Part shown: positions 1 to 64,000 of the stretch, one piece after another
Layout of the letters: each line of letters starts with the position of its first letter
Numbering within the stretch: position 1 is the stretch's first letter
IMG/VR virus record: IMGVR_UViG_3300044712_002668
Coordinates: 186,001 to 250,000 of that record
Reading direction: 5' to 3' (one strand)
Length of the DNA stretch: 64,000 nucleotides
The notes under the pieces: model-generated
Told to the model about the DNA's origin: nothing
What the model saw: the letters and a program-made list of their open reading frames with translations, nothing else
Databases searched by the model: none
Translations under genes and position numbers: made by a program

Positions 1-2
1 AA

Positions 3-695
3 ATGCTAAGCTTGCTTGTCAAGCTACTTAGCAAACAAAAGGTATGTATCCTATCCGGTGCTTCTTGGAAGCAGATAGAGAAACAAATTATTTCATATCT
101 TCCTACAAAAGATATCAACATACTAAATAATTTGTATGTACTACCAACAGCAGGAGCTAGTTTATTCCAATATTGGAATAAGTATGGCTGGGTAGCTATT
201 TATCAGAACAAGCTTGATAAACATGAGTCTGATAAAATTTCCAAGGTACTTGAAAAGTATTTGAAGCAGAATTCTCTATCTGACAGGTTGTGGGGTAAGC
301 AGGTGGAGAACAGAGAGTCTCAAGTAACTTTGTCTTGCCTTGGTCAAAAGGCCCCGCTTGATGATAAGGAAAATTGGGATCCTGATTTTTCCAAGCGTAA
401 AGCAATTGTTTCAGAGTTAGTAAAAGAACTGCCTAATTTTGACTTGCGTATTGCTGGGTATAATTCAATTGATATTACCCCAAAGGGTATTAATAAACAC
501 TCTGGACTTCATCAGTTGATGAAGCATTTGCATATCAGCAAAGATGAGGTTGTATTTGTTGGTGATGCAATTTTCGAGGGTGGTGTTGACTATCCTGTAG
601 TTGATATCGGTATTGAGTTTGTAAAAGTAACTTCTATTGATGAAACCAAGAAATTTTTAACTCAATTGCTTGTGGTAGCAGATAAGGCGGCATAA
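3..695 (+). CDS. HAD-superfamily IIB hydrolase (phosphomannomutase/Cof-like), 5' truncated by window edge
   Basis: Motifs SIDITPKGINK and VFVGDAIFEGGVDY resemble HAD-IIB motifs III/IV; motif I lies outside the window. Confidence 0.75.
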   Translation: MLSLLVKLLSKQKVCILSGASWKQIEKQIISYLPTKDINILNNLYVLPTAGASLFQYWNKYGWVAIYQNKLDKHESDKISKVLEKYLKQNSLSDRLWGKQVENRESQVTLSCLGQKAPLDDKENWDPDFSKRKAIVSELVKELPNFDLRIAGYNSIDITPKGINKHSGLHQLMKHLHISKDEVVFVGDAIFEGGVDYPVVDIGIEFVKVTSIDETKKFLTQLLVVADKAA

Positions 696-697
696 CC

Positions 698-934
698 ATG
701 AGAGCAGATGAGTTTTCAGTTTGGTACCATGCCTATATGGCTGGTATCCAGGCAAGAGGTAGTTCCTCTCAAGAGATTGATGCTGTTATTACCGATGCTG
801 TAACAGTTGCTTCTGTTGCCTTGGAAAAATACAAGAAAGTTGATATCGATACCGATAAAAACAAAATGATGGAAAAGGCTTTACAAGATACTGTCAATAA
901 AATATCCGAAAAGTTATCAAGTATAAAAGGTTGA
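698..934 (+). CDS. hypothetical protein
   Basis: 78-aa ORF packed directly after the upstream gene. Confidence 0.6.
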   Translation: MRADEFSVWYHAYMAGIQARGSSSQEIDAVITDAVTVASVALEKYKKVDIDTDKNKMMEKALQDTVNKISEKLSSIKG

Positions 935-968
935 TAATTTGATATATAAGCGGAACGCGAGTTTAGAA

Positions 969-1037
969 TCACCATTAGTATAATGGCAGTACGGTACTCA
1001 TATGAGTACCAGTGCAGGTTCGAATCCTGTAGGTGAT
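969..1037 (+). pseudogene. degenerate tRNA-like gene (Met-CAT-like relic)
   Basis: D arm GTAT-AATGGCA-GTAC and T arm GCAGG-TTCGAAT-CCTGT are present; acceptor is one base short; anticodon arm is the palindrome GGTACTCATATGAGTACC with no 7-nt loop. Confidence 0.6.
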
Positions 1038-1076
1038 TTATACAAATTTCGTTCCGCTTATTTATTTAAGGGTTAA

Positions 1077-1274
1077 ATGCAAGATGAATTTCTTAGAGAG
1101 AGAATATCAGCTGTTGGAAGTTATGGTAAAATACTAGAGATAGTATTTGATGATATGTATAGGGAATTTGAAACGTCTTATAATAAAAAATTTCATAAAC
1201 TTGGGAATCTTCATTGTATAATAAAATACAAAGATATAGATGATAATGTAATGTTTTATTGTGTTCCAAGGTAA
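1077..1274 (+). CDS. hypothetical protein
   Basis: 65-aa ORF with AAGG upstream, operonic packing. Confidence 0.55.
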   Translation: MQDEFLRERISAVGSYGKILEIVFDDMYREFETSYNKKFHKLGNLHCIIKYKDIDDNVMFYCVPR

Positions 1275-1275
1275 T

Positions 1276-1929
1276 ATGTCAAGCGAAAAAGTTTCTTTGG
1301 ATATTAGTTCAATATCAAATTGGATTTGTAACTATGCAACTTCTTATGGTAAGGATACATTACTAGTACCGTTTGATGGTTCAACAAATTCTGCCGTTGT
1401 AACCTGGTGTTGTTTACAATCAACTATATTAAAAACCGGTACACTTAAAGTATTATCTGTTGTTCCTAATAATGAACAAGAATTGTTCAAGAAAATATTC
1501 AATCATTCATATGCTGAATTGCCTGGGAGCCAACTGTATTATCATTCTCTAGAATTAGCTAAAAATTCAAATGGGATATGTGTTGGATGTGTTGATAAAA
1601 CATATGGTTCTTTATATCGTTCCTATAAAAAGTACAATGAGTATTTAGCTGATATTCAGCCTTTATATGATTTCCTATATTCTGAAATTGTAGAGATGTC
1701 AGAGTCTTTAGGTTTCACAAAGAACATTGCCCCGCTTGATTACAGAATATATGAATGGGCTTTACAGCAAGAATCGTATTATAAGATTATTACATCGCTA
1801 GATGCCCCAAATAAATCTTATAAGTGGTATACTTATACAGAAGAACAAAGGTCATTTATTGCAAAAATGCACCAGAGAGAAAAGAAAACAAAACATAAAG
1901 AAATAAAAGTTCCTTACTTCAAAAAATGA
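1276..1929 (+). CDS. NAD synthetase (NadE)-like protein with degenerate PP-loop
   Basis: LVPFDGSTNSAVV sits where SGGxDS is expected; ADIQPLYDFLYSEIVEMSESLG resembles the NadE DxxPLxxLxKxEVxxLAxxLG segment. Confidence 0.5.
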   Translation: MSSEKVSLDISSISNWICNYATSYGKDTLLVPFDGSTNSAVVTWCCLQSTILKTGTLKVLSVVPNNEQELFKKIFNHSYAELPGSQLYYHSLELAKNSNGICVGCVDKTYGSLYRSYKKYNEYLADIQPLYDFLYSEIVEMSESLGFTKNIAPLDYRIYEWALQQESYYKIITSLDAPNKSYKWYTYTEEQRSFIAKMHQREKKTKHKEIKVPYFKK

Positions 1930-2384
1930 GCATATTAAATAAAAATATAGCAAGTGCCAAAGCGTTTATATCTGATGGTATTTTTCAACATGTAGTTGGT
2001 TATTGTAAGCTGATTCCAACTGATAATTGGAGAACTTGGCACGATCATGATGGGAATAAAATATCTATCATGGAGAATAAGACGGTAAAAGTTTTTAATA
2101 AAAAAGCATTAAACTTTACACATGATATATTTAAAAAATCAAAGCCTGCAATTATTGTAGAAAATAGTTGCTGGCTTTGTTCTTTGTATAATAAAAATCA
2201 TAAATATGATTATTTGACTGGTAATGATAATATAATAAGATGTTGTTATTATTTAAAAAATGAATGGGTTTGTAACCAATCCCCGATAGAAAACGGGTAT
2301 CAAGAGATACATGACGTAATTAAGCGTTATATGTACAATATAGAATTTGATAGTAGATACAAGATATTAGTTAAGGAGTTATGA
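1926..2384 (+). CDS. hypothetical protein
   Basis: 152-aa ORF with ATGA overlap to the upstream stop. Confidence 0.6.
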   Translation: MSILNKNIASAKAFISDGIFQHVVGYCKLIPTDNWRTWHDHDGNKISIMENKTVKVFNKKALNFTHDIFKKSKPAIIVENSCWLCSLYNKNHKYDYLTGNDNIIRCCYYLKNEWVCNQSPIENGYQEIHDVIKRYMYNIEFDSRYKILVKEL

Positions 2385-2615
2385 GTGGCATCAGATGATA
2401 AACCAAGAGTAGAAGGCTCGATAGAGGCAGCTAGAGGAAACGGATTTTTTGTAGTTGGAGTATTAACTGAAGTTGGTACTGTGACACAAGTTCTGTGTCA
2501 GTTGTCTGGTAAAATGAGGACTCATAATATAAAAATAGTGGAAGGGGATAAGGTTGAAATAGAACTTGATCCTTACAACATGTCAAAAGGTAGAATAATA
2601 TATAGGAAAAAGTGA
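2385..2615 (+). CDS. infA: translation initiation factor IF-1
   Basis: [38 protein letters not shown] matches the IF-1 signature. Confidence 0.93.
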
Positions 2616-3124
2616 TGAAGAAGCCAAGTAATTTTATCCAAAAGGGATTGTTGAGATTTATAGAAGGTGATGCTACAAACCCTACTGGTAGTAGTATGCA
2701 ATATATTTTGCAGGTTTGTAATGATGATGGTTTATATGGGGCAGGATTTTCAGGGGCGCTATCTAAGAGATACCCTCAAGTTGAATCTGAATACAGAAAG
2801 TTTTGGAGAAACAAGTTTGGTAAACTAAAGCTTGGAGAGATTCAGGTTATACAAGTAAAGAGCGATGTTGCTGTTATCAATATGATCGCTCAAAAGGGTG
2901 TTGTTTCCAAAACAAATCCAATACCTTTAGATTTGAAAGCTCTCAAAGAATGTTTATCAAAGGCTGGTACAGAAATCAGCGATAACTCTGCGTCAGCTCA
3001 TATGCCAAGAATTGGCTGTGGTTTGGCTGGAGGTAAATGGGAAGATGTTCAACCGTTAATAGAAGAAGAGTTATTGAAACGCGGGGTAAATGTTACAGTA
3101 TATGATTTACCAGAGGAAAAATGA
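2612..3124 (+). CDS. macro domain protein (ADP-ribose / Appr-1''-p processing; Poa1p/DarG-like)
   Basis: [23 protein letters not shown] and [13 protein letters not shown] motifs. Confidence 0.88.
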
Positions 3125-3342
3125 ACTCTGAATATAAACCAATTCTTAAAAATGCTTTGGTTTCTCTATTTGTTTCTATGAACGATTTTGTCAAGGAACG
3201 GATAAGAATTACAAAAGAGGATCCTGAGGATTATATTATTTCTATTTATCCAGAATTTTCTGTATACAGAAAAGACAATAAAAAGGTTAGTAGAAAGGTT
3301 CTAAATAGTATCAAACGAGGGTTGGAAAATCGTAGTCAATAA
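3121..3342 (+). CDS. hypothetical protein
   Basis: 73-aa ORF overlapping the upstream stop. Confidence 0.55.
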   Translation: MNSEYKPILKNALVSLFVSMNDFVKERIRITKEDPEDYIISIYPEFSVYRKDNKKVSRKVLNSIKRGLENRSQ

Positions 3343-3359
3343 TTTATTATATTGTTACA

Positions 3360-3902
3360 ATGGATTATAATAGAATTTACAAGTTCGCTGATATTTTTGA
3401 TGACTCTCTCAACGAAGCTGAAAGGTTTGAGAGTGGTTTGTCAAGCGAAACACATGATACCAATACAGAATCTATTCTGTCCAAGTTGGATATTAATTTC
3501 CAACCAATTGCTCGTAATTTTTTAAATGAAGCCGAAAAACGTTTGGGTGTAAAATTAAAGGTTACTGAGGGATACAGGGATAATAAGATACAAGAGAAAT
3601 ATTGGAAAAAGGGAAGGGATGATAAGGGTAATATTATAAACCAAGCAGAGGTTGTAACAAATGCAAAGCCCGGAACATCCCTTCATAACTATGGATTGGC
3701 AATAGATGTTTTGCCAGTTCAAAAACTTAACAACCAAGAAGCTGCTACGTATTGGCCAGAATTCGGTAAGCTTGCCAAAGAGATGGGTTTGATTTGGGGT
3801 GGTGACTTTAAAGGTCTTAAAGATTATGGTCATGTCCAATGGAAATTGATGTCTGATATTGCAAAGGGTAACTATAAACCAACACTGCCCTCAGGAGTAT
3901 AA
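3360..3902 (+). CDS. M15-family peptidoglycan peptidase (L-Ala-D-Glu endolysin-like)
   Basis: EGYR..Q, SLHNYGLAID and WGGDF..KDYGHVQ zinc-peptidase motifs. Confidence 0.88.
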   Translation: MDYNRIYKFADIFDDSLNEAERFESGLSSETHDTNTESILSKLDINFQPIARNFLNEAEKRLGVKLKVTEGYRDNKIQEKYWKKGRDDKGNIINQAEVVTNAKPGTSLHNYGLAIDVLPVQKLNNQEAATYWPEFGKLAKEMGLIWGGDFKGLKDYGHVQWKLMSDIAKGNYKPTLPSGV

Positions 3903-4628
3903 ATGGGTTGTATATATGCTGTAGATAAATCTTTTGATATAGGTTGTAATGTCATAAAATGGGATGATCCCAACGGTTTTGATTTTACAGCAAAACATAA
4001 TTACATTAGACGTGATAATATATCATTTGACGAATTGTCTAATGATATCAAACAGTTTACAATACACTGGGCGGCTTCTTATAGAGCGAAGGATGTATAT
4101 ACAGGTCTTAATGCCAGGCAGTTATCTGTGAATTTTATTATAGATGATGATGAGGATGAAAATGGGTACGCTACCGTGTACCAGTGTCTGGATCTGAAGC
4201 ATGGAGCTTGGAGTCAGGGAAGCGGTTGCAACGGGATTGGGGCCGGTGTTGAGATAGCTTATATGCCTGATGCCTGGGACCATCCAAATCGTTACAGCGA
4301 GGCAAACAGAGGGGCTCACGGGGTACCGGACCATGAGGTTACTATGGGCGAGGTCCATGGAGTAAAGCTCAAGGTATTCTTGCCAACCGAGGCTCAAATA
4401 AAATCTTTGGTTCAGTTGATATGGGGTTATACAAATTTGTTCCCAATACCACTGACTTTTCCAAAAAAGGAAGATGGTTCTTATATTCTTACAACACTGC
4501 CAAATCCAACAGAGTTTTCTGGTCTATTGAATCACTACAATATCAACAGGCAAAAGGTTGATACTGTCGGTCTTGATTTGGCAGATATTGAATCTAGACT
4601 TTCGGCACAAACAGAGCTTGGATATTAG
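3903..4628 (+). CDS. N-acetylmuramoyl-L-alanine amidase (Amidase_2-like)
   Basis: IHWAA, LSVNFIID, HGAW, GVEIA, TEAQIKSL and a C-terminal H..K.D match the amidase-2 layout. Confidence 0.75.
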   Translation: MGCIYAVDKSFDIGCNVIKWDDPNGFDFTAKHNYIRRDNISFDELSNDIKQFTIHWAASYRAKDVYTGLNARQLSVNFIIDDDEDENGYATVYQCLDLKHGAWSQGSGCNGIGAGVEIAYMPDAWDHPNRYSEANRGAHGVPDHEVTMGEVHGVKLKVFLPTEAQIKSLVQLIWGYTNLFPIPLTFPKKEDGSYILTTLPNPTEFSGLLNHYNINRQKVDTVGLDLADIESRLSAQTELGY

Positions 4629-4810
4629 CGCTTGTTTTTCTTGAATAATTCCCAGCATTGAGGACATCTCCATTCTGGGAATTTTTCATTTCTTATTTTA
4701 CGTATAAACAAACGCCAACCCATTAAACTTAAAAAAGTAAAGTTCCCGTTTGTTTTAGGGGATAATAAACCACAGTCTTTACATTCGTATTGAAAGTTAT
4801 TATCATCCAT
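4625..4810 (-). CDS. small zinc-ribbon protein
   Basis: CKDC...CPQC; start placed at MDDNNF. Confidence 0.55.
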   Translation of the reverse strand: MDDNNFQYECKDCGLLSPKTNGNFTFLSLMGWRLFIRKIRNEKFPEWRCPQCWELFKKNKR

Positions 4811-4888
4811 GCGGAGAGCAGTGGTACCGCCCCACAATCCCATCAAGGATCCATTCGGTTTCCAACCGAAGCTAGCATCTCATCTAGT

Positions 4889-5374
4889 TTACTCTCCATT
4901 TAATATATATACCAAACTATCTAGTGGTAGTAAATTTTCTTTACTTGTTAAATAAAAATTATCCCAATACTTTCTTGTGTTATCAAATTTTCTTTCAACT
5001 TTCCATTTGTCTCTATTGCTTGTGTCTATCCATAGCATAGATCCTGTAATCCTCGATATCATTATATAAGCAAATGGGATTTCACTTCTTCCTGTAAATT
5101 TTTTTACAGTATCAATTATAATTGTATCGTAAGGGAATGTATTAGGGGATGTGAACCTTTCTTTTCTTGATTTTATTTCAATTCTTTTTGAATTTACTAT
5201 TAAGTCTTTTGTTTCAAAAAACTTATTAGCATCGCTTATATTTTCTCGAAACGCCATAGGAGGCATCTCAATACTGAAACCATGTAACTTGAAAAATGTT
5301 GCTGGCAATTCTTGCCACTGAAATCCATCAGTGAGTTCTTTTTTAAATAGCTCTGTATTTTCAGACCATTTCAT
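4889..5374 (-). CDS. putative PD-(D/E)xK nuclease-fold protein
   Basis: DLIVNSKRIEIKSR resembles the D-x(n)-EIK motif. Confidence 0.5.
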   Translation of the reverse strand: MKWSENTELFKKELTDGFQWQELPATFFKLHGFSIEMPPMAFRENISDANKFFETKDLIVNSKRIEIKSRKERFTSPNTFPYDTIIIDTVKKFTGRSEIPFAYIMISRITGSMLWIDTSNRDKWKVERKFDNTRKYWDNFYLTSKENLLPLDSLVYILNGE

Positions 5375-5376
5375 AA

Positions 5377-5832
5377 TTACTCCTTCATCCAATGAATAAC
5401 CATATCAGCTAATTCTTCTACAGATTCCGCAGGATATAAATTATGTTCCTTCCAGAATATCCAATCTAAATAATCGAAACTGTTTTTAGACTCTGGATTT
5501 CTTCCATAAAAGATACCATCTGTTTTGAGATAAGATCCGAATTGAACCATTGATTGAACATCTTCTGGTTTATCAAACCAGAAACAAACTACCTGGGATA
5601 GGAGCATATGAGTTCTATCCCATTCATAATATTTTTCAGAATGGTTTATAGTTAAGTATTTATTGGAAATGATAGTAGTTTTTATATATGATTTTACAAT
5701 TGCATTGTAAAATTTATCATGCCAATTATTTATGTTTTTGGAGGCTAGGAAAATGGTACCAAGACCACTTGTCATATTTTCTTGTGAGATAGAATCTGGG
5801 AAAAATATTCTATGTACTTTTTCTTGGTTCAT
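5377..5832 (-). CDS. nucleoside 2-deoxyribosyltransferase-like protein
   Basis: IFLAS..NW, EWD..H...VVCFWF pattern; the usual catalytic Glu appears as Gln (MVQFG). Confidence 0.5.
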   Translation of the reverse strand: MNQEKVHRIFFPDSISQENMTSGLGTIFLASKNINNWHDKFYNAIVKSYIKTTIISNKYLTINHSEKYYEWDRTHMLLSQVVCFWFDKPEDVQSMVQFGSYLKTDGIFYGRNPESKNSFDYLDWIFWKEHNLYPAESVEELADMVIHWMKE

Positions 5833-5835
5833 AAC

Positions 5836-5860
5836 AAAAAAGCCCACGCTATCGTGGGCT
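5836..5860 (-). terminator. rho-independent terminator
   Basis: AGCCCACG-ATAG-CGTGGGCT followed by TTTTT, downstream of tRNA-Ser. Confidence 0.8.
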
Positions 5861-5872
5861 CTCGACTATAAG

Positions 5873-5961
5873 CGGAGAATACAGGGGTCAAACCTGTAAG
5901 GCCATTACAGCTCGCCTCTTTAGCAAAGAGGTTCCGTCGTCAGCTTTCGGATTGATTCTCC
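5873..5961 (-). tRNA. tRNA-Ser(GCT)
   Basis: GGAGAAT/ATTCTCC acceptor, CCTCT-TTGCTAA-AGAGG anticodon arm, long variable arm. Confidence 0.9.
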
Positions 5962-5966
5962 AATTA

Positions 5967-6596
5967 TCAGATTTTTTTACGTGCTTGTTGTAAAAGGTAT
6001 ATGTGTCCTTCACTCTCACTTGCCTGTGACATAATCAAATCATCAAGCCCTAATGTAAGAGCCTCTTTTTCCTTTAATCTGTCATAGACTTTCTTTGCAA
6101 TAATTTGAAAAGAATGTTCTGCAGATATTGAAGATTCAATATGTTTTTCTGGAACGCCTTTATCTTCTACAATGAAGTGTTCGGCAAATTTCCCAACCAA
6201 ATCTTGGTGTACAAGCTCTCCACAAAGACCAACAACTCTTTCACCGGCATCATCAGCCATTCCTGTAGCATCTTCATATAATTGTTTGAATAATAAATGA
6301 AGACCATGATCTGTTGTTTCAAGATGATTCTGGTGGTGAACTAAATATAAAGCCCTAAGCATAGCAGCATATACTGAAAGTAATTCACAATCTTCTGCAT
6401 CAAGTTCTTTAGAAGGTTTTTGTTTACCTATAAAGCTATCAAGTATGTTTTCAGAAATAGCTGTTAATTGACTGTTGGTTGGTGTTCGTTTGGAATTTGA
6501 AACACGTTTTACAGCCCATTGTAAACGTTCCTCAGAATCATCTTTCAATGGTTTTGTGGACGCTGCATATTTGAATAGGGTATCAAAGCTTATCAT
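5967..6596 (-). CDS. Dps/ferritin-like domain protein
   Basis: LRALYLVHHQNH...HLLFKQLYE...DDAGER resembles Dps helices A/B. Confidence 0.65.
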   Translation of the reverse strand: MISFDTLFKYAASTKPLKDDSEERLQWAVKRVSNSKRTPTNSQLTAISENILDSFIGKQKPSKELDAEDCELLSVYAAMLRALYLVHHQNHLETTDHGLHLLFKQLYEDATGMADDAGERVVGLCGELVHQDLVGKFAEHFIVEDKGVPEKHIESSISAEHSFQIIAKKVYDRLKEKEALTLGLDDLIMSQASESEGHIYLLQQARKKI

Positions 6597-6620
6597 ATAG
6601 TTAAGTCAGAATAATACCAG

Positions 6621-6695
6621 AGTCCCGCAGGAGAATCAAACTCCGTTAACAGAAACGGTTTTGCAGACCGTCAGATGCATCAGCACAACGGGACC
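6621..6695 (-). tRNA. tRNA-Cys(GCA)
   Basis: ACGGT-CTGCAAA-ACCGT anticodon arm; GTCCCG/CGGGAC acceptor pairing. Confidence 0.8.
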
Positions 6696-6770
6696 TGGAG
6701 CGGATAGTGGGACTCAAACCCACAACGTTCTCGTTGGCAACGAGGAATTCTATCATTGAATTATATCCGC
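6696..6770 (-). tRNA. tRNA-Gly(GCC)
   Basis: GCGGATA/TATCCGC acceptor, TTGCCAA loop, encoded CCA. Confidence 0.92.
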
Positions 6771-6907
6771 AAATGCTGAGGTAGAATATGAGCAATCTTT
6801 CGGCCTTCATGACCTTCTAGTCCCATATCCCCTTACCCAGTCTGGCGACCTCAACTGTGTCTGTACAAACACACCAATGCATTGATTGGGGGAATCAACT
6901 TATTGGG

Positions 6908-6978
6908 AGCGGGCACCCAGGATCGAACTGGGATAGCTAGCTTGGAAGGCTAGAGCATAACCACTCTGCCATACCCGC
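6908..6978 (-). tRNA. tRNA-Gly(TCC)
   Basis: GCGGGTA/TGCCCGC acceptor, CTAGC-CTTCCAA-GCTAG. Confidence 0.92.
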
Positions 6979-6988
6979 ATATACATTA

Positions 6989-7873
6989 TTATATCACAGT
7001 ATTCATATTTTGTTGAAGGTAACCTATATAATATTCAAATGATTCATTAGGTTTCAATTCTCCATCTTCAATTTTCTTTTGAAGAACGTTTCTCAACTCA
7101 CCGATTTTTGGTCCTAATGGAATATTCAGGCTATCTGAAATAGCATTTCCCAATCCCTTTGGGAGATAGGTTGTTTTTTCATCCTCTTGTCTTATTTTTA
7201 TAATTCTCTTTTTAAGATTATCAATACCTCTTAAAATTTTATTTCTTTTACTATCATTACCTGTAGTAATATCAGCTTTAGATAGCTCAAGGATATCATC
7301 CAGGTAAGGACCCATTTCCTTGTCAAATCTTCTTACAGCATTATCTGACCATGAGTCATCATACCCCTCAGTGTACCCAAGATTGTTTATCAAAAACTTG
7401 ATGTGTTCTTTTGTTCCGGGTGAGAAGATATTGTATTTTTTCGCAAACTTCTCAAAGATTTTGGAGCTGTGGTGTTCGTGGTGATGAAACGTTACTTTAC
7501 CATTTTTCCATTCAAAAGTATACGCTTTTCCAAGATCATGAAAAAGCGCAGCCCACCTTAAAGGTACTACTGGTAATGTTTGGTTTACTACCCTTATGGT
7601 ATGCGGCCAAATATCTTTAAATACATTCTTTTCTGTACTGATTTTTTTAGTCTTCTTTAAATTATCAGCATCTTCTATTTCTGGAATAGTGATTGCAAAA
7701 AATCCACATTCCTTTAAAAGATGAAGGGCGATACCTACGTGTGTACCAAGTAATATTTTGTGAAGAAGTGATAAATCTGTGTCTGGTGATAATTCCTTTA
7801 TGTTTGGAATTATACTATTTACAGTTCCATGATTGGCAACTTCTAAAATTTGTATCAATATGTTACTAGACAT
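6989..7873 (-). CDS. HD-domain protein related to the body/tail of CCA-adding enzyme, lacking the nucleotidyltransferase head
   Basis: DIWPHTIRVV, AALFHDLGK, HHHEHHS, LSKADIT; no GG..RD.LL/DxD head motif at the N-terminus. Confidence 0.8.
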   Translation of the reverse strand: MSSNILIQILEVANHGTVNSIIPNIKELSPDTDLSLLHKILLGTHVGIALHLLKECGFFAITIPEIEDADNLKKTKKISTEKNVFKDIWPHTIRVVNQTLPVVPLRWAALFHDLGKAYTFEWKNGKVTFHHHEHHSSKIFEKFAKKYNIFSPGTKEHIKFLINNLGYTEGYDDSWSDNAVRRFDKEMGPYLDDILELSKADITTGNDSKRNKILRGIDNLKKRIIKIRQEDEKTTYLPKGLGNAISDSLNIPLGPKIGELRNVLQKKIEDGELKPNESFEYYIGYLQQNMNTVI

Positions 7874-7876
7874 ATA

Positions 7877-8152
7877 CTAGTTTTTTTTATTTGTTGGTTT
7901 ACTAGTTTTCTTTGTTTTCTTCTCATTTCCTGATAAATACGCATCAGAAAAGCTTTTTATTTTCTCACCCATTTCAGGAGTAATTGGTCCTCCCCAAACG
8001 TTGTTTACCGTAAGTGTGTAATTACCTTTATTATTGTGTAAAAACATCCATATCTGCTTGAAGTTTTGCAGTATGGCTTTTCTGAGACCATTCATTTTTA
8101 ACAGGTCTCTATTTTCGGCAACTTTGAATTCGTTTTTGTCTATACCTACCAT
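7877..8152 (-). CDS. hypothetical protein
   Basis: ORF coupled to its neighbours. Confidence 0.55.
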   Translation of the reverse strand: MVGIDKNEFKVAENRDLLKMNGLRKAILQNFKQIWMFLHNNKGNYTLTVNNVWGGPITPEMGEKIKSFSDAYLSGNEKKTKKTSKPTNKKN

Positions 8153-8865
8153 TAACTCACCTTATTTGGAATATATGATATTTTATCTTTACCACAGGTT
8201 GTTTCAAACAAAGCTTGAATCCATCTCTCTGCGGTAACATAATCTTCAATTATATCCAAACAACTCTCGACTTTTTCTAAATCGAATGTGATTTCATTTG
8301 AGTCCCTGAAGTTATCCAAACTCAACCAAACTTTATCATGTTCTTTATATTCTATAGCTTTAAGAAAATCATACACATCATTGCTATCAACTATGTAACC
8401 ATAATTATTATTGATTGTGCTATACTCTTTAGATAAAGGAAATAATGGTAATTTCTTTTTCTCTGCTAGAACCATGTAATCATTCTTGTCATCTGAATCT
8501 ACTATTATTTTTTTTCTAGTCAGGTTTAGTATATCCAGTATTTTTGGGGATGGTGGGGTATCTAATTGGATACGATGTAGGACGGCCCAGAGGGCAGGGT
8601 GTTCCAGTCGTAACGAAAGGTCTCCACGCTCTATGATATCTCGTCTCCACCTGCCGTGCAAGTGCCCGCAAACACGTAGCTTATCGCTATTGTTGATCAG
8701 GGTGTCAAGCCAGTCACTTGATGGATATGCCGTTTCGCGTTGCGTCAAGGATTTTAGATTTATGTTCCATTCTATAAAAGGATATTTTACAGATAGGTCA
8801 ACTATATCCTCTATATTAACGCTATCATCGATTCCATTAATGGATACTGTACAAACCATAAACAT
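8152..8865 (-). CDS. phage TIM-barrel-like hypothetical protein
   Basis: TVSINGIDD, YPFIEW, YPS..W and HLHG motifs recall a common phage family; function unknown. Confidence 0.45.
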   Translation of the reverse strand: MFMVCTVSINGIDDSVNIEDIVDLSVKYPFIEWNINLKSLTQRETAYPSSDWLDTLINNSDKLRVCGHLHGRWRRDIIERGDLSLRLEHPALWAVLHRIQLDTPPSPKILDILNLTRKKIIVDSDDKNDYMVLAEKKKLPLFPLSKEYSTINNNYGYIVDSNDVYDFLKAIEYKEHDKVWLSLDNFRDSNEITFDLEKVESCLDIIEDYVTAERWIQALFETTCGKDKISYIPNKVS

Positions 8866-8906
8866 CTCAGATGTTATTCATTATCTGGATGCATGTAAAT
8901 TAGTAG

Positions 8907-8981
8907 TGGTGCTGATTTGGGGATTTGAACCCCACTATTCCTACATACCAAGCAGGATGAATTCCCAAGATTCTAATCAGC
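8907..8981 (-). tRNA. tRNA-Thr(GGT)
   Basis: GCTGATT/AATCAGC acceptor, CCTGC-TTGGTAT-GTAGG, encoded CCA. Confidence 0.88.
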
Positions 8982-8985
8982 GTTT

Positions 8986-9189
8986 TTATATGTCTAAAAT
9001 ATTTTCGGCTATTCTAAGCCAAACATGTTTGTCGTATGCTTCATCAAAACTACCAGCATCAAATGGTTCCAACATTGATGGTGTTTTATCATTATCTTCG
9101 TCTATATGAGCGTCTCTTACTCCACGCATATAAAATTCACGAAGCTTCTCTGCAAACGCGGTTATTATAGCTTGTTTTACGGTTCTCAT
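8986..9189 (-). CDS. hypothetical protein
   Basis: 67-aa ORF with GAGGAG RBS. Confidence 0.6.
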   Translation of the reverse strand: MRTVKQAIITAFAEKLREFYMRGVRDAHIDEDNDKTPSMLEPFDAGSFDEAYDKHVWLRIAENILDI

Positions 9190-9370
9190 TTTGACTCCTC
9201 ACTTCATGTGGGGAGATGCTAGTGAACCTTACTAAGTATCAAAGCAGCTCCGATCTGCCTATTTTAATAATGAATTATTGATATAATAGTGGAGCCTACC
9301 GGATGTAATGCGTTTTGTATTATTATATTAGTATGTAGGTAAGCGCTTTTGCGCAAATCGAGGAGGCTAC

Positions 9371-9862
9371 ATGCTTAGAAACTGTTTGTTTTGTGATGTA
9401 GAATTTAATGCTAATGAAAAAGAGGTTAGAAGAGGTAATGGAAAGTTTTGCACTCTTAGTTGTTCTAGCAAGTTTTATAGCAGGGAAAGATCTTTGAAGA
9501 AGATTCCAAATGTAGAATGTGCTCTATGCAAAAAAAAGTTTTATAAATCAAAATCAGATTTTGCTTTATCTAAAAGTGGTCTATTTTTCTGTTGCAGAAA
9601 ACATAAAGATCAAGCTCAAAGAATTGGTGGTATTCGTGCCATTATGCCAGATCACTATGGTACCAGTTTGAAAAAATACAGACAGTTAGCTTTATCTGTA
9701 AAAGACACAAAATGTGAACGATGTGGATATGAACAAAATCCAGCGGCAATAGTTATTCATCATATTGATAAAAATAGAGATAACAATTCTATCGATAATC
9801 TTGAAGTTTTATGTTCTAATTGTCATGCTATAGAGCATTGGGATAGAGCTTGTGGAGAATAG
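9371..9862 (+). CDS. HNH homing endonuclease with N-terminal Cys-rich zinc-binding repeats
   Basis: CERC...IHHIDKNRDNNSIDNLEVLCSNCHAIEH; GAGGAGG RBS; opposite orientation to flanking tRNAs. Confidence 0.9.
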   Translation: MLRNCLFCDVEFNANEKEVRRGNGKFCTLSCSSKFYSRERSLKKIPNVECALCKKKFYKSKSDFALSKSGLFFCCRKHKDQAQRIGGIRAIMPDHYGTSLKKYRQLALSVKDTKCERCGYEQNPAAIVIHHIDKNRDNNSIDNLEVLCSNCHAIEHWDRACGE

Positions 9863-9924
9863 GGGTAACGCTCCCCTTTATCTGCATTGCAAATGCAGCG
9901 TAATACCTTGTATACTAATTCCCC
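9853..9924 (-). tRNA. tRNA-Ala(TGC)
   Basis: GGGGAAT/ATTCTCC (G3:U70), CTGCA-TTTGCAA-TGCAG; atypical T loop AGCGTTA. Confidence 0.88.
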
Positions 9925-9925
9925 G

Positions 9926-9998
9926 TCGAGCCGGGTGGAATTGAACCACCTACGTCCAAGTTATCAGCCTGGCATTCTAACCGGTGAATTACGGCTCG
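9926..9998 (-). tRNA. tRNA-Ile(GAT)
   Basis: CGAGCCG/CGGCTCG acceptor, CCAGG-CTGATAA-CTTGG. Confidence 0.88.
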
Positions 9999-10015
9999 GG
10001 TGTATTGACTATGCT

Positions 10016-10044
10016 AACATATTGGTATATATCAGCATAGTCAA
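10016..10044 (-). promoter_or_regulatory. sigma70-like promoter for tRNA-Ile/Ala
   Basis: TTGACT-N17-TATGTT, inside an 11-bp inverted repeat. Confidence 0.55.
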
Positions 10045-10048
10045 GGTT

Positions 10049-11284
10049 TTATTTTAATAATTCTTTTAGCCTGTCTTTTTTCAATGACAAAAGGTGATCA
10101 ATCAATTTTTCATTATCTAAACGGTCTTTTACTATGTCACGTGCAATTGTTCTCTTTTTTGCCGTCTTGGCATTCTTTGCAAAATCCAAAGCTGTATCCA
10201 ATTCACATTTTGCAATTGCTATTTTGTATACAGATGGGGATTTGTCTTTCAAAAAGACACCTATTTTATTTACCGGATATTTTGCAACAACTCTTTTTCT
10301 GATTTCTACAGATTTTGAGTTTATAAATAAATCAAGTTTTTCTTCTGGGATGAAATCAATAATATCAAAAACGCCCCAATAGTTAGAAGATATATCATCT
10401 TTCAGATAAACTACCAACTCATCTGCCAATGATGAAATGGTTTCTTTAGAAAGTTTTGATAGTATATCTTTTTTATTATATTGAGATATAATAATCCTTA
10501 ATAATTCTTGTGGTGTTTTATCAATACACGCCACATCCATTCTTATCTTGCTTACCCAATTCTTAGTTACATCTGATTCATCTTTGATCATTTCAACAAT
10601 TTCATTTGCTGAAAACTCACCAGAAGCTATTCTTAACAGATAATTTTTGGGCGCTTTATCAGCTACAATTGCTTGTACTGGAATGTGTAGAATCTCTATT
10701 TCTTTATCTGAAAATTCACGAGCATATGAGTCTTTTTCATCATACACATCAAACTTAAAAAGACCCTGGCGTAATATTGCGTACTTTGTTGATTTTAGAA
10801 TTGGCTTCTTTGTTATCAGAATATAAAAATTGTTTCCACGTGAAACGTAATCTTCATAATAATGACTATCTTTCATGGTTGTACACCATCTGGTGTTTGA
10901 ACCATAGATTATCATAGAGTTTTTATTATCAACTCTGATAACCTTTACATTCTCATCTTCAAATATTAATTTTGAACCTTCTTCTTTAATCTCTTTTTGT
11001 TTTTGCCTATGAGAAGGTTCTAATTCTTTTATAATATTTTCTAAATCTTTTAGATCTTTATATTGATTTATATCTTTCTTTTCAAATCTACTATTGTGTT
11101 CATGAAAGAAAGATACTGTAGCACTTATATCTTCTGGAGAATGTTTTTTGGCTAGCTGTTTAGCGATCCATAGTAAGTATTTATTTTTACCATTACTTGG
11201 ATCCTGTATAGTCAGAGCTGTGTCAATTTGATCTGGGTATTTTTTTGAAACAGTATCTATTCTTGACATATATGAAACTTTCAC
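10049..11284 (-). CDS. hypothetical phage protein (G.NTRWC motif; paralog of 37775..39067)
   Basis: KYLLWIAK, KKDINQY and IYGSNTRWCTT are shared with the 37775 ORF. Confidence 0.65.
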   Translation of the reverse strand: MKVSYMSRIDTVSKKYPDQIDTALTIQDPSNGKNKYLLWIAKQLAKKHSPEDISATVSFFHEHNSRFEKKDINQYKDLKDLENIIKELEPSHRQKQKEIKEEGSKLIFEDENVKVIRVDNKNSMIIYGSNTRWCTTMKDSHYYEDYVSRGNNFYILITKKPILKSTKYAILRQGLFKFDVYDEKDSYAREFSDKEIEILHIPVQAIVADKAPKNYLLRIASGEFSANEIVEMIKDESDVTKNWVSKIRMDVACIDKTPQELLRIIISQYNKKDILSKLSKETISSLADELVVYLKDDISSNYWGVFDIIDFIPEEKLDLFINSKSVEIRKRVVAKYPVNKIGVFLKDKSPSVYKIAIAKCELDTALDFAKNAKTAKKRTIARDIVKDRLDNEKLIDHLLSLKKDRLKELLK

Positions 11285-11628
11285 CTATGAGCGGTAGTTC
11301 TTACCGGGTTATACATCATAAGTTTGGTTATGGAGAACTTGAAGTTATCGAAGTCCTCGACAGGAGAAATTGCCTTTACATTATAGGTATTAATACAAAC
11401 CTCATATGTAATAGCCATAGCTTTTGATCCGTTTTGCGCATCCTCTTCTACAGCAATGCATTGAAGAATAAGCAAATCATCATCGTATGATGTTATCTGT
11501 CCACGCATGAATGTAAGCTTTGTTTTTTCTTCTTCTGCGTAAAATCTATTTCCTTTATTGTCCCCAAAATAAATATCTACCCATTGTCCAAGATATTTGG
11601 CTCCAACAACCTGTGCGAAATTTGACAT
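11281..11628 (-). CDS. hypothetical protein
   Basis: 115-aa ORF with AGGAG RBS. Confidence 0.6.
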   Translation of the reverse strand: MSNFAQVVGAKYLGQWVDIYFGDNKGNRFYAEEEKTKLTFMRGQITSYDDDLLILQCIAVEEDAQNGSKAMAITYEVCINTYNVKAISPVEDFDNFKFSITKLMMYNPVRTTAHR

Positions 11629-11655
11629 ATTATCTCCTGATGATACAATATCTAG

Positions 11656-11958
11656 CTATTCACATACTCTTGTGTGGTAGCTATTTTTTTTATATATCAT
11701 TTTTTGAACTGCATCTGGCATGATACCAGAGTGTTGCTCCATTATCGCATCATCACGCCAATATACCGAGACAAATATAAGTCCAGGTTCATTTAAAAAA
11801 TGATTATTTTTAGCCCACTCTGTGACAAATTTATTATCAAGTTTTGCAATTTCGATTGGTACTTTCAATGATGTTATGTACCATCCCCCACCCTCTTCAC
11901 ATACTATAAAATCTATTTTGCCATAACTACACATACATACATATGAAAATATTACCAC
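11656..11958 (-). CDS. hypothetical protein
   Basis: 100-aa ORF in operon. Confidence 0.5.
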   Translation of the reverse strand: MVIFSYVCMCSYGKIDFIVCEEGGGWYITSLKVPIEIAKLDNKFVTEWAKNNHFLNEPGLIFVSVYWRDDAIMEQHSGIMPDAVQKMIYKKNSYHTRVCE

Positions 11959-12293
11959 TCTATTTTTATGTATGGAGTTCCAAAAAACCAGATATTTCCA
12001 TCAGTTTGATGTTCTTCTGTAGAGCGTTCATTAATTCTTTTTTGAAAAGAACACTCATATCCATATGAATTTAATTCTTTTTTCAATTCTCCGTATACTA
12101 TCTGTGTTTCTTCTAATGTTTTATATTGTAGTAATTCGTGTCTATAACATGAATTTCCACTCAAAGCTTCTTTGTATATCTTATAAGCTATTATATTGAG
12201 AATATTATGTATAGCATATTGGAGTGGACTTTCAGATGATTTTCTATTTTTTGATTCATTAGTTATGTCACGAATTAATCCAGTACTAAGCAT
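11952..12293 (-). CDS. hypothetical protein
   Basis: 113-aa ORF, GAGG RBS. Confidence 0.55.
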   Translation of the reverse strand: MLSTGLIRDITNESKNRKSSESPLQYAIHNILNIIAYKIYKEALSGNSCYRHELLQYKTLEETQIVYGELKKELNSYGYECSFQKRINERSTEEHQTDGNIWFFGTPYIKIEW

Positions 12294-12308
12294 AATATCC
12301 TCATTTAG

Positions 12309-12345
12309 TATCCCAAGTAGGATTTGAACCTACAACCTCAGCTTT
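12309..12345 (-). pseudogene. 3' half (positions 37-73) of a split tRNA-Arg-like gene
   Basis: AA-AGCTG-AGGTT-GTAGG-TTCAAAT-CCTAC-TTGGGAT-A pairs with the 5' half at 12961-12995. Confidence 0.85.
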
Positions 12346-12356
12346 GATTTTGGTTG

Positions 12357-12430
12357 TACGCCTAGTAGGGCTCGAACCTACAACCATTGCGTTAGGACCG
12401 CAATACTCTATCCAATTGAGCTATAGGCGT
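12357..12430 (-). tRNA. tRNA-Arg(CCT)
   Basis: ACGCCTA/TAGGCGT acceptor, TTGCG-GTCCTAA-CGCAA, A20. Confidence 0.88.
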
Positions 12431-12431
12431 A

Positions 12432-12941
12432 TTATATTTGATCTAGTTTTATTAAACCATGATCTAATTCCCAATGACAGTTTCTACAAAGCGGAATTTG
12501 ATTTGATGGATCATTTACCGTTTCCAATAATGTGTTGTCAGGATATTCGTGTAATGGTATTTTATGTGCTAATTCAACATGAATAGAATATCCGCATTTT
12601 TTACATGGCATCTTTGTCATGTTTTTATTCCAGTAACGGTTCAAAGACCTGATCTCGTGATGTAACCAAGATGTATGCCTTCCTTTCTTTTTCTCTTTTT
12701 CTCTAAGTTCTCCGATTGTTTTTTGTTTTGTTGAATATTTTTCACGGCACGTTGCACATGTTTTTGCCCTAACAAAAAGTTCTTTACCACAATGTGTACA
12801 AAAACCTCTTGACTTTTTTAATCTTTTCGGAAACAGTTTGTTATTGTATCGTGCTGCGCAAGATTTTGAACAAAAAACAGGGTTATTTGTTGTTGTATCG
12901 CACTGTTTACACTTTATCAATATCTCATCTGATAATGCCAT
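12432..12941 (-). CDS. HNH homing endonuclease
   Basis: FCSKSCAA zinc repeat; CKKC...ELAHKIP...NQIPLCRNCHWELD. Confidence 0.88.
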   Translation of the reverse strand: MALSDEILIKCKQCDTTTNNPVFCSKSCAARYNNKLFPKRLKKSRGFCTHCGKELFVRAKTCATCREKYSTKQKTIGELREKEKKKGRHTSWLHHEIRSLNRYWNKNMTKMPCKKCGYSIHVELAHKIPLHEYPDNTLLETVNDPSNQIPLCRNCHWELDHGLIKLDQI

Positions 12942-12960
12942 TGCTAGGTCTCTGTTTGTG

Positions 12961-12995
12961 GGAAAGCTGCACTCTATCCGTTGAGTTATTGGGAC
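12961..12995 (-). pseudogene. 5' half (positions 1-35) of a split tRNA-Arg-like gene
   Basis: GTCCCAA-TA-ACTC-AACGGATA-GAGT-G-CAGCT-TT-CC. Confidence 0.85.
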
Positions 12996-13023
12996 ATGAT
13001 TCCCTTTCTATTACCGTTTGTGG

Positions 13024-13155
13024 TCAAGCAGCAATAGAAAGGGAATCATTTTTCCAAGCGTTGTTTCTTGGACGATCTTTTCTTCCTTTTCCTTTTTCAG
13101 GTTTTACCGTTCTATCCCTCAGCCTTGAAGGATCATTCTCCTGAAAGTAGGTCAT
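13024..13155 (-). CDS. ArfA-like small basic protein (not in the supplied ORF track)
   Basis: MTYFQENDPSRLRDRTVKPEKGKGRKDRPRNNAWKNDSLSIAA resembles the ArfA core FRQRVEKNKKGKGSY.RK. Confidence 0.5.
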   Translation of the reverse strand: MTYFQENDPSRLRDRTVKPEKGKGRKDRPRNNAWKNDSLSIAA

Positions 13156-13162
13156 GATTTTG

Positions 13163-13381
13163 TTACGTTTTTTTGTCATTGTTCTTTTCCTCCATATCTA
13201 AAACTTCCCAGTAAGCCTCATCAGTATCCCAATATTTACATTCTTTTACGGTATCAAATAAAGCCGCTTTCTTAATTGTTTTTCCTTCTGGATGTACCCA
13301 TCCATGATACTCATACCTCCAACCATAATGCACAAGCATTGATACTTTATATGCATCCATAAACCCCATTACATTTATCAT
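13163..13381 (-). CDS. hypothetical protein
   Basis: 72-aa ORF overlapping the AAA stop. Confidence 0.55.
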   Translation of the reverse strand: MINVMGFMDAYKVSMLVHYGWRYEYHGWVHPEGKTIKKAALFDTVKECKYWDTDEAYWEVLDMEEKNNDKKT

Positions 13382-14709
13382 ACATACTCCTTATCATTAA
13401 AGGACATTGTTGCTTCATATTTTTCTTTTAAGTTTTCAATTTGTTTCAATTGATCAAAATATTCCTTAGCCGTTATTCTCATAAGTCTAATACACAGGTC
13501 CTTTAAATCAGCACCTGTTAATTCATCTGATCTTTCTATACACAAATTGAAATCTTCATCTGATAATGTAATATTGAATTTCTTTAAGTATTCTTTTAAT
13601 ATTATAGTTCTATCTTCTTTGTTTGGTGGTGGAATTTCGATTATCTGATCTATCCTACCTTTTCTTATTATAGCATCATCTTTCAAGATTCCATTGAAAG
13701 TGTTAGCTGTGAATAATAAGGTTGTTTGTGGACAGATTTCTTTTATTTCTTCAAGCATTACAAGAGTATCTCGAATAATTGTACTTGAAGATAAACCTCT
13801 ATCACAATCTTCAAAAACAATAAAGTCAGGGTTCAATAAAGAAAAGGTTGTTTTAAGGTTGTCTATTGATGAGTTTGAAAAACCTGAAACCAAACAAGAT
13901 TTTCCACCAATCTTTTTAATAAACTCTCTTATGATTGATGTTTTACCAGTTCCCGGTTTACCGATTAATAAATATGTTCGCGATATATTATTGTTTTTAT
14001 AAAACAAATGATTATCACATAGGGTATTAACGATTTCTAATGAAGATCCAAACAGGTCTTTGTCATTTAGTTTTGTTTGGGGACATTTAATACCAGTTTC
14101 AGAATCTTCCTCTTCAACATATGAAGAAGGATGGGAAAACTCTAAAGATATTGAGTTATTCCATTTTGACCATAAGAAATTTACTAAGTATTCTTGTGTA
14201 ATATTGTTACTTATTGCAATGAACCTTGAGTTACCTTCAAAGGTTTTGCTTTCATATAAAAAACCGTCCCCAATAGGATAGCTTGTAATAGATCCGATAG
14301 CACTCCATCTTCTACGATCTGATTTATAGACCTCGCAAGGTTCTATTCCCAAATCAGATATAAGTGACATAATGATATTGCTAGCACCTTTTAATTCCAA
14401 AGGATTTGAATGTGGAAGAGCTTTATCAATCTGTTTTAATGGGGAGGCCACAGAACTCCAGATAGAATACATATATGCCGACATCCTGAACAGTTTAACA
14501 GGAGCAGAATCTTCTGAAGTTGGTAATTGATGAACGTGTTCTGATAAAGCATCAACAAGTGATAATAAAGGTAATACTGCGTTTTGATGTCTGAATATAG
14601 AATATTTATTGAATATTTTTGATAAAGAAAAACCAATAAGATCTTTGTTATTATCTGTTTTTTGCATTGAATATCTTCTTAGTTTTTTGTAAAATTTTCT
14701 GAAAGACAC
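13378..14709 (-). CDS. AAA+ ATPase (BCS1-like)
   Basis: Walker A GKPGTGKT, Walker B FEDCD, SRH TAN...DDAIIRKGRIDQIIE. Confidence 0.9.
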   Translation of the reverse strand: MSFRKFYKKLRRYSMQKTDNNKDLIGFSLSKIFNKYSIFRHQNAVLPLLSLVDALSEHVHQLPTSEDSAPVKLFRMSAYMYSIWSSVASPLKQIDKALPHSNPLELKGASNIIMSLISDLGIEPCEVYKSDRRRWSAIGSITSYPIGDGFLYESKTFEGNSRFIAISNNITQEYLVNFLWSKWNNSISLEFSHPSSYVEEEDSETGIKCPQTKLNDKDLFGSSLEIVNTLCDNHLFYKNNNISRTYLLIGKPGTGKTSIIREFIKKIGGKSCLVSGFSNSSIDNLKTTFSLLNPDFIVFEDCDRGLSSSTIIRDTLVMLEEIKEICPQTTLLFTANTFNGILKDDAIIRKGRIDQIIEIPPPNKEDRTIILKEYLKKFNITLSDEDFNLCIERSDELTGADLKDLCIRLMRITAKEYFDQLKQIENLKEKYEATMSFNDKEYV

Positions 14710-14745
14710 ATTTACTATGGGGTATGAGGCTCAAGGCTCGACGGC

Positions 14746-14775
14746 AAAAAAAAAGCTGGGCATAATGCCCAGCTT
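14746..14775 (-). terminator. rho-independent terminator
   Basis: AAGCTGGGC-ATTAT-GCCCAGCTT plus a T run. Confidence 0.8.
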
Positions 14776-14798
14776 TCATACGGAAACCGTGTAGTTTA

Positions 14799-15212
14799 CT
14801 ACTTGGTAGATTTCTTTAGTTCCCTATAAGGCTGAATGCTCTTAGCTCCAGACAGCCATTGTGGAACACCAATGTCCAAACCACTTGTCTCTGGGTTTTT
14901 ACTTAATCTTTCAAAGGCATCAGTGATTACCTTTGTGTAGCTTGGTTTGTCTTTATATGATATGACAACCTTTTGCTTTACACGGTCTGAACTTGCTCTG
15001 GAATCGCAAATCCTTCTTGCTACTATCCTACTGAAACTATCAGTTGGGGAGCAAAAAGAATACGTGATTGTATACTTACAATTTTTTGTAACCTCTTTCG
15101 GAGGTCTGGCAATTCTCAAACAGACAAATCCGGTGCCAATCTTAGTAGTTACTTTGAAATATGAATAAACGGTATCCATGTCTTTTTTTTCCATTATGAT
15201 GCCCTCGTTCAA
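14799..15212 (-). CDS. hypothetical protein
   Basis: about 130-aa basic ORF. Confidence 0.55.
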   Translation of the reverse strand: MNEGIIMEKKDMDTVYSYFKVTTKIGTGFVCLRIARPPKEVTKNCKYTITYSFCSPTDSFSRIVARRICDSRASSDRVKQKVVISYKDKPSYTKVITDAFERLSKNPETSGLDIGVPQWLSGAKSIQPYRELKKSTK

Positions 15213-15216
15213 AAAG

Positions 15217-15289
15217 TGGGACCGGTGGGGCTCGAACCCACGACTAAAGGATTAAAAATCCTCTACTCTACCGACTGAGTTACGATCCC
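15217..15289 (-). tRNA. tRNA-Lys(TTT)
   Basis: GGGATCG/CGGTCCC, GAGGA-TTTTTAA-TCCTT. Confidence 0.92.
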
Positions 15290-15297
15290 GAAATTGT

Positions 15298-15666
15298 CTA
15301 CTTTCCAGTGTAAGTTGCTATGTGTCGTTCAAAAACGTGACTCCATCCCCATTCATCCAAAACATATTGGCTGAACTGTTTTTCTGTAATGGTAATGGTA
15401 TCGGCTTGGCTCATTTCAAGCATTCTGATTACTCTATCGTAATCTTTAGTATAATTACAAGGAGTTTCCAGATCGATTACTGTTTTTATTGACGCTCCTT
15501 CCCGAGCATCTTTTAACATCTTCTCAAGATGTTCAATAACAGCAACACGATATCCAGTTTGCGCTTTCATGAAAGCTTCATGATGAGCTTCACGATTCTT
15601 TCTGATAGCTTCCAGCAATTCATCTTTTTTTACTGTTACTTTGCTGGTTCCAAAATCATCTAACAT
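15298..15666 (-). CDS. hypothetical protein
   Basis: 122-aa ORF between tRNAs. Confidence 0.65.
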   Translation of the reverse strand: MLDDFGTSKVTVKKDELLEAIRKNREAHHEAFMKAQTGYRVAVIEHLEKMLKDAREGASIKTVIDLETPCNYTKDYDRVIRMLEMSQADTITITEKQFSQYVLDEWGWSHVFERHIATYTGK

Positions 15667-15687
15667 ATATTTATCTTTCGTATTGGG

Positions 15688-15759
15688 TGCGGAGTGGCTG
15701 ACTTGAACAGCCGACCTATTCCTTGTAAGGGAATCACTCTACCACTGAGTTAACCCCGC
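15688..15759 (-). tRNA. tRNA-Val(TAC)
   Basis: ATTCC-CTTACAA-GGAAT. Confidence 0.9.
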
Positions 15760-15767
15760 GTCTAGTG

Positions 15768-15848
15768 TGAAGTTAAAGAGATTCGAACTCCCACGCCTTT
15801 CGGCAACAGGGCCTAAGCCTGTCGTGTCTGCCATTCCACCATAACTTC
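15768..15848 (-). tRNA. tRNA-Leu(TAG)
   Basis: ACAGG-CTTAGGC-CCTGT, long variable arm. Confidence 0.9.
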
Positions 15849-15849
15849 G

Positions 15850-15933
15850 TGCGCAAGGAGGGACTTGAACCCCCACGCTTTTTGAGCAGCAGATTTTGAG
15901 TCTGCCGTGTCTGCCGAATTCCACCACTTGCGC
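15850..15933 (-). tRNA. tRNA-Leu(CAA)
   Basis: GCAGA-CTCAAAA-TCTGC, long variable arm. Confidence 0.92.
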
Positions 15934-16049
15934 ATTCGTTTATCAACAATTATCAAACATGAGTTTGGTATTTAATAACTGTTATAAACAACTGAGAGCG
16001 TACATAAGATTGTTTGCCAAACCAATACAACTCATTTCTTGCTTTCTCA

Positions 16050-16134
16050 TGGTAGCCCCTCCCGGACTCGAACCGGGATGCCCGAAGGCGACGGATTTTA
16101 AATCCGTTGCGTCTGCCAATTTCGCCAAGAGGCC
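16050..16134 (-). tRNA. tRNA-Leu(TAA)
   Basis: ACGGA-TTTAAAA-TCCGT, encoded CCA. Confidence 0.92.
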
Positions 16135-16143
16135 ATATAAACG

Positions 16144-16215
16144 TGACCCCAACGGGACTTGAACCCGTACTCCAGCCTTGAAAGGGCCGTCACCTAACCA
16201 TTAGTGGATGGGGCC
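16144..16215 (-). tRNA. tRNA-Glu(TTC)
   Basis: CGGCC-CTTTCAA-GGCTG. Confidence 0.9.
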
Positions 16216-16219
16216 AAAA

Positions 16220-16369
16220 AAGCAACGAAAATGGTGAGACCCTACATGCCTTTCGGCTCCGTCGTGTCTGCCAATTTCACCATACCTCTCTTGCGAGAGA
16301 TAGCGGGACTCGAACCCGCACATCTTTTGGATAACAGTTTTGCAGATGAAAGATCTCAGTCGCGTTGTT
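16220..16369 (-). ncRNA. scaffold RNA copy 1 carrying a circularly permuted class-II tRNA(GCA)
   Basis: P1-GCG-P2-UUUCA|UC scaffold; cargo 16259-16346 is 3' half, GCAA loop, then 5' half. Confidence 0.8.
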
Positions 16370-16372
16370 TAG

Positions 16373-16443
16373 TTGGGGAACTAGGATTCGAACCTAGATA
16401 ACAAGCACCAAAAACTCGTGTCCTGCCATTGGACGATTCCCCA
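16373..16443 (-). tRNA. tRNA-Gln(TTG)
   Basis: TGGGGAA/TTCCCCA, CGAGT-TTTTGGT-GCTTG. Confidence 0.88.
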
Positions 16444-16463
16444 ATATTCAATTATCAAATAAC

Positions 16464-16537
16464 GGAGCCGAAAGTGAGATTTGAACTCACGACCACCAGT
16501 TTACAAAACTGATGCTCTACCGCTGAGCTATTTCGGC
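16464..16537 (-). tRNA. tRNA-Thr(TGT)
   Basis: GCCGAAA/TTTCGGC, TCAGT-TTTGTAA-ACTGG. Confidence 0.92.
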
Positions 16538-16548
16538 AAGGAATCTGT

Positions 16549-16578
16549 ATATTACAATACAGATCCAAAACTTGTCAA
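16549..16578 (-). promoter_or_regulatory. sigma70-like promoter of the 15.2-16.5 kb tRNA block
   Basis: TTGACA-N18-TAATAT with an overlapping palindrome ATCTGTAT...ATACAGAT. Confidence 0.55.
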
Positions 16579-16774
16579 GTATATATCAAATTATTGATAT
16601 TTTTGACCTTTAATCTTCTTTTTGAGAAATCTTTTTACTTTAGCAGCCGCTTGATTCACTGCTTCATTTATAGCAACATTAATTGCTATCTTAACTGCTG
16701 TTTTTACAATTGTTCCTATCATGTCAATCTCCTATGGACCCGCATCCTAGCACTAACCCCAGGGATTGCAAGCC

Positions 16775-18055
16775 CTATTCGTCATCCCAGATGCTATCCG
16801 TCTTGTCCTCTGCCATCGCCCCCATCGACTCCAATTTTACCTCTATCTCAAAAAATGTTGATAACCACTTCTTAAAACTAAGAAATGTTGATGTAACATT
16901 TTCTGTTTTATGTGGTCCTAGTAAAAATTCAGTTATTTCTGGTGTTCCAAAAACTTTCCATAATCCATTATCTGATAAAAATTTCTTTGGAACAACATAA
17001 TCTGAATATGTAAAATTACAAGATAATTTATCTATATGAGTAAACCCTAAAGAAAAATCAGGATCTATTTTACTATTATCTTTAATTATGTTAGAAGCTC
17101 TAAGGGCGTAAAACATAAGCTGTAGATCAAAGTAACCAGTTCTAAGTTTACCCTGCCAAGTACCAGTTACATTATGATCGTCAGAATAAATATGATCTAG
17201 TTTATCTGACTCTGTAGGAAAAGGCCCAGGTCCATGTCTTGTGGGATAAACCCTCAACAAGCCTAATTTCTTAATAGGATCATCATAGTTAGCTTCTTCT
17301 AACAAGGAATAAACGTTATTGAATGTGGTATCAGTCCAAGTATTATATGGAGTGAAACCTACATTCTCATCAAGAAGAACTCCTTGAGCACCTTCAAATA
17401 GAATATTTTCTTGCTGATGTTCAAATACATGTCTTAGATATGCCGAATCAGTTATGTGTAATCCTGACTCAATAAACTGCTGACATCTTTCAATAAAATA
17501 ATCTATCTCTTCTTCAGTACAGCAAATGTCAAAATTGTTTTTTACAATTTCATTTTGAATTCTTACTTTATTGAGTAGAATATTTTTAGTTTGTAAATCT
17601 TTTACTCTTAAAGAGAGATCTGGATAATCTATATTATACTTTACAGTTTCACCGATACCCATACCACAAGAACCATGGCGTTGATTACCACGATCTTGTT
17701 CTCTTTTTTTATTCAGTAGAATATGTACTGGAGTTGTTACTAAAGCTTCCCTATCTACAGATAAACGAAATAGAGGATTGTAAGGTAGGTCTGTTGCTTC
17801 ATTGAGAAGCGCCCCAGGATTTACAATCATATATTTTGACAAGTGTGTAAATACACTAGGCAAAAATGAACCAGCACCAAATTGTGCAAAGGTATGGTGT
17901 TGATCTTTAGTAACTACATTATGAGCGGCTTGTGCGCCGCCATTATATCTTATAACATGTTTTATGTCATATTTTCTGCACAAATAATCTGTAACAGAGC
18001 CTTTGCCCTCATCACCGAAACCAAGCCCGGCAACAGCAATTACTTTTCTGTTCAT
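16775..18055 (-). CDS. purA: adenylosuccinate synthetase
   Basis: GLGFGDEGKG P-loop, RYNGGAQAAH, EGAQG, TRHGPGPFP. Confidence 0.9.
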   Translation of the reverse strand: MNRKVIAVAGLGFGDEGKGSVTDYLCRKYDIKHVIRYNGGAQAAHNVVTKDQHHTFAQFGAGSFLPSVFTHLSKYMIVNPGALLNEATDLPYNPLFRLSVDREALVTTPVHILLNKKREQDRGNQRHGSCGMGIGETVKYNIDYPDLSLRVKDLQTKNILLNKVRIQNEIVKNNFDICCTEEEIDYFIERCQQFIESGLHITDSAYLRHVFEHQQENILFEGAQGVLLDENVGFTPYNTWTDTTFNNVYSLLEEANYDDPIKKLGLLRVYPTRHGPGPFPTESDKLDHIYSDDHNVTGTWQGKLRTGYFDLQLMFYALRASNIIKDNSKIDPDFSLGFTHIDKLSCNFTYSDYVVPKKFLSDNGLWKVFGTPEITEFLLGPHKTENVTSTFLSFKKWLSTFFEIEVKLESMGAMAEDKTDSIWDDE

Positions 18056-18058
18056 TAG

Positions 18059-18130
18059 AGACTCAGGTAGGGATTGAACCTACGACCAGCGACTTAACAG
18101 GCCACCGCTCTACCACTGAGCTACTGAGTC
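18059..18130 (-). tRNA. tRNA-Asn(GTT)
   Basis: GACTCAG/CTGAGTC, GTGGC-CTGTTAA-GTCGC. Confidence 0.9.
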
Positions 18131-18136
18131 AATGAG

Positions 18137-18206
18137 TCGGCTTGTCAGGATTTCCACCTGAATCGCCCTGTACAATCAGGGGCTTTGAGAATTAAGCTAC
18201 AAGCCG
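18137..18206 (-). pseudogene. tRNA-Pro-like gene with aberrant 6-nt anticodon loop
   Basis: CGGCTTG/CAAGCCG-A73 (Pro identity); anticodon arm CCCTG-ATTGTA-CAGGG. Confidence 0.6.
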
Positions 18207-18237
18207 TTTTTATTCAGGTGTTACTAAAGATACCTTT

Positions 18238-19179
18238 TCATGTACCAGTAGAAACACCAGAAGCTTTTGATTTGGCCAGAGCATCAAGAGCGCCAGTTAC
18301 AACACTAATGGCATCCTTTGATACACCGGACTCTTCCAAATCTTTTGCCATATCTCCAGCAGTTCCCTCAATCAAAGCGATTGATAAACCAATGGATTCG
18401 CAAACAAGACTTGGATCTTGTAGCATGATAACGTTCTCACCACCAAGAAGATCTACCCATGTCTTTTTTAGAACAGGATCTGAGTAGTGGCTTGTACCAG
18501 AAGGGATGACAAAGAAGATGTGATACTTCTTTTGAGCCTCAGCAATGACATCCTTGATTGGCAAATCTTGCGGAACATCATCACCAAATAGACGGGCAAT
18601 CTCTGCTTTTGTACATTTCGGATATGGCTTTTCATCGCCAATCAAAAACAGATAACCTTTTTTATTTCGCTTTTCAAGGCAATCAATGGAAGTGTGATGA
18701 GCCATGAAGTAAATGGCGTTTTGATAGCTCTCTTCATACGAGCCACCTCCACCACCTTCAAGCCACATATTTGTAAGATCATTATCCATCTCAATTCCAG
18801 ATTCAAACTGTCCAATCTGGATTGACCCATGATCTGAATAATAATCCCCTACAGCACCAAATAGTACCTGAGGATCTTTAATGTATCCTCTTTGTAAAAG
18901 AAGTTCCATAAGCTTGGGAAGCTTCTTTTGCATTTGATGAGGAACCCTATGCATGGATCCTGTTACATCAAAAATTACAGCAATTGCGGTAGATTCAGGA
19001 TGAGCTTCAGAATCACGGCTTTCGCGATTCTTTCCAAATGGATTCAAAGACTCATGTACTTTGGCTGCTGTTTGACCGGATCTGATTTTATCAGAATATT
19101 CAAACGCATCCACACCACGGCGAGAACGGTCTGCTGTTCTACTGACGTAGTGATCATCACTCCAACTGGAACTTCCCAT
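18238..19179 (-). CDS. von Willebrand factor A domain protein
   Basis: MIDAS-like FDVTGSM; GGGGSYEESY; LFLIGDE. Confidence 0.85.
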   Translation of the reverse strand: MGSSSWSDDHYVSRTADRSRRGVDAFEYSDKIRSGQTAAKVHESLNPFGKNRESRDSEAHPESTAIAVIFDVTGSMHRVPHQMQKKLPKLMELLLQRGYIKDPQVLFGAVGDYYSDHGSIQIGQFESGIEMDNDLTNMWLEGGGGGSYEESYQNAIYFMAHHTSIDCLEKRNKKGYLFLIGDEKPYPKCTKAEIARLFGDDVPQDLPIKDVIAEAQKKYHIFFVIPSGTSHYSDPVLKKTWVDLLGGENVIMLQDPSLVCESIGLSIALIEGTAGDMAKDLEESGVSKDAISVVTGALDALAKSKASGVSTGT

Positions 19180-19196
19180 TGTATCAGCCTTCTTTC

Positions 19197-19643
19197 TTAT
19201 GTAACTTTGAAATTAGATTTTTCTCTACCCATTTCAAAGAATCTTGGAACCATATACCAATCATTAGGATCAAACCCGGCTTTATCATCAATCAAGATTG
19301 AGAAGTACGGTTTTAGATCAAAACAACCAGTTTTTGTGTTTTGAATGGGTGTTTTGTTTACTGCTTTAAACTCAACACCAAGTTCCTTTAGCTTATCAAG
19401 ATATTTTGAATAATCTTGTTCATAACAAGATGTCCAAAGAACCAGATAAACCTCAGGCAGTTTTGACAGCTTTTTCAATGCATCTATAGCATGGGGAAAA
19501 AACTTTACTACATCACTTGTGTAGTTTGAATCTGCTATCGTATCATGAACATCTACTAAAACATAAATAGTGTTCCATTCTCTTTGGACCGCTGTTTTAT
19601 ATGCTTTGGTAATGGATTGTAGTAGACTCATTTTACTTGGCAC
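19197..19643 (-). CDS. HAD-like phosphatase
   Basis: VDVHDTI, LWTS, and KPYFSILIDDKAGF; true start is probably the internal MSLLQ. Confidence 0.65.
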   Translation of the reverse strand: MPSKMSLLQSITKAYKTAVQREWNTIYVLVDVHDTIADSNYTSDVVKFFPHAIDALKKLSKLPEVYLVLWTSCYEQDYSKYLDKLKELGVEFKAVNKTPIQNTKTGCFDLKPYFSILIDDKAGFDPNDWYMVPRFFEMGREKSNFKVT

Positions 19644-19713
19644 CCCCGGTAGGATTCGAACCTACGATGGGAAGATTAGAAATCTTCTGCCTTATCCACT
19701 AGGCAACGGAGGC
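19638..19713 (-). tRNA. tRNA-Arg(TCT)
   Basis: GAAGA-TTTCTAA-TCTTC, encoded CCA. Confidence 0.9.
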
Positions 19714-20046
19714 GTAATGTCTCAGTCTGTGACAGTTAGAGCATAAAAGCACACATTTGTCAAGCTCTTCCTTAATCTGTTTCGCAGATTTTAATCTTAA
19801 TTTAGTCCATTCAACATCTTTATCAGTTAGATGATGAAAATCATATACAGAATAGTGATATTCATTATTACAATCAAAACATTTTCCACCCATCATTTGT
19901 ATAGCTTGTATTTTTCTATTAATCCACCTTTGTATACAATACTTGTTAAAACAATCTTTGCATTTAGATGCTGGTACACCAGGTTTTCTTTCGTAAAAAT
20001 CGGATATTTTTTTGTCAGTTTTACATGTAGGACATTTCTTGATCAT
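19699..20046 (-). CDS. HNH homing endonuclease
   Basis: CPTC/CKDC, CFDC...YDFHH...CVLLCSNCHRLRH; last five codons lie inside tRNA-Arg(TCT). Confidence 0.85.
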   Translation of the reverse strand: MIKKCPTCKTDKKISDFYERKPGVPASKCKDCFNKYCIQRWINRKIQAIQMMGGKCFDCNNEYHYSVYDFHHLTDKDVEWTKLRLKSAKQIKEELDKCVLLCSNCHRLRHYASVA

Positions 20047-20067
20047 ATCCTATTGCAAGGATATGCA

Positions 20068-20104
20068 TAGAAAGATAATTTCTATCCGGCTGAGCTATGG
20101 AGGC
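20068..20104 (-). pseudogene. 5' half remnant of tRNA-Arg(TCT)
   Basis: GCCTCCA-TA-GCTC-AGCCGGATA-GAAA-TTATC-TT-TCT-A, ending just after the anticodon. Confidence 0.7.
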
Positions 20105-20110
20105 ATAGTT

Positions 20111-20500
20111 TTAAATTATCAGACTACCTTTGGGTTCTTTTGGCATTTCTTTTTCTACAGAAAGACCAGAACGTTCGGCACGATTTTTAAGCATGATGTC
20201 ATGAAATTCTGCAAGCATGCGTTCATAACGCATCCCCTTATCATTCATGTCTTTAAAATACCTTATATTATCAATGACAGCAAAAATAGTTACGGGACCA
20301 TCTTCGGCATCCACAGGGACAATATGAGTTTTATAACTCAACCCCAGTCCATTCGGAGTTGGAATCATAATCATATCAGAACGGATTTCAAAACAATTTT
20401 CAAGTTTTACCGGGTTGGTAATTGGTAGCGAAATATTAAGATCCTCACCGATCTCACAAATCAATTTACGACAACCAGAACATACAATTGCTTTTTCCAT
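20111..20500 (-). CDS. hypothetical protein
   Basis: 129-aa ORF with CSGC. Confidence 0.55.
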   Translation of the reverse strand: MEKAIVCSGCRKLICEIGEDLNISLPITNPVKLENCFEIRSDMIMIPTPNGLGLSYKTHIVPVDAEDGPVTIFAVIDNIRYFKDMNDKGMRYERMLAEFHDIMLKNRAERSGLSVEKEMPKEPKGSLII

Positions 20501-20502
20501 TA

Positions 20503-21321
20503 TTATTCCTTGAATTCTTTTGGCAAGATATCTACAAAACGTTTTAGATCAAAGTTCTTTGGATCTGAAACCTGACCATCACCTATTTCAATGATACGGA
20601 ATTTTCCGTCAGTTCTTCTCGCTATATCAACAGAGAAAAAACCGTTTGCAAAACCAATTTTATGTACACATTCTGTAAGTATCTCTGGTATGGTATACGG
20701 ATTTGTAGCATGTTTGGGAGAGAATTTCTCCGTATTTGAATATGCTATACCTTTTACTACAAAGAATCTTTGTTCAGAGTTTGTAAGATAATCTTCACCA
20801 TGTCTTACACATACCCCACCCTCAATGCATCCTCGATATTTTTTGATTGCTAAAACAACTTCTTGAATATCATCTTTGGATTTTACCAAAGAACCCGGTG
20901 ACATTGAGTTGGATTTTACAAAATCTTTTATAAAGTAACTAGGCCACTTTAAATTGGCCAAAGCTTCTTTGAAGTTTGCGTTTTCATCTAGTATGATGGT
21001 TTCAGCAGTAAGATGTGCAATCTTCGGATACCAGAATGGTAGGTGATGACAGAATCTATATGACTCTGTAGTAGTAAAAAGCTTGGCTCCGTATTTCTTT
21101 ATTTCATATTCAAGAATTTGATACTCATCGATATTGAGCATCCAGCCACGATATAGCACAGTATCGCCAGCTTTGATCGCTGGCTTGATAGAGATCTGTT
21201 GTCCGATAGTTATAACAGAGGCTTCGTAGCCGTTAGACTGTATAGTATCGAACTCTTCTCGCCAAACACAATCTGGCAAAAAGTCTTTTACTGGATCTGC
21301 TGGATAGAGTATTCGTAACAT
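20503..21321 (-). CDS. ATP-grasp domain protein (R2K-like)
   Basis: FIKDFVKS, EQRFFVV, FFSVDIA, IIEIGDGQVSD. Confidence 0.8.
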   Translation of the reverse strand: MLRILYPADPVKDFLPDCVWREEFDTIQSNGYEASVITIGQQISIKPAIKAGDTVLYRGWMLNIDEYQILEYEIKKYGAKLFTTTESYRFCHHLPFWYPKIAHLTAETIILDENANFKEALANLKWPSYFIKDFVKSNSMSPGSLVKSKDDIQEVVLAIKKYRGCIEGGVCVRHGEDYLTNSEQRFFVVKGIAYSNTEKFSPKHATNPYTIPEILTECVHKIGFANGFFSVDIARRTDGKFRIIEIGDGQVSDPKNFDLKRFVDILPKEFKE

Positions 21322-21328
21322 AAATCAG

Positions 21329-21415
21329 CGGAGAATGAGGGAGTCGAACCCCCGGTAGAGTTTCCCCTACGTCGGTTTTCAAAACCGATGCCATAAACCA
21401 CTCGGCCAATTCTCC
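21329..21415 (-). tRNA. tRNA-Ser(TGA)
   Basis: TCGGT-TTTGAAA-ACCGA, long variable arm, G73. Confidence 0.92.
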
Positions 21416-21428
21416 ATATACAATATAG

Positions 21429-21502
21429 TGGGCTCACTCGGGTTCGAACCGAGAACATCCCGGTTATGAGCCGGGGGCTCTGACCGATTGAGCTATGAGC
21501 CC
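21429..21502 (-). tRNA. tRNA-Ile2/Met(CAT)
   Basis: GGGCTCA/TGAGCCC, CCCGG-CTCATAA-CCGGG; body looks Ile2-like. Confidence 0.85.
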
Positions 21503-21512
21503 AGATGCAGTC

Positions 21513-22535
21513 CTATAGACCAACTCGCGCCCCCAGGTATAGACCGAAGTTGCCACCTGTGTCAACCGAAACTGCTGGGCCAAGGTGTAAATTGCGCATA
21601 CCGGGTAGGTGATGACCTACATTGTAGTTTACTGGAGCAAACACAAAACCAACAGTCTGTCTCTGGGTAGCGTATCCTACTCCGACATCCAGAAAAGTCC
21701 AGTCAGGATCGGTCTTGGTTTTTCCGTAAGATAAAAAAGAAACCATAATTCCTGGAAGTACTTCTCCCTTAATATCTTTTCCAGATGTTGTTATTCCTGA
21801 ATCTACGCTCAAGTAGATACGTGGATCTAGTCTGAAACTAGATGATGGAACTTCTTGCTTTAGTGTAGATTTAATAGGAATTGTTTCAGTTTTACCATTA
21901 GCTGTAATTGAGAATTTAGAATAAGCATAATGTCTTCCTTCTTCATCTTGTCCAAGTACAGTAGTTACATCATATTTTCTTGGATAAATTTTTAATGACC
22001 AAGGATCTTTATCAGCCCCTGTGAACTTGACGGTTCCTAGTGGTATTTTTTGTTTATCAAAATTTTCGTCAAAATTCAAAATTAAAGTTCTGGTAAGATA
22101 ATTATATTTGTCAGGGTTTGGGCAGGTTACAGATGTTCCATCGGGACATTTTACTTTATCTGGAACAATAGGTTTTTCATTATTTGGGTTGAGAGCTTGA
22201 CTTCCAGAAGATGGAATGTGTTCTTGATCCTGTCCAATTGATTCGGCATCTATTGTCAAAAGATCATCTACACTTGCCCCCATCTTGGCAAGATCTTTTT
22301 TTATAGCATCTAGATTGACATCCCTCTCTTTTATCATTCTTTCTAGATCAGATTTGTTTACATAGGAGCCCTGGGCTCGCATCAGGTTGTTACCAAGGTT
22401 TTTGGCTTCAACTACTGATGTTTCTATTGTTTTTAATTTCTGTATTGTATCATATTGAATTTTTATTATAAAAGCTAATATTGATAATATTAAAGCTATA
22501 ATTGCGCCGATAATAGTTTTGGTTTTCCAGTCCAT
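21513..22535 (-). CDS. membrane-anchored hypothetical protein with beta-strand-rich C-terminus
   Basis: N-terminal TM segment (IIGAIIALILSILAFII), coiled coil, amphipathic beta strands at the end. Confidence 0.6.
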   Translation of the reverse strand: MDWKTKTIIGAIIALILSILAFIIKIQYDTIQKLKTIETSVVEAKNLGNNLMRAQGSYVNKSDLERMIKERDVNLDAIKKDLAKMGASVDDLLTIDAESIGQDQEHIPSSGSQALNPNNEKPIVPDKVKCPDGTSVTCPNPDKYNYLTRTLILNFDENFDKQKIPLGTVKFTGADKDPWSLKIYPRKYDVTTVLGQDEEGRHYAYSKFSITANGKTETIPIKSTLKQEVPSSSFRLDPRIYLSVDSGITTSGKDIKGEVLPGIMVSFLSYGKTKTDPDWTFLDVGVGYATQRQTVGFVFAPVNYNVGHHLPGMRNLHLGPAVSVDTGGNFGLYLGARVGL

Positions 22536-22583
22536 AGCCTGTTATATATCTATCAATTTGAACGAATTTATATAAGGTGAATT

Positions 22584-22967
22584 ATGTCTAGATCAATGAA
22601 ATCAGTTTTTGCAGGAGCCCCACAACCACCAGCAAACCAACAAGCAGCAGTACGTCAACCAGTACAACCCCCTGCTGTAACGCCTCCAGTACAGCCTCCA
22701 GCTCCAACACCACCAGCACAGCCACAACCACCAGTTCCTCCTGCACCACCACCAGCACAGCCACAGGATGCAGAAAAGGCAAATATTATAATCTCTGATG
22801 TTAAAAACTTAACCGTTCAAAATCCATCTAAAGGGGTTGTGTTTCCACAGAATCCAAAAGCCAAGCCTGGACAAAAACCAGCCACACCACCGGTAACAGT
22901 ACTACCTGATTCGGTGCCACAAAAAGCAGCCTCTCTAGAAGATATACTCAAAGCTTTAAGGAAATAA
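22584..22967 (+). CDS. Pro/Gln-rich hypothetical protein
   Basis: low-complexity PPAP/QP repeats, AAGG RBS. Confidence 0.6.
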   Translation: MSRSMKSVFAGAPQPPANQQAAVRQPVQPPAVTPPVQPPAPTPPAQPQPPVPPAPPPAQPQDAEKANIIISDVKNLTVQNPSKGVVFPQNPKAKPGQKPATPPVTVLPDSVPQKAASLEDILKALRK

Positions 22968-23944
22968 TGGTATTAGATAATTTTCCACCTGACAATTGTG
23001 CAGAACGTGAGCAGATGATTCTTGATTCCGTTATAAACGGAACAGCTACTTTCGGCTTCACTACAATTACCTCTGAATATAATGGGCACCAAGCTACGTT
23101 TTATGTTTTTGAAGATGCTTTGAAACTTGAAGGAGTAAGACTTAATGTAAGTGCTAGAAATATGCAAAAAATAGCTGACTTGCTATATTGTATATTACCA
23201 ACCCCAAGATTATATGATTTGATGTGGTATCAATGTCCAGCAAAAATTGAACCACAACCTAGATCAATTACATCTTCAACAGCCGCTATGATTGATTATA
23301 GTAAAGTGGTTGATGCAGAGTTAGCAAAAGCCAACTGCCCGGATGGTGTTGTTAAATCTACCATAGGAAAAATCTGGGTTGTTGATAATTCAATGCAAGG
23401 CTCACAGATGGCTTGCAACTATGGATGGCATTTTATAAAAGGTAATAATTATAAAGGTATATCTGGAGATGTAAATCAAAGCTTTTTAAAAAATCCATCT
23501 ACTGGTCAATATTATTATATGATACAAAGCACCGGACATGCCCACGATGCTAGCCATATTGATTATAGCCAAATATGCATTTTGGTATCAAGACATTGTG
23601 TTGTGGATGGTAAGGATATGGATATCCTTGATGTGTTGACGGATTCTTTATTATCACCCCTTGCTAATAACGGCGGTATATTAAAGGTGTTGAGACAGCC
23701 TGGAATAGAGGAATTACAACCACTACCCACAGCCCCTTATCTTCCAAAACCACCACAAACATTTCCAGAAACTGAGAGTCCTACATTACCATCAGAACAA
23801 ACTCCAGTAGAAATTCCAATTGAAGTTGGAACACCTGAGAATGGGACGGAGGTTATTGCTAAGCAACCTGTTGTTGCCTCTTTAGGCTTTGTGGCTATAA
23901 TAATATCAATTATAAAATTTATATTATCATTCTTCAGAAAGTGA
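22967..23944 (+). CDS. hypothetical protein with C-terminal TM anchor
   Basis: 325 aa; NYGWH and HDASHIDYSQ motifs, Pro-rich linker, hydrophobic tail. Confidence 0.6.
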   Translation: MVLDNFPPDNCAEREQMILDSVINGTATFGFTTITSEYNGHQATFYVFEDALKLEGVRLNVSARNMQKIADLLYCILPTPRLYDLMWYQCPAKIEPQPRSITSSTAAMIDYSKVVDAELAKANCPDGVVKSTIGKIWVVDNSMQGSQMACNYGWHFIKGNNYKGISGDVNQSFLKNPSTGQYYYMIQSTGHAHDASHIDYSQICILVSRHCVVDGKDMDILDVLTDSLLSPLANNGGILKVLRQPGIEELQPLPTAPYLPKPPQTFPETESPTLPSEQTPVEIPIEVGTPENGTEVIAKQPVVASLGFVAIIISIIKFILSFFRK

Positions 23945-24799
23945 AACATTCTCATGCCATAGTCTGTAAATTTCATTATCAATTTCTTCCATATCCAGGT
24001 TTGGCATCTCAGCATTTCCGGTTTGTATAGCTTGTCCAGATTCATTCAAGAATGGATAGGTTGCCAAGAAATAATCAATTACTCTTTGATCTGTGGTTAC
24101 AGGAAGGGCGGAAGTTGATTTTATAAACACAGCTTGTGGTTCATTATTACCAGCGGCAATTGTTTTGATATGATTTTCTAAACCTTTGGCATGGTTTGTA
24201 ATTCTTATTTTGAAGTTATCTCCAAAGCCACCATAGTATCCAGTAAAGTACATAGCTCTTGAAAAAGCAAAGATATCACCTTGTTCTGCGGCTTGCATAC
24301 ATAGTTCAGCACGTCCGGGGCCTGGAATTCCTGGCTTATTCCAATCAGGAAGCTGGCGTTCTTTAGTCAAGAACCTTTGTTGTGGGTTTTGTTTGAAACA
24401 GATTCTTATTACATCTGCTGCTCCATCAACATCATTGGAGTATACTTTAAATTTGGTAACGTATGTTTGTGTTTTGACGTTACCTGTACCTGGCAATGAA
24501 TCTTGATTTTTGAATCCAGGTAAATGTTGTTTTGATGATGCTAATTGAACGGCACCCCAGTTATGAGCTGCATTACCTTCAGTAGATTTCCACCCTCTAC
24601 CATAGGAGCTTTCCAATCTGCACACAGCTTGTACTAGTTGCGCTTGTTGTACGGTTGGTTCGGTGCCAAAAACTTGCTTCCAAGCTTCGGTTATAATTTT
24701 TCTGGCCCATACTTCATTGGCACCTGATAATGCATTTTTTATAAAGCTGTAATAACTGGATGCATATTTTTCAATTCTAGCTACAGAACGCATATTCAT
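23927..24799 (-). CDS. lysozyme-fold glucosaminidase (GH73-like)
   Basis: LESSYG, HNWGAVQ, FKVYSNDVDGAAD, GYY; start moved to MNMRS because the longer ORF overlaps tRNA-Val. Confidence 0.55.
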   Translation of the reverse strand: MNMRSVARIEKYASSYYSFIKNALSGANEVWARKIITEAWKQVFGTEPTVQQAQLVQAVCRLESSYGRGWKSTEGNAAHNWGAVQLASSKQHLPGFKNQDSLPGTGNVKTQTYVTKFKVYSNDVDGAADVIRICFKQNPQQRFLTKERQLPDWNKPGIPGPGRAELCMQAAEQGDIFAFSRAMYFTGYYGGFGDNFKIRITNHAKGLENHIKTIAAGNNEPQAVFIKSTSALPVTTDQRVIDYFLATYPFLNESGQAIQTGNAEMPNLDMEEIDNEIYRLWHENVSLSEE

Positions 24800-24820
24800 A
24801 TGAGTATATATGCAGTTAAG

Positions 24821-24892
24821 TCTCCCCTGAAGGATTCGAACCTTCGGATTTCCGCAAGTCAAACGGACGATATACCACTTATCTAAGAGGAG
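24821..24892 (-). tRNA. tRNA-Val(GAC)
   Basis: TCCGT-TTGACTT-GCGGA, T arm GAAGG-TTCGAAT-CCTTC. Confidence 0.8.
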
Positions 24893-24921
24893 ATATAGGA
24901 ATAAATAGTTATAGTATTAGT

Positions 24922-25314
24922 TTGGAGAAAAGTATGAGTAATCTTAAAAAAATAGCAATGTTGGCCGCCAGAAAAGCTGCAGTAGAAACATATAAATCTA
25001 TTATGAAAATGGCCGATCAACCATGGGAAGCTCCAATCTTAAAAGATGATCTGGGTAAAGAGATGGGTATTGATGATGCTGCTGTTTGTAAATTTTTGAC
25101 TGATAATGGGGCTCCAAATGTTGCTGAAACATACAGGGGTGCAAATATAAATCTACAAACTAACGAACCTGTACGTAAAGACGTTGCTACTTTGAGTGGT
25201 GAATGGGCCAATGTAAATAAAAAAGTAAAAATTGGAATCAAGACTCAAACAATTATAAGCAATAGTGTTTACAGACAAACAAAACCACCTGTAAGACTTG
25301 CTATTTATAGATAG
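24922..25314 (+). CDS. hypothetical protein sharing its N-terminus with 54538..54951
   Basis: NLKKIA..AA.KAA.ETY.SIMKMA. Confidence 0.65.
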   Translation: MEKSMSNLKKIAMLAARKAAVETYKSIMKMADQPWEAPILKDDLGKEMGIDDAAVCKFLTDNGAPNVAETYRGANINLQTNEPVRKDVATLSGEWANVNKKVKIGIKTQTIISNSVYRQTKPPVRLAIYR

Positions 25315-25315
25315 G

Positions 25316-25387
25316 GTGGCATACGGGTTACGCTCCCGTCAATGAGATGTTCACAGCATCCCGGCTTCGCTAGCTGCCTCATGCCAC
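25316..25387 (-). tRNA. tRNA-His(GTG)
   Basis: encoded G-1, GGATG-CTGTGAA-CATCT; T loop AGCGTAA. Confidence 0.85.
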
Positions 25388-25389
25388 AG

Positions 25390-25460
25390 TTCGGGTATCT
25401 GGACTCGAACCAGAATCAAGAGCTTCAGAGACTCTTATGTTGCCATTACATAATACCCGA
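25390..25460 (-). tRNA. tRNA-Gln(CTG)
   Basis: TCGGGTA/TACCCGA, AGAGT-CTCTGAA-GCTCT. Confidence 0.9.
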
Positions 25461-25471
25461 ATTTATTTTAA

Positions 25472-25765
25472 TTATCTATCTAAATCTTCTACTTCAATAC
25501 CTTTTTCTTTAAAAAAAGACATTATATCCATATCACACATAATCTCATCTCTATCAGCTAAAAAGCTGTAGACTTCATCATTCTCATACATACTCCAGTT
25601 GTGTACACTATAAGAATTTTGAGAATAGTTGTATCCACCATATTTATTACCAATTTCTTTGGTGAAGTTTTTTATAAAATTTATTTGATCTTGTGTGAGA
25701 TTGGTTTTCTGTATGATAAAGGAACAGCTTGAAGAATTTGAAACAAAACCAGTACGAACTTTCAT
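25472..25765 (-). CDS. phage protein of the MK.R.GFVSNSSS family
   Basis: N-terminus MKVRTGFVSNSSSCSFII; GGAG RBS. Confidence 0.7.
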   Translation of the reverse strand: MKVRTGFVSNSSSCSFIIQKTNLTQDQINFIKNFTKEIGNKYGGYNYSQNSYSVHNWSMYENDEVYSFLADRDEIMCDMDIMSFFKEKGIEVEDLDR

Positions 25766-25783
25766 AACTTATACTCCTGTGAA

Positions 25784-25860
25784 TGGTTGAGAAGGTGGGA
25801 CTCGAACCCACAAAAATAACAGCTTCAAAGACTGTTGCCTTGCCATTAGACTACTTCTCA
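25784..25860 (-). tRNA. tRNA-Gln(TTG)
   Basis: ACAGT-CTTTGAA-GCTGT, encoded CCA. Confidence 0.9.
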
Positions 25861-25861
25861 G

Positions 25862-25934
25862 TGACCCTAACCGGATTTGAACCGGTATGTTCTGGCTGAG
25901 AACCAAAAATCCTTAACCGTTAGATGATAGGGCC
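25862..25934 (-). tRNA. tRNA-Glu(CTC)
   Basis: GGCCCTA/TAGGGTC, TTTGG-TTCTCAG-CCAGA. Confidence 0.88.
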
Positions 25935-25977
25935 AAAATCGTGATGACAATTGCCAGCGCTGGTAAATATCATCACT

Positions 25978-26033
25978 AAATCTTGTTGAGGAATCGAACC
26001 CCCTTGTGCGCACTGCCAGTCCAGGCCAAGATT
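25978..26033 (-). ncRNA. 56-nt tRNA-like RNA lacking an anticodon arm
   Basis: AATCTTG/CAAGATT acceptor, T arm GGGG-TTCGATT-CCTC, middle only TGCGCA. Confidence 0.55.
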
Positions 26034-26036
26034 CTG

Positions 26037-26124
26037 TGCCTCTGGAGGGATTCGAACCCTCAAGCTCTTATATTGAGCGGCAGTTTTTGAAACTGCTGTG
26101 TATACCAAATTCCACCACATAGGC
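26037..26124 (-). tRNA. tRNA-Leu(CAA)
   Basis: GCAGT-TTCAAAA-ACTGC, long variable arm. Confidence 0.88.
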
Positions 26125-26130
26125 AAAAAC

Positions 26131-26308
26131 GGGGCTGCTCTACCGTTGAGCTACTCAACCTGTATTCAAACATTTCTTCGAACGGCACCTTCGCAAAGTG
26201 ATATCCCTTTGCACTCCAGGCTTTAGCTTACGCTTAACGTTGAGAGGAAATTGCCTTCCCAGGACTGTCATACATGTTGATACTGGATTCGAACCAGTGA
26301 CCAACCCC
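26131..26308 (-). ncRNA. circularly permuted tRNA-like gene without scaffold
   Basis: 3' half 26275-26308 precedes 5' half 26131-26160; GTTGA/TCAAC and GCCCC/GGGGT pair across the halves. Confidence 0.65.
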
Positions 26309-26312
26309 TCAG

Positions 26313-26386
26313 TACCGCAAAGTGGACTCGAACCACCATCCTTTTTCTTATGAGGAAAACGCTCAAACCAATTGAGCTATTGCGGT
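26313..26386 (-). tRNA. tRNA-Met(CAT)
   Basis: ACCGCAA/TTGCGGT, TTTTC-CTCATAA-GAAAA. Confidence 0.88.
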
Positions 26387-26391
26387 ATATA

Positions 26392-26496
26392 ATAGCGAAA
26401 ATGGTGTGACAAATGGGAACCGTCCCGTATTTAGGCCCGGAGTCGAACCGATGCCCTCCAATTTTGGCGGAGATGAAATGTCACGAACGCGCTACT
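26392..26496 (-). ncRNA. scaffold RNA copy 2 (degenerate T-arm cargo)
   Basis: UAGC-GCG...GACA-UUUCAUC...UGUC...UUUC-GCUA. Confidence 0.75.
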
Positions 26497-26498
26497 AG

Positions 26499-26581
26499 TG
26501 CCATTGACAGGATTCGAACCTGCATGAGAAAACTCGTCACGTTCTTAGCGTGATATGTATACCAAATTCCATCACAATGGC
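26499..26581 (-). tRNA. tRNA-Leu(AAG)
   Basis: TCACG-CTAAGAA-CGTGA, Leu-type D arm and variable arm. Confidence 0.85.
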
Positions 26582-26586
26582 ATGAA

Positions 26587-26760
26587 GATAACGAAAAGAT
26601 TGTCAGACGGGGTTTTTGCACTAGCCTCCCCGATGATTGTAAATTGAGACTTATTTACTACTAGCAAAACTAGCATCTCAATTTTGGTCGGGGCCGGGAA
26701 TCGCACCACGGTTTCTGTATTTTTCTGATATAGATGAACCATCCAACTATGCGCGTTATC
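26587..26760 (-). ncRNA. scaffold RNA copy 3 carrying a permuted tRNA-Pro-like cargo
   Basis: GAUAAC-GCG...GAUGG-UUCAUC; T arm + CCCCGACCA, hairpin linker, then UCGGGG. Confidence 0.75.
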
Positions 26761-26762
26761 TG

Positions 26763-26845
26763 TGCCGTCAACAGGACTCGAACCTGCATGAGAAATCTCG
26801 ATAGTTTTTAAAACTATTGTGTATACCAAATTCCACCATAACGGC
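26763..26845 (-). tRNA. tRNA-Leu(TAA)
   Basis: ATAGT-TTTAAAA-ACTAT. Confidence 0.9.
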
Positions 26846-26852
26846 TAAAATT

Positions 26853-27060
26853 AAAACAACGAAAAGGGCTCAGACGAAGTTTTTCCAGCATCCGGCCACC
26901 GCAAAAAGCATATTTTAGTTTCGGTTATGTTTCCGAACTCATCTCATCTCTGTCATTCCTGAATAGAAATCGGGGATGAGTACCGCGCGGCGTAAGGGAG
27001 TCGAACCCTCATCGTTTGATTCGTAGTTCAAGATGAATCGTCCAAAAATCGCGTTGTTTT
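26853..27060 (-). ncRNA. scaffold RNA copy 4 carrying a permuted tRNA-Arg(ACG)-like cargo
   Basis: AACAAC-GCG...GACGA-UUCAUC; CU-ACG-AA loop, T arm, ACGCCGC, linker, GCGGUG. Confidence 0.75.
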
Positions 27061-27063
27061 TAG

Positions 27064-27139
27064 ATGCGGGTCTTGGATTTGAACCAAGGGAACTAGGCTT
27101 ATGAGACCCAGGAGTTAGGCCGGACTACTCTAACCCGCA
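27064..27139 (-). tRNA. tRNA-Met(CAT), initiator-like
   Basis: TGCGGGT/ACCCGCA, TGGGT-CTCATAA-GCCTA, fMet-like D arm GAGT/ACTC. Confidence 0.82.
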
Positions 27140-27146
27140 ATAATGT

Positions 27147-27268
27147 AAGTAACGTAAAGATCGAGACCCTACATGCCCACATGGGCGATTCCCCAGGTAA
27201 AGAACCTCGAAAGGTTCGGCGGGGAATTAAGTTTCGAGCTTAGATGAAAGATCCCTAACGCGTTACTT
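27147..27268 (-). ncRNA. scaffold RNA copy 5 (structured non-tRNA cargo)
   Basis: AAGUAAC-GCG...GAUC-UUUCAUC...GGUC...UUAC-GUUACUU. Confidence 0.75.
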
Positions 27269-27305
27269 GGTATAACATATAACATTATATTATATGTTAT
27301 TTAGA

Positions 27306-27427
27306 AACAACGAAATTATATTGACAATGGGCCGGTATTTTTAGCACCGTTCTCCTTTGACCCAGACCGGAATTGAACCGGTTCTCGCCCTAATTTTTGA
27401 TGGATGTAATGTCAATAGCGCGTTGTT
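27306..27427 (-). ncRNA. scaffold RNA copy 6 (T arm plus acceptor-strand cargo)
   Basis: AACAAC-GCG...GACA-UUACAUC...ACCGG-UUCAAUU-CCGGU...UGUC...UUUC-GUUGUU. Confidence 0.75.
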
Positions 27428-27429
27428 AG

Positions 27430-27502
27430 TCTCCCAGGAAGGATTTAAACCTCCGGCCTAAACGTTCGTAGCGTTCCGCTCTATTCGCTGAGCTACTGGG
27501 AG
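27430..27502 (-). tRNA. tRNA-Arg(ACG)
   Basis: CTCCCAG/CTGGGAG, GAACG-CTACGAA-CGTTT. Confidence 0.88.
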
Positions 27503-27867
27503 AATTTATATAAATCTCTATCATTGCCTTTTTTACAAAGTACAAACCCTAACTTTGTATGTGACTTTATCGATGCAATATTATCATGTTTTATAATTGC
27601 GTATAAATGATCCAACTTTTCTGTTTTTATCAGCTCATCATACATTATATTTGAATATCCTTTACCTCTATATTCTGGTTTTATTTCAATATGAGAGCAC
27701 TTTTTACCATCGTATTCAAACACACCAACTTCACCTATTTGTTTATCATTACTGTAAACTGAATATAAATGACCTGGCAGATTATATATAGTATTGCCAA
27801 CAAGTTTTAATTGGGTTTTAATTGACGCTTGTTTGTAATAAATGTTTATATAATCATCAAGATACAT
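27493..27867 (-). CDS. GNAT-family acetyltransferase
   Basis: IEIKPEYRGKGYS acetyl-CoA motif, NIASIKSHTKLGF. Confidence 0.85.
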   Translation of the reverse strand: MYLDDYINIYYKQASIKTQLKLVGNTIYNLPGHLYSVYSNDKQIGEVGVFEYDGKKCSHIEIKPEYRGKGYSNIMYDELIKTEKLDHLYAIIKHDNIASIKSHTKLGFVLCKKGNDRDLYKFSQ

Positions 27868-27900
27868 ATTGTAAAGTTACAAAAATATGCATATAACAGG

Positions 27901-27983
27901 CTCCTGAGGAAAGACTCGAACTTCCATAATCCTTACGGATGACACGTTAACAGCGTGCTGCATTACCATTATGCTACCCAGGA
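27901..27983 (-). tRNA. tRNA-Asn(GTT) with long variable arm
   Basis: TCCTGGG/CTCAGGA-G73, GCACG-CTGTTAA-CGTGT, extra arm ATCC-GTAA-GGAT. Confidence 0.8.
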
Positions 27984-27988
27984 ATAAA

Positions 27989-28130
27989 CTTGACGAAAAG
28001 CTTGAAGACCATTTTTTTTCGCGCTTTACTATTAAGCTATATGAGCAAGAGTTTGATTTGCGCTCATATCGGGACTTGCACCCGAAACTTCGTCATTAAC
28101 AGTGATGAACGATCTTCTAATCGCGTCAAG
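27989..28130 (-). ncRNA. scaffold RNA copy 7 carrying a circularly permuted tRNA-Asn(GUU)
   Basis: cargo 28020-28105; joining CG|UCA gives an unbroken cloverleaf. Confidence 0.85.
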
Positions 28131-28132
28131 AG

Positions 28133-28205
28133 CGATCTGGACGGGAGTTGAACCCGCACAATACACTTCGACAGAGTGTTGCACTACCAATTGTGCTACC
28201 AGACC
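28133..28205 (-). tRNA. tRNA-Asp(GTC)
   Basis: ACACT-CTGTCGA-AGTGT, G73. Confidence 0.9.
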
Positions 28206-28210
28206 AAACG

Positions 28211-28285
28211 TGGGTTATCCCGGTAACGATCCGGGGAATTCTTCTACTTAAGAGGTAGTTGCTGTTCCATTCTAGCTTATAACCC
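28211..28285 (-). tRNA. tRNA-Lys(CTT)
   Basis: GGGTTAT/ATAACCC, CTAC-CTCTTAA-GTAG; T loop ATCGTTA. Confidence 0.8.
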
Positions 28286-28289
28286 ATAA

Positions 28290-28369
28290 CTTAACGAAAA
28301 TGTAAAAGACCTTTTTGTTTTTTAATTTTTCATATTAATTTTAGATGAAAGATCCTTCAGCGCGTTAAG
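28290..28369 (-). ncRNA. scaffold RNA copy 8 (minimal AU-rich cargo)
   Basis: CUUAAC-GCG...GAUC-UUUCAUC-(about 30 nt AU-rich)-GGUC...UUUC-GUUAAG. Confidence 0.75.
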
Positions 28370-28371
28370 AG

Positions 28372-28446
28372 TGGGCCCAGCCGGTAACGATCCGGCGAAT
28401 TCTTCTGCTTAAAAGGCAGCTGCTGTTCCATTCTAGCTTTAGGCCC
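28372..28446 (-). tRNA. tRNA-Lys(TTT)
   Basis: GGGCCTA/TGGGCCC, CTGC-CTTTTAA-GCAG; T loop ATCGTTA. Confidence 0.8.
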
Positions 28447-28452
28447 AATATG

Positions 28453-28568
28453 ATATGACGAAAAATTAATGACCTGTTTTTTCAGCGGGACTTGAACCCA
28501 CAAATGTTTCCGTATAGGGGAAATGCTTTAACCAATTTAGCGATGAAAGGTCATTCAGCGCGTCATAT
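28453..28568 (-). ncRNA. scaffold RNA copy 9 carrying an acceptor-less tRNA body (UAU)
   Basis: D arm, UUUCC-CCUAUAC-GGAAA and T arm lie directly between UUUCAUC and GGUC. Confidence 0.75.
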
Positions 28569-28644
28569 TGGTCCCGTCCCCTGGTTTCGCGCCAGGCTCC
28601 CTTGCTCTTCAGGCAAATGCTTTCACTAGATTAGCTTAGACGGG
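28569..28644 (-). tRNA. tRNA-Phe(GAA)
   Basis: TTTGC-CTGAAGA-GCAAG, encoded CCA; T loop CGCGAAA. Confidence 0.82.
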
Positions 28645-28652
28645 ATAATAGT

Positions 28653-28808
28653 AGATAACGAAAAATTGAAAAACCCTTTTTTACGCGCTCTGACCAACTG
28701 AGCTATCTGCCTATTTTGGGTTCAATTAAGAACCTTGTAGGCAGAATTGGATTCGAACCAATGACATCGTCCTTATAATGGATGAAAGATTTTTCTACCG
28801 CGTTATCT
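28653..28808 (-). ncRNA. scaffold RNA copy 10 carrying a circularly permuted tRNA-Ile(UAU)
   Basis: cargo 28684-28782; joining CG|UCC restores CGUCC/GGACG. Confidence 0.82.
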
Positions 28809-28809
28809 G

Positions 28810-28894
28810 TGGGGCTGATAGGATTCGAACCTACTAGGCCAATCGGCCGACAGTTTTACAGACTGTTGCAACTCTCCCGCTTTGCCGCAACCCC
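28810..28894 (-). tRNA. tRNA-Tyr(GTA)
   Basis: ACAGT-CTGTAAA-ACTGT, long variable arm. Confidence 0.9.
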
Positions 28895-28949
28895 ATAAAT
28901 AAATTCAGTTTTCAGTGATCAATGTTTTCTTTCTGCTTTTTTAGCAGAG

Positions 28950-29020
28950 CAGGCCCCTCCCGATTCGAACGGGAATTCACAGACTTGGAAACTATGCGGT
29001 TACCATTACCTCAGAGACCC
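28950..29020 (-). tRNA. tRNA-Trp(CCA)
   Basis: GGGTCTC/GGGGCCT-G73, ATAGT-TTCCAAG-TCTGT. Confidence 0.75.
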
Positions 29021-29159
29021 ATTTATCATATTGTCTTCTTTTCTTATTTGATTGTTTCTTGTATGCCCTCTTCGCTTCTCGTTCTTCTTTCTTTGTTCTA
29101 TAATTTCTTTTTAATGTTTTTTCTTTCAACCACTTTAGATCATTTTCCAACTCATCCAT
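28992..29159 (-). CDS. small basic hypothetical protein (not in the supplied track)
   Basis: 55-aa ORF MDELENDLKW...KRAYKKQSNKKRRQ; stop lies inside tRNA-Trp. Confidence 0.45.
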   Translation of the reverse strand: MDELENDLKWLKEKTLKRNYRTKKEEREAKRAYKKQSNKKRRQYDKWVSEVMVTA

Positions 29160-29474
29160 TCAAAACCCCTTTAAGCACTAAAACCAGCTTCGCTTTCGCT
29201 CTGCTGGTTTTATGATCCTAAAAAGGTTAATCATTCAACAGAGCGAACTTCGGTATCTATTAAAATTATCCCAATGACGATAATCTCCCATAGAAGCATC
29301 ACGCTTCTCTTGGAGGTTTACTTTTGATAACTGTTTAATAGACATAATGATCTCGTTCGTGTGATAATATACCCAGCTATGCGTAGACCGTCAAGAAAAA
29401 TTCGTCACTACCTCAAAAAAATCGTATCCACCGAGCAATCCTGCCAATCTACGCATCTTTTGATACTTTCATAT

Positions 29475-29756
29475 ATGGCAAAACCATCAAACAAAATTCA
29501 AAGATTTGCTTTATCTGTAAAAAATAAGCAGGATGAACTTGATATTGAAATAGCCAAGAAGCGTGAGCTGTCTCGACACCTTCTTTCAAAAGATGATGAA
29601 GATATTTCCAACATTATAGATGTTCCAAATTTAGAAGAAGATAAAGATGAAGGAAATCCAGAAGAAGATGTTTCAAATATTTTTGATGAAGGACAAGGAG
29701 AAGAAGTTCTTGTAAATAAAATGGCACAATATTTATCTTTAAAAAGGTATAAATGA
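29475..29756 (+). CDS. acidic hypothetical protein
   Basis: start placed at MAKPSNKIQRFA; overlaps the next start. Confidence 0.55.
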   Translation: MAKPSNKIQRFALSVKNKQDELDIEIAKKRELSRHLLSKDDEDISNIIDVPNLEEDKDEGNPEEDVSNIFDEGQGEEVLVNKMAQYLSLKRYK

Positions 29757-30370
29757 GTTCTATAAATGGATCAATATCTGTTCCTGGTGCATTGATACTG
29801 GTAAATAATGATTTATCAAGTACAATACAATCTCGTTTAATGACTCAATTATATATAGATGAGGCAATTACTGGAACAGAATTTGATGCTAGAATGATAG
29901 CAGATCCTAATTACGCCCATAATGTTAGAGTTCTAAGAAATAGAATAATGGTAATACGAAGCTTTCAAGATAGTTTTGACAGATCACCTTTTGATGTGGT
30001 TATATTTGTAAAGTTTGCATTAGCTTCAATAGAGAAAAATTGCTTCGGCCCACCACATCAAACTTTTCAAATAAAAAATTTGTACTGGGGTCAATTGTGT
30101 ATCCATGATATCGATACTACAAGATCTTGCCAAAATAAAGCTTGCGGTTGCTACACCGGACAATGTCCCCAAAATAGTTGCTGTACCCCTTGTAATACAA
30201 ATGGCCCTCTATATCCAGATCCTAACCCATTCCTTCCAAAAGATTATAACAAATACCATCCATTCTCATCACAACCTAATTGTGGATGTTGTAATGAAAA
30301 CCGCCCAAGAGAACTATGGTGTACCGCCGATGGTTGTGTTCCCTATATAGATATACCTCTCAAGAAATAA
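29753..30370 (+). CDS. hypothetical protein with Cys-rich C-terminus
   Basis: 205 aa; about 12 Cys in the last 95 aa. Confidence 0.6.
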   Translation: MSSINGSISVPGALILVNNDLSSTIQSRLMTQLYIDEAITGTEFDARMIADPNYAHNVRVLRNRIMVIRSFQDSFDRSPFDVVIFVKFALASIEKNCFGPPHQTFQIKNLYWGQLCIHDIDTTRSCQNKACGCYTGQCPQNSCCTPCNTNGPLYPDPNPFLPKDYNKYHPFSSQPNCGCCNENRPRELWCTADGCVPYIDIPLKK

Positions 30371-30938
30371 ATGTTGGTATCTTTATACAACACTCATTTA
30401 TCTTATTAAATAATTTGTTTTCCCATTGATACTTTACAGTGTCAGTAGAAACATATGGCATATACATTTGACGGAATGAATCAACATTATTTTTAAGACT
30501 AGAAACTTTATATTTCAGATTATTATTATCAGTAGTGTTGGTTGTGGTAGCATCAAGAGCACCTGGAGCAGGGGGAGTAGATGAGGTTGCCGGGGTGTTT
30601 TCTGGGGTACTAGGGGTTTGGGCATTAGGGTCTATGACAGGAGTTGTAGGAAGGGATTGAACACCAACAGATTTTAATATACCCACCGCTGACTCTTTGA
30701 GATTCTTTGCTAATCTCAGAGCTTCCGGGTTTGTTATTTTATTAGAATAGTTTTTTGTTTGATTTGCTACATCTTGATTTTTTTGAACATATTTCAATAA
30801 ATCATCAAGCTGTTGAGCCAACACCATTGTCCAGTTTTTCAACTGCATGGCGGAAGTAGCGTTAACAGCTTTAATATACAACTCAGCAAATTTCTCAACT
30901 CTCATATCATTATAAGTAAAATTTACCATGTTAAACAA
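30360..30938 (-). CDS. hypothetical protein
   Basis: 192-aa ORF with a Thr/Pro-rich linker. Confidence 0.6.
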   Translation of the reverse strand: MFNMVNFTYNDMRVEKFAELYIKAVNATSAMQLKNWTMVLAQQLDDLLKYVQKNQDVANQTKNYSNKITNPEALRLAKNLKESAVGILKSVGVQSLPTTPVIDPNAQTPSTPENTPATSSTPPAPGALDATTTNTTDNNNLKYKVSSLKNNVDSFRQMYMPYVSTDTVKYQWENKLFNKINECCIKIPTFIS

Positions 30939-30960
30939 AAAAGCCCTCTTGCGAGGGCTT
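30937..30960 (-). terminator. rho-independent terminator
   Basis: AGCCCTC-GCAA-GAGGGCT plus TTTTT. Confidence 0.8.
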
Positions 30961-30983
30961 TCGGAGAAAATACGTTGTCTACT

Positions 30984-31523
30984 CTACTGTAGCCTTGGAT
31001 CAAACTTCCAGATCAACTTCTTTCCACCTTTGTATCCAGGTGGAGGAGTGACTTCTTCTGGCTTACAAGTATCCCTGAGATGAGCATATAGTTTCTGATA
31101 GTTGATATCAGGCTGATTCAAAGCATCTTTGATTTCATTGATGCTCATGGGTTTCTTTGATAGAAGCGCCTTGATCTTATCCACTGGCAATGGCGGATAT
31201 ACCTTTGATTTCTTCTTCTCACCCCTGCGCTTTTCTACTTGCCTTACATTGACAGAGGAACTTATACCCTTCAATGTCTTGGCCGCTTCCATCATCTTTA
31301 TAGCTTGCTCGCCAATAAAGTTGATGACCTTCTCCCTGAATTGAGAATCATTCAACCACTTGGAAGTGAATTGGGCTTCTGCAATATGAGTTGGAATCTC
31401 AGCCCCTTCTACCATCCAATTGGTATCTTCCCACATCAAATCCCAAATTCCACTTTTTTGAAAAGTGTTAAAAAGAATATCTTTGATATTGAGAAAAGCT
31501 TGATTCTCATGCTGCGAAGACAT
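30984..31523 (-). CDS. hypothetical protein, possible C-terminal winged helix
   Basis: KALLSKKPMSINEIKDAL...YQKLYAHL pattern. Confidence 0.5.
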   Translation of the reverse strand: MSSQHENQAFLNIKDILFNTFQKSGIWDLMWEDTNWMVEGAEIPTHIAEAQFTSKWLNDSQFREKVINFIGEQAIKMMEAAKTLKGISSSVNVRQVEKRRGEKKKSKVYPPLPVDKIKALLSKKPMSINEIKDALNQPDINYQKLYAHLRDTCKPEEVTPPPGYKGGKKLIWKFDPRLQ

Positions 31524-32142
31524 CTTTATTCTTCCCTTCCAGGTACTCGCTCAGAATGGCTACCAATAATTGATTATCATTCAAGTTTTGACCAAAATCC
31601 TTACGAGCCTGTTTAATAGCTTTCTTGAATATCCTCTCTTCAGAAATCTGAATCTTCACAAAGCTTTTCTTTATTGCCTTCTTGTGCGGCTTCAAGAATG
31701 ACTTGAAAGCTTCACTTGAAACCTTCTTGGCAAGCTTCATGTATTCTTTGAAATTGCCGCTATCAATGATTGGCGTTAATGCAATCATTTTATGAATATC
31801 CAGCATATGTTTCTCTGGATCAAACAAATCCACAAGTTCTACACAGAACTTGGAATAGACATCTGCATATTTCTTGGCCTTGCTGTACAAAAGCAAAAGC
31901 TCGTTTTCAATATAATCCTTCCATGATTCGTATCCGTAGAATTCGTATAGCGGAATCTTGTCATTACCATAATTTACATATGAAATCTTTGAAAAAAACA
32001 GGAACTTACAGAACTCAAGATCTTGAGATCCTTTTGTAAGAATAATATTCTTTATTCTTGTCTTGAATTCTTTAGCAGAATTTTGGGATAACGCTTCTTC
32101 AACAGGATTGATGGTTAGATCGCCAATCTTGATCGTATGCAT
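31507..32142 (-). CDS. hypothetical protein
   Basis: 211-aa ORF. Confidence 0.6.
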   Translation of the reverse strand: MHTIKIGDLTINPVEEALSQNSAKEFKTRIKNIILTKGSQDLEFCKFLFFSKISYVNYGNDKIPLYEFYGYESWKDYIENELLLLYSKAKKYADVYSKFCVELVDLFDPEKHMLDIHKMIALTPIIDSGNFKEYMKLAKKVSSEAFKSFLKPHKKAIKKSFVKIQISEERIFKKAIKQARKDFGQNLNDNQLLVAILSEYLEGKNKDVFAA

Positions 32143-32160
32143 TTCTCTGTCTTTCTTCTT

Positions 32161-32349
32161 CTATTTGGAGGCGTAGAGGTCTTTTCCCCAACCGCCTCCT
32201 TGTAACGCAAAACCTGTTCCGCCAGATACCAAGCGCTTGGCTGTCTCTTCCTTGCACTCAGGGCAGATCTCTACCGCCTTTTCTGTTATCTTCTGCTCTA
32301 ATTCCCATTCATGTTTGCATTTTGTGCATAAATATTCGTATGTTGGCAT
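32161..32349 (-). CDS. FmdB-family zinc-ribbon protein
   Basis: MPTYEYLCTKCKHEWE...CPEC...KRLVS..GFALQGGGW. Confidence 0.88.
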   Translation of the reverse strand: MPTYEYLCTKCKHEWELEQKITEKAVEICPECKEETAKRLVSGGTGFALQGGGWGKDLYASK

Positions 32350-32373
32350 ATTATCCTTCTGCGTATCCTCCAA

Positions 32374-32402
32374 ACCATATATCCACTCTTACTGCCTGTC
32401 AA
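32374..32402 (-). promoter_or_regulatory. sigma70-like promoter
   Basis: TTGACA-N17-TATGGT upstream of the FmdB-like gene. Confidence 0.6.
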
Positions 32403-32432
32403 CTGATTTTTTAGATTACAGCACAACTGTAA

Positions 32433-33791
32433 TTATAGTTTTGCAGCAGCCAATTCGGCCAACGGGGAACGTTCGCATTTTGATAAAGTAATATGTCCAA
32501 CCATTTCTTCATCTTTCATCTTCTCTATAGCTAAAGAAAAACCGTTTGTTTTCTTATCAAGATAGTGAGCATCGATTTGTTCTGGGTCACCGGTCAATAC
32601 TATTTTTGTTTTCTCACCACATCTTGTAATCAAAGTTTTAATCTCATGTAATGTAGTATTCTGCATTTCATCGGCTATGATGAATTGACATGGTAAGCTT
32701 CTTCCACGAATGTATGTCAATGGTTCAACTTTGATTTTCTCTTGTTCGAATAGTTGTCCATAATCCATTCCTGTTTTTTTCTTTCCACCCAACATCATAA
32801 TCAATTCAAGGTTGTCATAGATGGGCTGCATCCAGGGATCCATCTTCTCTCCCATATCTCCAGGTAGGAATCCTAAATCCTTTCCCATTGGCATAACCGG
32901 ACGGCTTACAATCATCTTCGTATAACCACCCTCTATAAATGTTTTATAGAACCCAGCACAAATGGCAAGTAAACTTTTACCACCACCAGCCGATCCAGAT
33001 AGGGTTACCATTTTAACATCGTCATCCAATAATAAATCCAATGCAAATTGTTGTTCCCTGTTCTTTGGTTTGATTCCCATCACCCCCTCTTTAGGAACTT
33101 TCAATGGACATATCTTTTTATATTTTCCAATGTACCTTCCTAAAGCTGTCCTTCCCATATCACTTCTCATCGCAATACAGGCATTAGGATATAAATCAAT
33201 ACCAGCAGGAGGAAGGATAGCTCCAGCTTTAAACATCTCATTTATATAAGAATCTTCAACCTCTAAATCTATAATGCCAGATATAAGCTGATCAGGGTCT
33301 ATTGATTGATTTTCATATGAAGCCGATTGTATTCCTAGACTGTCAGCACGAATGCGTAAGTTTACATCCATGGTGACTAGAATAGCTCTCAACTCTTGGC
33401 TCTCCTTTATATCAAGAGCTGATTGTAGGATGGCGTTGTCCATGCTGTTGTTCTCCATGCCAACACCAAGAAAACGTCTCTCACGGGGCACGTAGACCTT
33501 TAAAATACCATCCCCTACCGGTACTCCGTCTGATAAACTTCCTTCGCAACGCAACTCGTCAATCAAACGGCAGGCTTCCCGCGCTCCTCTCCCACGTATG
33601 CTCTGCTCTGATTTCAATTTATCAAGCTCTTCAAGCACATATATGGGGACATATAAATTGTTATCCTCAAATTTAAAAATAGATCTTGGATCGTGAATTA
33701 AAACATTCGTATCAAGAATATAACTTTTTTTTGTCAAAAGGACCTCTTTAGGGAGAATTTTATCTCCCTTCTTAATACCAGTATATGCCAA
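32433..33791 (-). CDS. phoH: PIN-PhoH (PhoH2/YlaK-like) protein
   Basis: PIN ILDTNVLIHD...VLEELD; PhoH GSAGGGKS, PLTYIRGRSL, DEMQN, LTGDPEQID. Confidence 0.9.
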   Translation of the reverse strand: MAYTGIKKGDKILPKEVLLTKKSYILDTNVLIHDPRSIFKFEDNNLYVPIYVLEELDKLKSEQSIRGRGAREACRLIDELRCEGSLSDGVPVGDGILKVYVPRERRFLGVGMENNSMDNAILQSALDIKESQELRAILVTMDVNLRIRADSLGIQSASYENQSIDPDQLISGIIDLEVEDSYINEMFKAGAILPPAGIDLYPNACIAMRSDMGRTALGRYIGKYKKICPLKVPKEGVMGIKPKNREQQFALDLLLDDDVKMVTLSGSAGGGKSLLAICAGFYKTFIEGGYTKMIVSRPVMPMGKDLGFLPGDMGEKMDPWMQPIYDNLELIMMLGGKKKTGMDYGQLFEQEKIKVEPLTYIRGRSLPCQFIIADEMQNTTLHEIKTLITRCGEKTKIVLTGDPEQIDAHYLDKKTNGFSLAIEKMKDEEMVGHITLSKCERSPLAELAAAKL

Positions 33792-33808
33792 TTGTTACGT
33801 ATTCTTAC

Positions 33809-34354
33809 ATGAACTTCGCCAAATTAGAAAAATTTGCTACAACCTTTTTTAAAAAAGCAACTCAGATAAAAATTACTCCCAATAAAACAGAAGTTGCTAC
33901 TGCTTTGCGTATAATCCAGGCATGGCCAGGTTCAAATAATCTGTTTATACCATATTATAATGCTAATGTGCAAAATATTATAGTAGGCCCAATCCAAGGC
34001 GCTGTTGGGTTTGTACAAGCCGTACCAGCTTTACAACCAGAACCACCAAAAGAAATACATGTTGACTCAGATAAAATACAGTCTTCAGCTGGTGGTAAAC
34101 CAACCAGACAAACCGTTCTAGCTATTGCTGAAACCATTGCCCATGAATGGGGTCATATCAAAAATCACAAATTGTTCAGCCAATCAAAAAATCCAAACCC
34201 CCAAAACGCAACAACCCCTCCCCCTCAGGATCCTACAGGTGGAATCCAAGGAGGAGAGGGTGCCGCTGATTCTGTTGCCCAACAATTCATCTCATGGATG
34301 AATGGCCCAGGACAAAATACCGTTGAGAATATCCTCAGAGGAGCTAACCTCTAA
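33809..34354 (+). CDS. putative zinc metallopeptidase
   Basis: ETIAHEWGH (HExxH). Confidence 0.55.
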   Translation: MNFAKLEKFATTFFKKATQIKITPNKTEVATALRIIQAWPGSNNLFIPYYNANVQNIIVGPIQGAVGFVQAVPALQPEPPKEIHVDSDKIQSSAGGKPTRQTVLAIAETIAHEWGHIKNHKLFSQSKNPNPQNATTPPPQDPTGGIQGGEGAADSVAQQFISWMNGPGQNTVENILRGANL

Positions 34355-36927
34355 GCTTTTGCACTTGTTGTGGTCTTGGCAACATCTACTTCCTCATGTT
34401 GCTCTTCCATAACACGTACCTTGTTTTCCAAGTCCGGTAAGCCTTGAATAATCTTCAAAGCTTCTGGTAGAATAAACTTGGTTACCTGTCCGATAATTTC
34501 ATTACCAGCCGTAGTCATCCCACCAATACGGAACTCCTCACTCAACTTTGAGACACGAGGATCATCCTTGATCATTGGCGCGTATACCAATCCATATCCA
34601 AGAAGCATCGCTATAAACGCTTCTCCCAATGGACTATCAAGTAGTTGAGATAATGCTTTAACCATTCCCTCATCTACATCATTCTTACACATGGCTACTA
34701 TGCCATTCTTTATCACCTGTGATAATTGCGTTGCCGCAACTCTGTAGGCCGCATTCTTAGCATCTTGTTGCAACATATCTAACATGGTCTTCTCTTTCTT
34801 TGGTTGAATCTTGACTTCTTCGGAACTTTCAACTATCTCACTCTTATCGCCATATATCTTTTTCCATTTGGCTACAGCATCTGGATGTATTCCATATTTT
34901 GATAAAAGCTCAACTTCTTCTTTTTTCAATTTGCCGGATTCAATCTCGGCTTGTATCGCTTTTACTTGCGTTTCTATGAATCTTTCGGTTGCCTCTACAT
35001 ATTTTGGTTTTGCCGCCATTTCCATTATACCTTTAACATCAAGCCCTAGTTTTACAAAGTCTTCTTCTTTCCACCCTTTTTTATACAGCTCATCTATACT
35101 GGTTATTTCTTTAACATCATATTCTAATAGTTTTGGTTTATTTTCTTTATAACAGAAATCTCTCAAATGACGGGCCATGTCTTTTATTTGAGCTGTACTA
35201 TGTCCTAATTTCATCATCTCTTCAAAAGATGAATGATGACCAGGGCTGTGTATATCTGCAAAATCAACCCACTGTTTACACGCATTCTCCCGTTCAATAA
35301 GATTCTTCTTCTCTATCTCTATATGCTCTTTTATCTTATCTACATCATTCTTAGCTATTTGTGCAATATATGAGGCACCCATGGCATGGGCTGTCCCAGG
35401 ATACACCCTCTTTTTCAGATTGGCAAGCTCCGTGGCCAGATCAATTTTCTCTTGGTCCACTGCCTCTTTATTAAGATTTTTATTTTCCATTATCGTTGTC
35501 AGTTCATTGACCTTGGCAATCAACTCTTCTTTTTCATATCCCAATAATTGTATCTTGTCATATTTTCGACCTATTTTATCATAAATAGTCATCAAACTAT
35601 TAATGACATCAAGATACTCTTTACTACTCTTAAGTATCCTTTTACAAATATTTTCATAAGTCAATACCAGAATCTTTGTTACCAAATCATCTGATTCTAA
35701 ACTCATTCCCCCATTATTATAGATATCAAATAATATCTTGGCTAATTTATTTTTCTCTGTAAGCTTTATTTTATCTTTAATATCAGAAGCGTTATGCCCA
35801 CGAGCAAAAGCCCTTATTGCGTCATTGTTCATCAATAAGGGATCGTTGGATGTCATCGCTAGTTGACATGCCAATAATACCCTGTTTACATAATCTTTAT
35901 TTGACTCAAGCCAAGCTAACTTATAGTTCAATACATATAAAAAACTTCTTTTATCTTTTTCGGAAAATGAACTATATCCAAACTTTTCAAGATCCAAATC
36001 CGTCTTGAATAGCTTGACCATACACTCCAATAGACGAATAGGATATGCCGTCTTCATCAACTCTGGAGTGACTATCTCTTCCCCTATAATTCGTATATTA
36101 CCGTAATCATCCTTGAATAATATTCTTTCATTACCATCAGATATGATTACCCCAAAATTTTTATCAATATATTTTTCTTCTTTAAACGTTGGATATGGAG
36201 GTAAACGGGCATAGTACCGTTTAGACCACTCCGCTGCTGTCTCCAATATCTCAATTGGAATATCATTGAAATCTGGGTTTAAATCAATTTCCTTGGTATT
36301 CTTTGCATTAATGATATATTGTTCCCGTAAAGATTTTATCTTCTGTTCAAGTTCCAATTCTAAACGTGATACCATCTTTATCAGTTGAGGTTTTGAAAAA
36401 CTACTAACTGATGGTAACATTTTACCATAACTTAAATTATCATATTTTTTCCTCAATTCAGGTTCTGATAAACTCATATTTATATCAGTAAACTTCTTAT
36501 CATCCAATGTAAGATTCATCAACCTTTCAACATTGGTATCAATCTCATCTTTACTTAATTGAAGAAATTTGGTATGTGTATAGATCAGGTCATCTATACC
36601 CATTTCCAATAATTGCCTCTTGAACTTTTCTCCCCTGTCCCCGAATAGATTATAAATATCTGATTTTGCTTTATCAAATATCTTCCTATTCTCTTTTATC
36701 GTTTCTATTGGATTATATTTCTTTGATGCTAAGTCAAAAGAGGCAAACTTTACACCCAAATAGCCTTCTGCTTTCTTGATCTCCCCAAGAAGCTCATTGT
36801 TTATTTTATCTAATTCATTTATTGTATATGTTTTTCCACCAAGGGTGTAATGTGCATAGTCACTAGGAACCTTTACAAAATCAGATTTTTCATTCAAAAC
36901 AGCCTTTACAAAATCTGAGGAACTCAT
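34351..36927 (-). CDS. large coiled-coil hypothetical protein
   Basis: 858-aa ORF, Glu/Lys-rich, with a hydrophobic segment near the C-terminus. Confidence 0.7.
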   Translation of the reverse strand: MSSSDFVKAVLNEKSDFVKVPSDYAHYTLGGKTYTINELDKINNELLGEIKKAEGYLGVKFASFDLASKKYNPIETIKENRKIFDKAKSDIYNLFGDRGEKFKRQLLEMGIDDLIYTHTKFLQLSKDEIDTNVERLMNLTLDDKKFTDINMSLSEPELRKKYDNLSYGKMLPSVSSFSKPQLIKMVSRLELELEQKIKSLREQYIINAKNTKEIDLNPDFNDIPIEILETAAEWSKRYYARLPPYPTFKEEKYIDKNFGVIISDGNERILFKDDYGNIRIIGEEIVTPELMKTAYPIRLLECMVKLFKTDLDLEKFGYSSFSEKDKRSFLYVLNYKLAWLESNKDYVNRVLLACQLAMTSNDPLLMNNDAIRAFARGHNASDIKDKIKLTEKNKLAKILFDIYNNGGMSLESDDLVTKILVLTYENICKRILKSSKEYLDVINSLMTIYDKIGRKYDKIQLLGYEKEELIAKVNELTTIMENKNLNKEAVDQEKIDLATELANLKKRVYPGTAHAMGASYIAQIAKNDVDKIKEHIEIEKKNLIERENACKQWVDFADIHSPGHHSSFEEMMKLGHSTAQIKDMARHLRDFCYKENKPKLLEYDVKEITSIDELYKKGWKEEDFVKLGLDVKGIMEMAAKPKYVEATERFIETQVKAIQAEIESGKLKKEEVELLSKYGIHPDAVAKWKKIYGDKSEIVESSEEVKIQPKKEKTMLDMLQQDAKNAAYRVAATQLSQVIKNGIVAMCKNDVDEGMVKALSQLLDSPLGEAFIAMLLGYGLVYAPMIKDDPRVSKLSEEFRIGGMTTAGNEIIGQVTKFILPEALKIIQGLPDLENKVRVMEEQHEEVDVAKTTTSAKA

Positions 36928-36931
36928 TTCA

Positions 36932-37477
36932 TCATTCTTCCACGTATGGGATCAAGGCTATGTACTTTGGCTCAACCTCTTCTACCAACCATACACCATT
37001 GTCACTACAATAAAACTTCTTCCCAGCCTTATACATCTTCCCGGCATCTACAGATAATAACATCGGCTTCCCATGTCTTTTTCCAACCTCCCAGGCTACA
37101 CTCTTGTCCTTACTCAAATGTACATGATGCCTGTCCCCCTTGATTATACCCTTCTCAAATATGGATTTTACATTCCTTGTAGCCGTTCCATGATACAATT
37201 CCTCCGGCGGCTCTGTCTCCTTATACCCCAAATCTACATCTATACTATGCCCCTGTACCGCCCTTATCTTCTTTCCATCTTCACTGAAACTAAATCTCTT
37301 TTTGTTGTTGTTCTCTACTATTTCTTTCAATTCATCCAAACTAATACTTTTCCCTACACTCTTCAAACCTTTCAATAAATCAGATACACTTACCCACCCA
37401 CCAGCATCCAATACTATCCCGGCTTTTGATGGTTCATGCCTCAATACCAAACTTAAAAAACGGCTCAAATTTTTCAT
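36932..37477 (-). CDS. kptA: RNA 2'-phosphotransferase (Tpt1/KptA)
   Basis: SRFLSLVLRH, KKRF, IRAVQGHS, LYHGT, RHHVHLS and NGVWL motifs. Confidence 0.95.
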   Translation of the reverse strand: MKNLSRFLSLVLRHEPSKAGIVLDAGGWVSVSDLLKGLKSVGKSISLDELKEIVENNNKKRFSFSEDGKKIRAVQGHSIDVDLGYKETEPPEELYHGTATRNVKSIFEKGIIKGDRHHVHLSKDKSVAWEVGKRHGKPMLLSVDAGKMYKAGKKFYCSDNGVWLVEEVEPKYIALIPYVEE

Positions 37478-37782
37478 CCAAAAATCATCCTGTATATAAT
37501 GTAAAGGATTCCAACTTGCAAAAACCATTGCATTCTTAAAAAAATCCCCCTAATCCATAACCTCCTATAACATCGTAATAATAAATTAATTCTCAATCCC
37601 TCAAGCTCATCCAATGTCAATTCTTGATTGAGCTGTTTATAGTTTATCATTACCGCAAAGATAAATTTATCTATCTTGCCCTTCATCTCTATCCAGGCAA
37701 AATATGGAGAAAATATCACTATCGGATGTGCCCCCAAAACCAATTCTATCTTCTCCTCTAAATACTTCTCTACATCATCCAT
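37474..37782 (-). CDS. hypothetical protein
   Basis: ORF coupled to its neighbours. Confidence 0.45.
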   Translation of the reverse strand: MDDVEKYLEEKIELVLGAHPIVIFSPYFAWIEMKGKIDKFIFAVMINYKQLNQELTLDELEGLRINLLLRCYRRLWIRGIFLRMQWFLQVGILYIIYRMIFG

Positions 37783-39067
37783 AAAATTCTTTTATCTTGT
37801 CATTGTCCTGCTTCAATACCCAGTTTATAACCTTATTCGTATTGATCCCTCCCGTTATCTTTTCCTTGATCTGCTTGCGATTACACTCAGGTACACTCTT
37901 GTCTTTATACAATTGAATCAAATCGTCAATCTCAAGTATCTGTATAGCATTCTTTACATACGAACTCTCTTTGTTCTTTATCTCACCAAATGCTACATTC
38001 TTATCCTTCTCCATCTTCATCTTCATCGCTATCGTCTTACTTACCATCTTATCTATCTGATCTATACTCATCAATTTCAAACACTCCTCCTTCCTCAATA
38101 AAGTCCTGAGATGTACTATTGCATTGTTATAATCCATCTCATTACTGTATTTTTTATACTTTTCTTGCCATTCTTTATTGTTGTTATTATGATTGTCAGG
38201 ATATTGCGGCGGCTTCATCTTCTTCGATGTTACCTCCAATATCTTATCCAATAATCCTTCATGAGATTTCAATATGTTCGCTAATACAGTAGCTGTATTT
38301 ATATTGATGAAACCAAGTATCGTTGATTTCATATCCGAAATATCAATTGAGTAGATAGGACATACTTTCTTGATGTATTTCTTTACATCTTCACTCTGCC
38401 CACCCAACCAATCCAATGCCTCCTTCAATGGATACTTGCCCAATAATATCTGAAGCAATTTAGGCTCTTCATAGTCAGATAATACCGCACTCAATCCCTC
38501 ACGGTATTTTTGATTCTCCCTAAGAAAATCTGCAATATTAAGCTGCAAATCACTTACTGACCATATGTCCAATCTTAATGTGTATATGTTTTTCTGAATA
38601 CACCATTTCTTAGCACCATCAATCAATACATAAAAAATGCTCCCATCCATCATGTATTGCTCAAAATAATGCCCGCTCTTCTGCGTGATACACCACCGGC
38701 TCCCACGACCGTAAACCCCCATCGCCTCCCGGCTGTCTATCCGGATTATCTTATATTCCTTACTCCAAATCTCTACACTCCCATCCTCACTCGCTTCCCC
38801 CTTCTTCTCCCTACGACTCTCCCCTATCCTCTTTATCTCCTCCTCCAATTCCTTCAGTTCCCATACGTATATGTCCTTCTTCTCCAACTTGTCCTTGTTT
38901 CTGTGGAACCATTCCACACTCCCCATTATGTCCCCTCTCATATACCCTAAATCCAAATTCTTCGCTATCCAATATATATACTTCTTTCCCCATTCCTTCA
39001 AACTCATCTCTAGCGCTATTTCTACATAACTCGGATAATCAACTCTCGCTTGCTTCATCGTTGTCAT
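37775..39067 (-). CDS. hypothetical phage protein (paralog of 10049..11284)
   Basis: KYIYWIAK, KKDIY, YGRGSRWCIT. Confidence 0.65.
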   Translation of the reverse strand: MTTMKQARVDYPSYVEIALEMSLKEWGKKYIYWIAKNLDLGYMRGDIMGSVEWFHRNKDKLEKKDIYVWELKELEEEIKRIGESRREKKGEASEDGSVEIWSKEYKIIRIDSREAMGVYGRGSRWCITQKSGHYFEQYMMDGSIFYVLIDGAKKWCIQKNIYTLRLDIWSVSDLQLNIADFLRENQKYREGLSAVLSDYEEPKLLQILLGKYPLKEALDWLGGQSEDVKKYIKKVCPIYSIDISDMKSTILGFININTATVLANILKSHEGLLDKILEVTSKKMKPPQYPDNHNNNNKEWQEKYKKYSNEMDYNNAIVHLRTLLRKEECLKLMSIDQIDKMVSKTIAMKMKMEKDKNVAFGEIKNKESSYVKNAIQILEIDDLIQLYKDKSVPECNRKQIKEKITGGINTNKVINWVLKQDNDKIKEFYG

Positions 39068-39429
39068 TTTTTTATTTCTCCATCTTTTATCAAAAGATCA
39101 ATTTATCTTTTCGTAAAAGATCAAATATGCGGGCTATTCCGCTCTACCACGCAACCCCCACAAGGTCAACCATGAATCTTATCTACCTTCTTCTAGTTCT
39201 AATGCTTCTTCTTTCCTGTAAAGTCTGGATCCCTCCAACCGATCCAAAACATAATCATAAAAATAACATCGAAAAACATCCCCCAACAAACATCCCATAA
39301 AAAAATATAACCCCTATACCCAATAAAATTATCTTTATCGCTTCTTCTTCCATCTCTCAATTCCAAAAAAAAAATTGGCGGCCCTCTTGAACCGCCAATC
39401 TCCACCAAACCCTCGACCTCTCAATCAAC

Positions 39430-39786
39430 TCAGAACTTTCTCATCTTGCTCTCTATGATCGCTGCACTTCTCAATAAGTCATCTACATATGCATTCCCAT
39501 CAGATGCATCCCCTACATCCAACTCCACCTTCTCCTCTGGCTTCACTTCTTTATTGTATTTAGATGATATCATATCGTATATCTTTCCAACTACATCTTC
39601 ACATATTGCTTTTCTTACCTTAGGACTTATTGCCTTGAACTTATCCACTTTCCTTCCAAGCTTCTCTTCATGCTTGATATCAGATTCCCTCTTCTCTTCA
39701 AGTAAATCTACCACCTTTCCACAAAAATTCTCAGCTAATTCATTAAGGTTTATACTTTTCATATTCCTATGTTTCATTATCCCCAT
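39430..39786 (-). CDS. hypothetical protein
   Basis: 118-aa ORF on the G/A-rich strand. Confidence 0.55.
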   Translation of the reverse strand: MGIMKHRNMKSINLNELAENFCGKVVDLLEEKRESDIKHEEKLGRKVDKFKAISPKVRKAICEDVVGKIYDMISSKYNKEVKPEEKVELDVGDASDGNAYVDDLLRSAAIIESKMRKF

Positions 39787-39810
39787 AAACGCATAAATTC
39801 ATATTACTAC

Positions 39811-40611
39811 ATGCTAAAGAAATCTCTCCTATTTGCCGAAATTTTCAAAGAAGCTGCCGCCCTCCCAGCTCAAATCCATCATGCCAAAATCATCCTCGGC
39901 TTGAACCCACTTCAACAATATTCTATCCAAGAACTGTCTGCCAAATTCCGCGAACTCGCTAAATCCCTACACCCTGATACCAATCCCCAGAATCAACAAG
40001 AACTTACCTCCCTCTTTCAAAAAGTATCCGAAGCCTATCACCTACTCCTTCAACACCCGGAAAACCCTAAACCAAAAATCCAACCAGAACCCGATGAACC
40101 CCTCGATCCCAATGTCCAGGCTATCCTCGATCTCCCCCTCCATAAGTTCCAAACTATATTCAATGCTATCATCAATCAAGCTAAAAAAAATAAACTAAAT
40201 AATCTCATCTCCCCCTCCGATCACCCCATCCCTATTCTCAGAAATATTCTAAATTCCTTAAATAAAAACTCCAACGCTTTTATCCATGCTACCAAAATAA
40301 GACAGGTAACCGATAATACCCCCTACCTCGCTCTCCTGTTCCATGCCGTAAACTCTATCCCGCCTTCCCTGAATCCTCAATCCATTTCCCATCCCTCCTA
40401 TATCTCACTCCCTCCTTCCTTCGTTCCATATGATTCCCCAGATGGTATCTTTATCCTCTTTCCTACACCTACAGATTTCTCTCCCTCCGATCCCCTCCCT
40501 CATAAACCTTCCTTCATCCCTAATCAATTCCTTCTCTCCTATAACCCTCCTGGCTCTATCCTACCCGTTATCGTTAATAAACAATTTGCCCAAAATATCA
40601 ACCTTATCTGA
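39811..40611 (+). CDS. J-domain (DnaJ-like) protein
   Basis: ILGL...KFRELAKSLHPD...FQKVSEAYHLL. Confidence 0.8.
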   Translation: MLKKSLLFAEIFKEAAALPAQIHHAKIILGLNPLQQYSIQELSAKFRELAKSLHPDTNPQNQQELTSLFQKVSEAYHLLLQHPENPKPKIQPEPDEPLDPNVQAILDLPLHKFQTIFNAIINQAKKNKLNNLISPSDHPIPILRNILNSLNKNSNAFIHATKIRQVTDNTPYLALLFHAVNSIPPSLNPQSISHPSYISLPPSFVPYDSPDGIFILFPTPTDFSPSDPLPHKPSFIPNQFLLSYNPPGSILPVIVNKQFAQNINLI

Positions 40612-40859
40612 CCTATCTGTATGTTATTATTCGGTTTTTGATTGGTATTACCACTAAAAACTTGAACTGAATAATAACATAGTTATTTTATAGGGGCAAA
40701 CAACGATTGTTTTAAATATCATTTTTTCGTACCCACTTTAAAACACTTTTTGGGAAATTCTCCCACAATCCAAAAATAAAACTCTTAAAAAATAAACATA
40801 TCAAAAGTAAACAAGTATATAATGGATAGTAGATATAAATACTATCCGTTTTCATTATA

Positions 40860-41050
40860 ACACATAAGGTATATAAGCAGAGGTTATAAGTAAACGGTTA
40901 GGTATATAAGGTAAGGTATAGGTAAGGTTAAGTGGTATATAAGTTTTGTGCTATGTAAGGTATATAAGTTATTTTAGGTGGTATATAAGTTTTGTGCCAT
41001 GTATATTTTAGGTGGTATAAGTTTTATGGTATATAAGTTTTGTGCCATAA
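40860..41050. repeat. iterated GGTATATAAG / TATAAGTTTTGTGCCAT repeats (candidate origin)
   Basis: six GGTATATAAG copies and three TGGTATATAAGTTTTGTGC copies at the skew inversion. Confidence 0.65.
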
Positions 41051-41264
41051 ACCCCTTTTGTGGGGCGCCCGCCGTCCTAGACACAATCCGCCCACCGCGC
41101 GTAACTCGCAATCCTCCGCCCTAACCCTGGGGGTAGCCACCGGGAATCCCCCTCGCGTTGGCTGGCCAGAAAAGCGTCCTGCATGGTGCGGCACCTTTAA
41201 TGGCTAGCTAATGATACCCGTGGTTAACATGAATAATGTTTCGAGGGGGAATACGAGGTACACC

Positions 41265-41813
41265 ATGGCCGGTTCCAACGCTTCCAAGTCTTCCAAGCCC
41301 GTCAACCCCGCTACCACCACCGAGGAGGTTACCATGAATGACGTTCCCCCCGCTCCCCCTGCTCCCCCTGCTGAGATCGACGATGAGCTGCCCGAGGGCG
41401 ATGGCCCTGCCGGGGATGGCTCCTTCAGCGCCACGGATCGTAAGTCCCTCCAGTATTGGGGGGCTCAGGTTCTGCACGCCAGGAACTATGGGCCGATCTT
41501 CCCCACCTGCAGGAGGATCGCTGAGGTGGCCTTCGCCGCCTCGGAGGAGGAGGCGGCGGACCGGGCTGGCCCCCGGTCCTACACCAACAAGAAGGGTGAG
41601 AAGGTTCAGGTCAGGTCGATCACGCCGACTGAAGTGAAGGCGGTTGAGTGGCTCCGCCGTAACGGCCCGAAGCACCTGGCCTCGGCCCGCATCCAGTACG
41701 CCGAGTGGATGGAGCAGGATGGTCAGAAGAAGCTGGACAAGGCGAAGAAGATCGCCAATGCCGCTGGGTCTGGCTCTGCTCCGGCGTTCGCTCCGTCCCC
41801 CCGTCGCCGCTAA
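41265..41813 (+). CDS. GC-rich hypothetical protein
   Basis: GAGG RBS; strong G/C third-position bias. Confidence 0.7.
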   Translation: MAGSNASKSSKPVNPATTTEEVTMNDVPPAPPAPPAEIDDELPEGDGPAGDGSFSATDRKSLQYWGAQVLHARNYGPIFPTCRRIAEVAFAASEEEAADRAGPRSYTNKKGEKVQVRSITPTEVKAVEWLRRNGPKHLASARIQYAEWMEQDGQKKLDKAKKIANAAGSGSAPAFAPSPRRR

Positions 41814-42620
41814 TCCCGGCGAATGGGGACTCCCGTTTGGGTAACCATCATTGACAGTGCCCCCACCCTGGCCTGTCTGTGTGGTTACCCTTACGGGTTG
41901 TCTGCGTTTAATCCGGGCTGATTCTTATCAGCCCGTCAACCCTGCTCGCAGCGTTCAATCGCTCGCGAGCTTTTTTTGCGCCGTAAGAAATTGCGGTGCT
42001 TTTTTTGTGCCCACTTTTTGAAAGTGGGTTTAAATTTTTGCCCCGAATCCGAGTATGTTGCCGTTGCCTCTCTCCCGAGACGCTCAACGTTATGCCAACA
42101 TACCCAATCGGGCTCCCGACCCCACGATTTATATCACAGGGAATATAACGTGGGTATATGAACAGGCGACTTCCTAACACCCAATTCCTTCGGGAAATGT
42201 GTTAGATTGTGTCGTTCTGTTTTCCCTGTCCCGAAATGAGTTTCCTATATGGAAATTTCAAAAAACCTCGGGAAATTCTCAACCTCGTGTCGCTCTGAAT
42301 GTCGGGCTGAAAAGCTGACATGGGGCGACGAATGGGTAGAGAGTTATATAAGGGTGACCGCTTTATAAAGGGAAGCGGAATATAAATGGAATATCAACGG
42401 CTTTTGGGTAGGGCTGTTGAATATAAGGGTGTTCGGACGGCGGACGAAAAGAAAAGATCCGTTTCCGGCCCAATAATTCCCAGGTACCCTACTCCGGTAC
42501 CCCTCCCTTAATACCCCCTATTTCTCTCCCTAATACACCTACATCCCCACACATGTAGGTGGATACACTTCTGTAGGAGTGTACATATAAACCTGTATGT
42601 GTGTGGAATTGGAGAATGGA

Positions 42621-43007
42621 ATGTCCCAGCACAGGAATTTGAAGCTCCCGATTCGCAGGCTTTCGAGGAACTGGGGCGGCGCATACTGCCGCTGCTCCAG
42701 CTACCTGAAGACGGTCAGTCACCGGATTGACCGGAGGGATGCGAAGGATGAGATTCGGGAGATGATGTCCGAGGAGATCGAGATGCCCAAGAACGCAAAC
42801 CGCTGGATCAAGAATTCCGCCGCTCAGGTCTGCACCGTTCGGACGGTTCGGACCATGGCGGTTGCCGCCCCGACCCCGGCTCCGGTTGCAGCTTCCGCCG
42901 TTCCGGCCCCGGCCCCCAAGCCCCGGATCCACCGGGAAGTGAACCGTAGCTTCTTCGATGGTCTGGTCCGTGAGGCCCGGACGAAGGGCTCCCACCACCT
43001 GCTGTAG
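42621..43007 (+). CDS. GC-rich hypothetical protein
   Basis: GGAG RBS; Ala/Pro linker. Confidence 0.65.
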   Translation: MSQHRNLKLPIRRLSRNWGGAYCRCSSYLKTVSHRIDRRDAKDEIREMMSEEIEMPKNANRWIKNSAAQVCTVRTVRTMAVAAPTPAPVAASAVPAPAPKPRIHREVNRSFFDGLVREARTKGSHHLL

Positions 43008-43125
43008 GGGACGGACATGTTCGAGACTGTAAGGGCTACTCCCTGCCGCCTGTCATGGCGGCTTTCATTCCACCGCAACGGACCGATCATCACCTTGATC
43101 GATTGGTCCTGAGCGGAGTCCGATT

Positions 43126-43156
43126 GCCCCAACGGTTGAGAGCCGTTGGGGCTTTT
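43126..43156 (+). terminator. rho-independent terminator
   Basis: GCCCCAACGG-N7-CCGTTGGGGC-TTTT. Confidence 0.75.
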
Positions 43157-43313
43157 GGGCATTGTAACGTATCTTGCTTCTTAGATTGCTTCCGCTTCTC
43201 GCTTCTCCCTTAAACTCCTTGAATTCTTAAAAAAGATTCTTGGGAGCTTAGGATTGCACTGATAACTTATAAACCCGTCAACCCAAGACAGCACGATTCA
43301 GGAGATAGACACC

Positions 43314-44207
43314 ATGACCTTCACCAACAACACCAAGGCCGTCCGCACCCTGTCCCTCAGCAACCACCTCGCCAATGGGGCGAAGGTCTCCCAGGATCCG
43401 GAGCTGGCCATCCAGGCCCTCCGGAAGTTCGCGGCGAGCCAGCCCAGCACCATGATCGGCAAGAAGCTGGCGCTGTTCAGCCAGCACTTCGCCGGTATGT
43501 TGGCCGGTGCCGTCCAGGCGGCGAAGGAGAACAGGCACTTGGAGAGCCTCATCGCCCTGTGCCGGATCGAGAGCAGCATCGATGGGGCGATCAACGGAGG
43601 TGCTGACCTCCGCCCCATCCTGGGGCTCTCCTTCGACGGGTTCTACCGGCAGGACTTGAACCCGGCTGTCCGGGCAACCCAGAAGGCCCCGACCCGTTAC
43701 GTCGGTGCCGTGATCCGGTGGTTCAGCGGACTCCAGTACAGGCTCGTGACCAACACCATCGAGGCATCGGTCAAGGAGTCCCAAGCGGAGCTTTCGCTCT
43801 GCGAGGGTCTGGTGGACGGTGACGAGTTCGCATCTCAGCTCCGGACGGCCCACGAATCGGCCGTTGCGGCGGCGGCGAAGTGGGAGGCAATCAAGGCCGG
43901 TCAGGCTGTGGAGGGTGTGTCCGAGACGGATGCTGGGAAGATCCAGCATCAGCTCACCAAGATCGCTGCCCGTCTCGATGACATCGCCGCCAAGAAGGCG
44001 GCTCCCCCCGCTGTCGAGGCTCCCAAGGCCGAGACGGCTCCGGTCGAAGCGGCTCCGGTCGAGGCCAAGGCCGAGAAGATCACCCACAACCCCTTCGCAT
44101 CCCTCGCCGGGATGAAGGCGGACATGGAAGCCGAGGAGGCAGCCCGGACGGCGGCCAATGCGGCTGCCAAGCCCGCCAAGAAGCGGGCCGCCAAGAAGGC
44201 CGTCTGA
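43314..44207 (+). CDS. GC-rich hypothetical protein with Ala/Lys-rich basic tail
   Basis: AGGAG RBS; C-terminus AAKPAKKRAAKKAV. Confidence 0.75.
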   Translation: MTFTNNTKAVRTLSLSNHLANGAKVSQDPELAIQALRKFAASQPSTMIGKKLALFSQHFAGMLAGAVQAAKENRHLESLIALCRIESSIDGAINGGADLRPILGLSFDGFYRQDLNPAVRATQKAPTRYVGAVIRWFSGLQYRLVTNTIEASVKESQAELSLCEGLVDGDEFASQLRTAHESAVAAAAKWEAIKAGQAVEGVSETDAGKIQHQLTKIAARLDDIAAKKAAPPAVEAPKAETAPVEAAPVEAKAEKITHNPFASLAGMKADMEAEEAARTAANAAAKPAKKRAAKKAV

Positions 44208-44609
44208 CGGTCTAACGGTCTTTCTTGGCTTTCTCCGGGGCGGTCCGTTGTTGGATCGCCCCGTCCGTAGAGGGGTGTGGGGACCCCTTCTTTTGATTCA
44301 TCGTTGAGAGCCCGGTGTGTTTATACACATCGGGTTCTTGGCGTTTAAGGCGCGTTGTCTTCGGACTTCGCGCCTTTTTTTGCGCCCTGGGAAACCATGG
44401 CGCTTTTTTGTTGGCCTTAAATTCCCCGGCCAAAAAACCAAATTTCTTTAAAAAATTTCCTTCCCGCGAAGGTTCGCTTTATTCGCCTCTATAAACGATT
44501 TTCAACTCTTATAGGGCTCCGATACCTACGAGAGTTGAAAGTTGATTATAGGGGGAAGCAGATAGGTTTATAGGCCAAGAGATTGATTGATTCGGGAGAC
44601 GGTAACAAC

Positions 44610-44864
44610 ATGAAGACCACTACTGCACAGATTTGTTTTCACGTGTTCGTTCTTTCGGCGTGTGTGTTTTTCGGGTACTTTGGGTGGCACGCCGTGAATG
44701 GTGTGCAGTTGAAGGTGGCCGAGTTGACGGCAGAGCCGGAGCGGCGGATTCCGGTTGCCCGAGTTGAGGGGAATGTTGAGAGCGTTGTGAGTGCTGGGGA
44801 GGTTGTGATTGGGGAACCGCTTGTGGTGACACCGCCTGCGGCATATGCCCGGCGTCAGCGGTAG
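44610..44864 (+). CDS. small membrane protein
   Basis: GGGAG RBS, N-terminal TM segment. Confidence 0.55.
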   Translation: MKTTTAQICFHVFVLSACVFFGYFGWHAVNGVQLKVAELTAEPERRIPVARVEGNVESVVSAGEVVIGEPLVVTPPAAYARRQR

Positions 44865-44979
44865 GGGTATTTTTAAGAGATTTGGGAATTTTGGGAGAGC
44901 GCGGGAGGAGAGGGGGATCCTCTTTGCGCTCTTCCTTAATATGGATGGAGAATTTGAGTGCATACGTGAGGAGGCGCAT

Positions 44980-45315
44980 ATGAGTGCCATTCAGAAGTAC
45001 AAGCAGCAAGCTCAGACTTTGCAGGAGAAGGTTACGAAGTTGGAGGAGGAGGTTGCGTTTTTGAGGGAGCGGCTGCAGGGTGGCAATCTGGTCACCCATG
45101 CTTTGTACGCTTTGTGTTTTGCTGGGATTGAGGATTACGCTGCGAATGAGAAGTTGATTCGCAGCATTCCCAAGTTGGAGAGCTGGTTGAGTGACCAATC
45201 TTCTTTGAAGCTGACGTATGAGACGTCTGTTAGCATCCTGAAAAAGGAGTTTCGTCAGATCAGTGTTACGCAAACTTTGTCCGAGAGTTTGGAGAAGATA
45301 TTGAGGGAATCATGA
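44980..45315 (+). CDS. hypothetical coiled-coil protein
   Basis: GAGGAGG RBS. Confidence 0.6.
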   Translation: MSAIQKYKQQAQTLQEKVTKLEEEVAFLRERLQGGNLVTHALYALCFAGIEDYAANEKLIRSIPKLESWLSDQSSLKLTYETSVSILKKEFRQISVTQTLSESLEKILRES

Positions 45316-45554
45316 TTAACGTGGTCAGGACGGTTAGGGATATTGAGAAGAATTGGATCCCATATGAGAGGGCGAAGTTTTTGGTGATTGGATTTGGACC
45401 GAAGGGAGGTGGATTGTTGGCCACGGCATTGGATGAGTTTACGGCTCATCGGTATGCCAGGATTTATAAGGAGGCTGGTTATACGATGGTGATGGTTCAG
45501 CCCATGACCGAATTGAAAAAGGTTCATGATAAGATTTGTGAGTTTTATTTCTGA
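45312..45554 (+). CDS. hypothetical protein
   Basis: coupled start, G-rich strand. Confidence 0.55.
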   Translation: MINVVRTVRDIEKNWIPYERAKFLVIGFGPKGGGLLATALDEFTAHRYARIYKEAGYTMVMVQPMTELKKVHDKICEFYF

Positions 45555-45566
45555 GATGGAGACGGC

Positions 45567-46010
45567 ATGATGGCTGAAGTATACCACGTAGATTTCGGAA
45601 ACTTTGCCCAAACCCCTTATGGTGAGGTGCGAGGGTTTGAGGTGACGGCTTACCTGTTCGACCGTTATCAACCGCTTTGTCCTTGGGATAAGCGGACCGG
45701 TACGGAGGTTTTGAAGGAACTGGTTGGTTCGGTTGTTCAGTGTTTGAATGAAGAGGGTTTGCACGATTTTCAGGTTTCTACTTATTGCGTTTCCATTTCT
45801 TGCATGCATATCGTTTATGATGATGGAGATGAGGAAGTTGAACTGACAGCGGAATTCAATGGGAACGGAATTGAAGTGGAGGATATGAGGAGGATTGACA
45901 GGGGAGGGGTTAAGGGGATGGTTGATGGGAATGCTTTGTTGGATGAATTGATGGGGATGGGAGGATTGGACGATAAGGATATTGAGAGAGGGATGGTGGT
46001 GGTAGAATGA
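45567..46010 (+). CDS. acidic hypothetical protein
   Basis: GGAG RBS. Confidence 0.6.
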   Translation: MMAEVYHVDFGNFAQTPYGEVRGFEVTAYLFDRYQPLCPWDKRTGTEVLKELVGSVVQCLNEEGLHDFQVSTYCVSISCMHIVYDDGDEEVELTAEFNGNGIEVEDMRRIDRGGVKGMVDGNALLDELMGMGGLDDKDIERGMVVVE

Positions 46011-46037
46011 TTATCCCGTGGTACTGGAGGTGATGAT

Positions 46038-46358
46038 ATGAGCCAATACGTCTCCAAGATTTATACGATGGGAGTTGGGTTTGGTGGGAAGATATACAAG
46101 GTGGAATACGCCTTGGTATACATTATGGATCATGATTATCAGATGAGATTGGGAGGGTATTGGGTTCGGGAGAACCGGGTTATGAATCGGGGAGGGGATT
46201 GTCCGGACCCTACGGGGGAATGGAAATTGGTACCTTGGTCCCGAGTAAGGGAGGAGGTTCGGATTGATTTGATTGGACGTTTGCCTGGCAATGATGAGGG
46301 TTGGGGAGAGCGATTGGAGGACCCTGAGAATTATCCCCCGGAGGATTATGAACGATAA
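46038..46358 (+). CDS. hypothetical protein
   Basis: GGAGG RBS. Confidence 0.55.
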   Translation: MSQYVSKIYTMGVGFGGKIYKVEYALVYIMDHDYQMRLGGYWVRENRVMNRGGDCPDPTGEWKLVPWSRVREEVRIDLIGRLPGNDEGWGERLEDPENYPPEDYER

Positions 46359-46557
46359 ACGAGAGAAGATTTTGAAGAAGTTGATTGAGGAATTGCGGAA
46401 TATGAGGGAGCCCGGCAGCGGGTGTTCTTGTGGTGAATGTTGCTCTGATTTCGGGAAAGCGATCATTGCGAATAAGACTGCTAACATTTTGGAAAACATT
46501 ATTAATGGTACTTATGATGATATTGAGGATCCTGATGATTTCTATCTGATGGACTGA
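46348..46557 (+). CDS. hypothetical protein
   Basis: GGAGG RBS, CSCGEC. Confidence 0.5.
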   Translation: MNDKREKILKKLIEELRNMREPGSGCSCGECCSDFGKAIIANKTANILENIINGTYDDIEDPDDFYLMD

Positions 46558-46559
46558 TT

Positions 46560-46748
46560 ATGGCAAAGAACCGCAAACGAGATTTCATTCCTCAGAATAT
46601 TGATATTCGGGAGGATTTGAAGATTGAGAGAAGTTTGATGGAGATTCCGCCTCCTCGGAGGGACGGGGAGAGATTGAAGCGGTTGGGGGTTTTTGAGAGC
46701 CGCAAGGATTATGAAGCACGTTGTTCCGAGGAGTGGGATTCCACATGA
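46560..46748 (+). CDS. hypothetical protein
   Basis: operonic packing. Confidence 0.5.
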   Translation: MAKNRKRDFIPQNIDIREDLKIERSLMEIPPPRRDGERLKRLGVFESRKDYEARCSEEWDST

Positions 46749-46927
46749 TTTGCAAATATATAGTAATTGGTCATTACGGAATTAATAGAAAGGATCCTGA
46801 TTGGCATGTTACTAGTCATACATTTTATTCAAAAGATAGTCTTGATGAAAGTATTGAGTTCAAGAATATTTTGGAGGAAATGGAAAAATATCCTAATTGG
46901 GTATTTGTGTGTGTTATGCCTGTTTGA
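46745..46927 (+). CDS. hypothetical protein
   Basis: ATGA overlap. Confidence 0.45.
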   Translation: MICKYIVIGHYGINRKDPDWHVTSHTFYSKDSLDESIEFKNILEEMEKYPNWVFVCVMPV

Positions 46928-46963
46928 TTTTTAAGAAAATTTCTTTTTGGAAAGGAGAGAGCT

Positions 46964-47146
46964 ATGGACTGGGTATACGTAGTAGTCCATCACGGAAGAG
47001 GTTTGGTTGACATTGTATTTCAGGAACCGGATTATGATTCTGATTGGCAATGCCAAGTTGGATACAGTGGGGAGAGGGCATGGGAAGGTGCCACTCACTG
47101 TGCCAAGGCATTGGCGAGCAAGTTGGGATATGATTGTTTGGTCTGA
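46964..47146 (+). CDS. hypothetical protein
   Basis: AGGAG RBS. Confidence 0.55.
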   Translation: MDWVYVVVHHGRGLVDIVFQEPDYDSDWQCQVGYSGERAWEGATHCAKALASKLGYDCLV

Positions 47147-47154
47147 GAGAAGCC

Positions 47155-47817
47155 ATGATGGAAGACACCTCCCCAGATTTTGGAAACGATGACATTAAGT
47201 TTGAGACAACGCCGGTTCCGATTGATACGGCGTTTATTCAAACCATTGTGGTATTTTTGAATAAGATGAATTGGAAGGAGTGGATTGACCAGTTCAATCC
47301 AGCCGGGCCGCTTCCGGAGTTGGAGGGATTCATTTCCCGGTTGCAGGATTATGTTGGGAAGCAGATATTGGCGGAAGATGCTTTGAAGTATGAGGCATTG
47401 AAGAACCTTGAAGGATTCAAGTCGAAGGAATTGGAGGCTCTTGCGGATAGGATCCGGGCATCCAGTGAAGGATGCTGGGATTGCATTCCGGAGAGGATGG
47501 GAGTTATGTTTGAGGGGAAGCTTGTTGTGATGCAGAGTTTGTATGTGGGGTTGAATTCCTCGCATTCATTCTACATTGGACATGATGTTGATGGAAACTT
47601 TTACAAGATCAGGATTGGCGATGACATGGTTGAGGTTGAGGATTTTGATTTGCAGGATTTCTATTATCGACTTTATGCGCAGCGTGATAAGTTTGTTTAT
47701 CATGAGACTGTTGTGAAGAATAAGTCCGGTGAGGTTGGACTGATTTGTCCGAAGATTCATTGTAGTAAGTTCTCATCTTTGGAGTATGCTTATTCGGGAT
47801 ATGTGGGACATTGGTGA
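47155..47817 (+). CDS. hypothetical protein
   Basis: about 220-aa ORF. Confidence 0.65.
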   Translation: MMEDTSPDFGNDDIKFETTPVPIDTAFIQTIVVFLNKMNWKEWIDQFNPAGPLPELEGFISRLQDYVGKQILAEDALKYEALKNLEGFKSKELEALADRIRASSEGCWDCIPERMGVMFEGKLVVMQSLYVGLNSSHSFYIGHDVDGNFYKIRIGDDMVEVEDFDLQDFYYRLYAQRDKFVYHETVVKNKSGEVGLICPKIHCSKFSSLEYAYSGYVGHW

Positions 47818-47820
47818 TAT

Positions 47821-48066
47821 ATGCATTCTAAGATGGATGCTATTGATGATTTTATAAGGGATTTGAGGGAAGCGGTTGAGAGGGTGGGATTGAGTGAAGA
47901 GGAGTGTGCCATATTGGATAAGGAACATCCAATAGGTCCATCATCCTGGTTGGCGTTTAAATTTTTGGAGTTGCATGAGACTCCGAGAGTATTGAAAACT
48001 TACAAGTATATTGTAAGTGAGAGTATGAGCAAGAGAGTATACGTGGAACCAATGATTCTTAAATGA
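47821..48066 (+). CDS. hypothetical protein
   Basis: 81-aa ORF. Confidence 0.5.
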   Translation: MHSKMDAIDDFIRDLREAVERVGLSEEECAILDKEHPIGPSSWLAFKFLELHETPRVLKTYKYIVSESMSKRVYVEPMILK

Positions 48067-48448
48067 ATCTTGGTTCTTAAATAAGACTCATATCGGACGT
48101 AAAGTCCGGACGGCACTTGGGGGGATTTGGGGGATAGCTTTTATTTTACTTTACACATATTCCTCTGGGACACCTTCGGGTCACCAGGCGGAATTATTCC
48201 GGCAACGAGTTACTAACAGTCTCCTTTAAGTGGGAGAGAATTAACGGGCCTTTGGTGGTCTCGGCTTCGGTATCCAAGGATGCTAGAAGTCAAGACCTCG
48301 CATAGCGCCCGTTTTTTCGCGCCTTGTTTCCGGTTCGCGGATCAGGGCGCGAAAAAAATTGTCTTAAATTTTTAGAGTTTTTTCCGGCCGAAAAAAAATT
48401 CCTTAATAGGTCGAATAAGAGGCCGGGCTTGCAAAGGCAGAATGTATC

Positions 48449-48886
48449 ATGGTCCCAACAAACAACACACGAGAATTTCTTATTCCGGATATCCGTGGAG
48501 AAGGATGCTCCAATACGGAAGCCGGTCTTAACGGGGAATATTGTACGATGTTGGCGGACGAATTGGGGGAACGATTCACTATCACACAACTTCAAGGTGT
48601 GATAGCTTATATTGAAAGAGTTTTGTCTGGTAAGCTTTATCCCGGTGATGAGATTTATAAGCTCGGTATCAATCCTTATAGCTATAATAAACATGACCTG
48701 ATTGCGGTTGAGAACCGGGTGGCTCTTGCTATCTGGAAGCAAGAGAAATTGGCTGAGGACCGTGCGGTGAAAGCTGCTCGGATGAAGATTGCTTCCGTTG
48801 CCGATCATAAATATGATTGGGAATGTTCCTGCAATCATTGCAAAGACGAAAGGGAATGCCTCCGCAATTTGAAATATGTAGGGTGA
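48449..48886 (+). CDS. hypothetical protein
   Basis: 145-aa ORF with a C-terminal CSC.HC. Confidence 0.55.
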   Translation: MVPTNNTREFLIPDIRGEGCSNTEAGLNGEYCTMLADELGERFTITQLQGVIAYIERVLSGKLYPGDEIYKLGINPYSYNKHDLIAVENRVALAIWKQEKLAEDRAVKAARMKIASVADHKYDWECSCNHCKDERECLRNLKYVG

Positions 48887-48911
48887 TGTAAGTTTTGTTT
48901 GATATGGGAGA

Positions 48912-49244
48912 GTGAGTGTGTGTATGAGCAAGTACGGACAAGTAGAGAATTTGGAAGCGGTTGTATATTTGATTCAGAGGTACAACCCGCATTGTGTGGA
49001 TGAGAGTTGGGCCAGGGATTGTGTAACAACGTTGATTGATATGGTTGTTGAGGCTTATGAGAAGGAGAGGGCGGCAGGGAATACGGGATTGGTAGTGAAG
49101 ACGGCCAGGACGGGGATGGCGTTTGTGACATTGATGGCATATCAGGCGAATCTGATGCCTAATGGGGAGTATATTGAAATCAGGGCATGTTTTGATCCAT
49201 TGACTACGGTTGAAAATATGAAGGTTATTGACCATGCGTTGTAA
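48912..49244 (+). CDS. hypothetical protein
   Basis: 110-aa ORF. Confidence 0.55.
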   Translation: MSVCMSKYGQVENLEAVVYLIQRYNPHCVDESWARDCVTTLIDMVVEAYEKERAAGNTGLVVKTARTGMAFVTLMAYQANLMPNGEYIEIRACFDPLTTVENMKVIDHAL

Positions 49245-49506
49245 TTGTGGGAAAGAGATTGATGAGGAGTTTATTCTTGGGGAGGAGGTTGTTTGCGAAA
49301 CCTGTTATAATGAATGGGTAACGCATCGTAACATTTGGTATAAGGGAAGTTATCAAAACATTGATATGTTGCATATGAGGGAGGAGGAGGATAGGGTGGG
49401 GAGTGAGGAGTATAAGAAGAAGATTGATGAGGAGTACAGATTGATGGGGATTTCGGCGGAGGAGGATGAGAGGAGCAATGAAGAGTTCTGGGCCGGGGAG
49501 ATATGA
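49234..49506 (+). CDS. hypothetical zinc-finger protein
   Basis: CNCG...CETC. Confidence 0.5.
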   Translation: MRCNCGKEIDEEFILGEEVVCETCYNEWVTHRNIWYKGSYQNIDMLHMREEEDRVGSEEYKKKIDEEYRLMGISAEEDERSNEEFWAGEI

Positions 49507-49519
49507 ATTATGTTTGGGG

Positions 49520-49720
49520 GTGATTATTCTTGATAAAGAGGATTGGATGACCCCTGAGAAAAATGGTTATGGATTTGGAATTGGTTATGGGAGTGGAGAA
49601 GGGGCAGAGATTAATGGCACTGGAAATGGTTATGGTAATGGAGCTGGTGGAGGGCGGGGGTTTGGAGTTGGAAGCGGTGCTTGTTTAGGAGCAGGAAACG
49701 GCGAAGGATTTAGCAGATGA
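49520..49720 (+). CDS. Gly-rich paralog 1 (VIILDKEDW leader; start uncertain)
   Basis: family leader plus G-x repeats. Confidence 0.6.
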   Translation: MIILDKEDWMTPEKNGYGFGIGYGSGEGAEINGTGNGYGNGAGGGRGFGVGSGACLGAGNGEGFSR

Positions 49721-49926
49721 AAGTATTGATTCTGGATAAGAAGGATTGGATGACGCCTGAGGATAATGGTTTGGAAGGTGAGAGTCATAGAGATGGGAGT
49801 GGAAGGGGAGAGGGGGCAAGGTGGAGTGGCGATGGTTATGGTTATGGAGCTGGTAATGGTGCGGTGCTTGGAACTGGCTATGGTGCTTGTTTAGGAGCTG
49901 GCAACGGCCAAGGATTTAGCAGATGA
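49717..49926 (+). CDS. Gly-rich paralog 2
   Basis: MKVLILDKKDW leader. Confidence 0.75.
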   Translation: MKVLILDKKDWMTPEDNGLEGESHRDGSGRGEGARWSGDGYGYGAGNGAVLGTGYGACLGAGNGQGFSR

Positions 49927-50156
49927 AAGTCTTGATTCTTGATAAAGAGGATTGGCAGATACGGGAGCAGCAAGACGGCAGCAGTACTACCTCAGATTAC
50001 GGTTTTGGAAACGGGATTGGAACTGGATTTGGGTATGGCGCAGGACGTAGCAACGGCATTGGAACCGGAGATGGGGAAGGTGAGGCGGGAGGCTTCCTTG
50101 TTGGTTGGGGTGCTGGAGGCGGCACGCACAATGGCTGTGGGGATTTTGAGGAATGA
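49923..50156 (+). CDS. Gly-rich paralog 3
   Basis: MKVLILDKEDW leader. Confidence 0.75.
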   Translation: MKVLILDKEDWQIREQQDGSSTTSDYGFGNGIGTGFGYGAGRSNGIGTGDGEGEAGGFLVGWGAGGGTHNGCGDFEE

Positions 50157-50407
50157 AAGTATTGATTCTTGATAAAGAGGATTGGCAGATAAAAGAGAAT
50201 GGTAACGGTGATAACTGGTTTTATAGTAATGGCGATGGTATGGGTTACGATGGTGGTTGTACTCAAGGTAGGGGCAGAGGAACTGGTAAGGGTTGTGGCC
50301 AGGGCGATGGTGATGGCAGCCGTGGTGATTATGGTTTGGTTATTGGTAGTGGAGATGGTAGTGGTCTGGGTAGTGGAGATGGTAGTGGTCTGGGCCGAGG
50401 AAGATAA
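50153..50407 (+). CDS. Gly-rich paralog 4
   Basis: MKVLILDKEDW leader. Confidence 0.75.
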   Translation: MKVLILDKEDWQIKENGNGDNWFYSNGDGMGYDGGCTQGRGRGTGKGCGQGDGDGSRGDYGLVIGSGDGSGLGSGDGSGLGRGR

Positions 50408-50607
50408 TGATAATCAAAGATGTAAAAGATTTATTGGCCAAGGTTGATAAGATGGGGGAATCGTATATGGAGAGCAATGTTTTATTGGCAACGATAGCGG
50501 TATGCATTGATAATCAGAATGATATTTTGAAGAGACAGAATGAATTGTTGGGGAGGCACAATGAATTGTTATCGGAACAGAATATGATATTGAGGAGTCA
50601 CAAGTGA
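50407..50607 (+). CDS. hypothetical coiled-coil protein
   Basis: TAATG overlap. Confidence 0.5.
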   Translation: MIIKDVKDLLAKVDKMGESYMESNVLLATIAVCIDNQNDILKRQNELLGRHNELLSEQNMILRSHK

Positions 50608-50781
50608 CATGGAAACGGAAGATAAGGAGAGGCTTGAGAGATTATTGGAGGTGGTAGCTGAATATTACAGGCAACATAAGAAGGGGATTGAGAGGTGTGA
50701 GGAATTTGTGAAGAAGGGTTATATGAAGAAGGTTGGCGGGGCATATGTATCGAGAGCAACGGGAAGGGTGATGTTGCCGGT

Positions 50782-50988
50782 ATGACAACGGATAATGATG
50801 GTGAGCCGATTCCAACCAGTTATGAGGGTATTTATTGGAAGGAGAGATGGAGCAGGATGAAGAAATTATATGATTATGAACATAAGGAATATGCAGACAA
50901 ATTTCAAACATTTACTGTTCTGGTTTTCGGTGGTGTTATTTTTGTGATTCTGGTTATGCTGACTATTCCTTTGCTGCGAGGATGCTAA
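50782..50988 (+). CDS. small membrane protein
   Basis: C-terminal TM segment. Confidence 0.5.
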   Translation: MTTDNDGEPIPTSYEGIYWKERWSRMKKLYDYEHKEYADKFQTFTVLVFGGVIFVILVMLTIPLLRGC

Positions 50989-50992
50989 GAAC

Positions 50993-51709
50993 ATGCAAAA
51001 CATCAACATCAGTAATTTTACTATTATCGGTGGCAGAATTATTGATGGTAAACCTTTTACTGAGCAACAAGCGCAGTCGAAAGTTCCGGTTCAGGAGATT
51101 GGGCCGCGTCAAGTTTGTTTCATATGTGTTCATAAAGATGGGACGCCATATACTATAGAGGCCAGAACGGCGGCTGAAGCAGAGCAAGAGTTTTTTAAGA
51201 CTTATAAGAGTTATCCTAGTTGTATTAATGATGGCATTGGTAATGGTTTTTTTGTCAATGAGGGTACCAGCAAGTATCAGAAAGAACCTGAGGCTCCGAA
51301 GCATAGCGAATTGAAGAATGAAATAGTTTATACCAATGGTATTAGATTGAAAAATCATCCTGGTTTGTATTATCGGTTAGTAACTAATCATAACAATACA
51401 AAAATAGTAAAGCCAAATATTAGATATCTAGTTTATTATATTCTATCCACTGTTGGTGAAAATCGTTTGAGTGAGACACAGATACATGAAATAGCAGAAA
51501 AGATCTGGCCGGGTATTATAGATTATTATAGTTGTATACTGATACAAAAATATCTTTGTTGTAGCAATTATGTATCTTATAATTATAAACTTGGTGGATA
51601 TTTTCTACTGCCATCCGGTTATAGTTATCTAGCTTTTCATAATAGAAAAAAGAATAACCGTAGAGTTGCTCGTAATTTGGCTAAGCAAAACACCAAGGGT
51701 TATAATTAA
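50993..51709 (+). CDS. hypothetical protein
   Basis: 238-aa ORF. Confidence 0.6.
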   Translation: MQNINISNFTIIGGRIIDGKPFTEQQAQSKVPVQEIGPRQVCFICVHKDGTPYTIEARTAAEAEQEFFKTYKSYPSCINDGIGNGFFVNEGTSKYQKEPEAPKHSELKNEIVYTNGIRLKNHPGLYYRLVTNHNNTKIVKPNIRYLVYYILSTVGENRLSETQIHEIAEKIWPGIIDYYSCILIQKYLCCSNYVSYNYKLGGYFLLPSGYSYLAFHNRKKNNRRVARNLAKQNTKGYN

Positions 51710-52104
51710 TGAATAATTATAAAAGATATTTTATTTTCCTTCTATGTTTTATGGTCTCATCCATAGCACTGGGTGATACTAATAAAGATCCTTTGTTTCG
51801 TTTGACTGTGACAATTCATTTCAAAGGAAAGCGAATAAGCGATTATACAGTAGATCTTGAAAAAGATAAGATTACACCAGTAGTGCTTCCCACATCATCG
51901 TGGGATTGTGCAACAATGGCTACCAGAATTTCTGGAGAGTACAGAACAAAAAGTATCAACTGTACTATTTGGGATCAGAAAGAGAAAAAACCAATAGTAC
52001 AAGTTGCAAGCAGAGCTTTTCGTAAAGAGAGGGTTTGTAATTCTGGTAACCTGATATTGCATGAGGGTGATAGGCAAATAATTTTGGTTTTAGAATGTAA
52101 ATGA
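51709..52104 (+). CDS. exported hypothetical protein
   Basis: signal-peptide-like N-terminus, four Cys after the signal. Confidence 0.55.
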   Translation: MNNYKRYFIFLLCFMVSSIALGDTNKDPLFRLTVTIHFKGKRISDYTVDLEKDKITPVVLPTSSWDCATMATRISGEYRTKSINCTIWDQKEKKPIVQVASRAFRKERVCNSGNLILHEGDRQIILVLECK

Positions 52105-52379
52105 TACACTATACCAGTATGACCAACACCACGAGCATCAAGGCTTTCCGCAAGAATTCCCGCCGCAACTTCCACGATGGGGATGGAGGCGAGGATCTTG
52201 TTATCAAGATGTATTGCAACCCTGACATTCGATGGCTGTGTCAGAGGATTGTCAATGAGAGCGGAGGAAAGATTGTTTTCATCGAGGATGATTACAGCCT
52301 GCCGAGTGGCAATATTGTTTTCGAGCTTATGAGCGGAAAGCGGATTGAGAAGCACTTCTACTTCCCGAATGGAAACTGA
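52101..52379 (+). CDS. hypothetical protein
   Basis: 92-aa ORF. Confidence 0.55.
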   Translation: MIHYTSMTNTTSIKAFRKNSRRNFHDGDGGEDLVIKMYCNPDIRWLCQRIVNESGGKIVFIEDDYSLPSGNIVFELMSGKRIEKHFYFPNGN

Positions 52380-52718
52380 ATGAAAAGAAACTGCAATATT
52401 TGCGGGGAAGAGTTTGATACACAATCTCCGGAGAAGCGAGCGGTTGGGGGATTGATAACAACCTGTCCTGATTGTTCTGAGGAACATACGGTGAAGTATG
52501 CCGGGGTACAATCTGCCGATGGAAAGCAAGCCCAGGCAACAATCCTGAAGTTCAATAACGAAGCAGATAAGAAAGCATATATAAGATTCTGGAAGAACAA
52601 TACAGGATGGAACAAAGGCAAATCCTGTCAGCTTGGAAATCATTTATCAACAACGCCGGGGATTTCTTTTGAAAGTGTTCAAACGTTCCATGCAACGAAT
52701 CACAAGGGCAAAGCATGA
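52380..52718 (+). CDS. zinc-ribbon hypothetical protein
   Basis: CNIC...CPDC. Confidence 0.65.
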   Translation: MKRNCNICGEEFDTQSPEKRAVGGLITTCPDCSEEHTVKYAGVQSADGKQAQATILKFNNEADKKAYIRFWKNNTGWNKGKSCQLGNHLSTTPGISFESVQTFHATNHKGKA

Positions 52719-53434
52719 ACATCCAAGAGATCAAGAGGGTTGTGAGTGAGAACTGTGAGCGGGTTGCGAAGCTCGGCAATTGGCCGAGGTATATTTCTCC
52801 CGATAGTTTGCTTTCAAGGATTCCCGATGGAGGTAAGGCTCCGGGTTTCGATGCAGGGATTGCTTGCTGTCTGGGATTGATTCCCGAGGATAAGCAGAAG
52901 TTGTCAGCAACGTTGCATGCGGCTTATACGCCAGCAGCGGTTGAGCAGGTTCGTAGGGAGATTGCGCTGGATGATGATAAGTTTTATGGGACGGAAACTT
53001 TCTATTGGTTGCTAGCCTGTTCATATTGTACTGAGGAACAGACTGAGGATCAGTTTTTCAATGCATGTCTTCTTGTAAGATTCATTCAGGCTCCTGAATC
53101 TATTGAGCGTGCTCGCAAGGAATATAAGAAGATGACGAGCAATTATAAGGTAGCTGACAATGTGGCTTGGGCCGTTGTTGATGGAGGGATTCAGGGAGCA
53201 TACTTGGACGGTTTGGATTTGGGGGTTCAATTCAATCATGGGATATTCTTTGTGAGTACTTATAAGGAGAGCTTGGGGATTCCGGAAAATTTCAAGTGGG
53301 TTGATCCTCCAACGAAGGAGCGGCCGATGAGCAATTCGGGACCGGTTTGGGGAAGCAAGCAGTATGTAAAGTGTGCAACTGCTGCTGAGCTGTTTGTGGT
53401 GTTGCTTTTGGCCAGGAGTTATCTTGGAGTATAA
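52715..53434 (+). CDS. hypothetical protein
   Basis: 239-aa ORF. Confidence 0.65.
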   Translation: MNIQEIKRVVSENCERVAKLGNWPRYISPDSLLSRIPDGGKAPGFDAGIACCLGLIPEDKQKLSATLHAAYTPAAVEQVRREIALDDDKFYGTETFYWLLACSYCTEEQTEDQFFNACLLVRFIQAPESIERARKEYKKMTSNYKVADNVAWAVVDGGIQGAYLDGLDLGVQFNHGIFFVSTYKESLGIPENFKWVDPPTKERPMSNSGPVWGSKQYVKCATAAELFVVLLLARSYLGV

Positions 53435-53507
53435 AAGGAATAGTTTGTAAATAGGCCAAATAATTCCTGGGTCCCACCCGTCAAGATATTAAATAGGAGG
53501 AAAGCAA

Positions 53508-53864
53508 ATGATCATAAAAGAGATACCCAAGGGTAAGATAACATTGATTAATGAGATATTATTGAAGTATGATCCGGCGGGGACAACGAGTCCTGATACG
53601 GATGAGTACTTGACGGAGGCAACGGATATTCTGTTGGAGATCCGCAAGGCAATCAAGGACCGAAAGATGTTTGGTTCTCATCAGGTTTCTTTGGAATCTG
53701 TCATTTGCAATATCGTATATGGCGAGTTGATAAAGAAATTTGCGATTGGAAGGAATGCGATTACTTATGATATTAGCATTCATGAGAAGTTGGTAGATAA
53801 GGGATCATGTGTTGAAGCTGGCAAAGAGATTTATGAATTGTTCAAAGGAGCGGAGACAACATGA
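53508..53864 (+). CDS. hypothetical protein
   Basis: AGGAGG RBS; LLKYDPAG...DEY motif. Confidence 0.6.
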   Translation: MIIKEIPKGKITLINEILLKYDPAGTTSPDTDEYLTEATDILLEIRKAIKDRKMFGSHQVSLESVICNIVYGELIKKFAIGRNAITYDISIHEKLVDKGSCVEAGKEIYELFKGAETT

Positions 53865-54133
53865 CAACCCCAACAGCAAAGAGTTTGGTTCAGATTATTC
53901 GTGAAGCTGTTGAGGCATTTGAGAATAAGTGGTTTATTGTAATCAGGAAGCGATGAAAAAGATAAAGGCTAAAGATTTGAGCATTGGAGATATTATAAAG
54001 CGCAACAAGAATAAGTGGAAGGTTGTTGGGATGGAGCCTATGATTGAAGGTGTTTGCCGATTCAAATTGGAGAACAAGAAAATTGTAGGTAACTGGAGTG
54101 TGATGAGCCATTCGGAAGTGGTGAGGCTCTAAA

Positions 54134-54514
54134 ATGTCAGATAAAGATGACGAGGTTTCTGTTACTGAATTCAAGAACAATGTAGATATGGTTATAAATG
54201 CTATTATGTCTAATGGATTGAAGCTTGATGCCTTTTTCGGTATCTTCAAAACCCGTCATGGTGAGAGTTATCTTCATAAGGTTTACGCTACGTCATATTT
54301 GATGGTAGCGAGTGCCTTTGCGGTGCAGCATTTGACGGTTCAGGATTTCTTGAAACTTGTAGTGAAGGCATGTAACATTCCTGAGGATGTGGTTTTGGAG
54401 TATGCAGCGGAGATAGTATTGAAGAGGGCTGAGGATATGATGCCTGACATTTGTGATAAGTGTGATAAGAAGGAAACCTGCTTGAAGCGATGTGATAAGA
54501 AACAGATGAATTGA
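54134..54514 (+). CDS. hypothetical protein
   Basis: C-terminal CDKC. Confidence 0.6.
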   Translation: MSDKDDEVSVTEFKNNVDMVINAIMSNGLKLDAFFGIFKTRHGESYLHKVYATSYLMVASAFAVQHLTVQDFLKLVVKACNIPEDVVLEYAAEIVLKRAEDMMPDICDKCDKKETCLKRCDKKQMN

Positions 54515-54537
54515 TGGCAATAATGAGATATTGAAGT

Positions 54538-54951
54538 ATGAACTTGAAGAAGATAGCAAAGGCTGCTGCGAAGCAAGCTGCGATTGAGACATATCGTAGT
54601 ATAATGAAGATGGCTGAGGATCGTATTCCTGAGGGGAACGTTGATACTTGGAACGTGGATAAAGGACCTGGTGGAAACGAGGCTTATTCTTTTTATAGAA
54701 GGGATGCTGGTGGTGGCAGGACATCTGATTGGTATAAAGACAAGGTACCTGCTGACAGGCAGGGAAGAGCGCAGCTTTTGAGCCGATGGGACAGTGCAGT
54801 ATATACTGATGATTCGCTTATCAGTGGGGGATATAAATTCCTGGGAACTGTACCAGGTGAGACAGGTTCTAAACTATGGTTACAGGATGGTGTGGCAGGG
54901 GTGAAGTTATTTATAACATCGCCTAGTTCCATGAGGCGGCCGAACTGGTAA
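54538..54951 (+). CDS. hypothetical protein sharing its N-terminus with 24922..25314
   Basis: MNLKKIAKAAAKQAAIETYRSIMKMAE. Confidence 0.65.
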   Translation: MNLKKIAKAAAKQAAIETYRSIMKMAEDRIPEGNVDTWNVDKGPGGNEAYSFYRRDAGGGRTSDWYKDKVPADRQGRAQLLSRWDSAVYTDDSLISGGYKFLGTVPGETGSKLWLQDGVAGVKLFITSPSSMRRPNW

Positions 54952-55071
54952 ACTTACAAAGAACCTTGATATGAAAATATCAAGGTTTTTTCATATAAGG
55001 AGGACGAACATGACAAATACAAATACCAAGTTTTTTGAAGATGAAGAGGCTCTGGATGATTGGGGTACCAA

Positions 55072-55326
55072 GTGAGGAATAAAGCAGAACGCCGCAGGTT
55101 TGACAATTTGTCAAAGGAGAAAGCAAAGAAAGTAATGAAGTTATGGGGATTGACGAAGATTGATCCGAAGAATATTGGAAGGAATGCGGCGGTACATTGT
55201 AGAAAGTGTGCATGTTCAATGTGTCAGGGAAGCAATCGTTCAACGAACTGTACTACAGAGCTTTCTATTCAGGAATTGAAGGCGAAGGAATCTGCGGAAA
55301 GCGAGTGGTACGATAGTGATGGTTGA
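55072..55326 (+). CDS. small basic Cys-containing protein
   Basis: RNKAERRR...HCRKCACSMC. Confidence 0.55.
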   Translation: MRNKAERRRFDNLSKEKAKKVMKLWGLTKIDPKNIGRNAAVHCRKCACSMCQGSNRSTNCTTELSIQELKAKESAESEWYDSDG

Positions 55327-55537
55327 AATAGAGATCGGTGGTCATCTCAAAACCATTGATACTAAACATGTCAGAGTGGTCATACCACTTATCAGACATC
55401 ACCGGAATATTTTTATAACGGAGGAGGGTATAGAGATAGAGGTGATGGACAAGGATGGGGAGGTAGCGGCATGTGGTAATGTAAATTACGATGAGGTTGT
55501 GCCGTTTTCGGAGGATGTGTTGGAAGATGACCTTTGA
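55316..55537 (+). CDS. hypothetical protein
   Basis: operonic packing. Confidence 0.5.
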   Translation: MMVEIEIGGHLKTIDTKHVRVVIPLIRHHRNIFITEEGIEIEVMDKDGEVAACGNVNYDEVVPFSEDVLEDDL

Positions 55538-55684
55538 TATGATTTGTCATTCGATAGCATTGAGTGCATTGACGGTGTGGATATTTTTTGAGAACAGGAA
55601 TCGTATAAATAAGCAGAGAGAGTTGGAGTTGAGGATCAAGAAACTGGAAGATGGTTCTTATGATTACTCTGAGCAAAGGTTCCC

Positions 55685-55954
55685 ATGAGTACCCTGAGCA
55701 GTAGAGGAGTTATCGTAAAGATTCTAAAGCACAACGGGGATATGAATCTTGGGGAGGAATATCCGATGATTGTACATGCCTTGATTCAATATACCAGTGG
55801 GTTCGGGACGGTATGTTGGAAGGCATGTTATAAGCCATTGGATGAGGTTCGGTTTTTGAAGGATGGGAACATTGATAGGAGAGTTCCTGTTGTGTATTTG
55901 TTTTTGAATGGGAAGGTTACGAAGGATGGGATTGAGTTCCTGGGAGCTAGCTGA
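55685..55954 (+). CDS. hypothetical protein
   Basis: operonic packing. Confidence 0.5.
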   Translation: MSTLSSRGVIVKILKHNGDMNLGEEYPMIVHALIQYTSGFGTVCWKACYKPLDEVRFLKDGNIDRRVPVVYLFLNGKVTKDGIEFLGAS

Positions 55955-56352
55955 TGAGAAGCAAAGCCGATATAGGCTTGGTTATCCAGCAGGAATTGTT
56001 TTATAAGCTGAGCAAGAATGCCAGGCAATATATCTTGGAGGTTCTTGGATGTTCCGATGATCCTTTTCCTGAGAATCCTGGCGAAGCCAGTTTGGATTTC
56101 CAACAAGTTGATAACGTATGGTTTTATTTGTTTATCAAGAAAGATTTCAGGGTAAAGATTGATGAGGAGGATATTGTCAGGGAGATATCATTGGAAGGAG
56201 TTATTGATGAGATGTTGGAGAAGGGCGTTGATGATTTCTATATTGTGATAGCATATCATAATTTGGATGAGCAGAGTTATAGTTTTGGAAGTGGTAAGGA
56301 CCCATACGGGTTGAAGATGGTGAAGAGTGTGAGGCTGTCCTATGGTACCTGA
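55954..56352 (+). CDS. hypothetical protein
   Basis: TGATG overlap. Confidence 0.55.
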   Translation: MRSKADIGLVIQQELFYKLSKNARQYILEVLGCSDDPFPENPGEASLDFQQVDNVWFYLFIKKDFRVKIDEEDIVREISLEGVIDEMLEKGVDDFYIVIAYHNLDEQSYSFGSGKDPYGLKMVKSVRLSYGT

Positions 56353-56647
56353 CAAGACTGACAATAGGATTATGACTACTGATGACGTGATTGATTCGAG
56401 CCGGATCGTGGTGGAAAAGGGGTGTCTGGCAAAGCGGATTGTCTTGAGGGATTTGGGTCATGAGTATGCGGTTCATACTGAGTACCTGCGTACTGTGGCT
56501 GGGGATGATGCTGTGAAGTGCAGGTTCCAGCATGAATCGTTTGAGAGTGGTGGTTACTTCCAGTATGGGGATGGTTGGGAGCTTACGAAGGAGAAGGCAT
56601 TGAAGCGGGCTACTGAGGCTTTCGAGGGACTGATGAGGATGCTATGA
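56342..56647 (+). CDS. hypothetical protein
   Basis: operonic packing. Confidence 0.55.
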   Translation: MVPDKTDNRIMTTDDVIDSSRIVVEKGCLAKRIVLRDLGHEYAVHTEYLRTVAGDDAVKCRFQHESFESGGYFQYGDGWELTKEKALKRATEAFEGLMRML

Positions 56648-56877
56648 TATATTTGAATGTATATGATATTGGGCGAGTGTATGGGGGTCCTGAGGAGGGA
56701 GGGTGGTGGTATGATACAGGGATTCCGGTAGCATCGATTCCGTTTGAGGAGGGAGATAAGCTTATTGAAGCTGTGACGGTGTATCTGGAGAATAGGTATC
56801 AGGCTCCTCGATACCGGGTGATACCTGAGGACAAGTTTGCTGAGTATTTTCCGTTGGTGAAGCCGCACTACGAGTAG
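56644..56877 (+). CDS. conserved-looking phage hypothetical protein
   Basis: YGGPEEGGWWYDTG motif. Confidence 0.6.
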   Translation: MIYLNVYDIGRVYGGPEEGGWWYDTGIPVASIPFEEGDKLIEAVTVYLENRYQAPRYRVIPEDKFAEYFPLVKPHYE

Positions 56878-56956
56878 TGTGCAGAGTTCAACCCATTGGG
56901 TTTCTCTCTGTGAAAGTACGAAAGTAGAAACCCAATGGGTTGGTACTGAGGACCGA

Positions 56957-57550
56957 ATGGAACTAACCAAAACCAAAGAATGGTTTGAGATACAAGACGA
57001 ATTGGGAGTTGATTTTGATTATACGAAACGTGGCGTTTATGAAAGAGAAAGACGTTGGGAAACCAAATTGATTCGTTTGAGTTTGACTGGATATGAGAAG
57101 CATGCGGTTTCCGGAGTTTCAAAACATTTATGTTCTTGTTGTAAGAATATAAATCCTGAGCTTACCAAGAGGGTGGTAAGGTATGTAAGGGATAACATTT
57201 GGGGAGCCAAGAGATACGATCATGACTGTGATAGTTGTGAATTTCTTGGTCAGTTCGGGGAGGTTGATTTGTGGTTCTGTCCAGGGGAACCAACGATTAT
57301 AATCCGGCGCAGTTCGGAAGTATCAGATTACAGTTCCGGTTTGGAATTTATTGATACGGCATTTCTGATAATGAATGAGAGGCATCCTCAAAGTAAGGAA
57401 TTCAGGATATCTGCAAATTGTTTGTTTCGTTCGGCGGCTAAGGCCGAATGTGTTATCAGAGCTATGCAGCTTGGAATTCTACCGTATAACTGGAATGTGT
57501 TGACATTGAAAGAATTGAAGAAGAAGGTAATGAGGATGTACAAGAGGTGA
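56957..57550 (+). CDS. hypothetical protein
   Basis: GAGG RBS; HDCDSC motif. Confidence 0.6.
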   Translation: MELTKTKEWFEIQDELGVDFDYTKRGVYERERRWETKLIRLSLTGYEKHAVSGVSKHLCSCCKNINPELTKRVVRYVRDNIWGAKRYDHDCDSCEFLGQFGEVDLWFCPGEPTIIIRRSSEVSDYSSGLEFIDTAFLIMNERHPQSKEFRISANCLFRSAAKAECVIRAMQLGILPYNWNVLTLKELKKKVMRMYKR

Positions 57551-57551
57551 T

Positions 57552-57791
57552 ATGAAGGTCTTAATTCTTAACAAGGAAGAATGGCTGGAACGGGAGGGGT
57601 ATAGCCATGGATTTGGGAGTGGTGATGCTCATGGGGAAGGGGATGGTAATGGTGAGGGCGGTGGTGGGGGATACGGCTACATCAATGATGGATCTGGCTG
57701 TTGTAAAAATACTGCTGGATGTGGTTATGCTTATGGACAGGGAAATGGCCATGGTGGTGGGTTTGGAAATCTGGGAGATCTAAGAAGATGA
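57552..57791 (+). CDS. Gly-rich paralog 5
   Basis: MKVLILNKEEW leader. Confidence 0.75.
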   Translation: MKVLILNKEEWLEREGYSHGFGSGDAHGEGDGNGEGGGGGYGYINDGSGCCKNTAGCGYAYGQGNGHGGGFGNLGDLRR

Positions 57792-58531
57792 GAACCGCAA
57801 GAGATAACAGTATTCTGGAAGTCAAGGGTAAGTCCTCGAAGAAGCCGAGGGGTGTTGTTGGAGTCAATCTGGGGGCTGATTACTGTGCAGAGCATGAGTG
57901 GGGAATCAAGAGGATTCGGGATAAGTTCGGGATGACCTCGGATGGGATTGGGATTGAGAACAAGAGGATTCGTTATGTATCCGAGGATTTGGTTTTCGTA
58001 ACTGATAAGTATACGGGTTTGTTTTGCGATCATCTTTATGAAAGAACTCCAACGCAGTATCTGGATAATTATCATGTATCCAGGCAGGGATTATGGACGG
58101 CATGGGATGAGAAGTCCTTTGCGGTTATAACGATGGATGGGACGCATCACGATGATTTGAGGACGATACATCAGGCGTTTTTGGATTTGGATATTGCGAT
58201 ATGGTTGGGAGGAGGCGGGGTGTTTCAGAATGCGGGTTTGTGTTTCGGTATCATATCAAAGTTGTCGAAGGACATTACTGATATGTGGGCCAAGCATGAT
58301 TTGGAAGCCAAGCAGTTGGATGAAGATGTAAAGAAGCTTGGGATTCTGGAGAGGCTTGCAGCGGCAGGGCTTGGGCCTTTCAAGGGATATTTCGCATGCA
58401 GTCCTAAGAGGATTGATGGAAAGATTATGTTCTGGTTGAATCCATTTGATCAACAGAATAATAATTATGGTTGGTATACGGTGAAGGATTTGGATGATTG
58501 GATTGCTGGCAAGGGTAAGGTGATCAAGTGA
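57788..58531 (+). CDS. hypothetical protein
   Basis: 247-aa ORF; AEHEWGI motif. Confidence 0.65.
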   Translation: MRTARDNSILEVKGKSSKKPRGVVGVNLGADYCAEHEWGIKRIRDKFGMTSDGIGIENKRIRYVSEDLVFVTDKYTGLFCDHLYERTPTQYLDNYHVSRQGLWTAWDEKSFAVITMDGTHHDDLRTIHQAFLDLDIAIWLGGGGVFQNAGLCFGIISKLSKDITDMWAKHDLEAKQLDEDVKKLGILERLAAAGLGPFKGYFACSPKRIDGKIMFWLNPFDQQNNNYGWYTVKDLDDWIAGKGKVIK

Positions 58532-58986
58532 AGCAATCAACCAGGAACAAGATTTATCGTTTCGTCAAGGATAAGGATGGTTTTACAAAGCACATTGAAA
58601 AACTTGATAAGTTGTATGAGGCATACAAGAAGTATTCTGGAAAATATGTTACATTTACTTTGCGTCATAAATGTGAGATTGGGGATATTTATGTTAGTTA
58701 TCCTGATGGTCAGGTTTATGATAAGATTTTGATTGATGACCATGAGAAATTTGATAAGTTTGTTCGTAAGTTTGAAGATGATATGAAGAAGTTGTTCAAG
58801 AGGATTTTGGATTATATCTGGAAGATCTCTTCTGATTTGCATAAGAGAAATGGTTTCAGTGATGTTTTCAAGAATAAGGTTCTTGGAGATAATAAGTATG
58901 ACGATAATGATTTGCCTGTTGTTTTTTCGGATTTCATTATTTATGCTGTGTTTGGCTTTGAGACATCTTTTGGTAGGGATGTTTGA
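58528..58986 (+). CDS. hypothetical protein
   Basis: GTGA overlap. Confidence 0.55.
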   Translation: MKQSTRNKIYRFVKDKDGFTKHIEKLDKLYEAYKKYSGKYVTFTLRHKCEIGDIYVSYPDGQVYDKILIDDHEKFDKFVRKFEDDMKKLFKRILDYIWKISSDLHKRNGFSDVFKNKVLGDNKYDDNDLPVVFSDFIIYAVFGFETSFGRDV

Positions 58987-59295
58987 AAGAGGTCCAACCT
59001 CTTTGTTGGCATGGAAGTTGCTCTTAATGTCTTAATTAATAGTTAATATATATATACTTAATTGGCGCAGCTTTTTCGATTTATTTATTGATTACGAAAA
59101 GATCAGAATCCGGGAATTGTTTAAGGGATTTGGTTTTATGAGAAAAGATGGCCCGTGGGAAGAAGCCAATGGGGTTGGGAAGCGTTTTCAATAAAAGGAT
59201 GGGGAGCAGGTGGTCCTGGTAGGAAATACGTTTGTAGGGCATTCTAAAAGTTCTCTTCCGAGAAATAAAAAGAAAGTCTAAAAAGAAAGAAAAAG

Positions 59296-59568
59296 ATGAT
59301 GGCGAATATAGTAAAGATTAAAGATGATGGTGAGAATAATTTTGACATTATCCGAATAGGAAACATCAAGCTAGGGGAAGGGTATCGACCTTACAGATGG
59401 TCAGTAAGGAAAGTAGATAACGAATTTATAGTTGCAAAAGATTTCTTCGAAATAACGGTAAGTGATAATGTTATTCAGGCAGAGCTTGTTGAGGTACTGA
59501 CAATCAAATCATTCGAGAAAGAAGAAAAAGCAATTCATATGTTCGACCAGAAGGAGTGGTACCTGTGA
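59296..59568 (+). CDS. hypothetical protein
   Basis: 90-aa ORF. Confidence 0.5.
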   Translation: MMANIVKIKDDGENNFDIIRIGNIKLGEGYRPYRWSVRKVDNEFIVAKDFFEITVSDNVIQAELVEVLTIKSFEKEEKAIHMFDQKEWYL

Positions 59569-59801
59569 AAATCGTCATCGAATTCGAGAGTAATAACGAT
59601 GCCTTTCAGGACGATATCTTCTGCGGAGGATATCCGAAGTTCTTCTGGGAGGTATTCAGGATCTTGCAGCATTGTTCAAATGTTATCGGTGATCATCGTA
59701 ACAAGTTCGGGCTACAACTTGATACTGTAAATAAGGGTTTGGAATATGGTTTGAAGGATGAGAATGGAAATACCATTGGAAAGTTGAAGATTGAAGTATG
59801 A
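59556..59801 (+). CDS. hypothetical protein
   Basis: operonic packing. Confidence 0.55.
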   Translation: MVPVKIVIEFESNNDAFQDDIFCGGYPKFFWEVFRILQHCSNVIGDHRNKFGLQLDTVNKGLEYGLKDENGNTIGKLKIEV

Positions 59802-60172
59802 AGATAAACATATCACATGAAGAGTTTGTTGTTTTTGTGGAAAGTGATTATGGTGATGAGGTTGAAATGCCGGATGAGTTGGCGGAAAAGGTCCGCCGTG
59901 CTGAAACTGAGTTCTTCAATGTTCAAAAAGAATTGAAACATTTCTTTACGGAACGTAGGTTTGGAGAGGTAGTGAGGGGATTGAAGTCAGCGAACAAGGA
60001 ATTGGAAGCGAGGATAGAGGGAGGTGAGGTAATATTCATTACCAAGTTGAAGAATGGTAGGGAAGTTAGAAAGGTATTGAAGCAGCGGGATGTGGTGAAT
60101 TATGAAACGATAAAGAGGGCATGGCGGGATTTCTGTAATTACAATAGGATGTTGAGGTTGATGAATGGATAA
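59798..60172 (+). CDS. hypothetical protein
   Basis: ATGA overlap. Confidence 0.55.
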   Translation: MKINISHEEFVVFVESDYGDEVEMPDELAEKVRRAETEFFNVQKELKHFFTERRFGEVVRGLKSANKELEARIEGGEVIFITKLKNGREVRKVLKQRDVVNYETIKRAWRDFCNYNRMLRLMNG

Positions 60173-60758
60173 CACAGAAACAGAAAGAATTATTGAAAAT
60201 AGGAAGATGTGGGAAGAGTATATGAAGACGCATCATCTTATTAGAGATGATGAACTTCAAAAGCTCTTTAATGATGAAAGTTTCAAGTTTGAACTTGAGA
60301 GTGGTTTCAAGGTAGCAAAGATTGTACATAATGAACTTGAACTAAAGAAACTTATTTTGAGATTCGGGAACTGGGATAAATCAACCGTTCCTAGTTCTTT
60401 CAATAACCTTGATGTTCTTGAATACTTCGAAGGCGTTATTAAAGGAAAGACTAAGAATTACAAAGATGAAGATGGTTATGATGTAGAAGAAAATCCTGAT
60501 TTGACTAAGTTCGGCCCATGCAAGGTAGCTTATTTCAATCAGTTCAGTCGGCCTCCATGGGCCTGGGACGAGGCGGAGTTTATTGGATTGAGGGAGGAGG
60601 ATATAGAGATAGATGAGGGGTTTGAGATTGAGTATCCGGCGGTGGTCAGGATCTGGATGGAGGACGGTTGGGATCGCGGTGGAAATTTCAAGTTCCGGAT
60701 TGTGACGTGTTTATCATTGAATAGGTTGCTGTATGGGGACGTGATAGTATCGATATGA
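60165..60758 (+). CDS. hypothetical protein
   Basis: 197-aa ORF. Confidence 0.6.
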   Translation: MDNTETERIIENRKMWEEYMKTHHLIRDDELQKLFNDESFKFELESGFKVAKIVHNELELKKLILRFGNWDKSTVPSSFNNLDVLEYFEGVIKGKTKNYKDEDGYDVEENPDLTKFGPCKVAYFNQFSRPPWAWDEAEFIGLREEDIEIDEGFEIEYPAVVRIWMEDGWDRGGNFKFRIVTCLSLNRLLYGDVIVSI

Positions 60759-61084
60759 AAAAGAAAACGGAGGATGAGGATTTTGTTCCGTATCATTACA
60801 GGAATCCGTTTTCGGGATACAGGGGAATTAGTTTGGAGTATATAGCATTCAAGATGTCACCATTTGATATTAGAACGTTGATTGAAGATATGGTATCACA
60901 CATTGATGCCTTGAACAAGAAGCAGCAGGAGACTGACGAGCAGCTTTTTGGGATGGTTAATGGGAGTATGAAGAGTGGCAATACGTTGTTGGCGGCAACG
61001 ATGGCGGGGGTATTGATAGCCACTCCTGAGAAAGAGCGGACGCCAGAGCTTCTTGATTTGGTAGATAAGATAGCCAAGATATGA
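60755..61084 (+). CDS. hypothetical protein
   Basis: ATGA overlap. Confidence 0.55.
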   Translation: MKKKTEDEDFVPYHYRNPFSGYRGISLEYIAFKMSPFDIRTLIEDMVSHIDALNKKQQETDEQLFGMVNGSMKSGNTLLAATMAGVLIATPEKERTPELLDLVDKIAKI

Positions 61085-61250
61085 ATTCTCTGGAGGATCC
61101 ATATTTCTGGACATCGATCATGGGGGTGGGAGCGGCTTGGTATTGGATGATGGTAGCAAGACATTGGCGTGATAAGTGTGATAAGAATTGATTTTTTTTA
61201 TAAACGTCCGATCCACAAACAACAACCACAGAACAAGAAAGATAAATCAA

Positions 61251-61604
61251 ATGCCCAACGCCACCAGCAAGAAGACTTCTTCCGCCGCCACCGCTTCCAT
61301 TTTCGACGATTACATTGGACAGTACTGCATTGTTCGCAGCCGTGACCAGGGTGTGATGGCAGGATATGTTGAGGGAGTTGTTGGACAGGCAGTGAAGCTG
61401 CGTGAGGCTCGGCAGCTTTATGCGTGGTCTTCCAAGTTCGTTCTGGTTGAGCTTGCGGCTCAGGGTCCTCGTCGGGCCAATGAGCAGCGTTATTCTATTC
61501 CTTCTGCCAAGCCGGTGATGATGCTGGAGGCATGTGGGATCATTCCTTGTACTGATGAGGCTGCGAAGGCGATTCGTGAGATTCCGGCCGAGGCTCACGA
61601 GTAA
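61251..61604 (+). CDS. DUF6948-like small beta-barrel protein
   Basis: IGQYCIVRSRDQGVMAGYV...VKLREARQLYAW...LAAQG...EACGIIPCTDEA matches my recollection of this phage family. Confidence 0.65.
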   Translation: MPNATSKKTSSAATASIFDDYIGQYCIVRSRDQGVMAGYVEGVVGQAVKLREARQLYAWSSKFVLVELAAQGPRRANEQRYSIPSAKPVMMLEACGIIPCTDEAAKAIREIPAEAHE

Positions 61605-61661
61605 GGGTTGATATTGAGGAGGTCGGGGGAAACCCCGGCCTCTTCGGGGGAATGGAGGAAG

Positions 61662-61907
61662 ATGAAGGTAGCTATTCTAGATAAAGAAGAATGGGTAGTG
61701 AGTGAATCAAAGTTAGGATACAATAAAGGGGCTGGGTGTAATTTATCACTAACTGGTAAGTGTTATGGATGTGGCCAGGGTGCTGGTCAAGGTAATGGTG
61801 ATGGGTTTGGTCATGACCAAACTGATACTCAGGCTTATTGGTGTGGTTGTGGATATGAAATAACTGGTAAAGGAAATGGGGATGGAAATGGAAGCGGGAT
61901 TGATTGA
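61662..61907 (+). CDS. Gly-rich paralog 6
   Basis: MKVAILDKEEW leader; GGAGG RBS. Confidence 0.75.
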   Translation: MKVAILDKEEWVVSESKLGYNKGAGCNLSLTGKCYGCGQGAGQGNGDGFGHDQTDTQAYWCGCGYEITGKGNGDGNGSGID

Positions 61908-62152
61908 TGAAAGTATTGATTCTTGATAAGAATAGGTGGCAAGAAAATGAGAATGGGTGGGGAGAGGGTAGTGGTAATTTAATTTCATGGGGCAGGGGTC
62001 TTGGAGGTGGTGCTGAACAATGGTTGCCTATGCGGGGTGCAGGTTTTGCTGGGGGTGCGGGTTTTAATGCTCCTCAAAATTGTGTTCAGAATGATGGGGC
62101 CGGGGGTAGTTATGGAGCTGGCAGTGGGGATGGTCGTGGACTTGAAGAATGA
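61907..62152 (+). CDS. Gly-rich paralog 7
   Basis: MKVLILDKNRW leader. Confidence 0.75.
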   Translation: MKVLILDKNRWQENENGWGEGSGNLISWGRGLGGGAEQWLPMRGAGFAGGAGFNAPQNCVQNDGAGGSYGAGSGDGRGLEE

Positions 62153-62367
62153 AAGTAATAATCCTGAATAAAGAGCATTGGCAGATGCCAGAGAATAAAA
62201 GTTATTTTCAAAGCGGTCACGGGACTGGAACTGGAATTGGTTTGGGTTTGGGATATGGATCTGGTGGTTTTGGAGTTGATAATGAGATGGGTAGTGGTAG
62301 TGGTCTTGCTGATGGTGGTGGTAATGGGATGGGTGTTGGAAATGGCGGCGAGATACATGAAGAATGA
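62149..62367 (+). CDS. Gly-rich paralog 8
   Basis: MKVIILNKEHW leader. Confidence 0.75.
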   Translation: MKVIILNKEHWQMPENKSYFQSGHGTGTGIGLGLGYGSGGFGVDNEMGSGSGLADGGGNGMGVGNGGEIHEE

Positions 62368-62603
62368 AAGTATTGATTCTTAAAAAAGATGATTGGATGA
62401 TACCGGAATCTTATTGTCATTATACAAAGGGAAATGGTGATACTGAGACTGGTGGCTGGGGAGATGGTTCTGGTAATGGGATCGGAGATTTGGGAGGAAT
62501 AAATCGTCATGGTTTTGTAAATGGTGAAGGTCAGGCGAGTGGTATGGCAAATGGAGATGGCCAAGGTTGGGGCGATGGATGTTCAGAACTCCTAATGATA
62601 TGA
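62364..62603 (+). CDS. Gly-rich paralog 9
   Basis: MKVLILKKDDW leader. Confidence 0.75.
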   Translation: MKVLILKKDDWMIPESYCHYTKGNGDTETGGWGDGSGNGIGDLGGINRHGFVNGEGQASGMANGDGQGWGDGCSELLMI

Positions 62604-62791
62604 AAATAAAAAACATTCTAGATTTTCTCGTAACAACAATAATAAAATTGATTGGATTTGAGGACATCAGGGATGCCGAATTGTTTTTTGGTAAACCGAT
62701 ATCAAATTGTTATAATGATGATTTGTCATTGACTGAAAATAAAAATATAATCGTAGAATTTATTAAGAAGAAAAACTTTGGTAGAAACTAA
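62600..62791 (+). CDS. hypothetical protein interrupting the array
   Basis: 63-aa ORF with ATGA overlap. Confidence 0.5.
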   Translation: MKIKNILDFLVTTIIKLIGFEDIRDAELFFGKPISNCYNDDLSLTENKNIIVEFIKKKNFGRN

Positions 62792-62792
62792 T

Positions 62793-63038
62793 ATGAAAGT
62801 TATTATCCTGAATAAAGAGGATTGGCAGCTACCAGAAGAGAGAGGGCGTGCGCAAGGTTCTGGATTTGGAAGTGGTATAGATGGTTTTTATATTGCCAAT
62901 GGTTCCGGTGTATCTTCCGAATTTATAACTGGCAGGGGTCAAGGTTGCGGCAATCACCATTTCAATAATGGTAGTCATGGAATGGGATTTGGAAATGCTA
63001 GGGGACATGGTGAAGGTAACGGACTAGGTTGGGAATAA
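62793..63038 (+). CDS. Gly-rich paralog 10
   Basis: MKVIILNKEDW leader. Confidence 0.75.
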   Translation: MKVIILNKEDWQLPEERGRAQGSGFGSGIDGFYIANGSGVSSEFITGRGQGCGNHHFNNGSHGMGFGNARGHGEGNGLGWE

Positions 63039-63274
63039 TGAAAGTTATTATCCTGAATAAAGAGGATTGGATGATAGAAGATAGTGGTTTTGGTGGTGGT
63101 CACGGTGAAGGCTGGCCAAATGTAACTGGTAAAGGTTATGGCGATTATAAAACAGCACATAATTATGGCCGTGGAGCCGCCGATGGAATTGCCGATAATA
63201 TTGATACTCTAAATTATGGGGATGGAAATGCTATTGGTTGTGGTGATGGAGATGGTCAAGGTTTTGGAAATTGA
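63038..63274 (+). CDS. Gly-rich paralog 11
   Basis: MKVIILNKEDW leader. Confidence 0.75.
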   Translation: MKVIILNKEDWMIEDSGFGGGHGEGWPNVTGKGYGDYKTAHNYGRGAADGIADNIDTLNYGDGNAIGCGDGDGQGFGN

Positions 63275-63276
63275 TT

Positions 63277-63516
63277 ATGAAAGTAATGATTCTTAAGAAA
63301 GAAGATTGGATGATAAAGGAAGATAGAGGCTTTGGTGAAGGTGAAGGTTGTGGCGGGGTTCCTAGTTATCATCTTGCTTCTGTTGGATATGGAGAAAGTT
63401 CTTCTTTTCGGAAGGGGGATGGAAACGGTCTGGGGGAAGGTCAAGATGCATGCAACGGACGCGGCTTCTGTCACTATGGTTGTGGAGATGGCTCCGGTTG
63501 TGGATATGGAAAATGA
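63277..63516 (+). CDS. Gly-rich paralog 12
   Basis: MKVMILKKEDW leader. Confidence 0.75.
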   Translation: MKVMILKKEDWMIKEDRGFGEGEGCGGVPSYHLASVGYGESSSFRKGDGNGLGEGQDACNGRGFCHYGCGDGSGCGYGK

Positions 63517-63749
63517 AAGTAATTATTTTAGATAAAGAAGATTGGTTAAAGAAAGAATGTAGTTTTGGATGTGGTTATTGCGCTCAATATGGTATAGCCG
63601 AAGGTAGTGGTGTTTATTCTGGTAATTGCCTTGATTCTGGTATTACTCAAGATGGATCTGGAGAAGCTGATGGTTCCAGCTGTGGTGAAATGTTTTCTTG
63701 TTTAGGAAGAGGGTATTGTACAGGATCTGGTGGTGTATATTTGAGGTGA
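63513..63749 (+). CDS. Gly-rich paralog 13
   Basis: MKVIILDKEDW leader. Confidence 0.75.
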   Translation: MKVIILDKEDWLKKECSFGCGYCAQYGIAEGSGVYSGNCLDSGITQDGSGEADGSSCGEMFSCLGRGYCTGSGGVYLR

Positions 63750-63762
63750 TTGGTATTGAATA

Positions 63763-63996
63763 ATGAAAGTGCTAATCCTAAACAAAGAACAATGGTTATG
63801 GGAACAGCTTGGAGCTGGTTCAGGTAGTGGTGCTAATTATGATAGATATGCAACTGAAGGATATGGCTCTACATGTGATATAACTTATGGTTTTGGTTAT
63901 GGAAGAGCTGATGGTAGTGGAGATTGTAAATATGGAACAAGTACTGGGAGCGGGTATATTTTAGGTTCTGGTGATGGTCGTGGTAGCGGTGAATGA
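63763..63996 (+). CDS. Gly-rich paralog 14
   Basis: MKVLILNKEQW leader. Confidence 0.75.
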   Translation: MKVLILNKEQWLWEQLGAGSGSGANYDRYATEGYGSTCDITYGFGYGRADGSGDCKYGTSTGSGYILGSGDGRGSGE

Positions 63997-64000
63997 TTCT

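What the first reader, a model, noticed from the sequence alone, without database searches (positions are those of the whole stretch)
28020..28105. Cleanest case: intact circularly permuted tRNA-Asn(GUU)
Seen: the joined sequence is GCUCAUA-UA-GCUU-AAUAGUA-AAGC-G-CG|UCA-CU-GUU-AA-UGACG-AAGUU-UCGGG-UGCAAGU-CCCGA-UAUGAGC-G. All four stems pair without mismatch and G73 fits Asn. The junction is unique: it cannot slide in either direction. A 14-nt linker (28047-28060) joins the 3' end to the 5' end. Inference: intact pairing argues for current function.
Basis: partly seen in the sequence, partly recalled or inferred. Interest (0 to 1): 0.86.

Follow-up and report, generated by a model that had tools for sequence, protein, structure and literature searches.

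The report
Phage Y RNA mimicking permuted tRNA-Asn
The "scrambled" asparagine tRNA gene is real and conserved, but it is most likely one of at least 14 tRNA-mimicking Y RNAs that partner with a Ro60 protein encoded by this giant phage, not a gene for a working tRNA.

Summary
On the minus strand, 28105-28061 (positions 29-73), a 14-nt linker and 28046-28020 (positions 1-28) join into a tRNA-Asn(GUU) cloverleaf with 21 Watson-Crick pairs, G73 and one possible junction.

The locus is not a stand-alone gene. It is the cargo of a 142-nt element (27989-28130) clamped by two covarying helices with conserved motifs (RACGCG, UUCAUC, UUUUCG). The window holds 11 such elements, and four or five related jumbo-phage lineages carry more. 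Cargo ranges from complete permuted tRNAs, through acceptors closed by a tetraloop and T-arm-only forms, to bare hairpins.

The same genome encodes a full-length Ro60/Rsr orthologue about 2.7 kb before the window start. In four phages this gene is followed within 0.75-1.6 kb, on the same strand, by sibling elements. The closest Rfam family is YrlA (Y RNA-like), with significant but sub-threshold hits.

All three phages that carry the Asn-type element also carry ordinary tRNA-Asn genes. No bulge-helix-bulge motif, splicing endonuclease or RNA ligase was found.

Best reading: a YrlA-like Y RNA with a tRNA-Asn-derived module. It is a new variant of a known kind. Maturation by cutting and ligation remains a low-probability but exciting alternative.

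The parts
27989..28130 (-). Whole element E3 (142 nt): scaffold plus a tRNA-Asn-like module. It starts 2 nt after the 3' end of tRNA-Asp (28132-28205) and ends 5 nt before the next tRNA (27899-27983).
   Evidence: Model R1, built from hairpin-only siblings without this copy, hits 27987-28132 at 41 bits, E 1.1e-9.
28124..28130 (-). P1 5' strand, CUUGACG. With the next two bases it forms the conserved 5' motif GACGCG (28122-28127).
   Evidence: Pairs with 27989-27995. P1 covaries over 38 elements and in alignment A4 (98.8% of cells paired, 5 of 7 pairs changed on both sides).
27989..27995 (-). P1 3' strand, CGUCAAG, preceded by the conserved UUUU (27996-27999).
28108..28117 (-). P2 5' strand, GAAGAUCGUU. 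It contains the conserved GAUC whose U pairs with G, a wobble that exists only on this RNA strand.
   Evidence: Duplex with 28004-28013 at -12.0 kcal/mol. The MFE fold contains it. P2 covaries.
28004..28013 (-). P2 3' strand, AAUGGUCUUC (conserved GGUC).
28104..28110 (-). Conserved junction motif GUUCAUC (family consensus UUUCAUC). Its last two bases are positions 29-30 of the tRNA-like module.
   Evidence: Columns TTCATC are invariant in alignment A4. The motif is present in 10 of the 11 window elements; the 949-1058 element lacks it.
28061..28105 (-). tRNA 3' part, positions 29-73. Anticodon hairpin UCA-CUGUUAA-UGA (loop 28096-28102, GUU 28098-28100); C42 G43; variable loop AAGUU; T arm UCGGG-UGCAAGU-CCCGA; acceptor 3' strand UAUGAGC; G73 (28061).
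28047..28060 (-). Linker CAAAUCAAACUCUU that closes the acceptor stem. It starts with C (position 74) and ends with U at -1, like the trailers and leaders of the ordinary tRNA genes here.
28020..28046 (-). tRNA 5' part, positions 1-28. Acceptor GCUCAUA; U8 A9; D arm GCUU-AAUAGUA-AAGC; G26; C27 G28.
28014..28019 (-). A6 joiner between G28 and P2. It lies opposite the 2-nt joiner CA (28106-28107). Together with the split anticodon stem they form a three-way junction.
28654..28807 (-). Sibling element E1. Its cargo is a permuted tRNA-Ile(UAU)-like module with canonical D and T loops and A73.
   Evidence: R1 43 bits. Rfam YrlA 33.1 bits.
28454..28567 (-). Sibling element E9. Its cargo is a normal-order tRNA-like module, called tRNA-Ile(tat) by ARAGORN and Rfam. 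Its 'acceptor' is built from the scaffold motif UUUCA/UGAAA, and position 33 is C.
28290..28369 (-). Sibling element E2: scaffold hairpin with no tRNA-like cargo (YrlB-like).
26391..27427 (-). Five further sibling elements: 27306-27427, 27148-27267, 26855-27058, 26587-26760 and 26391-26496. Cargo is a T arm plus hairpins, or is not tRNA-like at all.
16221..16369 (-). Sibling element E10: class-II tRNA-like cargo whose acceptor helix is capped by a GCAA tetraloop, with no linker, so no free ends are possible.
949..1058 (+). Eleventh element, on the same strand as the Ro60 gene and about 3.6 kb downstream of it. It holds a normal-order tRNA-like cargo (ARAGORN 'tRNA-???').

Best explanation
The locus is a gene for a roughly 142-nt non-coding RNA of the Y RNA kind (YrlA-like), the RNA partner of the phage's own Ro60/Rsr protein. 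It is not a gene for a decoding tRNA.

Shown:
- The RNA is set between two ordinary tRNA genes on the tRNA strand.
- Its ends pair into two covarying helices, P1 and P2, which carry conserved motifs.
- These helices clamp a tRNA-Asn-derived module at its anticodon stem. The module runs T arm, acceptor stem closed by a 14-nt linker, D arm, which is the 'circularly permuted tRNA' topology already described for YrlA.
- The same scaffold occurs 11 times in the window and again next to the Ro60 gene in four related phages.

Inferred:
- Processing of the flanking tRNAs by RNase P and 3' trimming releases the element as a discrete RNA closed by P1.
- Ro60 binds the scaffold. RACGCG sits where YrlA has GNCGAAN0-1G.
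- The tRNA-like module recruits or occupies a tRNA-binding factor. It may tether Ro60, and the RNase T-like exonuclease encoded beside it, to that factor.
- This copy has a 7-bp acceptor stem, U at -1 and C at 74. Its linker may therefore be opened by RNase P and completed to CCA, as shown for Mycobacterium smegmatis YrlA. That would give a two-piece RNA held together by the scaffold.
- GUUAA and G73 are conserved in three diverged orthologues. This suggests that something reading tRNA-Asn identity is the partner: AsnRS, a queuosine enzyme, or an anticodon nuclease acting on G34-U35 tRNAs. This last point is speculation.
For: 1. Scaffold membership. Model R1, built from 12 hairpin-only elements without this copy, hits 27987-28132 over its full length at 41 bits, E 1.1e-9. 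It recovers 11 elements in the window. A motif-based finder gives 10 on the minus strand, against 0.23 per shuffled window.

2. RNA structure. On alignment A4, 89% of cells pair, 10 of 16 pairs change on both sides, 0 of 500 shuffles reach this, and slid controls fall to 33-52%. P1 shows up to four pair types per position over 38 elements. The G.U pairs exist only on the tRNA strand.

3. Ro60 identity. L024:680-2272 (the same gene as L231:6001-7593) is 531 aa and lies on the same contig, 2.7 kb before window position 1. It matches Pfam vWA_Ro60 at E 7e-8. By phmmer it matches D. radiodurans Rsr (2nvo) at E 1.6e-8 over residues 33-494. A profile of five orthologues gives 2nvo at 3e-15 and human Ro60 at 4.5e-12.

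4. Association with Ro60. The Ro60 clade was found in 5 of 2.9 million IMG/VR contigs. Four of these are the contigs that hold the elements, and the fifth comes from the same sample as the remaining element-bearing contig. In four phages, one to three elements lie 0.75-1.6 kb downstream of Ro60 on the same strand.

5. Closest Rfam family is YrlA. Hits: L011 45.2 bits (E 5e-7, whole architecture aligned, with P1 on the YrlA terminal stem); L044, an orthologue of this locus, 42.3 bits; L070 37.8; window E1 33.1; L009, the other orthologue, 31.3.

6. Cargo heterogeneity. Some acceptors are capped by a tetraloop (window 16221-16369; L233 8618). In L011 11027, P2 replaces the anticodon stem outright. 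Other elements carry only a T arm or are bare hairpins.

7. Redundancy. Ordinary tRNA-Asn(GUU) genes coexist with the Asn-type element in all three phages.

8. Published descriptions. YrlA is described as a circularly permuted tRNA with a closed acceptor. M. smegmatis YrlA is cut by RNase P and receives CA (PMC4201824; 10.1101/312249).
Against: - Unlike described YrlA RNAs, which 'lack the anticodon loop', this copy keeps a complete 7-nt anticodon loop with U33 and A37.
- The orthologues keep GUUAA and G73, as if decoding or charging identity mattered.
- The literal Ro-binding motif GNCGAAN0-1G is absent; RACGCG stands in its place.
- The Rfam YrlA model does not hit this copy at all, and no family member reaches the 69-bit gathering score.
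- This copy lies 31 kb from the Ro60 gene on the opposite strand, whereas published Y RNAs lie within about 4 kb on the same strand.
- Ro60 binding has not been shown for any member.
- The scaffold could instead be a processing or stability hairpin of the tRNA operon.
Confidence: 0.68

Rival explanations
1. It is a genuine circularly permuted tRNA-Asn gene. The scaffold is cut away on both strands at the three-way junction (after CA at 28106 and after G28 at 28020). The ends are ligated into a circle. RNase P and 3' trimming open the linker, CCA is added, and a working tRNA-Asn results, perhaps as a back-up that host anticodon nucleases cannot touch until it is ligated.
For: - The joined cloverleaf is perfect and has a unique junction.
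- Anticodon GUU, A37 and G73 (the Asn discriminator) are conserved in three orthologues at 62-66% identity, with compensatory changes in every stem.
- The linker has leader- and trailer-like ends: C74 and U at -1.
- The phage encodes Tpt1/KptA, a Macro-domain protein and part of a CCA-adding enzyme.
- Authors of the YrlA structure paper raised this possibility themselves (10.1101/312249).
Against: - There is no BHB motif. The flanks form a 10-bp helix with 2-nt and 6-nt joiners.
- Pfam found no splicing endonuclease, RtcB or Rnl-type ligase in the window or in the 10 kb upstream.
- Rfam found no known self-cleaving ribozyme.
- The break point is not fixed relative to the conserved motif. It is 28|29 here and in L009, 27|28 in L009 1044, and 31|32 with four extra bases in the L044 orthologue.
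- One orthologue has A33.
- The same scaffold carries cargo that can never become a tRNA.
- The element is redundant with ordinary tRNA-Asn genes in all three phages.
- This copy has G55 and no G18G19.
- Tpt1/KptA is already known in jumbo phages as an RNA-repair gene (PMC7824862).
Confidence: 0.08
2. The scaffold is a processing or stability hairpin of the polycistronic tRNA transcript, for example an RNase III-type site or an end-protecting stem. The tRNA pieces inside it are passengers with no function of their own, and the link to Ro60 is coincidental synteny.
For: - Elements sit exactly between tRNA genes, 1-3 nt after one and 5-8 nt before the next.
- Several elements have no cargo at all.
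- P1 plus P2, with an internal loop, gives 15-20 bp of helix.
Against: - The Asn-type cargo is kept intact in three phages, with 14 of 21 pairs changed on both sides.
- Co-occurrence with one Ro60 clade covers 4 of 5 contigs out of 2.9 million, plus same-strand adjacency in four phages.
- The YrlA-like architecture scores at E down to 5e-7.
- Many tRNA-tRNA spacers in the same array have no such hairpin.
Confidence: 0.12
3. It is a decaying relic of a tandem tRNA-Asn duplication that lost the outer halves, and it has no present function.
For: - A 3' half, an inter-tRNA-like spacer and a 5' half are what such a deletion would leave.
- The T and D loops of this copy are degenerate.
- Stems-only permuted cloverleaves arise at 0.35 per shuffled window.
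Against: - All 21 pairs are Watson-Crick.
- There are orthologues in two other phages, with compensatory changes and the same scaffold.
- The junction falls exactly at the conserved scaffold motif.
Confidence: 0.05

Closest known systems
YrlA (Y RNA-like A; Rfam RF02553), the Ro60/Rsr-bound tRNA-mimicking Y RNA of bacteria and mycobacteriophages (Chen et al. 2014, PMC4201824; Wang et al. 2018, 10.1101/312249)
   Same: - The 5' and 3' ends pair into a two-helix stem with an asymmetric internal loop.
- The stem continues into an anticodon-stem equivalent, a T arm, an acceptor-like helix closed by a loop, and a D arm, which is a permuted-tRNA topology.
- The genome encodes Ro60, and sibling copies lie within 0.75-1.6 kb of it on the same strand.
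- Hairpin-only companions exist (YrlB-like).
- The Rfam model aligns the whole architecture.
   Different: - All scores are below the gathering threshold (at most 45 bits against 69), and this copy is not hit.
- RACGCG replaces GNCGAAN0-1G.
- There are at least 14 copies per genome rather than 1-4, and most are dispersed inside tRNA arrays.
- Several copies, including this one, keep a full anticodon loop and a discriminator matching the anticodon.
- An extra conserved junction motif, UUUCAUC, is present.
Mycobacterium smegmatis YrlA
   Same: It has a 7-bp acceptor stem. In vivo it is cut by RNase P, and the 3' end receives CA to complete CCA, leaving two halves bound to Rsr (PMC4201824). This locus also has a 7-bp stem, one encoded C after the discriminator, and U at -1.
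   Different: Cleavage is not shown here. M. smegmatis YrlA has no anticodon loop.
Circularly permuted tRNA genes of Cyanidioschyzon merolae, some green algae and Thermofilum pendens (Soma 2007; Maruyama 2010; Chan 2011, as cited in 10.1101/312249)
   Same: The 3' half lies upstream of the 5' half, with a short linker between acceptor strands. The leader and trailer pair with each other. The joined product is a canonical cloverleaf.
   Different: - Those use a BHB motif cut by the archaeal or eukaryal splicing endonuclease, followed by ligation. There is no BHB here.
- Bacteria and their phages are not known to have that endonuclease.
- Those genes are the source of the isoacceptor, whereas this one is redundant.

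Membership tests
Scaffolded element family of this phage clade (model R1, defined here) | Full-length match to a covariance model of P1, P2 and the conserved motifs, built without this copy. | tested here: met
   27987-28132 (-), 41 bits, E 1.1e-9, model positions 1-74 of 74.
YrlA-type Y RNA | The genome encodes a Ro60/Rsr orthologue. | tested here: met
   A 531-aa protein 2.7 kb before the window start. Pfam vWA_Ro60 E 7e-8; 2nvo Rsr E 1.6e-8 (single sequence) and 3e-15 (profile); human Ro60 4.5e-12.
YrlA-type Y RNA | Encoded within about 4 kb of Ro60 on the same strand. | tested here: not met
   This copy is about 31 kb away on the opposite strand. Sibling copies with the same scaffold meet the criterion in four phages, and the 949-1058 (+) element lies about 3.6 kb away.
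YrlA-type Y RNA | tRNA-like domain in permuted order: T arm, acceptor-like helix closed by a loop, D arm, with an anticodon-stem equivalent formed by distant segments. | tested here: met
YrlA-type Y RNA | GNCGAAN0-1G motif near the 5' end. | tested here: not met
   GACGCG (family consensus RACGCG) occupies the equivalent place, at the end of the terminal helix. Four of six positions agree.
YrlA-type Y RNA | Rfam RF02553 gathering score of 69 bits. | tested here: not met
   No hit for this copy at E<10. Orthologues score 42.3 and 31.3 bits, and the best sibling 45.2 bits.
YrlA-type Y RNA | Bound by Ro60 in vivo. | not testable with these tools
   Needs RNA immunoprecipitation or a gel-shift assay.
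Circularly permuted tRNA gene | The 3' half lies upstream of the 5' half on one strand, and the joined halves give a cloverleaf accepted by a tRNA finder. | tested here: met
   ARAGORN calls tRNA-Asn(GUU). The strict finder gives a unique junction at 28|29.
Circularly permuted tRNA gene | Bulge-helix-bulge motif formed by leader and trailer at the junction. | tested here: not met
   The flanks form a 10-bp helix joined by CA and A6. There is no 3-nt/4-bp/3-nt arrangement.
Circularly permuted tRNA gene | Splicing endonuclease and RNA ligase available. | tested here: inconclusive
   None was found in 58 ORFs of the window and the 10 kb upstream. Only about 74 kb of a 336-455 kb genome was seen. 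Tpt1 is present.
Circularly permuted tRNA gene | A circular intermediate or a mature joined tRNA is detected. | not testable with these tools
   Needs RNA sequencing.

The most novel reading that the evidence does not exclude
This copy and its sibling at 28654-28807 are Y-RNA-scaffolded permuted pre-tRNAs that are really matured. The Ro60-binding stem is excised, the anticodon stem is ligated, and RNase P plus CCA addition open the acceptor end. That would be the first permuted-tRNA maturation pathway in a bacterial virus. It would also be a direct evolutionary and functional bridge between Y RNAs and tRNAs, as speculated for YrlA in 10.1101/312249. A weaker version needs no ligation: the two-piece, CCA-ended RNA would be charged by AsnRS while still bound to Ro60.
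Probability: 0.09. Interest if true: 0.92.

Novelty: new variant of a known kind. Interest (0 to 1): 0.63.

Why it matters
Bacterial Y RNAs are known as one to four genes beside rsr, and the job of their tRNA-like domain is still unknown. Here a clade of uncultured jumbo phages (169-459 kb contigs) carries a Ro60 gene plus a much larger repertoire: at least 14 scaffolded RNAs in this genome. Most of them are interleaved with the phage's tRNA genes.

Their modules span every step from a complete permuted tRNA, with anticodon and matching discriminator, to a bare hairpin. This has three consequences:

1. It gives natural intermediates for the proposed origin of YrlA from dimeric tRNA precursors.
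2. It suggests that Ro60 can be equipped with modules of different tRNA identity (Asn-, Ile-, Tyr- and Met-like). That points to specific tRNA-binding partners that can be tested.
3. It warns that tRNA finders mis-annotate such elements. One is called tRNA-Ile(tat) and another 'tRNA-???'.

If the minority reading were true, it would be the first permuted tRNA processing seen outside archaea and eukaryotes.

Tried and rejected
- Bulge-helix-bulge reading of the junction: the flanks do not form it.
- Known self-cleaving ribozymes or introns in the flanks: Rfam at E<10 gives only weak noise, RAGATH-21 at 17.5 bits and a group II fragment at 15-22 bits.
- Megablast of 4 kb against GenBank phages: no match. 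By PhoH2 protein the nearest cultured relatives are only 32-36% identical, so host and taxonomy stay unknown.
- Synteny through the neighbouring PhoH2 gene: relatives exist (55-64% identity) but have no tRNA array beside it.
- ARAGORN on all rotations of each element: too permissive to be useful. It was replaced by a strict finder.
- Metagenome scan for the Asn-type junction (TTCATCANNGTTAATGACG): 115 stretches, of which only this phage and the L009 phage are real.
- IMG/VR scan for the 3' junction (AGCGCGAAAAAANNTGGTC): no new members.
No host or prophage link was found.
- The 858-aa and 430-aa ORFs flanking Tpt1, as candidate ligases: no Pfam, PHROG, NCBIfam or PDB signal, and no homologues beyond the protein itself.
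- Single-sequence AlphaFold model of the Ro60 orthologue: pLDDT 40, unusable, so no fold search was run. Sequence and profile matches to solved Ro60 structures were used instead.
- MITE or terminal-inverted-repeat reading of P1 and P2: rejected. The arms differ between copies with compensatory changes, and they use G.U pairs that would be A.C on the other strand.

Full report
**1. The observation**

The window is part of a 336-kb IMG/VR contig of an uncultured jumbo phage, IMGVR_UViG_3300044712_002668. Window position equals contig position minus 186000. One of its proteins is also recorded on a 455-kb contig. More than 34 tRNA genes lie on the minus strand between 6.6 and 29 kb.

Read on that strand, 28105->28061 gives tRNA positions 29-73, 28060->28047 is a 14-nt linker, and 28046->28020 gives positions 1-28. 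ARAGORN calls the joined 72-mer tRNA-Asn(GUU). All 21 stem pairs are Watson-Crick and the discriminator is G.

A strict search for permuted cloverleaves finds only junction 28|29 for this locus. It finds two loci on the tRNA strand (this one and 28654-28807), against 0.35 per window in 20 dinucleotide shuffles. Both are less canonical than in the sibling or the orthologues.

**2. The locus is the cargo of a larger, repeated element**

The sequence between tRNA-Asp (28132-28205) and the next tRNA (27899-27983) reads as follows:

- P1 CUUGACG, then CG
- 4 nt, then P2 GAAGAUCGUU, then CA
- the permuted tRNA
- A6, then P2' AAUGGUCUUC
- AAGCUUUU, then P1' CGUCAAG

The minimum-energy fold of the 142-mer contains P1, P2, the T arm, the closed acceptor helix and the D arm (-35.3 kcal/mol, z -2.0).

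The same frame recurs ten times on the minus strand of the window: RACGCG, a helix with GAUC/GGUC, (U)UUCAUC, cargo, an A-rich or AUGUA segment, and UUUUCG. Shuffled windows give 0.23.

Over 38 copies from five phage lineages, P1 shows up to four pair types per position and P2 always forms. On an alignment of 12 hairpin-only copies, 89% of cells pair, 10 of 16 pairs change on both sides, none of 500 shuffles reaches this, and slid controls drop to 33-52%. The conserved U.G and other G.U pairs exist only on the tRNA strand, so this is an RNA structure and not a DNA inverted repeat.

A covariance model built from those 12 copies, without this locus, hits 27987-28132 over its full length at 41 bits, E 1.1e-9. 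It also finds an eleventh copy at 949-1058 on the plus strand.

**3. The cargo is heterogeneous**

- Complete permuted tRNA-like modules: this one (Asn); 28654-28807 (Ile-UAU, canonical loops, A73); in other phages, Met-CAU and Tyr-GUA types.
- Normal-order tRNA-like modules whose 'acceptor' is made of the scaffold: 28454-28567, called tRNA-Ile(tat) by ARAGORN and Rfam although position 33 is C; and 949-1058.
- A class-II-like module whose acceptor is capped by a GCAA tetraloop, so it has no ends to free: 16221-16369.
- A copy in which P2 replaces the anticodon stem outright: L011 11027.
- T-arm-only forms.
- Bare hairpins: 28290-28369.

A frame that serves all of these cannot exist solely to mature tRNAs.

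**4. Relatives**

An IMG/VR scan for the 5' motif returned 106 stretches. True elements occur only in this contig and in four others of 169-459 kb.

Two hold orthologues of this locus:

- L009 3494-3351: break 28|29, loop UAGUUAA, G73, canonical D and T loops.
- L044 2466-2337: break 31|32 with four extra bases after the conserved motif, loop UUGUUAA, G73.

The three are 62-66% identical. All 21 tRNA pairs and all 7 P1 pairs are kept in all three, and 14 of the 21 are changed on both sides. The fold is therefore under selection, which disposes of the relic reading. GUUAA and G73 are invariant, which is notable.

Against a decoding role:

- One orthologue has A33.
- The break point moves relative to the conserved motif.
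- All three phages also have ordinary tRNA-Asn(GUU) genes: window 27899-27983 and 18058-18130, L009 6972-7046, L100 546-619.
- The Ile-UAU sibling is likewise redundant with L024 3592-3673.
- The Ile-UAU sibling's orthologue in L070 has a degenerate 5-nt loop.

**5. What the frame is**

Rfam's nearest family is YrlA (Y RNA-like, RF02553). All hits are below the 69-bit gathering score but significant:

| Element | Bits | Note |
|---|---|---|
| L011 10921-11033 | 45.2 | E 5e-7 |
| L044 orthologue | 42.3 | |
| L070 | 37.8 | |
| Window 28657-28795 | 33.1 | |
| L009 orthologue | 31.3 | |

In the best alignment, P1 falls on the YrlA terminal stem, P2 on the second helix, and the T, acceptor and D elements on their counterparts.

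YrlA RNAs are the partners of bacterial Ro60 (Rsr). [quoted passage not shown] They are encoded within about 4 kb of rsr on the same strand, in 254 bacteria and 22 phages (PMC4201824; 10.1101/312249).

I therefore looked for Ro60. No ORF of the window is one. However, a locus of the same contig just upstream of the window (L024, also held as L231) has a 531-aa ORF that is one:

- It matches Pfam vWA_Ro60 at E 7e-8.
- It matches D. radiodurans Rsr (2nvo) over nearly its whole length at E 1.6e-8.
- A profile of five orthologues hits Rsr at 3e-15 and human Ro60 at 4.5e-12.

Searching IMG/VR for this Ro60 clade returned five contigs. Four are exactly the element-bearing contigs. The fifth is from the same sample as the remaining one.

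In four of them, one to three scaffold elements follow the Ro60 gene within 0.75-1.6 kb on the same strand. An RNase T-like exonuclease gene sits immediately upstream of Ro60.

**6. Mechanism**

Shown: the anatomy, the covariation, the family, and the Ro60 association.

Inferred:

- The element abuts a tRNA on each side. RNase P and 3' trimming of the neighbours should therefore release it as a discrete RNA closed by P1.
- Ro60 binds the scaffold. RACGCG stands where YrlA has GNCGAAN0-1G.
- The tRNA-like module engages a tRNA-binding partner.
- This copy has a 7-bp acceptor stem, one encoded C after G73 and U at -1, the same features as real tRNA genes here. It may be opened by RNase P and completed to CCA, as shown for M. 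smegmatis YrlA. The phage encodes at least part of a CCA-adding enzyme.
- What reads the conserved GUU and G73 is unknown. AsnRS, queuosine insertion, or a host nuclease aimed at G34-U35 anticodons are guesses.

**7. The cut-and-ligate reading**

In its favour:

- The perfect junction.
- The conserved identity nucleotides.
- The Tpt1/KptA and Macro genes.
- The fact that the YrlA structure paper itself raised the possibility.

Against it:

- There is no BHB.
- No endonuclease, ligase or ribozyme was found.
- The break position is variable.
- Some cargo cannot be matured.
- The element is redundant with ordinary genes.
- KptA is already known as a jumbo-phage RNA-repair gene (PMC7824862).

I give this reading about 0.08. 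A plain processing-hairpin reading gets about 0.12, and a relic about 0.05.

**8. Novelty and verdict**

No paper in the held library describes permuted tRNAs or Y RNAs in phage tRNA arrays. The kind (YrlA-like Y RNA with Ro60) is known, including in phages. The following are new:

- The scaffold, which has a different 5' motif and an extra UUUCAUC motif and is not captured by Rfam.
- The copy number: at least 14 in about 74 kb.
- The dispersal among tRNA genes.
- Modules that keep a full anticodon arm and a matching discriminator.

Verdict: new variant of a known kind, of real interest to Y RNA, tRNA-mimicry and phage biologists. It is not the intact permuted tRNA gene that was proposed.

Noticed in passing
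L231:6001-7593 (+), which is contig 181732-183324, about 2.7 kb before window position 1; also L231:4924-5613 and L231:38-1348: A full-length Ro60/Rsr orthologue. An RNase T-like DEDD exonuclease gene lies directly upstream, and a PARP-like protein (WGR, PARP_reg and PARP domains) lies further upstream. A WGR/PARP_reg protein also follows the elements in the 459-kb phage (L033:5066-5743).
   Followed up: partly
window 27899-27983 (-): tRNA-Asn(GUU), G73, with a long class-II-like variable arm (85 nt; Rfam 55 bits). It lies directly downstream of the element. Its orthologues in the other phages (L009 6972-7046, L100 546-619) have short variable loops.
   Followed up: partly
window 26125-26311 (-): Spacer between tRNA-Met and tRNA-Leu that holds a permuted tRNA-like RNA without the scaffold. 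A GGGGU/GCCCC closing stem (no anticodon loop), a T arm and a D arm are present, and the acceptor-like helix is interrupted by an insertion of about 105 nt.
   Followed up: partly
window 28211-28285 (-) and 28372-28446 (-): Two paralogous tRNA-Lys-like genes (anticodon loops CUCUUAA and CUUUUAA) with an unusual T loop, AUCGUUA. ARAGORN misses both, and Rfam scores one at 38.7 bits. They may be nuclease-evading tRNA-Lys variants.
   Followed up: no
window 28476-28550 (-) and 967-1039 (+): ARAGORN and Rfam 'tRNA' calls (Ile-tat and '???') that lie inside scaffold elements. Their acceptor stems are the scaffold helix, so they are probably Y-like RNAs that have been mis-annotated as tRNAs.
   Followed up: yes
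window 36935-37528 (-), 2612-3121 (+), 32436-33791 (-): Tpt1/KptA RNA 2'-phosphotransferase (E 1e-50), a Macro-domain protein, and a PIN-PhoH2 RNase/helicase. This is an RNA-repair or RNA-processing gene set. Tpt1 is flanked by orphan ORFs of 858 aa and 430 aa with no detectable homologues.
   Followed up: partly
window 6992-7873 (-): A 294-aa ORF that matches only the C-terminal HD half (profile positions 198-458) of a CCA-adding enzyme. The catalytic head may be in the neighbouring 237-aa ORF (8155-8865), which has no hit. This may be a split enzyme.
   Followed up: no
window 12435-12941 (-): An HNH endonuclease ORF embedded in the tRNA array.
   Followed up: no
linkers of L009 3494, 1365, 8539 and 1044, window 28654-28807 and L070 826: The linkers that close the acceptor stems of several permuted modules themselves form a small hairpin, with compensatory changes between orthologues (for example GGUUC…GAACC against GGCU…AGCC). 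The 14-nt linker of this locus does not.
   Followed up: no
window 16221-16369, 27148-27267; L009 1365; L070 7721 and 8199: A sub-family of elements shares an extra hairpin GCCGAAAGGC (or GCCCAUGUGGGC) followed by AUGUA. The AUGUA pairs with the UUUCAU motif and so extends P2.
   Followed up: partly

What the first reader, a model, noticed from the sequence alone, without database searches (positions are those of the whole stretch)
28453..28568. Copy 9: tRNA body in which the scaffold replaces the acceptor stem
Seen: D arm (GCU/AGC), anticodon arm UUUCC-CC-UAU-AC-GGAAA and T arm in normal order, with no acceptor strands. Ligation at UUCA|UC would give a circle of about 68 nt that cannot be aminoacylated. 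Inference: an anticodon-presenting decoy for anticodon nucleases or modification enzymes. It shares the UAU anticodon with copy 10.
Basis: partly seen in the sequence, partly recalled or inferred. Interest (0 to 1): 0.66.

Follow-up and report, generated by a model that had tools for sequence, protein, structure and literature searches.

The report
tRNA body on a phage RNA handle
A jumbo phage carries, among its tRNA genes, a repeated and previously undescribed RNA "handle"; in this copy the handle holds a complete tRNA body by its acceptor stem, which makes a probable tRNA mimic rather than a working tRNA.

Summary
Window 28453-28568 (minus strand) folds into an 8-bp closing helix, an asymmetric internal loop, an 8-bp second helix and a 4-bp UUCA/UGAA extension. 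Together these take the place of an acceptor stem. D, anticodon (loop CCUAUAC, anticodon UAU, C33) and T arms follow in normal order. ARAGORN and Rfam call it tRNA-Ile(UAU) only by pairing handle bases as an acceptor stem with two mismatches.

It is one of at least 46 copies of a structured RNA family that packs the tRNA arrays of four jumbo-phage records, with a few short copies in three more. Covariation is strong: 97.7% of cells pair and 11 of 13 pairs show double changes. No Rfam family matches the handle.

Most cargos are tRNA-like in the permuted, YrlA-like order. Copy 9 and one other element (951-1056, plus strand) have the normal order, as in Deinococcus Yrn1.

The best reading is a non-chargeable, Y-RNA-like tRNA mimic released by processing of the flanking tRNAs. 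Its partner and role are unknown.

No ligase family was found, the handle joins permuted cargos at varying positions, and no RNA data exist. A decoy role stays possible but untested. No orthologue of copy 9 was found.

The parts
28453..28568 (-). Whole element (copy 9): handle plus tRNA body, 116 nt
   Evidence: Regex plus pairing scan. Handle model R1: 40.5 bits, E 4e-9. Fold.
28561..28568 (-). P1 5' strand AUAUGACG. The last three bases, ACG, are nearly invariant in the family.
28453..28460 (-). P1 3' strand CGUCAUAU
28556..28560 (-). J1, the 5' side of the internal loop (CGCUG). C is present in 100% and G in 98% of 46 copies.
28461..28467 (-). J2, the 3' side of the internal loop (AAUUUUU). 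The U run is conserved in 93-100% of copies.
28548..28555 (-). P2 5' strand AAUGACCU
   Evidence: covariation
28468..28475 (-). P2 3' strand AGGUCAUU, containing the conserved GGUC
28542..28547 (-). Invariant UUCAUC motif. UUCA pairs with UGAA as the acceptor-like extension, and UC sits at tRNA positions 8 and 9.
   Evidence: 100% conserved in 46 copies
28481..28484 (-). UGAA, the 3' strand of the acceptor-like extension
28476..28480 (-). 5-nt bulge AAAAC between the extension and P2. The only difference seen in a near-identical strain lies here (28479, minus-strand A to C).
28525..28541 (-). D arm (3-bp stem GCU/AGC; loop with A14, G18 G19, A21)
28507..28523 (-). Anticodon arm UUUCC-CCUAUAC-GGAAA. 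Anticodon UAU is at 28514-28516; position 33 is C.
28485..28501 (-). T arm GUGGG-UUCAAGU-CCCGC, with a canonical T loop
28653..28808 (-). Copy 10: same handle with a permuted tRNA-Ile(UAU)-like cargo (anticodon hairpin, T arm, acceptor closed by a 24-nt linker hairpin, D arm)
28290..28369 (-). Copy 8: empty handle, 80 nt
   Evidence: 76.4 bits
27989..28130 (-). Copy 7: handle with a permuted tRNA-Asn(GUU)-like cargo
951..1056 (+). Second handle-borne cloverleaf in normal arm order. It has P1 and the internal loop, an 8-bp acceptor-like helix, a D arm, a 7-bp arm closed by a tetraloop, and a T arm. It lacks UUCAUC.
   Evidence: R1 18.5 bits, E 0.007; ARAGORN tRNA-???; fold z -5.95

Best explanation
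Copy 9 is one gene of a phage-borne family of small structured RNAs that sit between the tRNA genes of a jumbo phage's tRNA array.

Every member has the same handle:
- a 6-9 bp closing helix ending in ACG/CGU;
- an asymmetric internal loop (5' CG plus 2-4 nt, 3' 2-4 nt plus UUUU);
- a 7-12 bp second helix with a conserved GAUC/GGUC core that includes a U.G wobble;
- an invariant UUCAUC.

The end of the handle carries a variable cargo. In copy 9 the cargo is a complete tRNA core derived from a CAU/UAU-type tRNA, and the handle itself fills the acceptor position. The RNA therefore mimics the tRNA elbow and an Ile(UAU)-like anticodon arm, but has no 3' end to be charged.

Inferred steps:
- It is co-transcribed with the tRNAs.
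- It is set free when RNase P and the 3' tRNA endonuclease cut the tRNA-like neighbours that abut it within a few bases.
- The closed handle stabilises it and binds a still unknown protein.
- The tRNA-like part engages a tRNA-binding enzyme, as a decoy or as a tether, in the way bacterial Y RNAs (YrlA, Yrn1) join a protein-binding stem to a tRNA-like module.

Shown: structure, family membership, covariation, genomic packing and tRNA-like core residues. Inferred: expression, processing, partners and role.
For: - Fold with all arms and the handle.
- Handle model R1, built from nine other copies, hits copy 9 at 40.5 bits. It finds 46 copies at E<1e-3 in four phage records.
- Covariation: 97.7% of cells paired, 11 of 13 pairs with changes on both sides, 0 of 500 shuffles as good, slid controls 54% or less.
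- The U.G wobble in P2 (31 of 46 copies) shows that the RNA strand is that of the tRNAs.
- 28 of 48 handles begin 0-3 nt after a tRNA and 27 of 48 end 2-11 nt before the next one.
- Copy 9 itself is flanked by two tRNA-like genes, 28572-28644 and 28372-28446.
- The tRNA core residues are kept although the body is only about 70% identical to its nearest paralogue, tRNA(CAU) at 26312-26386.
- The acceptor has two mismatches, there is no CCA, and position 33 is C.
- A tRNA-Ile(UAU) with a fully paired acceptor stem and a canonical anticodon loop exists elsewhere in the genome.
- About 26 cargos have the YrlA-like arm order, and Rfam YrlA gives a sub-threshold match to copy 10 (33 bits).
- PMC4201824 describes both arm orders in Y RNAs: YrlA permuted, and Yrn1 with an anticodon-like arm between D-like features and a T arm.
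Against: - There are no RNA data of any kind.
- No partner protein was identified. No Ro60/TROVE gene is present in any of the four handle-rich records.
- The published Ro-binding motif GNCGAAN0-1G was not seen in the handle.
- No orthologue of copy 9 was found, so conservation of its three arms could not be tested beyond near-identical strains.
- The covariation alignment was fitted to the model's structure, which flatters it.
- The other normal-order element has no anticodon loop.
Confidence: 0.45

Rival explanations
1. The handle is mainly a processing or insulating spacer of the polycistronic tRNA transcript. It could be an RNase III-type or RNase E-type signal with an asymmetric internal loop, like the T7 early RNase III sites (from memory). 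On this view the cargos, copy 9's tRNA body included, are tolerated passengers that got into its loop by recombination.
For: - Handles fill inter-tRNA spacers exactly.
- P1 plus P2 gives 15-20 bp with an internal loop.
- J2 is A/U-rich.
- About ten copies are empty.
- Three additional phage records carry only 1-3 copies, all but one weak hit short (59-77 nt).
- HNH homing endonuclease genes in the arrays point to frequent recombination.
Against: - About 20 invariant bases, including a 100% conserved single-stranded UUCAUC, are more than host RNase III or RNase E sites usually need.
- Cargo subtypes are conserved between phages while P1 changes with compensation, for example copy 5 and its G003 counterpart.
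- Many tRNA-tRNA junctions in the same arrays need no such spacer.
Confidence: 0.2
2. Copy 9 is a non-functional chimera. A tRNA gene lost its acceptor stem to a handle by recombination and is decaying.
For: - It is the only direct tRNA call among 43 handle elements.
- No orthologue was found.
- It has C33, a 3-bp D stem and a mismatched acceptor.
Against: - The tertiary-interaction residues and all three stems are intact at about 70% identity to the nearest paralogue.
- The handle score equals that of other copies.
- A second element of the same topology exists.
Confidence: 0.15
3. Copy 9 is a working tRNA-Ile(UAU) gene. RNase P and 3' processing cut it out of the handle, CCA is added, and it reads AUA.
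For: - ARAGORN and Rfam both call it a tRNA.
- AUA makes up 36% of Ile codons, 26.5 per 1000 codons.
- Position 73 would be A.
Against: - Pairs 1:72 and 2:71 are mismatched.
- The leader and trailer are base-paired for 16 bp.
- Position 33 is C and position 38 is C.
- There is no CCA.
- A tRNA-Ile(UAU) with a fully paired acceptor stem and a canonical anticodon loop is encoded elsewhere.
Confidence: 0.12
4. The handle directs cuts at UUCA|UC and before P2's 3' strand, and the ends are ligated. For copy 9 the result is a 68-nt circle that shows an anticodon.
For: - In copies 7 and 10 and one G001 copy, joining the base before the A run to the UC of UUCAUC gives a perfect 5-bp anticodon stem.
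- The helices would hold the two ends together.
Against: - No ligase family was found in four records, one of them complete.
- No Rfam ribozyme matches even at E up to 1.
- The junction positions differ among cargos: 28/29, 29/30 and 31/32.
- Some acceptor-like stems are closed by tetraloops, and some copies are empty.
Confidence: 0.08

Closest known systems
Bacterial Y RNAs of the YrlA type (Rfam RF02553; PMC4201824)
   Same: - A stem formed by the 5' and 3' ends carries a tRNA-like module in the order V hairpin, T arm, closed acceptor-like stem, D arm. This is the layout of about 26 handle cargos, copy 10 among them.
- Some YrlA RNAs are phage-encoded.
- M. smegmatis YrlA is cut by RNase P.
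   Different: - Copy 10 scores 33 bits against a cut-off of 69.
- The handle's conserved bases differ, and no GNCGAAN0-1G motif was seen.
- No Ro60 gene lies nearby or anywhere in four records.
- The copies number 10-13 per genome and sit inside tRNA arrays.
- Copy 9 has the opposite arm order.
Deinococcus radiodurans Yrn1 (as described in PMC4201824)
   Same: A terminal stem takes the acceptor position, and an anticodon-like arm lies between D-like features and a T arm. That is the copy 9 topology.
   Different: - Yrn1 binds Rsr, lacks a full D arm and has a 6-nt loop.
- Copy 9 has a full tRNA core and a 7-nt loop.
- No sequence relation was tested.
Circularly permuted tRNA genes (Cyanidioschyzon and other algae, some archaea; PMC3978253)
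   Same: Copies 7 and 10 place the 3' half of a tRNA upstream of the 5' half, as these genes do.
   Different: - Those genes rely on a bulge-helix-bulge motif, a splicing endonuclease and a ligase, which bacteria are not known to have (from memory).
- Here both candidate junctions lie at one helix end, with 2 nt and about 5 nt unpaired, not two 3-nt bulges 4 bp apart.
- Copy 9 is not permuted at all.
Phage T4 stable RNAs C and D in the tRNA cluster (rnaC, rnaD)
   Same: They are small stable RNAs of unknown role, encoded among phage tRNA genes. rnaC has a T-arm-like hairpin near its 3' end.
   Different: No handle motifs (ACGCG, UUCAUC, UUUUCGU) were seen by eye in the T4 sequences. They are single copies.
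Phage tRNAs that counter tRNA-cleaving defences (PMC10264068, PMC11464382, PMC11555353)
   Same: tRNA-shaped phage RNAs act against anticodon nucleases. This is the setting in which a decoy would make sense.
   Different: Going by their abstracts and titles, those are chargeable tRNAs that replace or outlast host tRNAs, not non-chargeable mimics on a handle. Nothing here shows a link to defence.

Membership tests
Canonical tRNA (RF00005) | Score above the family cut-off, with D, anticodon and T arms | tested here: met
   47.7 bits against a cut-off of 29, model positions 1-71. ARAGORN calls tRNA-Ile(tat).
Canonical tRNA (RF00005) | A 7-bp acceptor stem with free 5' and 3' ends and a discriminator plus CCA, encoded or addable | tested here: not met
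   Pairs 1:72 and 2:71 are C.A. Both strands run on into 16 further base pairs of handle. The 3' side reads ACAGG.
Canonical tRNA (RF00005) | Anticodon loop with U33 and a purine at 37 | tested here: not met
   The loop is CCUAUAC: C33, A37, C38.
Canonical tRNA (RF00005) | Aminoacylation and use in translation | not testable with these tools
   No RNA run holds the phage.
   40.5 bits, E 4e-9, with a model built from other copies. All motifs are present.
   It lies between the tRNA-like genes 28572-28644 and 28372-28446, with gaps of 3 and 6 nt.
YrlA / Y RNA | Rfam gathering score | tested here: not met
   There is no YrlA match on copy 9. Copy 10 scores 33 bits against 69.
YrlA / Y RNA | Encoded next to a Ro60 (TROVE) gene | tested here: not met
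   No TROVE match in G000-G003, while the control genomes matched.
YrlA / Y RNA | Ro-binding motif GNCGAAN0-1G near the 5' end | tested here: not met
   The handle 5' strands read AACGCG plus variable bases. The motif was not seen by eye.
YrlA / Y RNA | A terminal stem plus a tRNA-like domain | tested here: met
Circularly permuted tRNA gene | The 3' half is encoded upstream of the 5' half | tested here: not met
   Copy 9 has the D arm before the T arm. It is the only direct tRNA call among 43 elements.
Circular RNA made by cleavage and ligation | A back-joined junction in RNA | not testable with these tools
   Only DNA contigs are available.
Known self-cleaving ribozymes (Rfam) | A match to any ribozyme model | tested here: not met
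   None at E up to 1 over 24000-30000, and none at E up to 10 on copy 9.

The most novel reading that the evidence does not exclude
The handle is a new RNA-processing module, either a ribozyme or the guide for an unknown phage or host enzyme. It would excise and rejoin its cargo, turning permuted genes (copies 7 and 10) into working tRNAs and copy 9 into a small circular anticodon-bearing RNA. That would be the first permuted-tRNA or RNA-circle pathway in a bacterial virus.
Probability: 0.1. Interest if true: 0.9.

Novelty: new variant of a known kind. Interest (0 to 1): 0.62.

Why it matters
If these RNAs are expressed, a group of soil and freshwater jumbo phages makes ten or more handle RNAs per genome, most of them tRNA-shaped, alongside a near-complete tRNA set. 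That would extend the Y-RNA idea of a protein-binding stem joined to a tRNA mimic in three ways: to a Ro60-free setting, to many paralogues per genome, and to both tRNA topologies on one handle.

It would also give a concrete object for asking how phages manipulate tRNA enzymes or evade tRNA-cleaving defences.

On the practical side, tRNA finders report copy 9 as tRNA-Ile(UAU) and miss the handle. This inflates phage tRNA counts.

Tried and rejected
- **Known RNA families.** Rfam at permissive thresholds gave only tRNA and a weak YrlA hit.
- **Ribozyme cores.** Hammerhead, hairpin and HDV-like cores were read by eye on both strands. No three-way junction and no core sequences were found.
- **T4 rnaC/rnaD.** No shared motifs.
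- **Cultured phages.** blastn against 50,697 phage records hit only tRNA-like stretches.
- **Ro60, RtcB, Rnl1, Rnl2 families.** Absent from G000-G003. The Rnl1 search had no positive control.
- **Orthologues of copy 9.**
  - The GNAT neighbour has no relatives.
  - PIN-PhoH relatives have no array next to the gene, and no handle was found in their contigs.
  - A 17-nt D-loop pattern of the flanking tRNA-likes gave only chance hits.
  - The closest relative with counterpart copies, G003, ends at its counterpart of copy 5.
- **Bacterial genomes.** Of the loci laid and filtered, the survivors look like chance GC-rich matches, so no host was found.
- **Candidate partner proteins.**
  - The 97-aa array ORF at 25472-25765 belongs to a multi-copy family and is absent from the complete G006.
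  - PIN-PhoH lies upstream of the arrays in G000, G001 and G002. It is absent from the complete G005 and G006, and G007 has it but no handle.
- **Circularised-cargo ARAGORN test.** It was too permissive to fix junctions.
- **Reads.** Only DNA contigs of near-identical strains were available. They showed one difference in copy 9, in the bulge.

Full report
**Setting.** The window is bases 186001-250000 of a 336-kb IMG/VR virus record. About 35-40% G+C holds across the part that carries a tRNA array on the minus strand, from 6.7 to 29 kb. ARAGORN finds 34 tRNA genes and Rfam 31. The finding lies near the upstream end of this array.

**The observation.** Read on the minus strand, 28568 to 28453 is 116 nt. 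Its minimum-energy fold has these parts:
- an 8-bp closing helix P1 (AUAUGACG/CGUCAUAU);
- an internal loop of 5 nt against 7 nt;
- an 8-bp helix P2;
- a 4-bp continuation UUCA/UGAA across a 5-nt bulge on the 3' side;
- inside that, U-C, a D arm, an anticodon arm, a 5-nt variable loop and a T arm in the normal tRNA order.

The core carries U8, A14, G18 G19, A21, an A15-U48 pair, G53-C61 and a UUCAAGU T loop. ARAGORN and Rfam report tRNA-Ile(UAU) because CCUUUCA and UGAAAAA can be forced into an acceptor stem.

**The scaffold is a real RNA family.**
- A regular-expression search with a pairing filter found ten copies in the window and three just upstream of it on the plus strand. The finding is the ninth by coordinate.
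- The pattern ACGCG, gap, TTCATC occurs 10, 13 and 12 times in three other large phage records, G001-G003. The reversed control pattern occurs 0-1 times.
- Nine short, cargo-free copies align well, and RNAalifold recovers P1 and P2.
- A covariance model built from them (R1) finds 46 copies at E<1e-3 in the window and the fetched arrays, copy 9 included.
- On that alignment 97.7% of cells pair, 11 of 13 pairs show changes on both sides, no shuffle out of 500 does as well, and slid partners pair in at most 54% of cells. The alignment was fitted to the model's structure, which flatters these counts. The model itself, however, came from sequences other than copy 9.
- A U.G wobble kept in 31 of 46 copies shows that the structure belongs to the tRNA-sense RNA.
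- About twenty bases are nearly invariant: AACG|CG, GA, UUCAUC (100%), GUC and UUU|CGUU.
- Three more phage records hold one to three copies each, all but one weak hit short.
- Matches in bacterial genomes look like chance.
- No Rfam family matches the handle, and the paper searches found no description of it.

**Packing.** Handles fill the gaps between tRNA genes. 28 of 48 start 0-3 nt after a tRNA, and 27 of 48 end 2-11 nt before the next one. Copy 9 lies between two tRNA-like genes that Rfam sees and ARAGORN does not (28572-28644 and 28372-28446). The flanking tRNA processing would therefore release each handle RNA with both ends held in P1. That step is inference.

**Cargos.**
- About ten of 43 elements are empty, at 59-93 nt.
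- About 26 carry a T arm 20-30 nt after UUCAUC, followed by an acceptor-like stem closed by a loop and often a D arm. This is the arm order of YrlA Y RNAs. Rfam's YrlA model gives copy 10 a sub-threshold 33 bits.
- Some cargos are not tRNA-like, yet they are conserved between phages while P1 changes with compensation (copy 5 and its G003 counterpart).
- Several permuted cargos keep a canonical anticodon hairpin: GUU in three phages, CAU in two and UAU in copy 10.
- The handle enters between positions 28/29, 29/30 or 31/32, depending on the copy (read).

**How copy 9 differs.**
- It is the only one of 43 elements that ARAGORN calls directly as a tRNA. Its T loop comes after the D and anticodon arms.
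- One other element, 951-1056 on the plus strand, has the same topology on a P1-plus-loop handle. It lacks UUCAUC and closes its middle arm with a tetraloop.
- This normal order, with a stem in the acceptor position, is how Yrn1 of Deinococcus is drawn.
- The nearest paralogue of the copy 9 body is tRNA(CAU) at 26312-26386, at about 70% identity.
- The phage uses AUA heavily, for 36% of Ile codons. It also has a tRNA-Ile(UAU) with a fully paired acceptor stem and a canonical anticodon loop at G000:184644-184724, so copy 9 is not needed as a decoder.

- No RtcB, Rnl1-type or Rnl2-type ligase and no Ro60 were found in G000-G003, one of which is complete. A host ligase cannot be excluded.
- The varying junction positions argue against a fixed cut at UUCA|UC that rebuilds tRNAs family-wide.
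- No RNA run holds the phage. DNA contigs from rhizosphere and freshwater samples hold near-identical strains. In one of them copy 9 differs at a single base, in the bulge.
- No diverged orthologue of copy 9 could be found.

**Verdict.** Copy 9 is best read as a non-chargeable tRNA mimic on a shared handle. It belongs to a new, covariation-supported RNA family that works like a Y RNA but fails the membership tests for YrlA. My confidence in this reading is about 0.45.

**Limits.** The handle's partner and the RNA's role are unknown, and expression is untested.

Noticed in passing
window 28572-28644, 28372-28446, 28215-28290 (minus strand): Three tRNA-like genes alternate with handle copies 7-10, and ARAGORN misses all three. 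Their anticodons are GAA, UUU and CUU. Their T loops are non-canonical (CGCGAAA, AUCGUUA). The first has an encoded CCA. Rfam scores two of them just above its cut-off (37.1 and 38.7 bits) and does not list the third.
   Followed up: partly
window 951-1056 (plus strand): A second cloverleaf sits on a P1-plus-internal-loop handle. Its middle arm ends in an AUAU tetraloop, and ARAGORN calls it tRNA-??? with a 2-nt anticodon. The fold has z -5.95.
   Followed up: partly
G000:184341-184898 (L161:842-1399), just upstream of the window, plus strand: A mini-array reads handle, handle, tRNA-Ile(UAU) with a 12-nt variable region, tRNA-Pro, handle. The comparable mini-arrays in G003 and G004 hold a tRNA(CAU) where G000 has UAU.
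   Followed up: partly
window 27493-27867 (minus strand): A 124-aa GNAT acetyltransferase ORF lies inside the tRNA/handle array. No relatives were found in the viral collection.
   Followed up: partly
window 9371-9862 (+), 12432-12941 (-), 19699-20046 (-): HNH homing-endonuclease ORFs are scattered through the tRNA array. They have paralogues in the arrays of G001-G003.
   Followed up: partly
window 32433-33791 (minus strand); G001:62582-65116; G002:200725-203220: A PIN-PhoH gene lies just upstream of the array in three phages. In G001 and G002 the match falls in two pieces about 1.2 kb apart inside one open frame of 835-856 aa, which looks like an intein.
   Followed up: partly
window 40000-46000: G+C rises from about 0.38 to 0.49-0.56, and the GC skew changes sign near 44 kb. 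IMG/VR labels the record a provirus.
   Followed up: no
window 27899-27983 and 18136-18206 (minus strand): One tRNA-Asn(GUU) is 85 nt long, so it carries a long extra arm. An ARAGORN tRNA-??? has a 2-nt anticodon.
   Followed up: no
window 16775-18055 and 20503-21321 (minus strand): An adenylosuccinate synthetase gene and an ATP-grasp (R2K) gene are embedded among the tRNA genes.
   Followed up: no
Pseudomonas phages PQ464592.1 (66678-66757) and OR575930.1 (27750-27829): Unannotated stretches are 77.5% identical to the tRNA-like gene at window 28572-28644.
   Followed up: no

Follow-up and report, generated by a model that had tools for sequence, protein, structure and literature searches.

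What are the many short, glycine-rich open reading frames that recur in one region of a huge soil phage genome, all beginning with nearly the same peptide and then diverging freely, and to what might that peptide be directed? The window analysed here is a 64,000-nucleotide stretch (positions 186,001 to 250,000) of the 335,988-bp virus record IMGVR_UViG_3300044712_002668, referred to below as G000, which derives from a rhizosphere metagenome and belongs to a phage of at least 455 kb. An earlier note, made from the sequence alone, had described fourteen such paralogs of 66-84 aa with a constant 11-residue leader, and had read them as a family laid out like RiPP precursors or folding as polyglycine-II bundles that docks through the leader onto a common partner such as a maturase, secretion factor or defence protein. 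The observation in that note was confirmed and could be extended, whereas its interpretation was only partly supported.

The microprotein arrays and their flanking genes

All fourteen open reading frames were identified on the + strand and all were recovered with a profile HMM of the family. The features of the region are as follows, in window coordinates with the stop codon included.

49514..49720 (+), copy 1 (HMM E 1e-12); a TTG start at 49514 gives MGVIILDKEDWMTPE, the alternative GTG start at 49520 is the one given in the earlier note, and the leader reads MGVIILDKEDW or M-IILDKEDW
49717..49926 (+), copy 2, 69 aa, MKVLILDKKDWMTPE, with an ATGA overlap with copy 1
49923..50156 (+), copy 3, 77 aa
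50153..50407 (+), copy 4, 84 aa
56879..57550 (+), a 223-aa protein of unknown function abutting copy 5, with a partial homolog (44% over 61 aa) about 0.6 kb downstream of two adjacent family copies in a related phage contig (L005/L055)
57552..57791 (+), copy 5, 79 aa, a singleton
61251..61604 (+), DUF6948 protein, 117 aa from the Met at 61251 (the ORF opens at 61188), with a predicted Sm/LSm-like fold, 58 nt upstream of the main array; the candidate common partner
61662..61907 (+), copy 6, 81 aa, MKVAILDKEEWVVSE
61907..62152 (+), copy 7, 81 aa
62149..62367 (+), copy 8, 72 aa
62364..62603 (+), copy 9, 79 aa
62688..62751 (+), two sigma-70-like promoter matches (TTGGTA-17-TATAAT with TG; TTGTCA-17-TATAAT, 11 of 12) in the only sizeable gap of the array, upstream of copy 10
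62793..63038 (+), copy 10, 81 aa
63038..63274 (+), copy 11, 78 aa
63277..63516 (+), copy 12, 79 aa
63513..63749 (+), copy 13, 78 aa
63763..63996 (+), copy 14, 77 aa

The sizes agree with those given previously, and most neighbours overlap by 1-4 nt (ATGA or TAATG) or are 2-13 nt apart, making translational coupling plausible from the sequence. The promoters are consensus matches only; the overall counts of such matches in the region were not above the shuffled expectation. The array, which the earlier note had suggested might run past the window edge, does so: the next copy starts 4 nt beyond it, at G000 250004, and is followed by a PcfJ-like gene (G000 250213-251079), ArdA (251508-252071) and an ArdC-like gene (256128-257126). 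In total, the family HMM identified 30 members in the record, all on the + strand between 235.4 and 316.6 kb. This recurrence is not due to chance, as an exhaustive HMMER scan returned only 21 hits and a (G-X)n detection criterion returned zero hits in 386 kb of control DNA (230 kb of this genome and 156 kb of unrelated loci). A search for expression data found none, and only two DNA runs were found to hold the sequence.

A constrained leader and an unconstrained body

The conserved head encompasses 15 residues rather than 11, MKV[LI]IL[DNK]K[EK][DEH]W-x-[I]-P-E, with Glu15 present in 24 of 26 copies and preceded mostly by [ILVM]-P. Synonymous codons vary freely at the conserved positions: Val3 uses GTA, GTC, GTT and GTG, Leu6 uses CTG, CTT, CTA and TTA, and Glu15 is encoded by GAA in 12 copies and by GAG in 12. 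In the leader, pS is 0.67-0.71 and pN is 0.17-0.23, indicating purifying selection on the peptide, whereas in codons 16-30 pN is about equal to pS at about 0.6. A dN/dS near 1 in the leader, which had been named beforehand as an outcome that would refute the family, was therefore not observed. The leader is almost unchanged between phages whose other shared proteins are mostly 27-45% identical, reading MKVLILDI[HK]DWLLPE in L005/L055, KV[IL]ILD.xDWNI[PV]E in L057, MGVLILDIADWLTEE in L061 and MEPKVVILNCEDYYSIED in L060 (designations of the related phages compared here).

The body is a strict period-2 (G-X)n chain and is mostly acidic. Its composition is G 31.6%, Y 6.1, S 6.1, D 6.1, N 5.9 and C 4.5%, and Gly recurs at +2 in 64% of cases and at +1 in 9%, although Cys is nearly absent from the bodies in the relatives. 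In AlphaFold2 models the head scored pLDDT 72-86 and the whole body below 45, consistent with a disordered chain without a predicted fold.

Linkage to DUF6948 and a PcfJ-like gene

The DUF6948 gene (Pfam PF22253, E 5e-21) is present as a single copy in the genome. The protein was predicted to fold confidently (AF2 pLDDT 80.8) and its best structural matches in Foldseek were Sm/LSm proteins, with a TM by target of up to 0.78 and a probability of 1.0. However, this Sm-like assignment rests on a predicted model and on Foldseek E-values of only about 3e-3, and the sequence identity to Sm proteins is only 8-17%. A single co-fold of DUF6948, PcfJ and a microprotein returned scores of 0.13, 0.69 and 0.00, which give no direct evidence of binding.

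DUF6948, which the earlier note had proposed for co-folding with the leader, was found to be the one gene genomically linked to this family across many phages. In four huge-phage lineages the arrays sit beside a conserved DUF6948 gene and a PcfJ-like gene, the order being DUF6948, then 10 copies, then PcfJ in G000; 4 copies, then DUF6948, then PcfJ in L055; about 35 copies with PcfJ and DUF6948 within 10 kb in L057; and 2 copies, PcfJ, DUF6948, then at least 7 copies in L061. DUF6948 and PcfJ are the best-conserved proteins of the locus among these phages, at 65-68% and 53-61% identity. In 10 of 10 further DUF6948-bearing lineages, namely Pectobacterium phage Koroua and its kin, Iodobacter PhiPLPE, Ralstonia NK-7, Vibrio IKEMa6-1, Chlorobiaceae CV-1-33, four uncultured phages and a P22-like contig, a (G-X)n ORF abuts or overlaps the DUF6948 gene, and it was this detection rule that gave no hits in the control DNA. 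However, about two thirds of the copies in G000 lie far from the single DUF6948 gene, so that the linkage is with the main array and not with every copy. Moreover, most small-phage (G-X)n proteins lack the KVLILD..DW leader, which could serve a function added later, such as one related to PcfJ, packaging or turnover, rather than DUF6948 binding.

With regard to the wider context, ArdA, the ArdC-like gene and PcfJ lie within 7 kb downstream of the main array, Ku, a ligase and a Metallophos gene lie near other copies, L057 carries Tad2-like and NAMPT/NUDIX genes nearby, and in small phages the pair sits with Erf, RecE, SSB and exonuclease genes.

Alternative readings and a proposed docking role

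The two specific readings in the earlier note were not supported. A RiPP precursor role, in which the leader would recruit a radical SAM/SPASM enzyme, an ATP-grasp ligase or a peptidase to modify Gly/Cys/Tyr-rich cores, is suggested by the constant leader and variable core in many copies, as in prochlorosin-type systems where many precursors, scattered and clustered in one genome, are served by one enzyme. The genome also encodes at least two R2K-clade ATP-grasp genes and one divergent rSAM/SPASM-like enzyme (CX7CX2C; SPASM 26.9 bits; G000 320349-321395) about 4 kb from one array, which a Radical_SAM scan of the genome, itself negative, had missed. However, this is the only rSAM/SPASM-like gene found and its family has about 3000 homologs at E below 1e-5 on many contigs, far commoner than the Gly-X family, which occurs in a handful of lineages. 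No YcaO was found in the genome, no maturase abuts any array, and no dedicated recognition element, protease or exporter is linked. The leader is only 15 aa, the cores are 50-70 residues of low complexity with no conserved modifiable position, and DUF6948 resembles Sm proteins and not the PqqD-like recognition element. Phages of about 40 kb carry the DUF6948 and (G-X)n pair with no RiPP-type enzyme among their named products, as in the 41-kb phage Koroua, although many of its 65 annotated features are hypothetical. This reading is considered improbable. Miniature polyglycine-II domains docking onto a fibre or other structure are considered very unlikely: the proteins are Gly-rich with variable segments between Gly positions, resembling the glycine-rich motifs and hypervariable segments of the phage adhesin gp38, but the gp38 sandwich has more than 50% Gly with runs such as GGGGGGGG (PMC6851490), whereas here Gly is 32% and strictly alternating, with GG only 9%. 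Furthermore, with three residues per PGII turn, side chains at every second residue would point to all three faces (an inference from geometry), no fold is predicted by AF2 and the genes are not in the tail module or a tail-fibre context. That the frames are not genes but by-products of G-rich repetitive DNA with a DNA- or RNA-level role is equally unlikely. All three sense frames of such repeats are open, gene callers disagree on the frame and the coding strand has a strong G excess, but the leader shows abundant synonymous change with a conserved peptide, start codons, lengths and stop-start overlaps are kept in about 30 copies and across distant phages, and only short, low-copy tandem repeats (period 12-25, fewer than 4 copies) were seen in the window copies.

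Two further possibilities were given somewhat more weight, though both remain unlikely. The proteins could be packaged cargo, the head being a capsid-targeting propeptide removed by a prohead protease after Glu15 (hydrophobic-x-Glu) and the bodies being injected with the DNA as a cocktail of counter-defence factors, as with the T4 internal proteins IPI, IPII and IPIII, which likewise share only a short N-terminal peptide that ends hydrophobic-x-Glu and diverge freely in their bodies, and which have a counter-defence role (PMC3012670, PMC5694885). T4 capsid-targeting sequences are 10-20-residue N-terminal propeptides, the T4, phiKZ and SPN3US prohead proteases all cleave after Glu in an X-x-E motif, and the SPN3US paralogs gp53 and gp54 share identical first 15 residues but diverge elsewhere (PMC5694885); the frequency of Glu15 and the neighbouring anti-restriction genes are consistent with this. 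However, a search of the genome for Peptidase_S77 gave no match (nor did it in the control genomes), no protease was recognised among the head-module proteins, the major head protein (346 aa) aligns to its PHROG from residue 12 and so has no long propeptide, and no structural protein shares the leader. The genes lie in the small-gene block and not the structural block, there are 30 copies rather than about 3, the bodies are disordered, acidic Gly-X repeats rather than folded or basic proteins, the family is linked to a predicted Sm-fold gene, and the small-phage homologs lack the leader and sit in early recombination operons. Alternatively, the hydrophobic head and Gly-aromatic body could drive cross-beta (silk-like) or condensate formation, for example a selective phase around phage nucleic acid with DUF6948 as nucleator or chaperone, a reading compatible with the docking model below but placing the function in the material state. 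The strict period-2 Gly pattern is that of beta-sheet silk, such as the GAGAGS/GAGAGY of Bombyx-type fibroin, the copy in Ralstonia phage NK-7 is annotated 'fibroin heavy chain-like', GYG and GFG motifs are abundant, the body is predicted to be disordered, and Sm cores with Gly-rich repeats exist in Acinetobacter Hfq (PMC11617691). Unlike in silk, X is mostly Asp, Tyr, Asn or Ser rather than Ala and the chain is acidic, 50-90 residues long and cytoplasmic; the high net negative charge of many copies disfavours aggregation, and this reading does not explain why 30 different sequences are kept.

The preferred reading, which is held tentatively (probability of roughly 0.45), is that these genes are the amplified, diversified half of a two-gene phage module that has not been described. 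One gene would encode a small protein of predicted Sm fold (DUF6948) and the adjacent gene or genes an intrinsically disordered, usually acidic chain of alternating Gly-X residues, where X is mostly Tyr, Asp, Ser, Asn, Phe or His. In this view, small phages carry one such chain, whereas in this phage and in at least three related huge-phage lineages the chain gene has multiplied to 10-40 tandem, translationally coupled copies that all keep the 15-residue peptide, and a conserved PcfJ-like gene has joined the locus. The coding status, the purifying selection on the leader, the period-2 disordered body, the paralog number and the conserved gene linkage are established by the analysis, while physical docking, for which there is no direct evidence of binding, the time of expression and the biological role are inferred. 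The idea in the earlier note of a common partner reached through the leader remains the best available reading. The constant head (a hydrophobic beta-strand VLIL, then D-x-x-D-W, then x-x-P-E) would act as a docking peptide tethering each variable disordered chain to one phage-encoded partner, DUF6948 being the first candidate and the PcfJ-like protein the second, and the assembly would then carry a mixed brush of Gly-X tails. This would resemble Sm or Hfq cores carrying Gly-rich, low-complexity tails, as in eukaryotic Sm proteins and the GGFGGQ repeats of Acinetobacter Hfq (PMC11617691), but with the Gly-rich part split into a separate polypeptide (or dozens of them) that is acidic and alternates strictly as G-X. 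The module would be expressed with the small-gene block, in an early region that also holds anti-restriction and DNA-repair genes, and probably acts in host takeover, counter-defence or nucleic-acid handling.

Genome setting and sequence properties of the family

The 335,988-bp virus record that contains the window at bases 186,001-250,000 (record G000) has a GC content of 37.9%, and the same DNA forms the first 336 kb of a 454,833-bp JGI metagenome contig, derived from a rhizosphere metagenome. This contig continues with phage-type genes, including a CCA-adding enzyme, a ribosomal L7/L12 homolog and an R2K ATP-grasp. Therefore, although IMG/VR labels the record a 'provirus' with 78% CheckV completeness, its boundary at 335,988 looks like a trimming artefact, and the phage is taken to be at least 455 kb. 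A major head protein, portal, large terminase, tail sheath and baseplate wedge proteins are encoded in the first 185 kb of the record. Comparison with 50,697 deposited phage genomes, by DNA and by tblastn with two window proteins as queries, returned no match. Features of the wider genome that were recorded during the analysis are as follows.

window 967-29020, nearly all on the - strand: a dense set of 34 tRNA genes identified by ARAGORN, 31 of which pass the Rfam gathering score, covering most amino acids; two of the ARAGORN calls have odd anticodon loops
window 39769-40611: a phage-encoded J-domain (DnaJ) protein (E 3.7e-9); a Cpn10 homolog lies at about 310 kb of G000
window 40000-46000: a GC-rich island (0.49-0.56, against 0.38 for the genome) at the point where GC skew changes sign and gene orientation switches, holding ORFs with no family match, including a 297-aa Ala-rich protein with a Lys/Ala-rich tail (43314-44207)
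G000 320349-321395 (L054:14180-15226 in the locus as extracted): a divergent radical SAM/SPASM-like protein of 348 aa
G000 324062-324841 and the JGI contig at about 342.7-343.5 kb (L051:18496-19311 in the locus as extracted): two R2K-clade ATP-grasp genes

All fourteen microprotein ORFs described in the earlier note are present at the places it gave, and its observation is therefore confirmed. The first copy uses a TTG or GTG start, and neighbouring copies mostly overlap by 4 nt (ATGA) or 1 nt, or lie 2-13 nt apart. The array runs on past the window, the next copy beginning 4 nt beyond its end. A profile HMM search of the record identified 30 members, all on the + strand between 235.4 and 316.6 kb, in groups of 4, 1, 10, 1, 1, 2, 4 and 7.

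The conserved head comprises 15 residues, M-K-V-[LI]-I-L-[DNK]-K-[EK]-[DEH]-W-x-[I]-[P]-E, in which conserved positions use several synonymous codons (four for Val3, four for Leu6, and GAA to GAG at 12:12 for Glu15). Nei-Gojobori proportions calculated over all pairs gave a pS of 0.67-0.71 and a pN of 0.17-0.23 in the leader, whereas in the next 15 codons pN is about equal to pS at about 0.6. The peptide is what is conserved, not the DNA, and a dN/dS near 1 in the leader, which the note had named beforehand as grounds for refutation, was not found. The two public runs that hold the sequence carry identical contigs and so offered no strain variation for an ortholog-level test of selection.

After Glu15 the sequence is 32% Gly. 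A Gly is followed by Gly at +2 in 64% of cases, at +3 in 11% and at +1 in only 9%, which makes the body a strict (G-X)n chain where X is mainly Tyr, Ser, Asp, Asn, Ala or Cys. Most copies are acidic, with a pI of 4-5. AlphaFold2 prediction using an alignment of 26 paralogs yielded pLDDT values of 86 and 72 for the first two blocks of ten residues and below 45 for the rest, with a pTM of 0.21, and the ESM Atlas model was equally poor (pLDDT 0.34). No significant hit for the microproteins was obtained in Pfam, PHROGs, PADLOC or PDB sequences.

Relatives of the family and the genes linked to it

An exhaustive HMMER scan of 1.84 billion representative proteins returned 21 hits, of which 18 are this phage's own and three (P0009, P0019 and P0021) come from three other metagenomic lineages. 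A search for related loci in viral and metagenome contigs using the family alignment matched only unrelated MKVLILNK peptides, degenerate DNA patterns for the leader in viral, metagenome and genome collections gave single chance matches only, such as short-chain dehydrogenases, and a search for loci related to DUF6948 in viral contigs found nothing. However, walking the contigs of the three outside hits, and those carrying homologs of the neighbouring DUF6948 gene, showed that the family is heavily amplified elsewhere too.

L005/L055, an NCBI MAG contig: at least 20 copies with the leader MKVLILDI[HK]DWLLPE and pure (G-X)n bodies
L057, a 74-kb JGI phage contig: about 35 copies within 10 kb
L061, an ENA contig: at least 9 copies in 3.7 kb
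L009, a 1.5-kb ENA contig: 5 copies
L010/L011, another JGI lineage: 4 divergent copies beside Metallophos, DNA ligase and Ku genes

Proteins shared between these phages and the window's phage are mostly 27-45% identical (a helicase, Ku, a PhoH-like protein and a few others reach 46-71%), yet the leader is almost unchanged.

The genome's only DUF6948 gene lies directly upstream of the main array, and a PcfJ-like gene lies directly downstream of it. Genes found next to family copies in this genome include the following.

window 56879-57550: a 223-aa Cys-rich protein of unknown function abutting the singleton copy 5, with a partial homolog near family copies in L005/L055; a possible further associate of the family
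window 61251-61604: the DUF6948 gene
G000 250213-257126, just past the window end: an anti-restriction cluster directly after the main array, consisting of the PcfJ-like gene, ArdA (E 1.5e-22) and an ArdC-like gene (ArdcN plus a zincin-like peptidase domain); the ArdC-like gene is also next to family copies in L005

The trio of family copies, DUF6948 and PcfJ recurs in other lineages, in the order four copies, DUF6948, PcfJ in L055; copies, PcfJ, copies, DUF6948 in L057; and copies, PcfJ, DUF6948, copies in L061. DUF6948 (65-68% identity) and PcfJ (53-61%) are among the best-conserved proteins shared by these phages.

In order to assess whether DUF6948 is linked to Gly-X ORFs in general, tblastn searches with DUF6948 proteins were carried out and identified 17 deposited phage records in about nine lineages. 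In every lineage inspected, and in a P22-like metagenomic contig, a (G-X)n ORF abuts or overlaps the DUF6948 gene. It lies downstream in Pectobacterium phage Koroua, Iodobacter PhiPLPE, Ralstonia NK-7 (annotated 'fibroin heavy chain-like protein'), Vibrio IKEMa6-1, Chlorobiaceae CV-1-33, MW202898 and the P22-like contig, and upstream in MW202478. In two gut phages it is a short Gly-X stretch at the head of a larger protein; in one of these, MT835900, the run is only 12 residues, below the automatic threshold, and was seen by eye. The same detection rule found nothing in 230 kb of this genome outside the family region and nothing in 156 kb of unrelated loci. The P22-like copy begins MEPKVVILNCEDYYSIED, a recognisable leader, whereas most small-phage copies have only a short unrelated head. 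It is concluded that DUF6948 plus a Gly-X protein is an old two-gene module, of which the huge phages amplified the Gly-X half and fixed a leader on it.

An apparent fusion of the two genes was examined as possible 'Rosetta stone' evidence and rejected. Gene callers translate (G-X)n genes in the wrong frame (L060:506-770; L068:1459-1665 against the annotated CDS 1505-2077 of MW202478, UOF77468.1), producing '(Ala-Met/Ala-Leu)n' proteins. The annotated fusion in MW202478 is such a frame artefact, (AM)n joined to DUF6948, the real Gly-X gene being a separate upstream ORF. The weak phrog_18306 hits of the microproteins (E 0.15-1) are therefore not evidence of a fusion.

The DUF6948 protein matches Pfam PF22253 at 75 bits against a curated cut-off of 27. 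Its AlphaFold2 model has a pLDDT of 80.8 and a pTM of 0.71, and was compared with the Sm topology of an N-terminal helix and a strongly bent five-stranded sheet. The best Foldseek matches in the PDB are all LSm or archaeal Sm proteins, with TM by target of 0.6-0.78, a probability of 1.0 and E about 3e-3, and the best matches in AlphaFold DB are DUF6948 proteins followed by Sm-domain proteins. The Sm-like assignment is reasonable but not proven, and ring assembly and RNA binding would be inferences from the predicted fold alone. Sm cores carrying Gly-rich repeats are known in Acinetobacter Hfq (PMC11617691). A three-chain co-fold of DUF6948, PcfJ and a microprotein yielded scores of 0.13, 0.69 and 0.00, and was counted neither for nor against docking.

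Alternative readings of the leader and body

The earlier note had proposed a RiPP precursor layout, polyglycine-II bundles and a common partner reached through the leader; only the last of these is retained, now with a concrete candidate, so that its interpretation is supported in part. For the RiPP reading, modifying enzymes or recognition elements (rSAM, YcaO, LanM, ATP-grasp or RRE) linked to the precursors were considered, but no enzyme abuts any array, no YcaO was found in a scan of the genome, and DUF6948 is Sm-like rather than PqqD-like. A genome scan for Radical_SAM (PF04055) was also negative; however, precomputed Pfam hits revealed the divergent rSAM/SPASM-like protein, which has a CX7CX2C motif in place of CX3CX2C and had been missed by the scan, so negative family scans of this genome should be read with care. 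This gene lies 4 kb from one array, but its family has about 3000 homologs (E below 1e-5, around 50% identity) on many contigs of up to 459 kb, far more than the handful of lineages that carry the Gly-X family, and it is not a dedicated partner. In addition, phage Koroua (41 kb, 65 annotated features) carries the module with no RiPP-type enzyme among its named products. Polyglycine-II bundles, as in the gp38 sandwich or snow-flea antifreeze protein, would require Gly at every third residue or in consecutive runs, at above about 45%, to allow close helix packing. The gp38 sandwich is more than 50% Gly, with 37 Gly in 73 residues and runs such as GGGGGGGG (PMC6851490), whereas the bodies here are 32% Gly with a period of two, which, as inferred from geometry, would put side chains on all three faces of a helix with three residues per turn. 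The predictions also show no compact fold, although this evidence is weak because polyglycine-II folds are hard to predict. The RiPP and polyglycine-II interpretations are therefore not supported.

A further alternative is suggested by the resemblance of the head to the capsid-targeting sequences of T4, which are 10-20-residue N-terminal propeptides cut after Glu and shared by otherwise diverse counter-defence internal proteins (PMC3012670, PMC5694885). The conserved head ends in [ILVM/T]-[P]-E, as expected of a prohead-protease site (hydrophobic/small-x-Glu), with Glu15 present in 24 of 26 copies, but this is a motif match only. Against this reading, no gp21/gp175-type prohead protease was recognised, either in a genome search with PF03420, for which the controls gave no signal either, or among the head-module ORFs; the major head protein lacks a long propeptide, no structural protein shares the leader, the bodies are acidic, and the small-phage homologs lie in early recombination operons with exonuclease VIII, Erf and SSB. 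The leader also appears to fit an N-terminal ClpX degron motif, Met-basic-phi-phi-phi-X5-phi, and to resemble a DnaK-binding motif, neither of which is used as evidence here, while the conserved positions of the double-glycine bacteriocin leader do not appear to line up with it.

Genomic context and possible function

Around the arrays lie ArdA, an ArdC-like gene, PcfJ, Ku, a DNA ligase, a Metallophos gene and FtsK. In L057, NAMPT, two NUDIX genes, a radical SAM gene, Tad2-like, PTH2 and PhoH-like genes (L057:12358-17641) lie a few kb from the array of about 35 copies, and several of these belong to gene families known from counter-defence. Two good sigma-70-like promoter matches sit in the only gap of the main array. 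Taken together, this suggests early expression and a role in takeover, counter-defence or DNA/RNA handling. However, this is association and not proof: the gene linkage is read directly from the contigs, whereas docking through the leader, the time of expression and the biological role are inferred.

The family and the DUF6948 plus Gly-X module match no catalogued family in the libraries searched, and a full-text literature search for DUF6948 returned no paper. A more far-reaching reading, which is not excluded but is considered unlikely on present evidence, is that of a widespread but unannotated phage module in which an Sm-fold protein works with separate, genetically encoded disordered Gly-X chains. 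In huge phages this would have evolved into a 'one dock, many tails' system, with dozens of interchangeable low-complexity chains loaded through a common 15-residue peptide. Such an assembly could act as a nucleic-acid mimic, as alternating Asp/Tyr on a Gly backbone could imitate phosphate and base, or as a condensate-forming counter-defence or RNA/ssDNA-handling device.

Most huge-phage genes have no known function, and here one family alone accounts for about 30 genes of one phage and about 35 genes within 10 kb of another. The family is largely invisible to protein databases, being of low complexity and sometimes called in the wrong frame and reported as (Ala-Met)n artefacts, which is a concrete annotation problem worth fixing. 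It also leads to a two-gene module present in cultured phages of Pectobacterium, such as Koroua and Ymer, and of Ralstonia, Iodobacter and Vibrio, which places its function within reach of ordinary phage genetics. If the leader is a docking peptide for an Sm-like hub, this would be a new way for a virus to diversify a disordered interaction surface.
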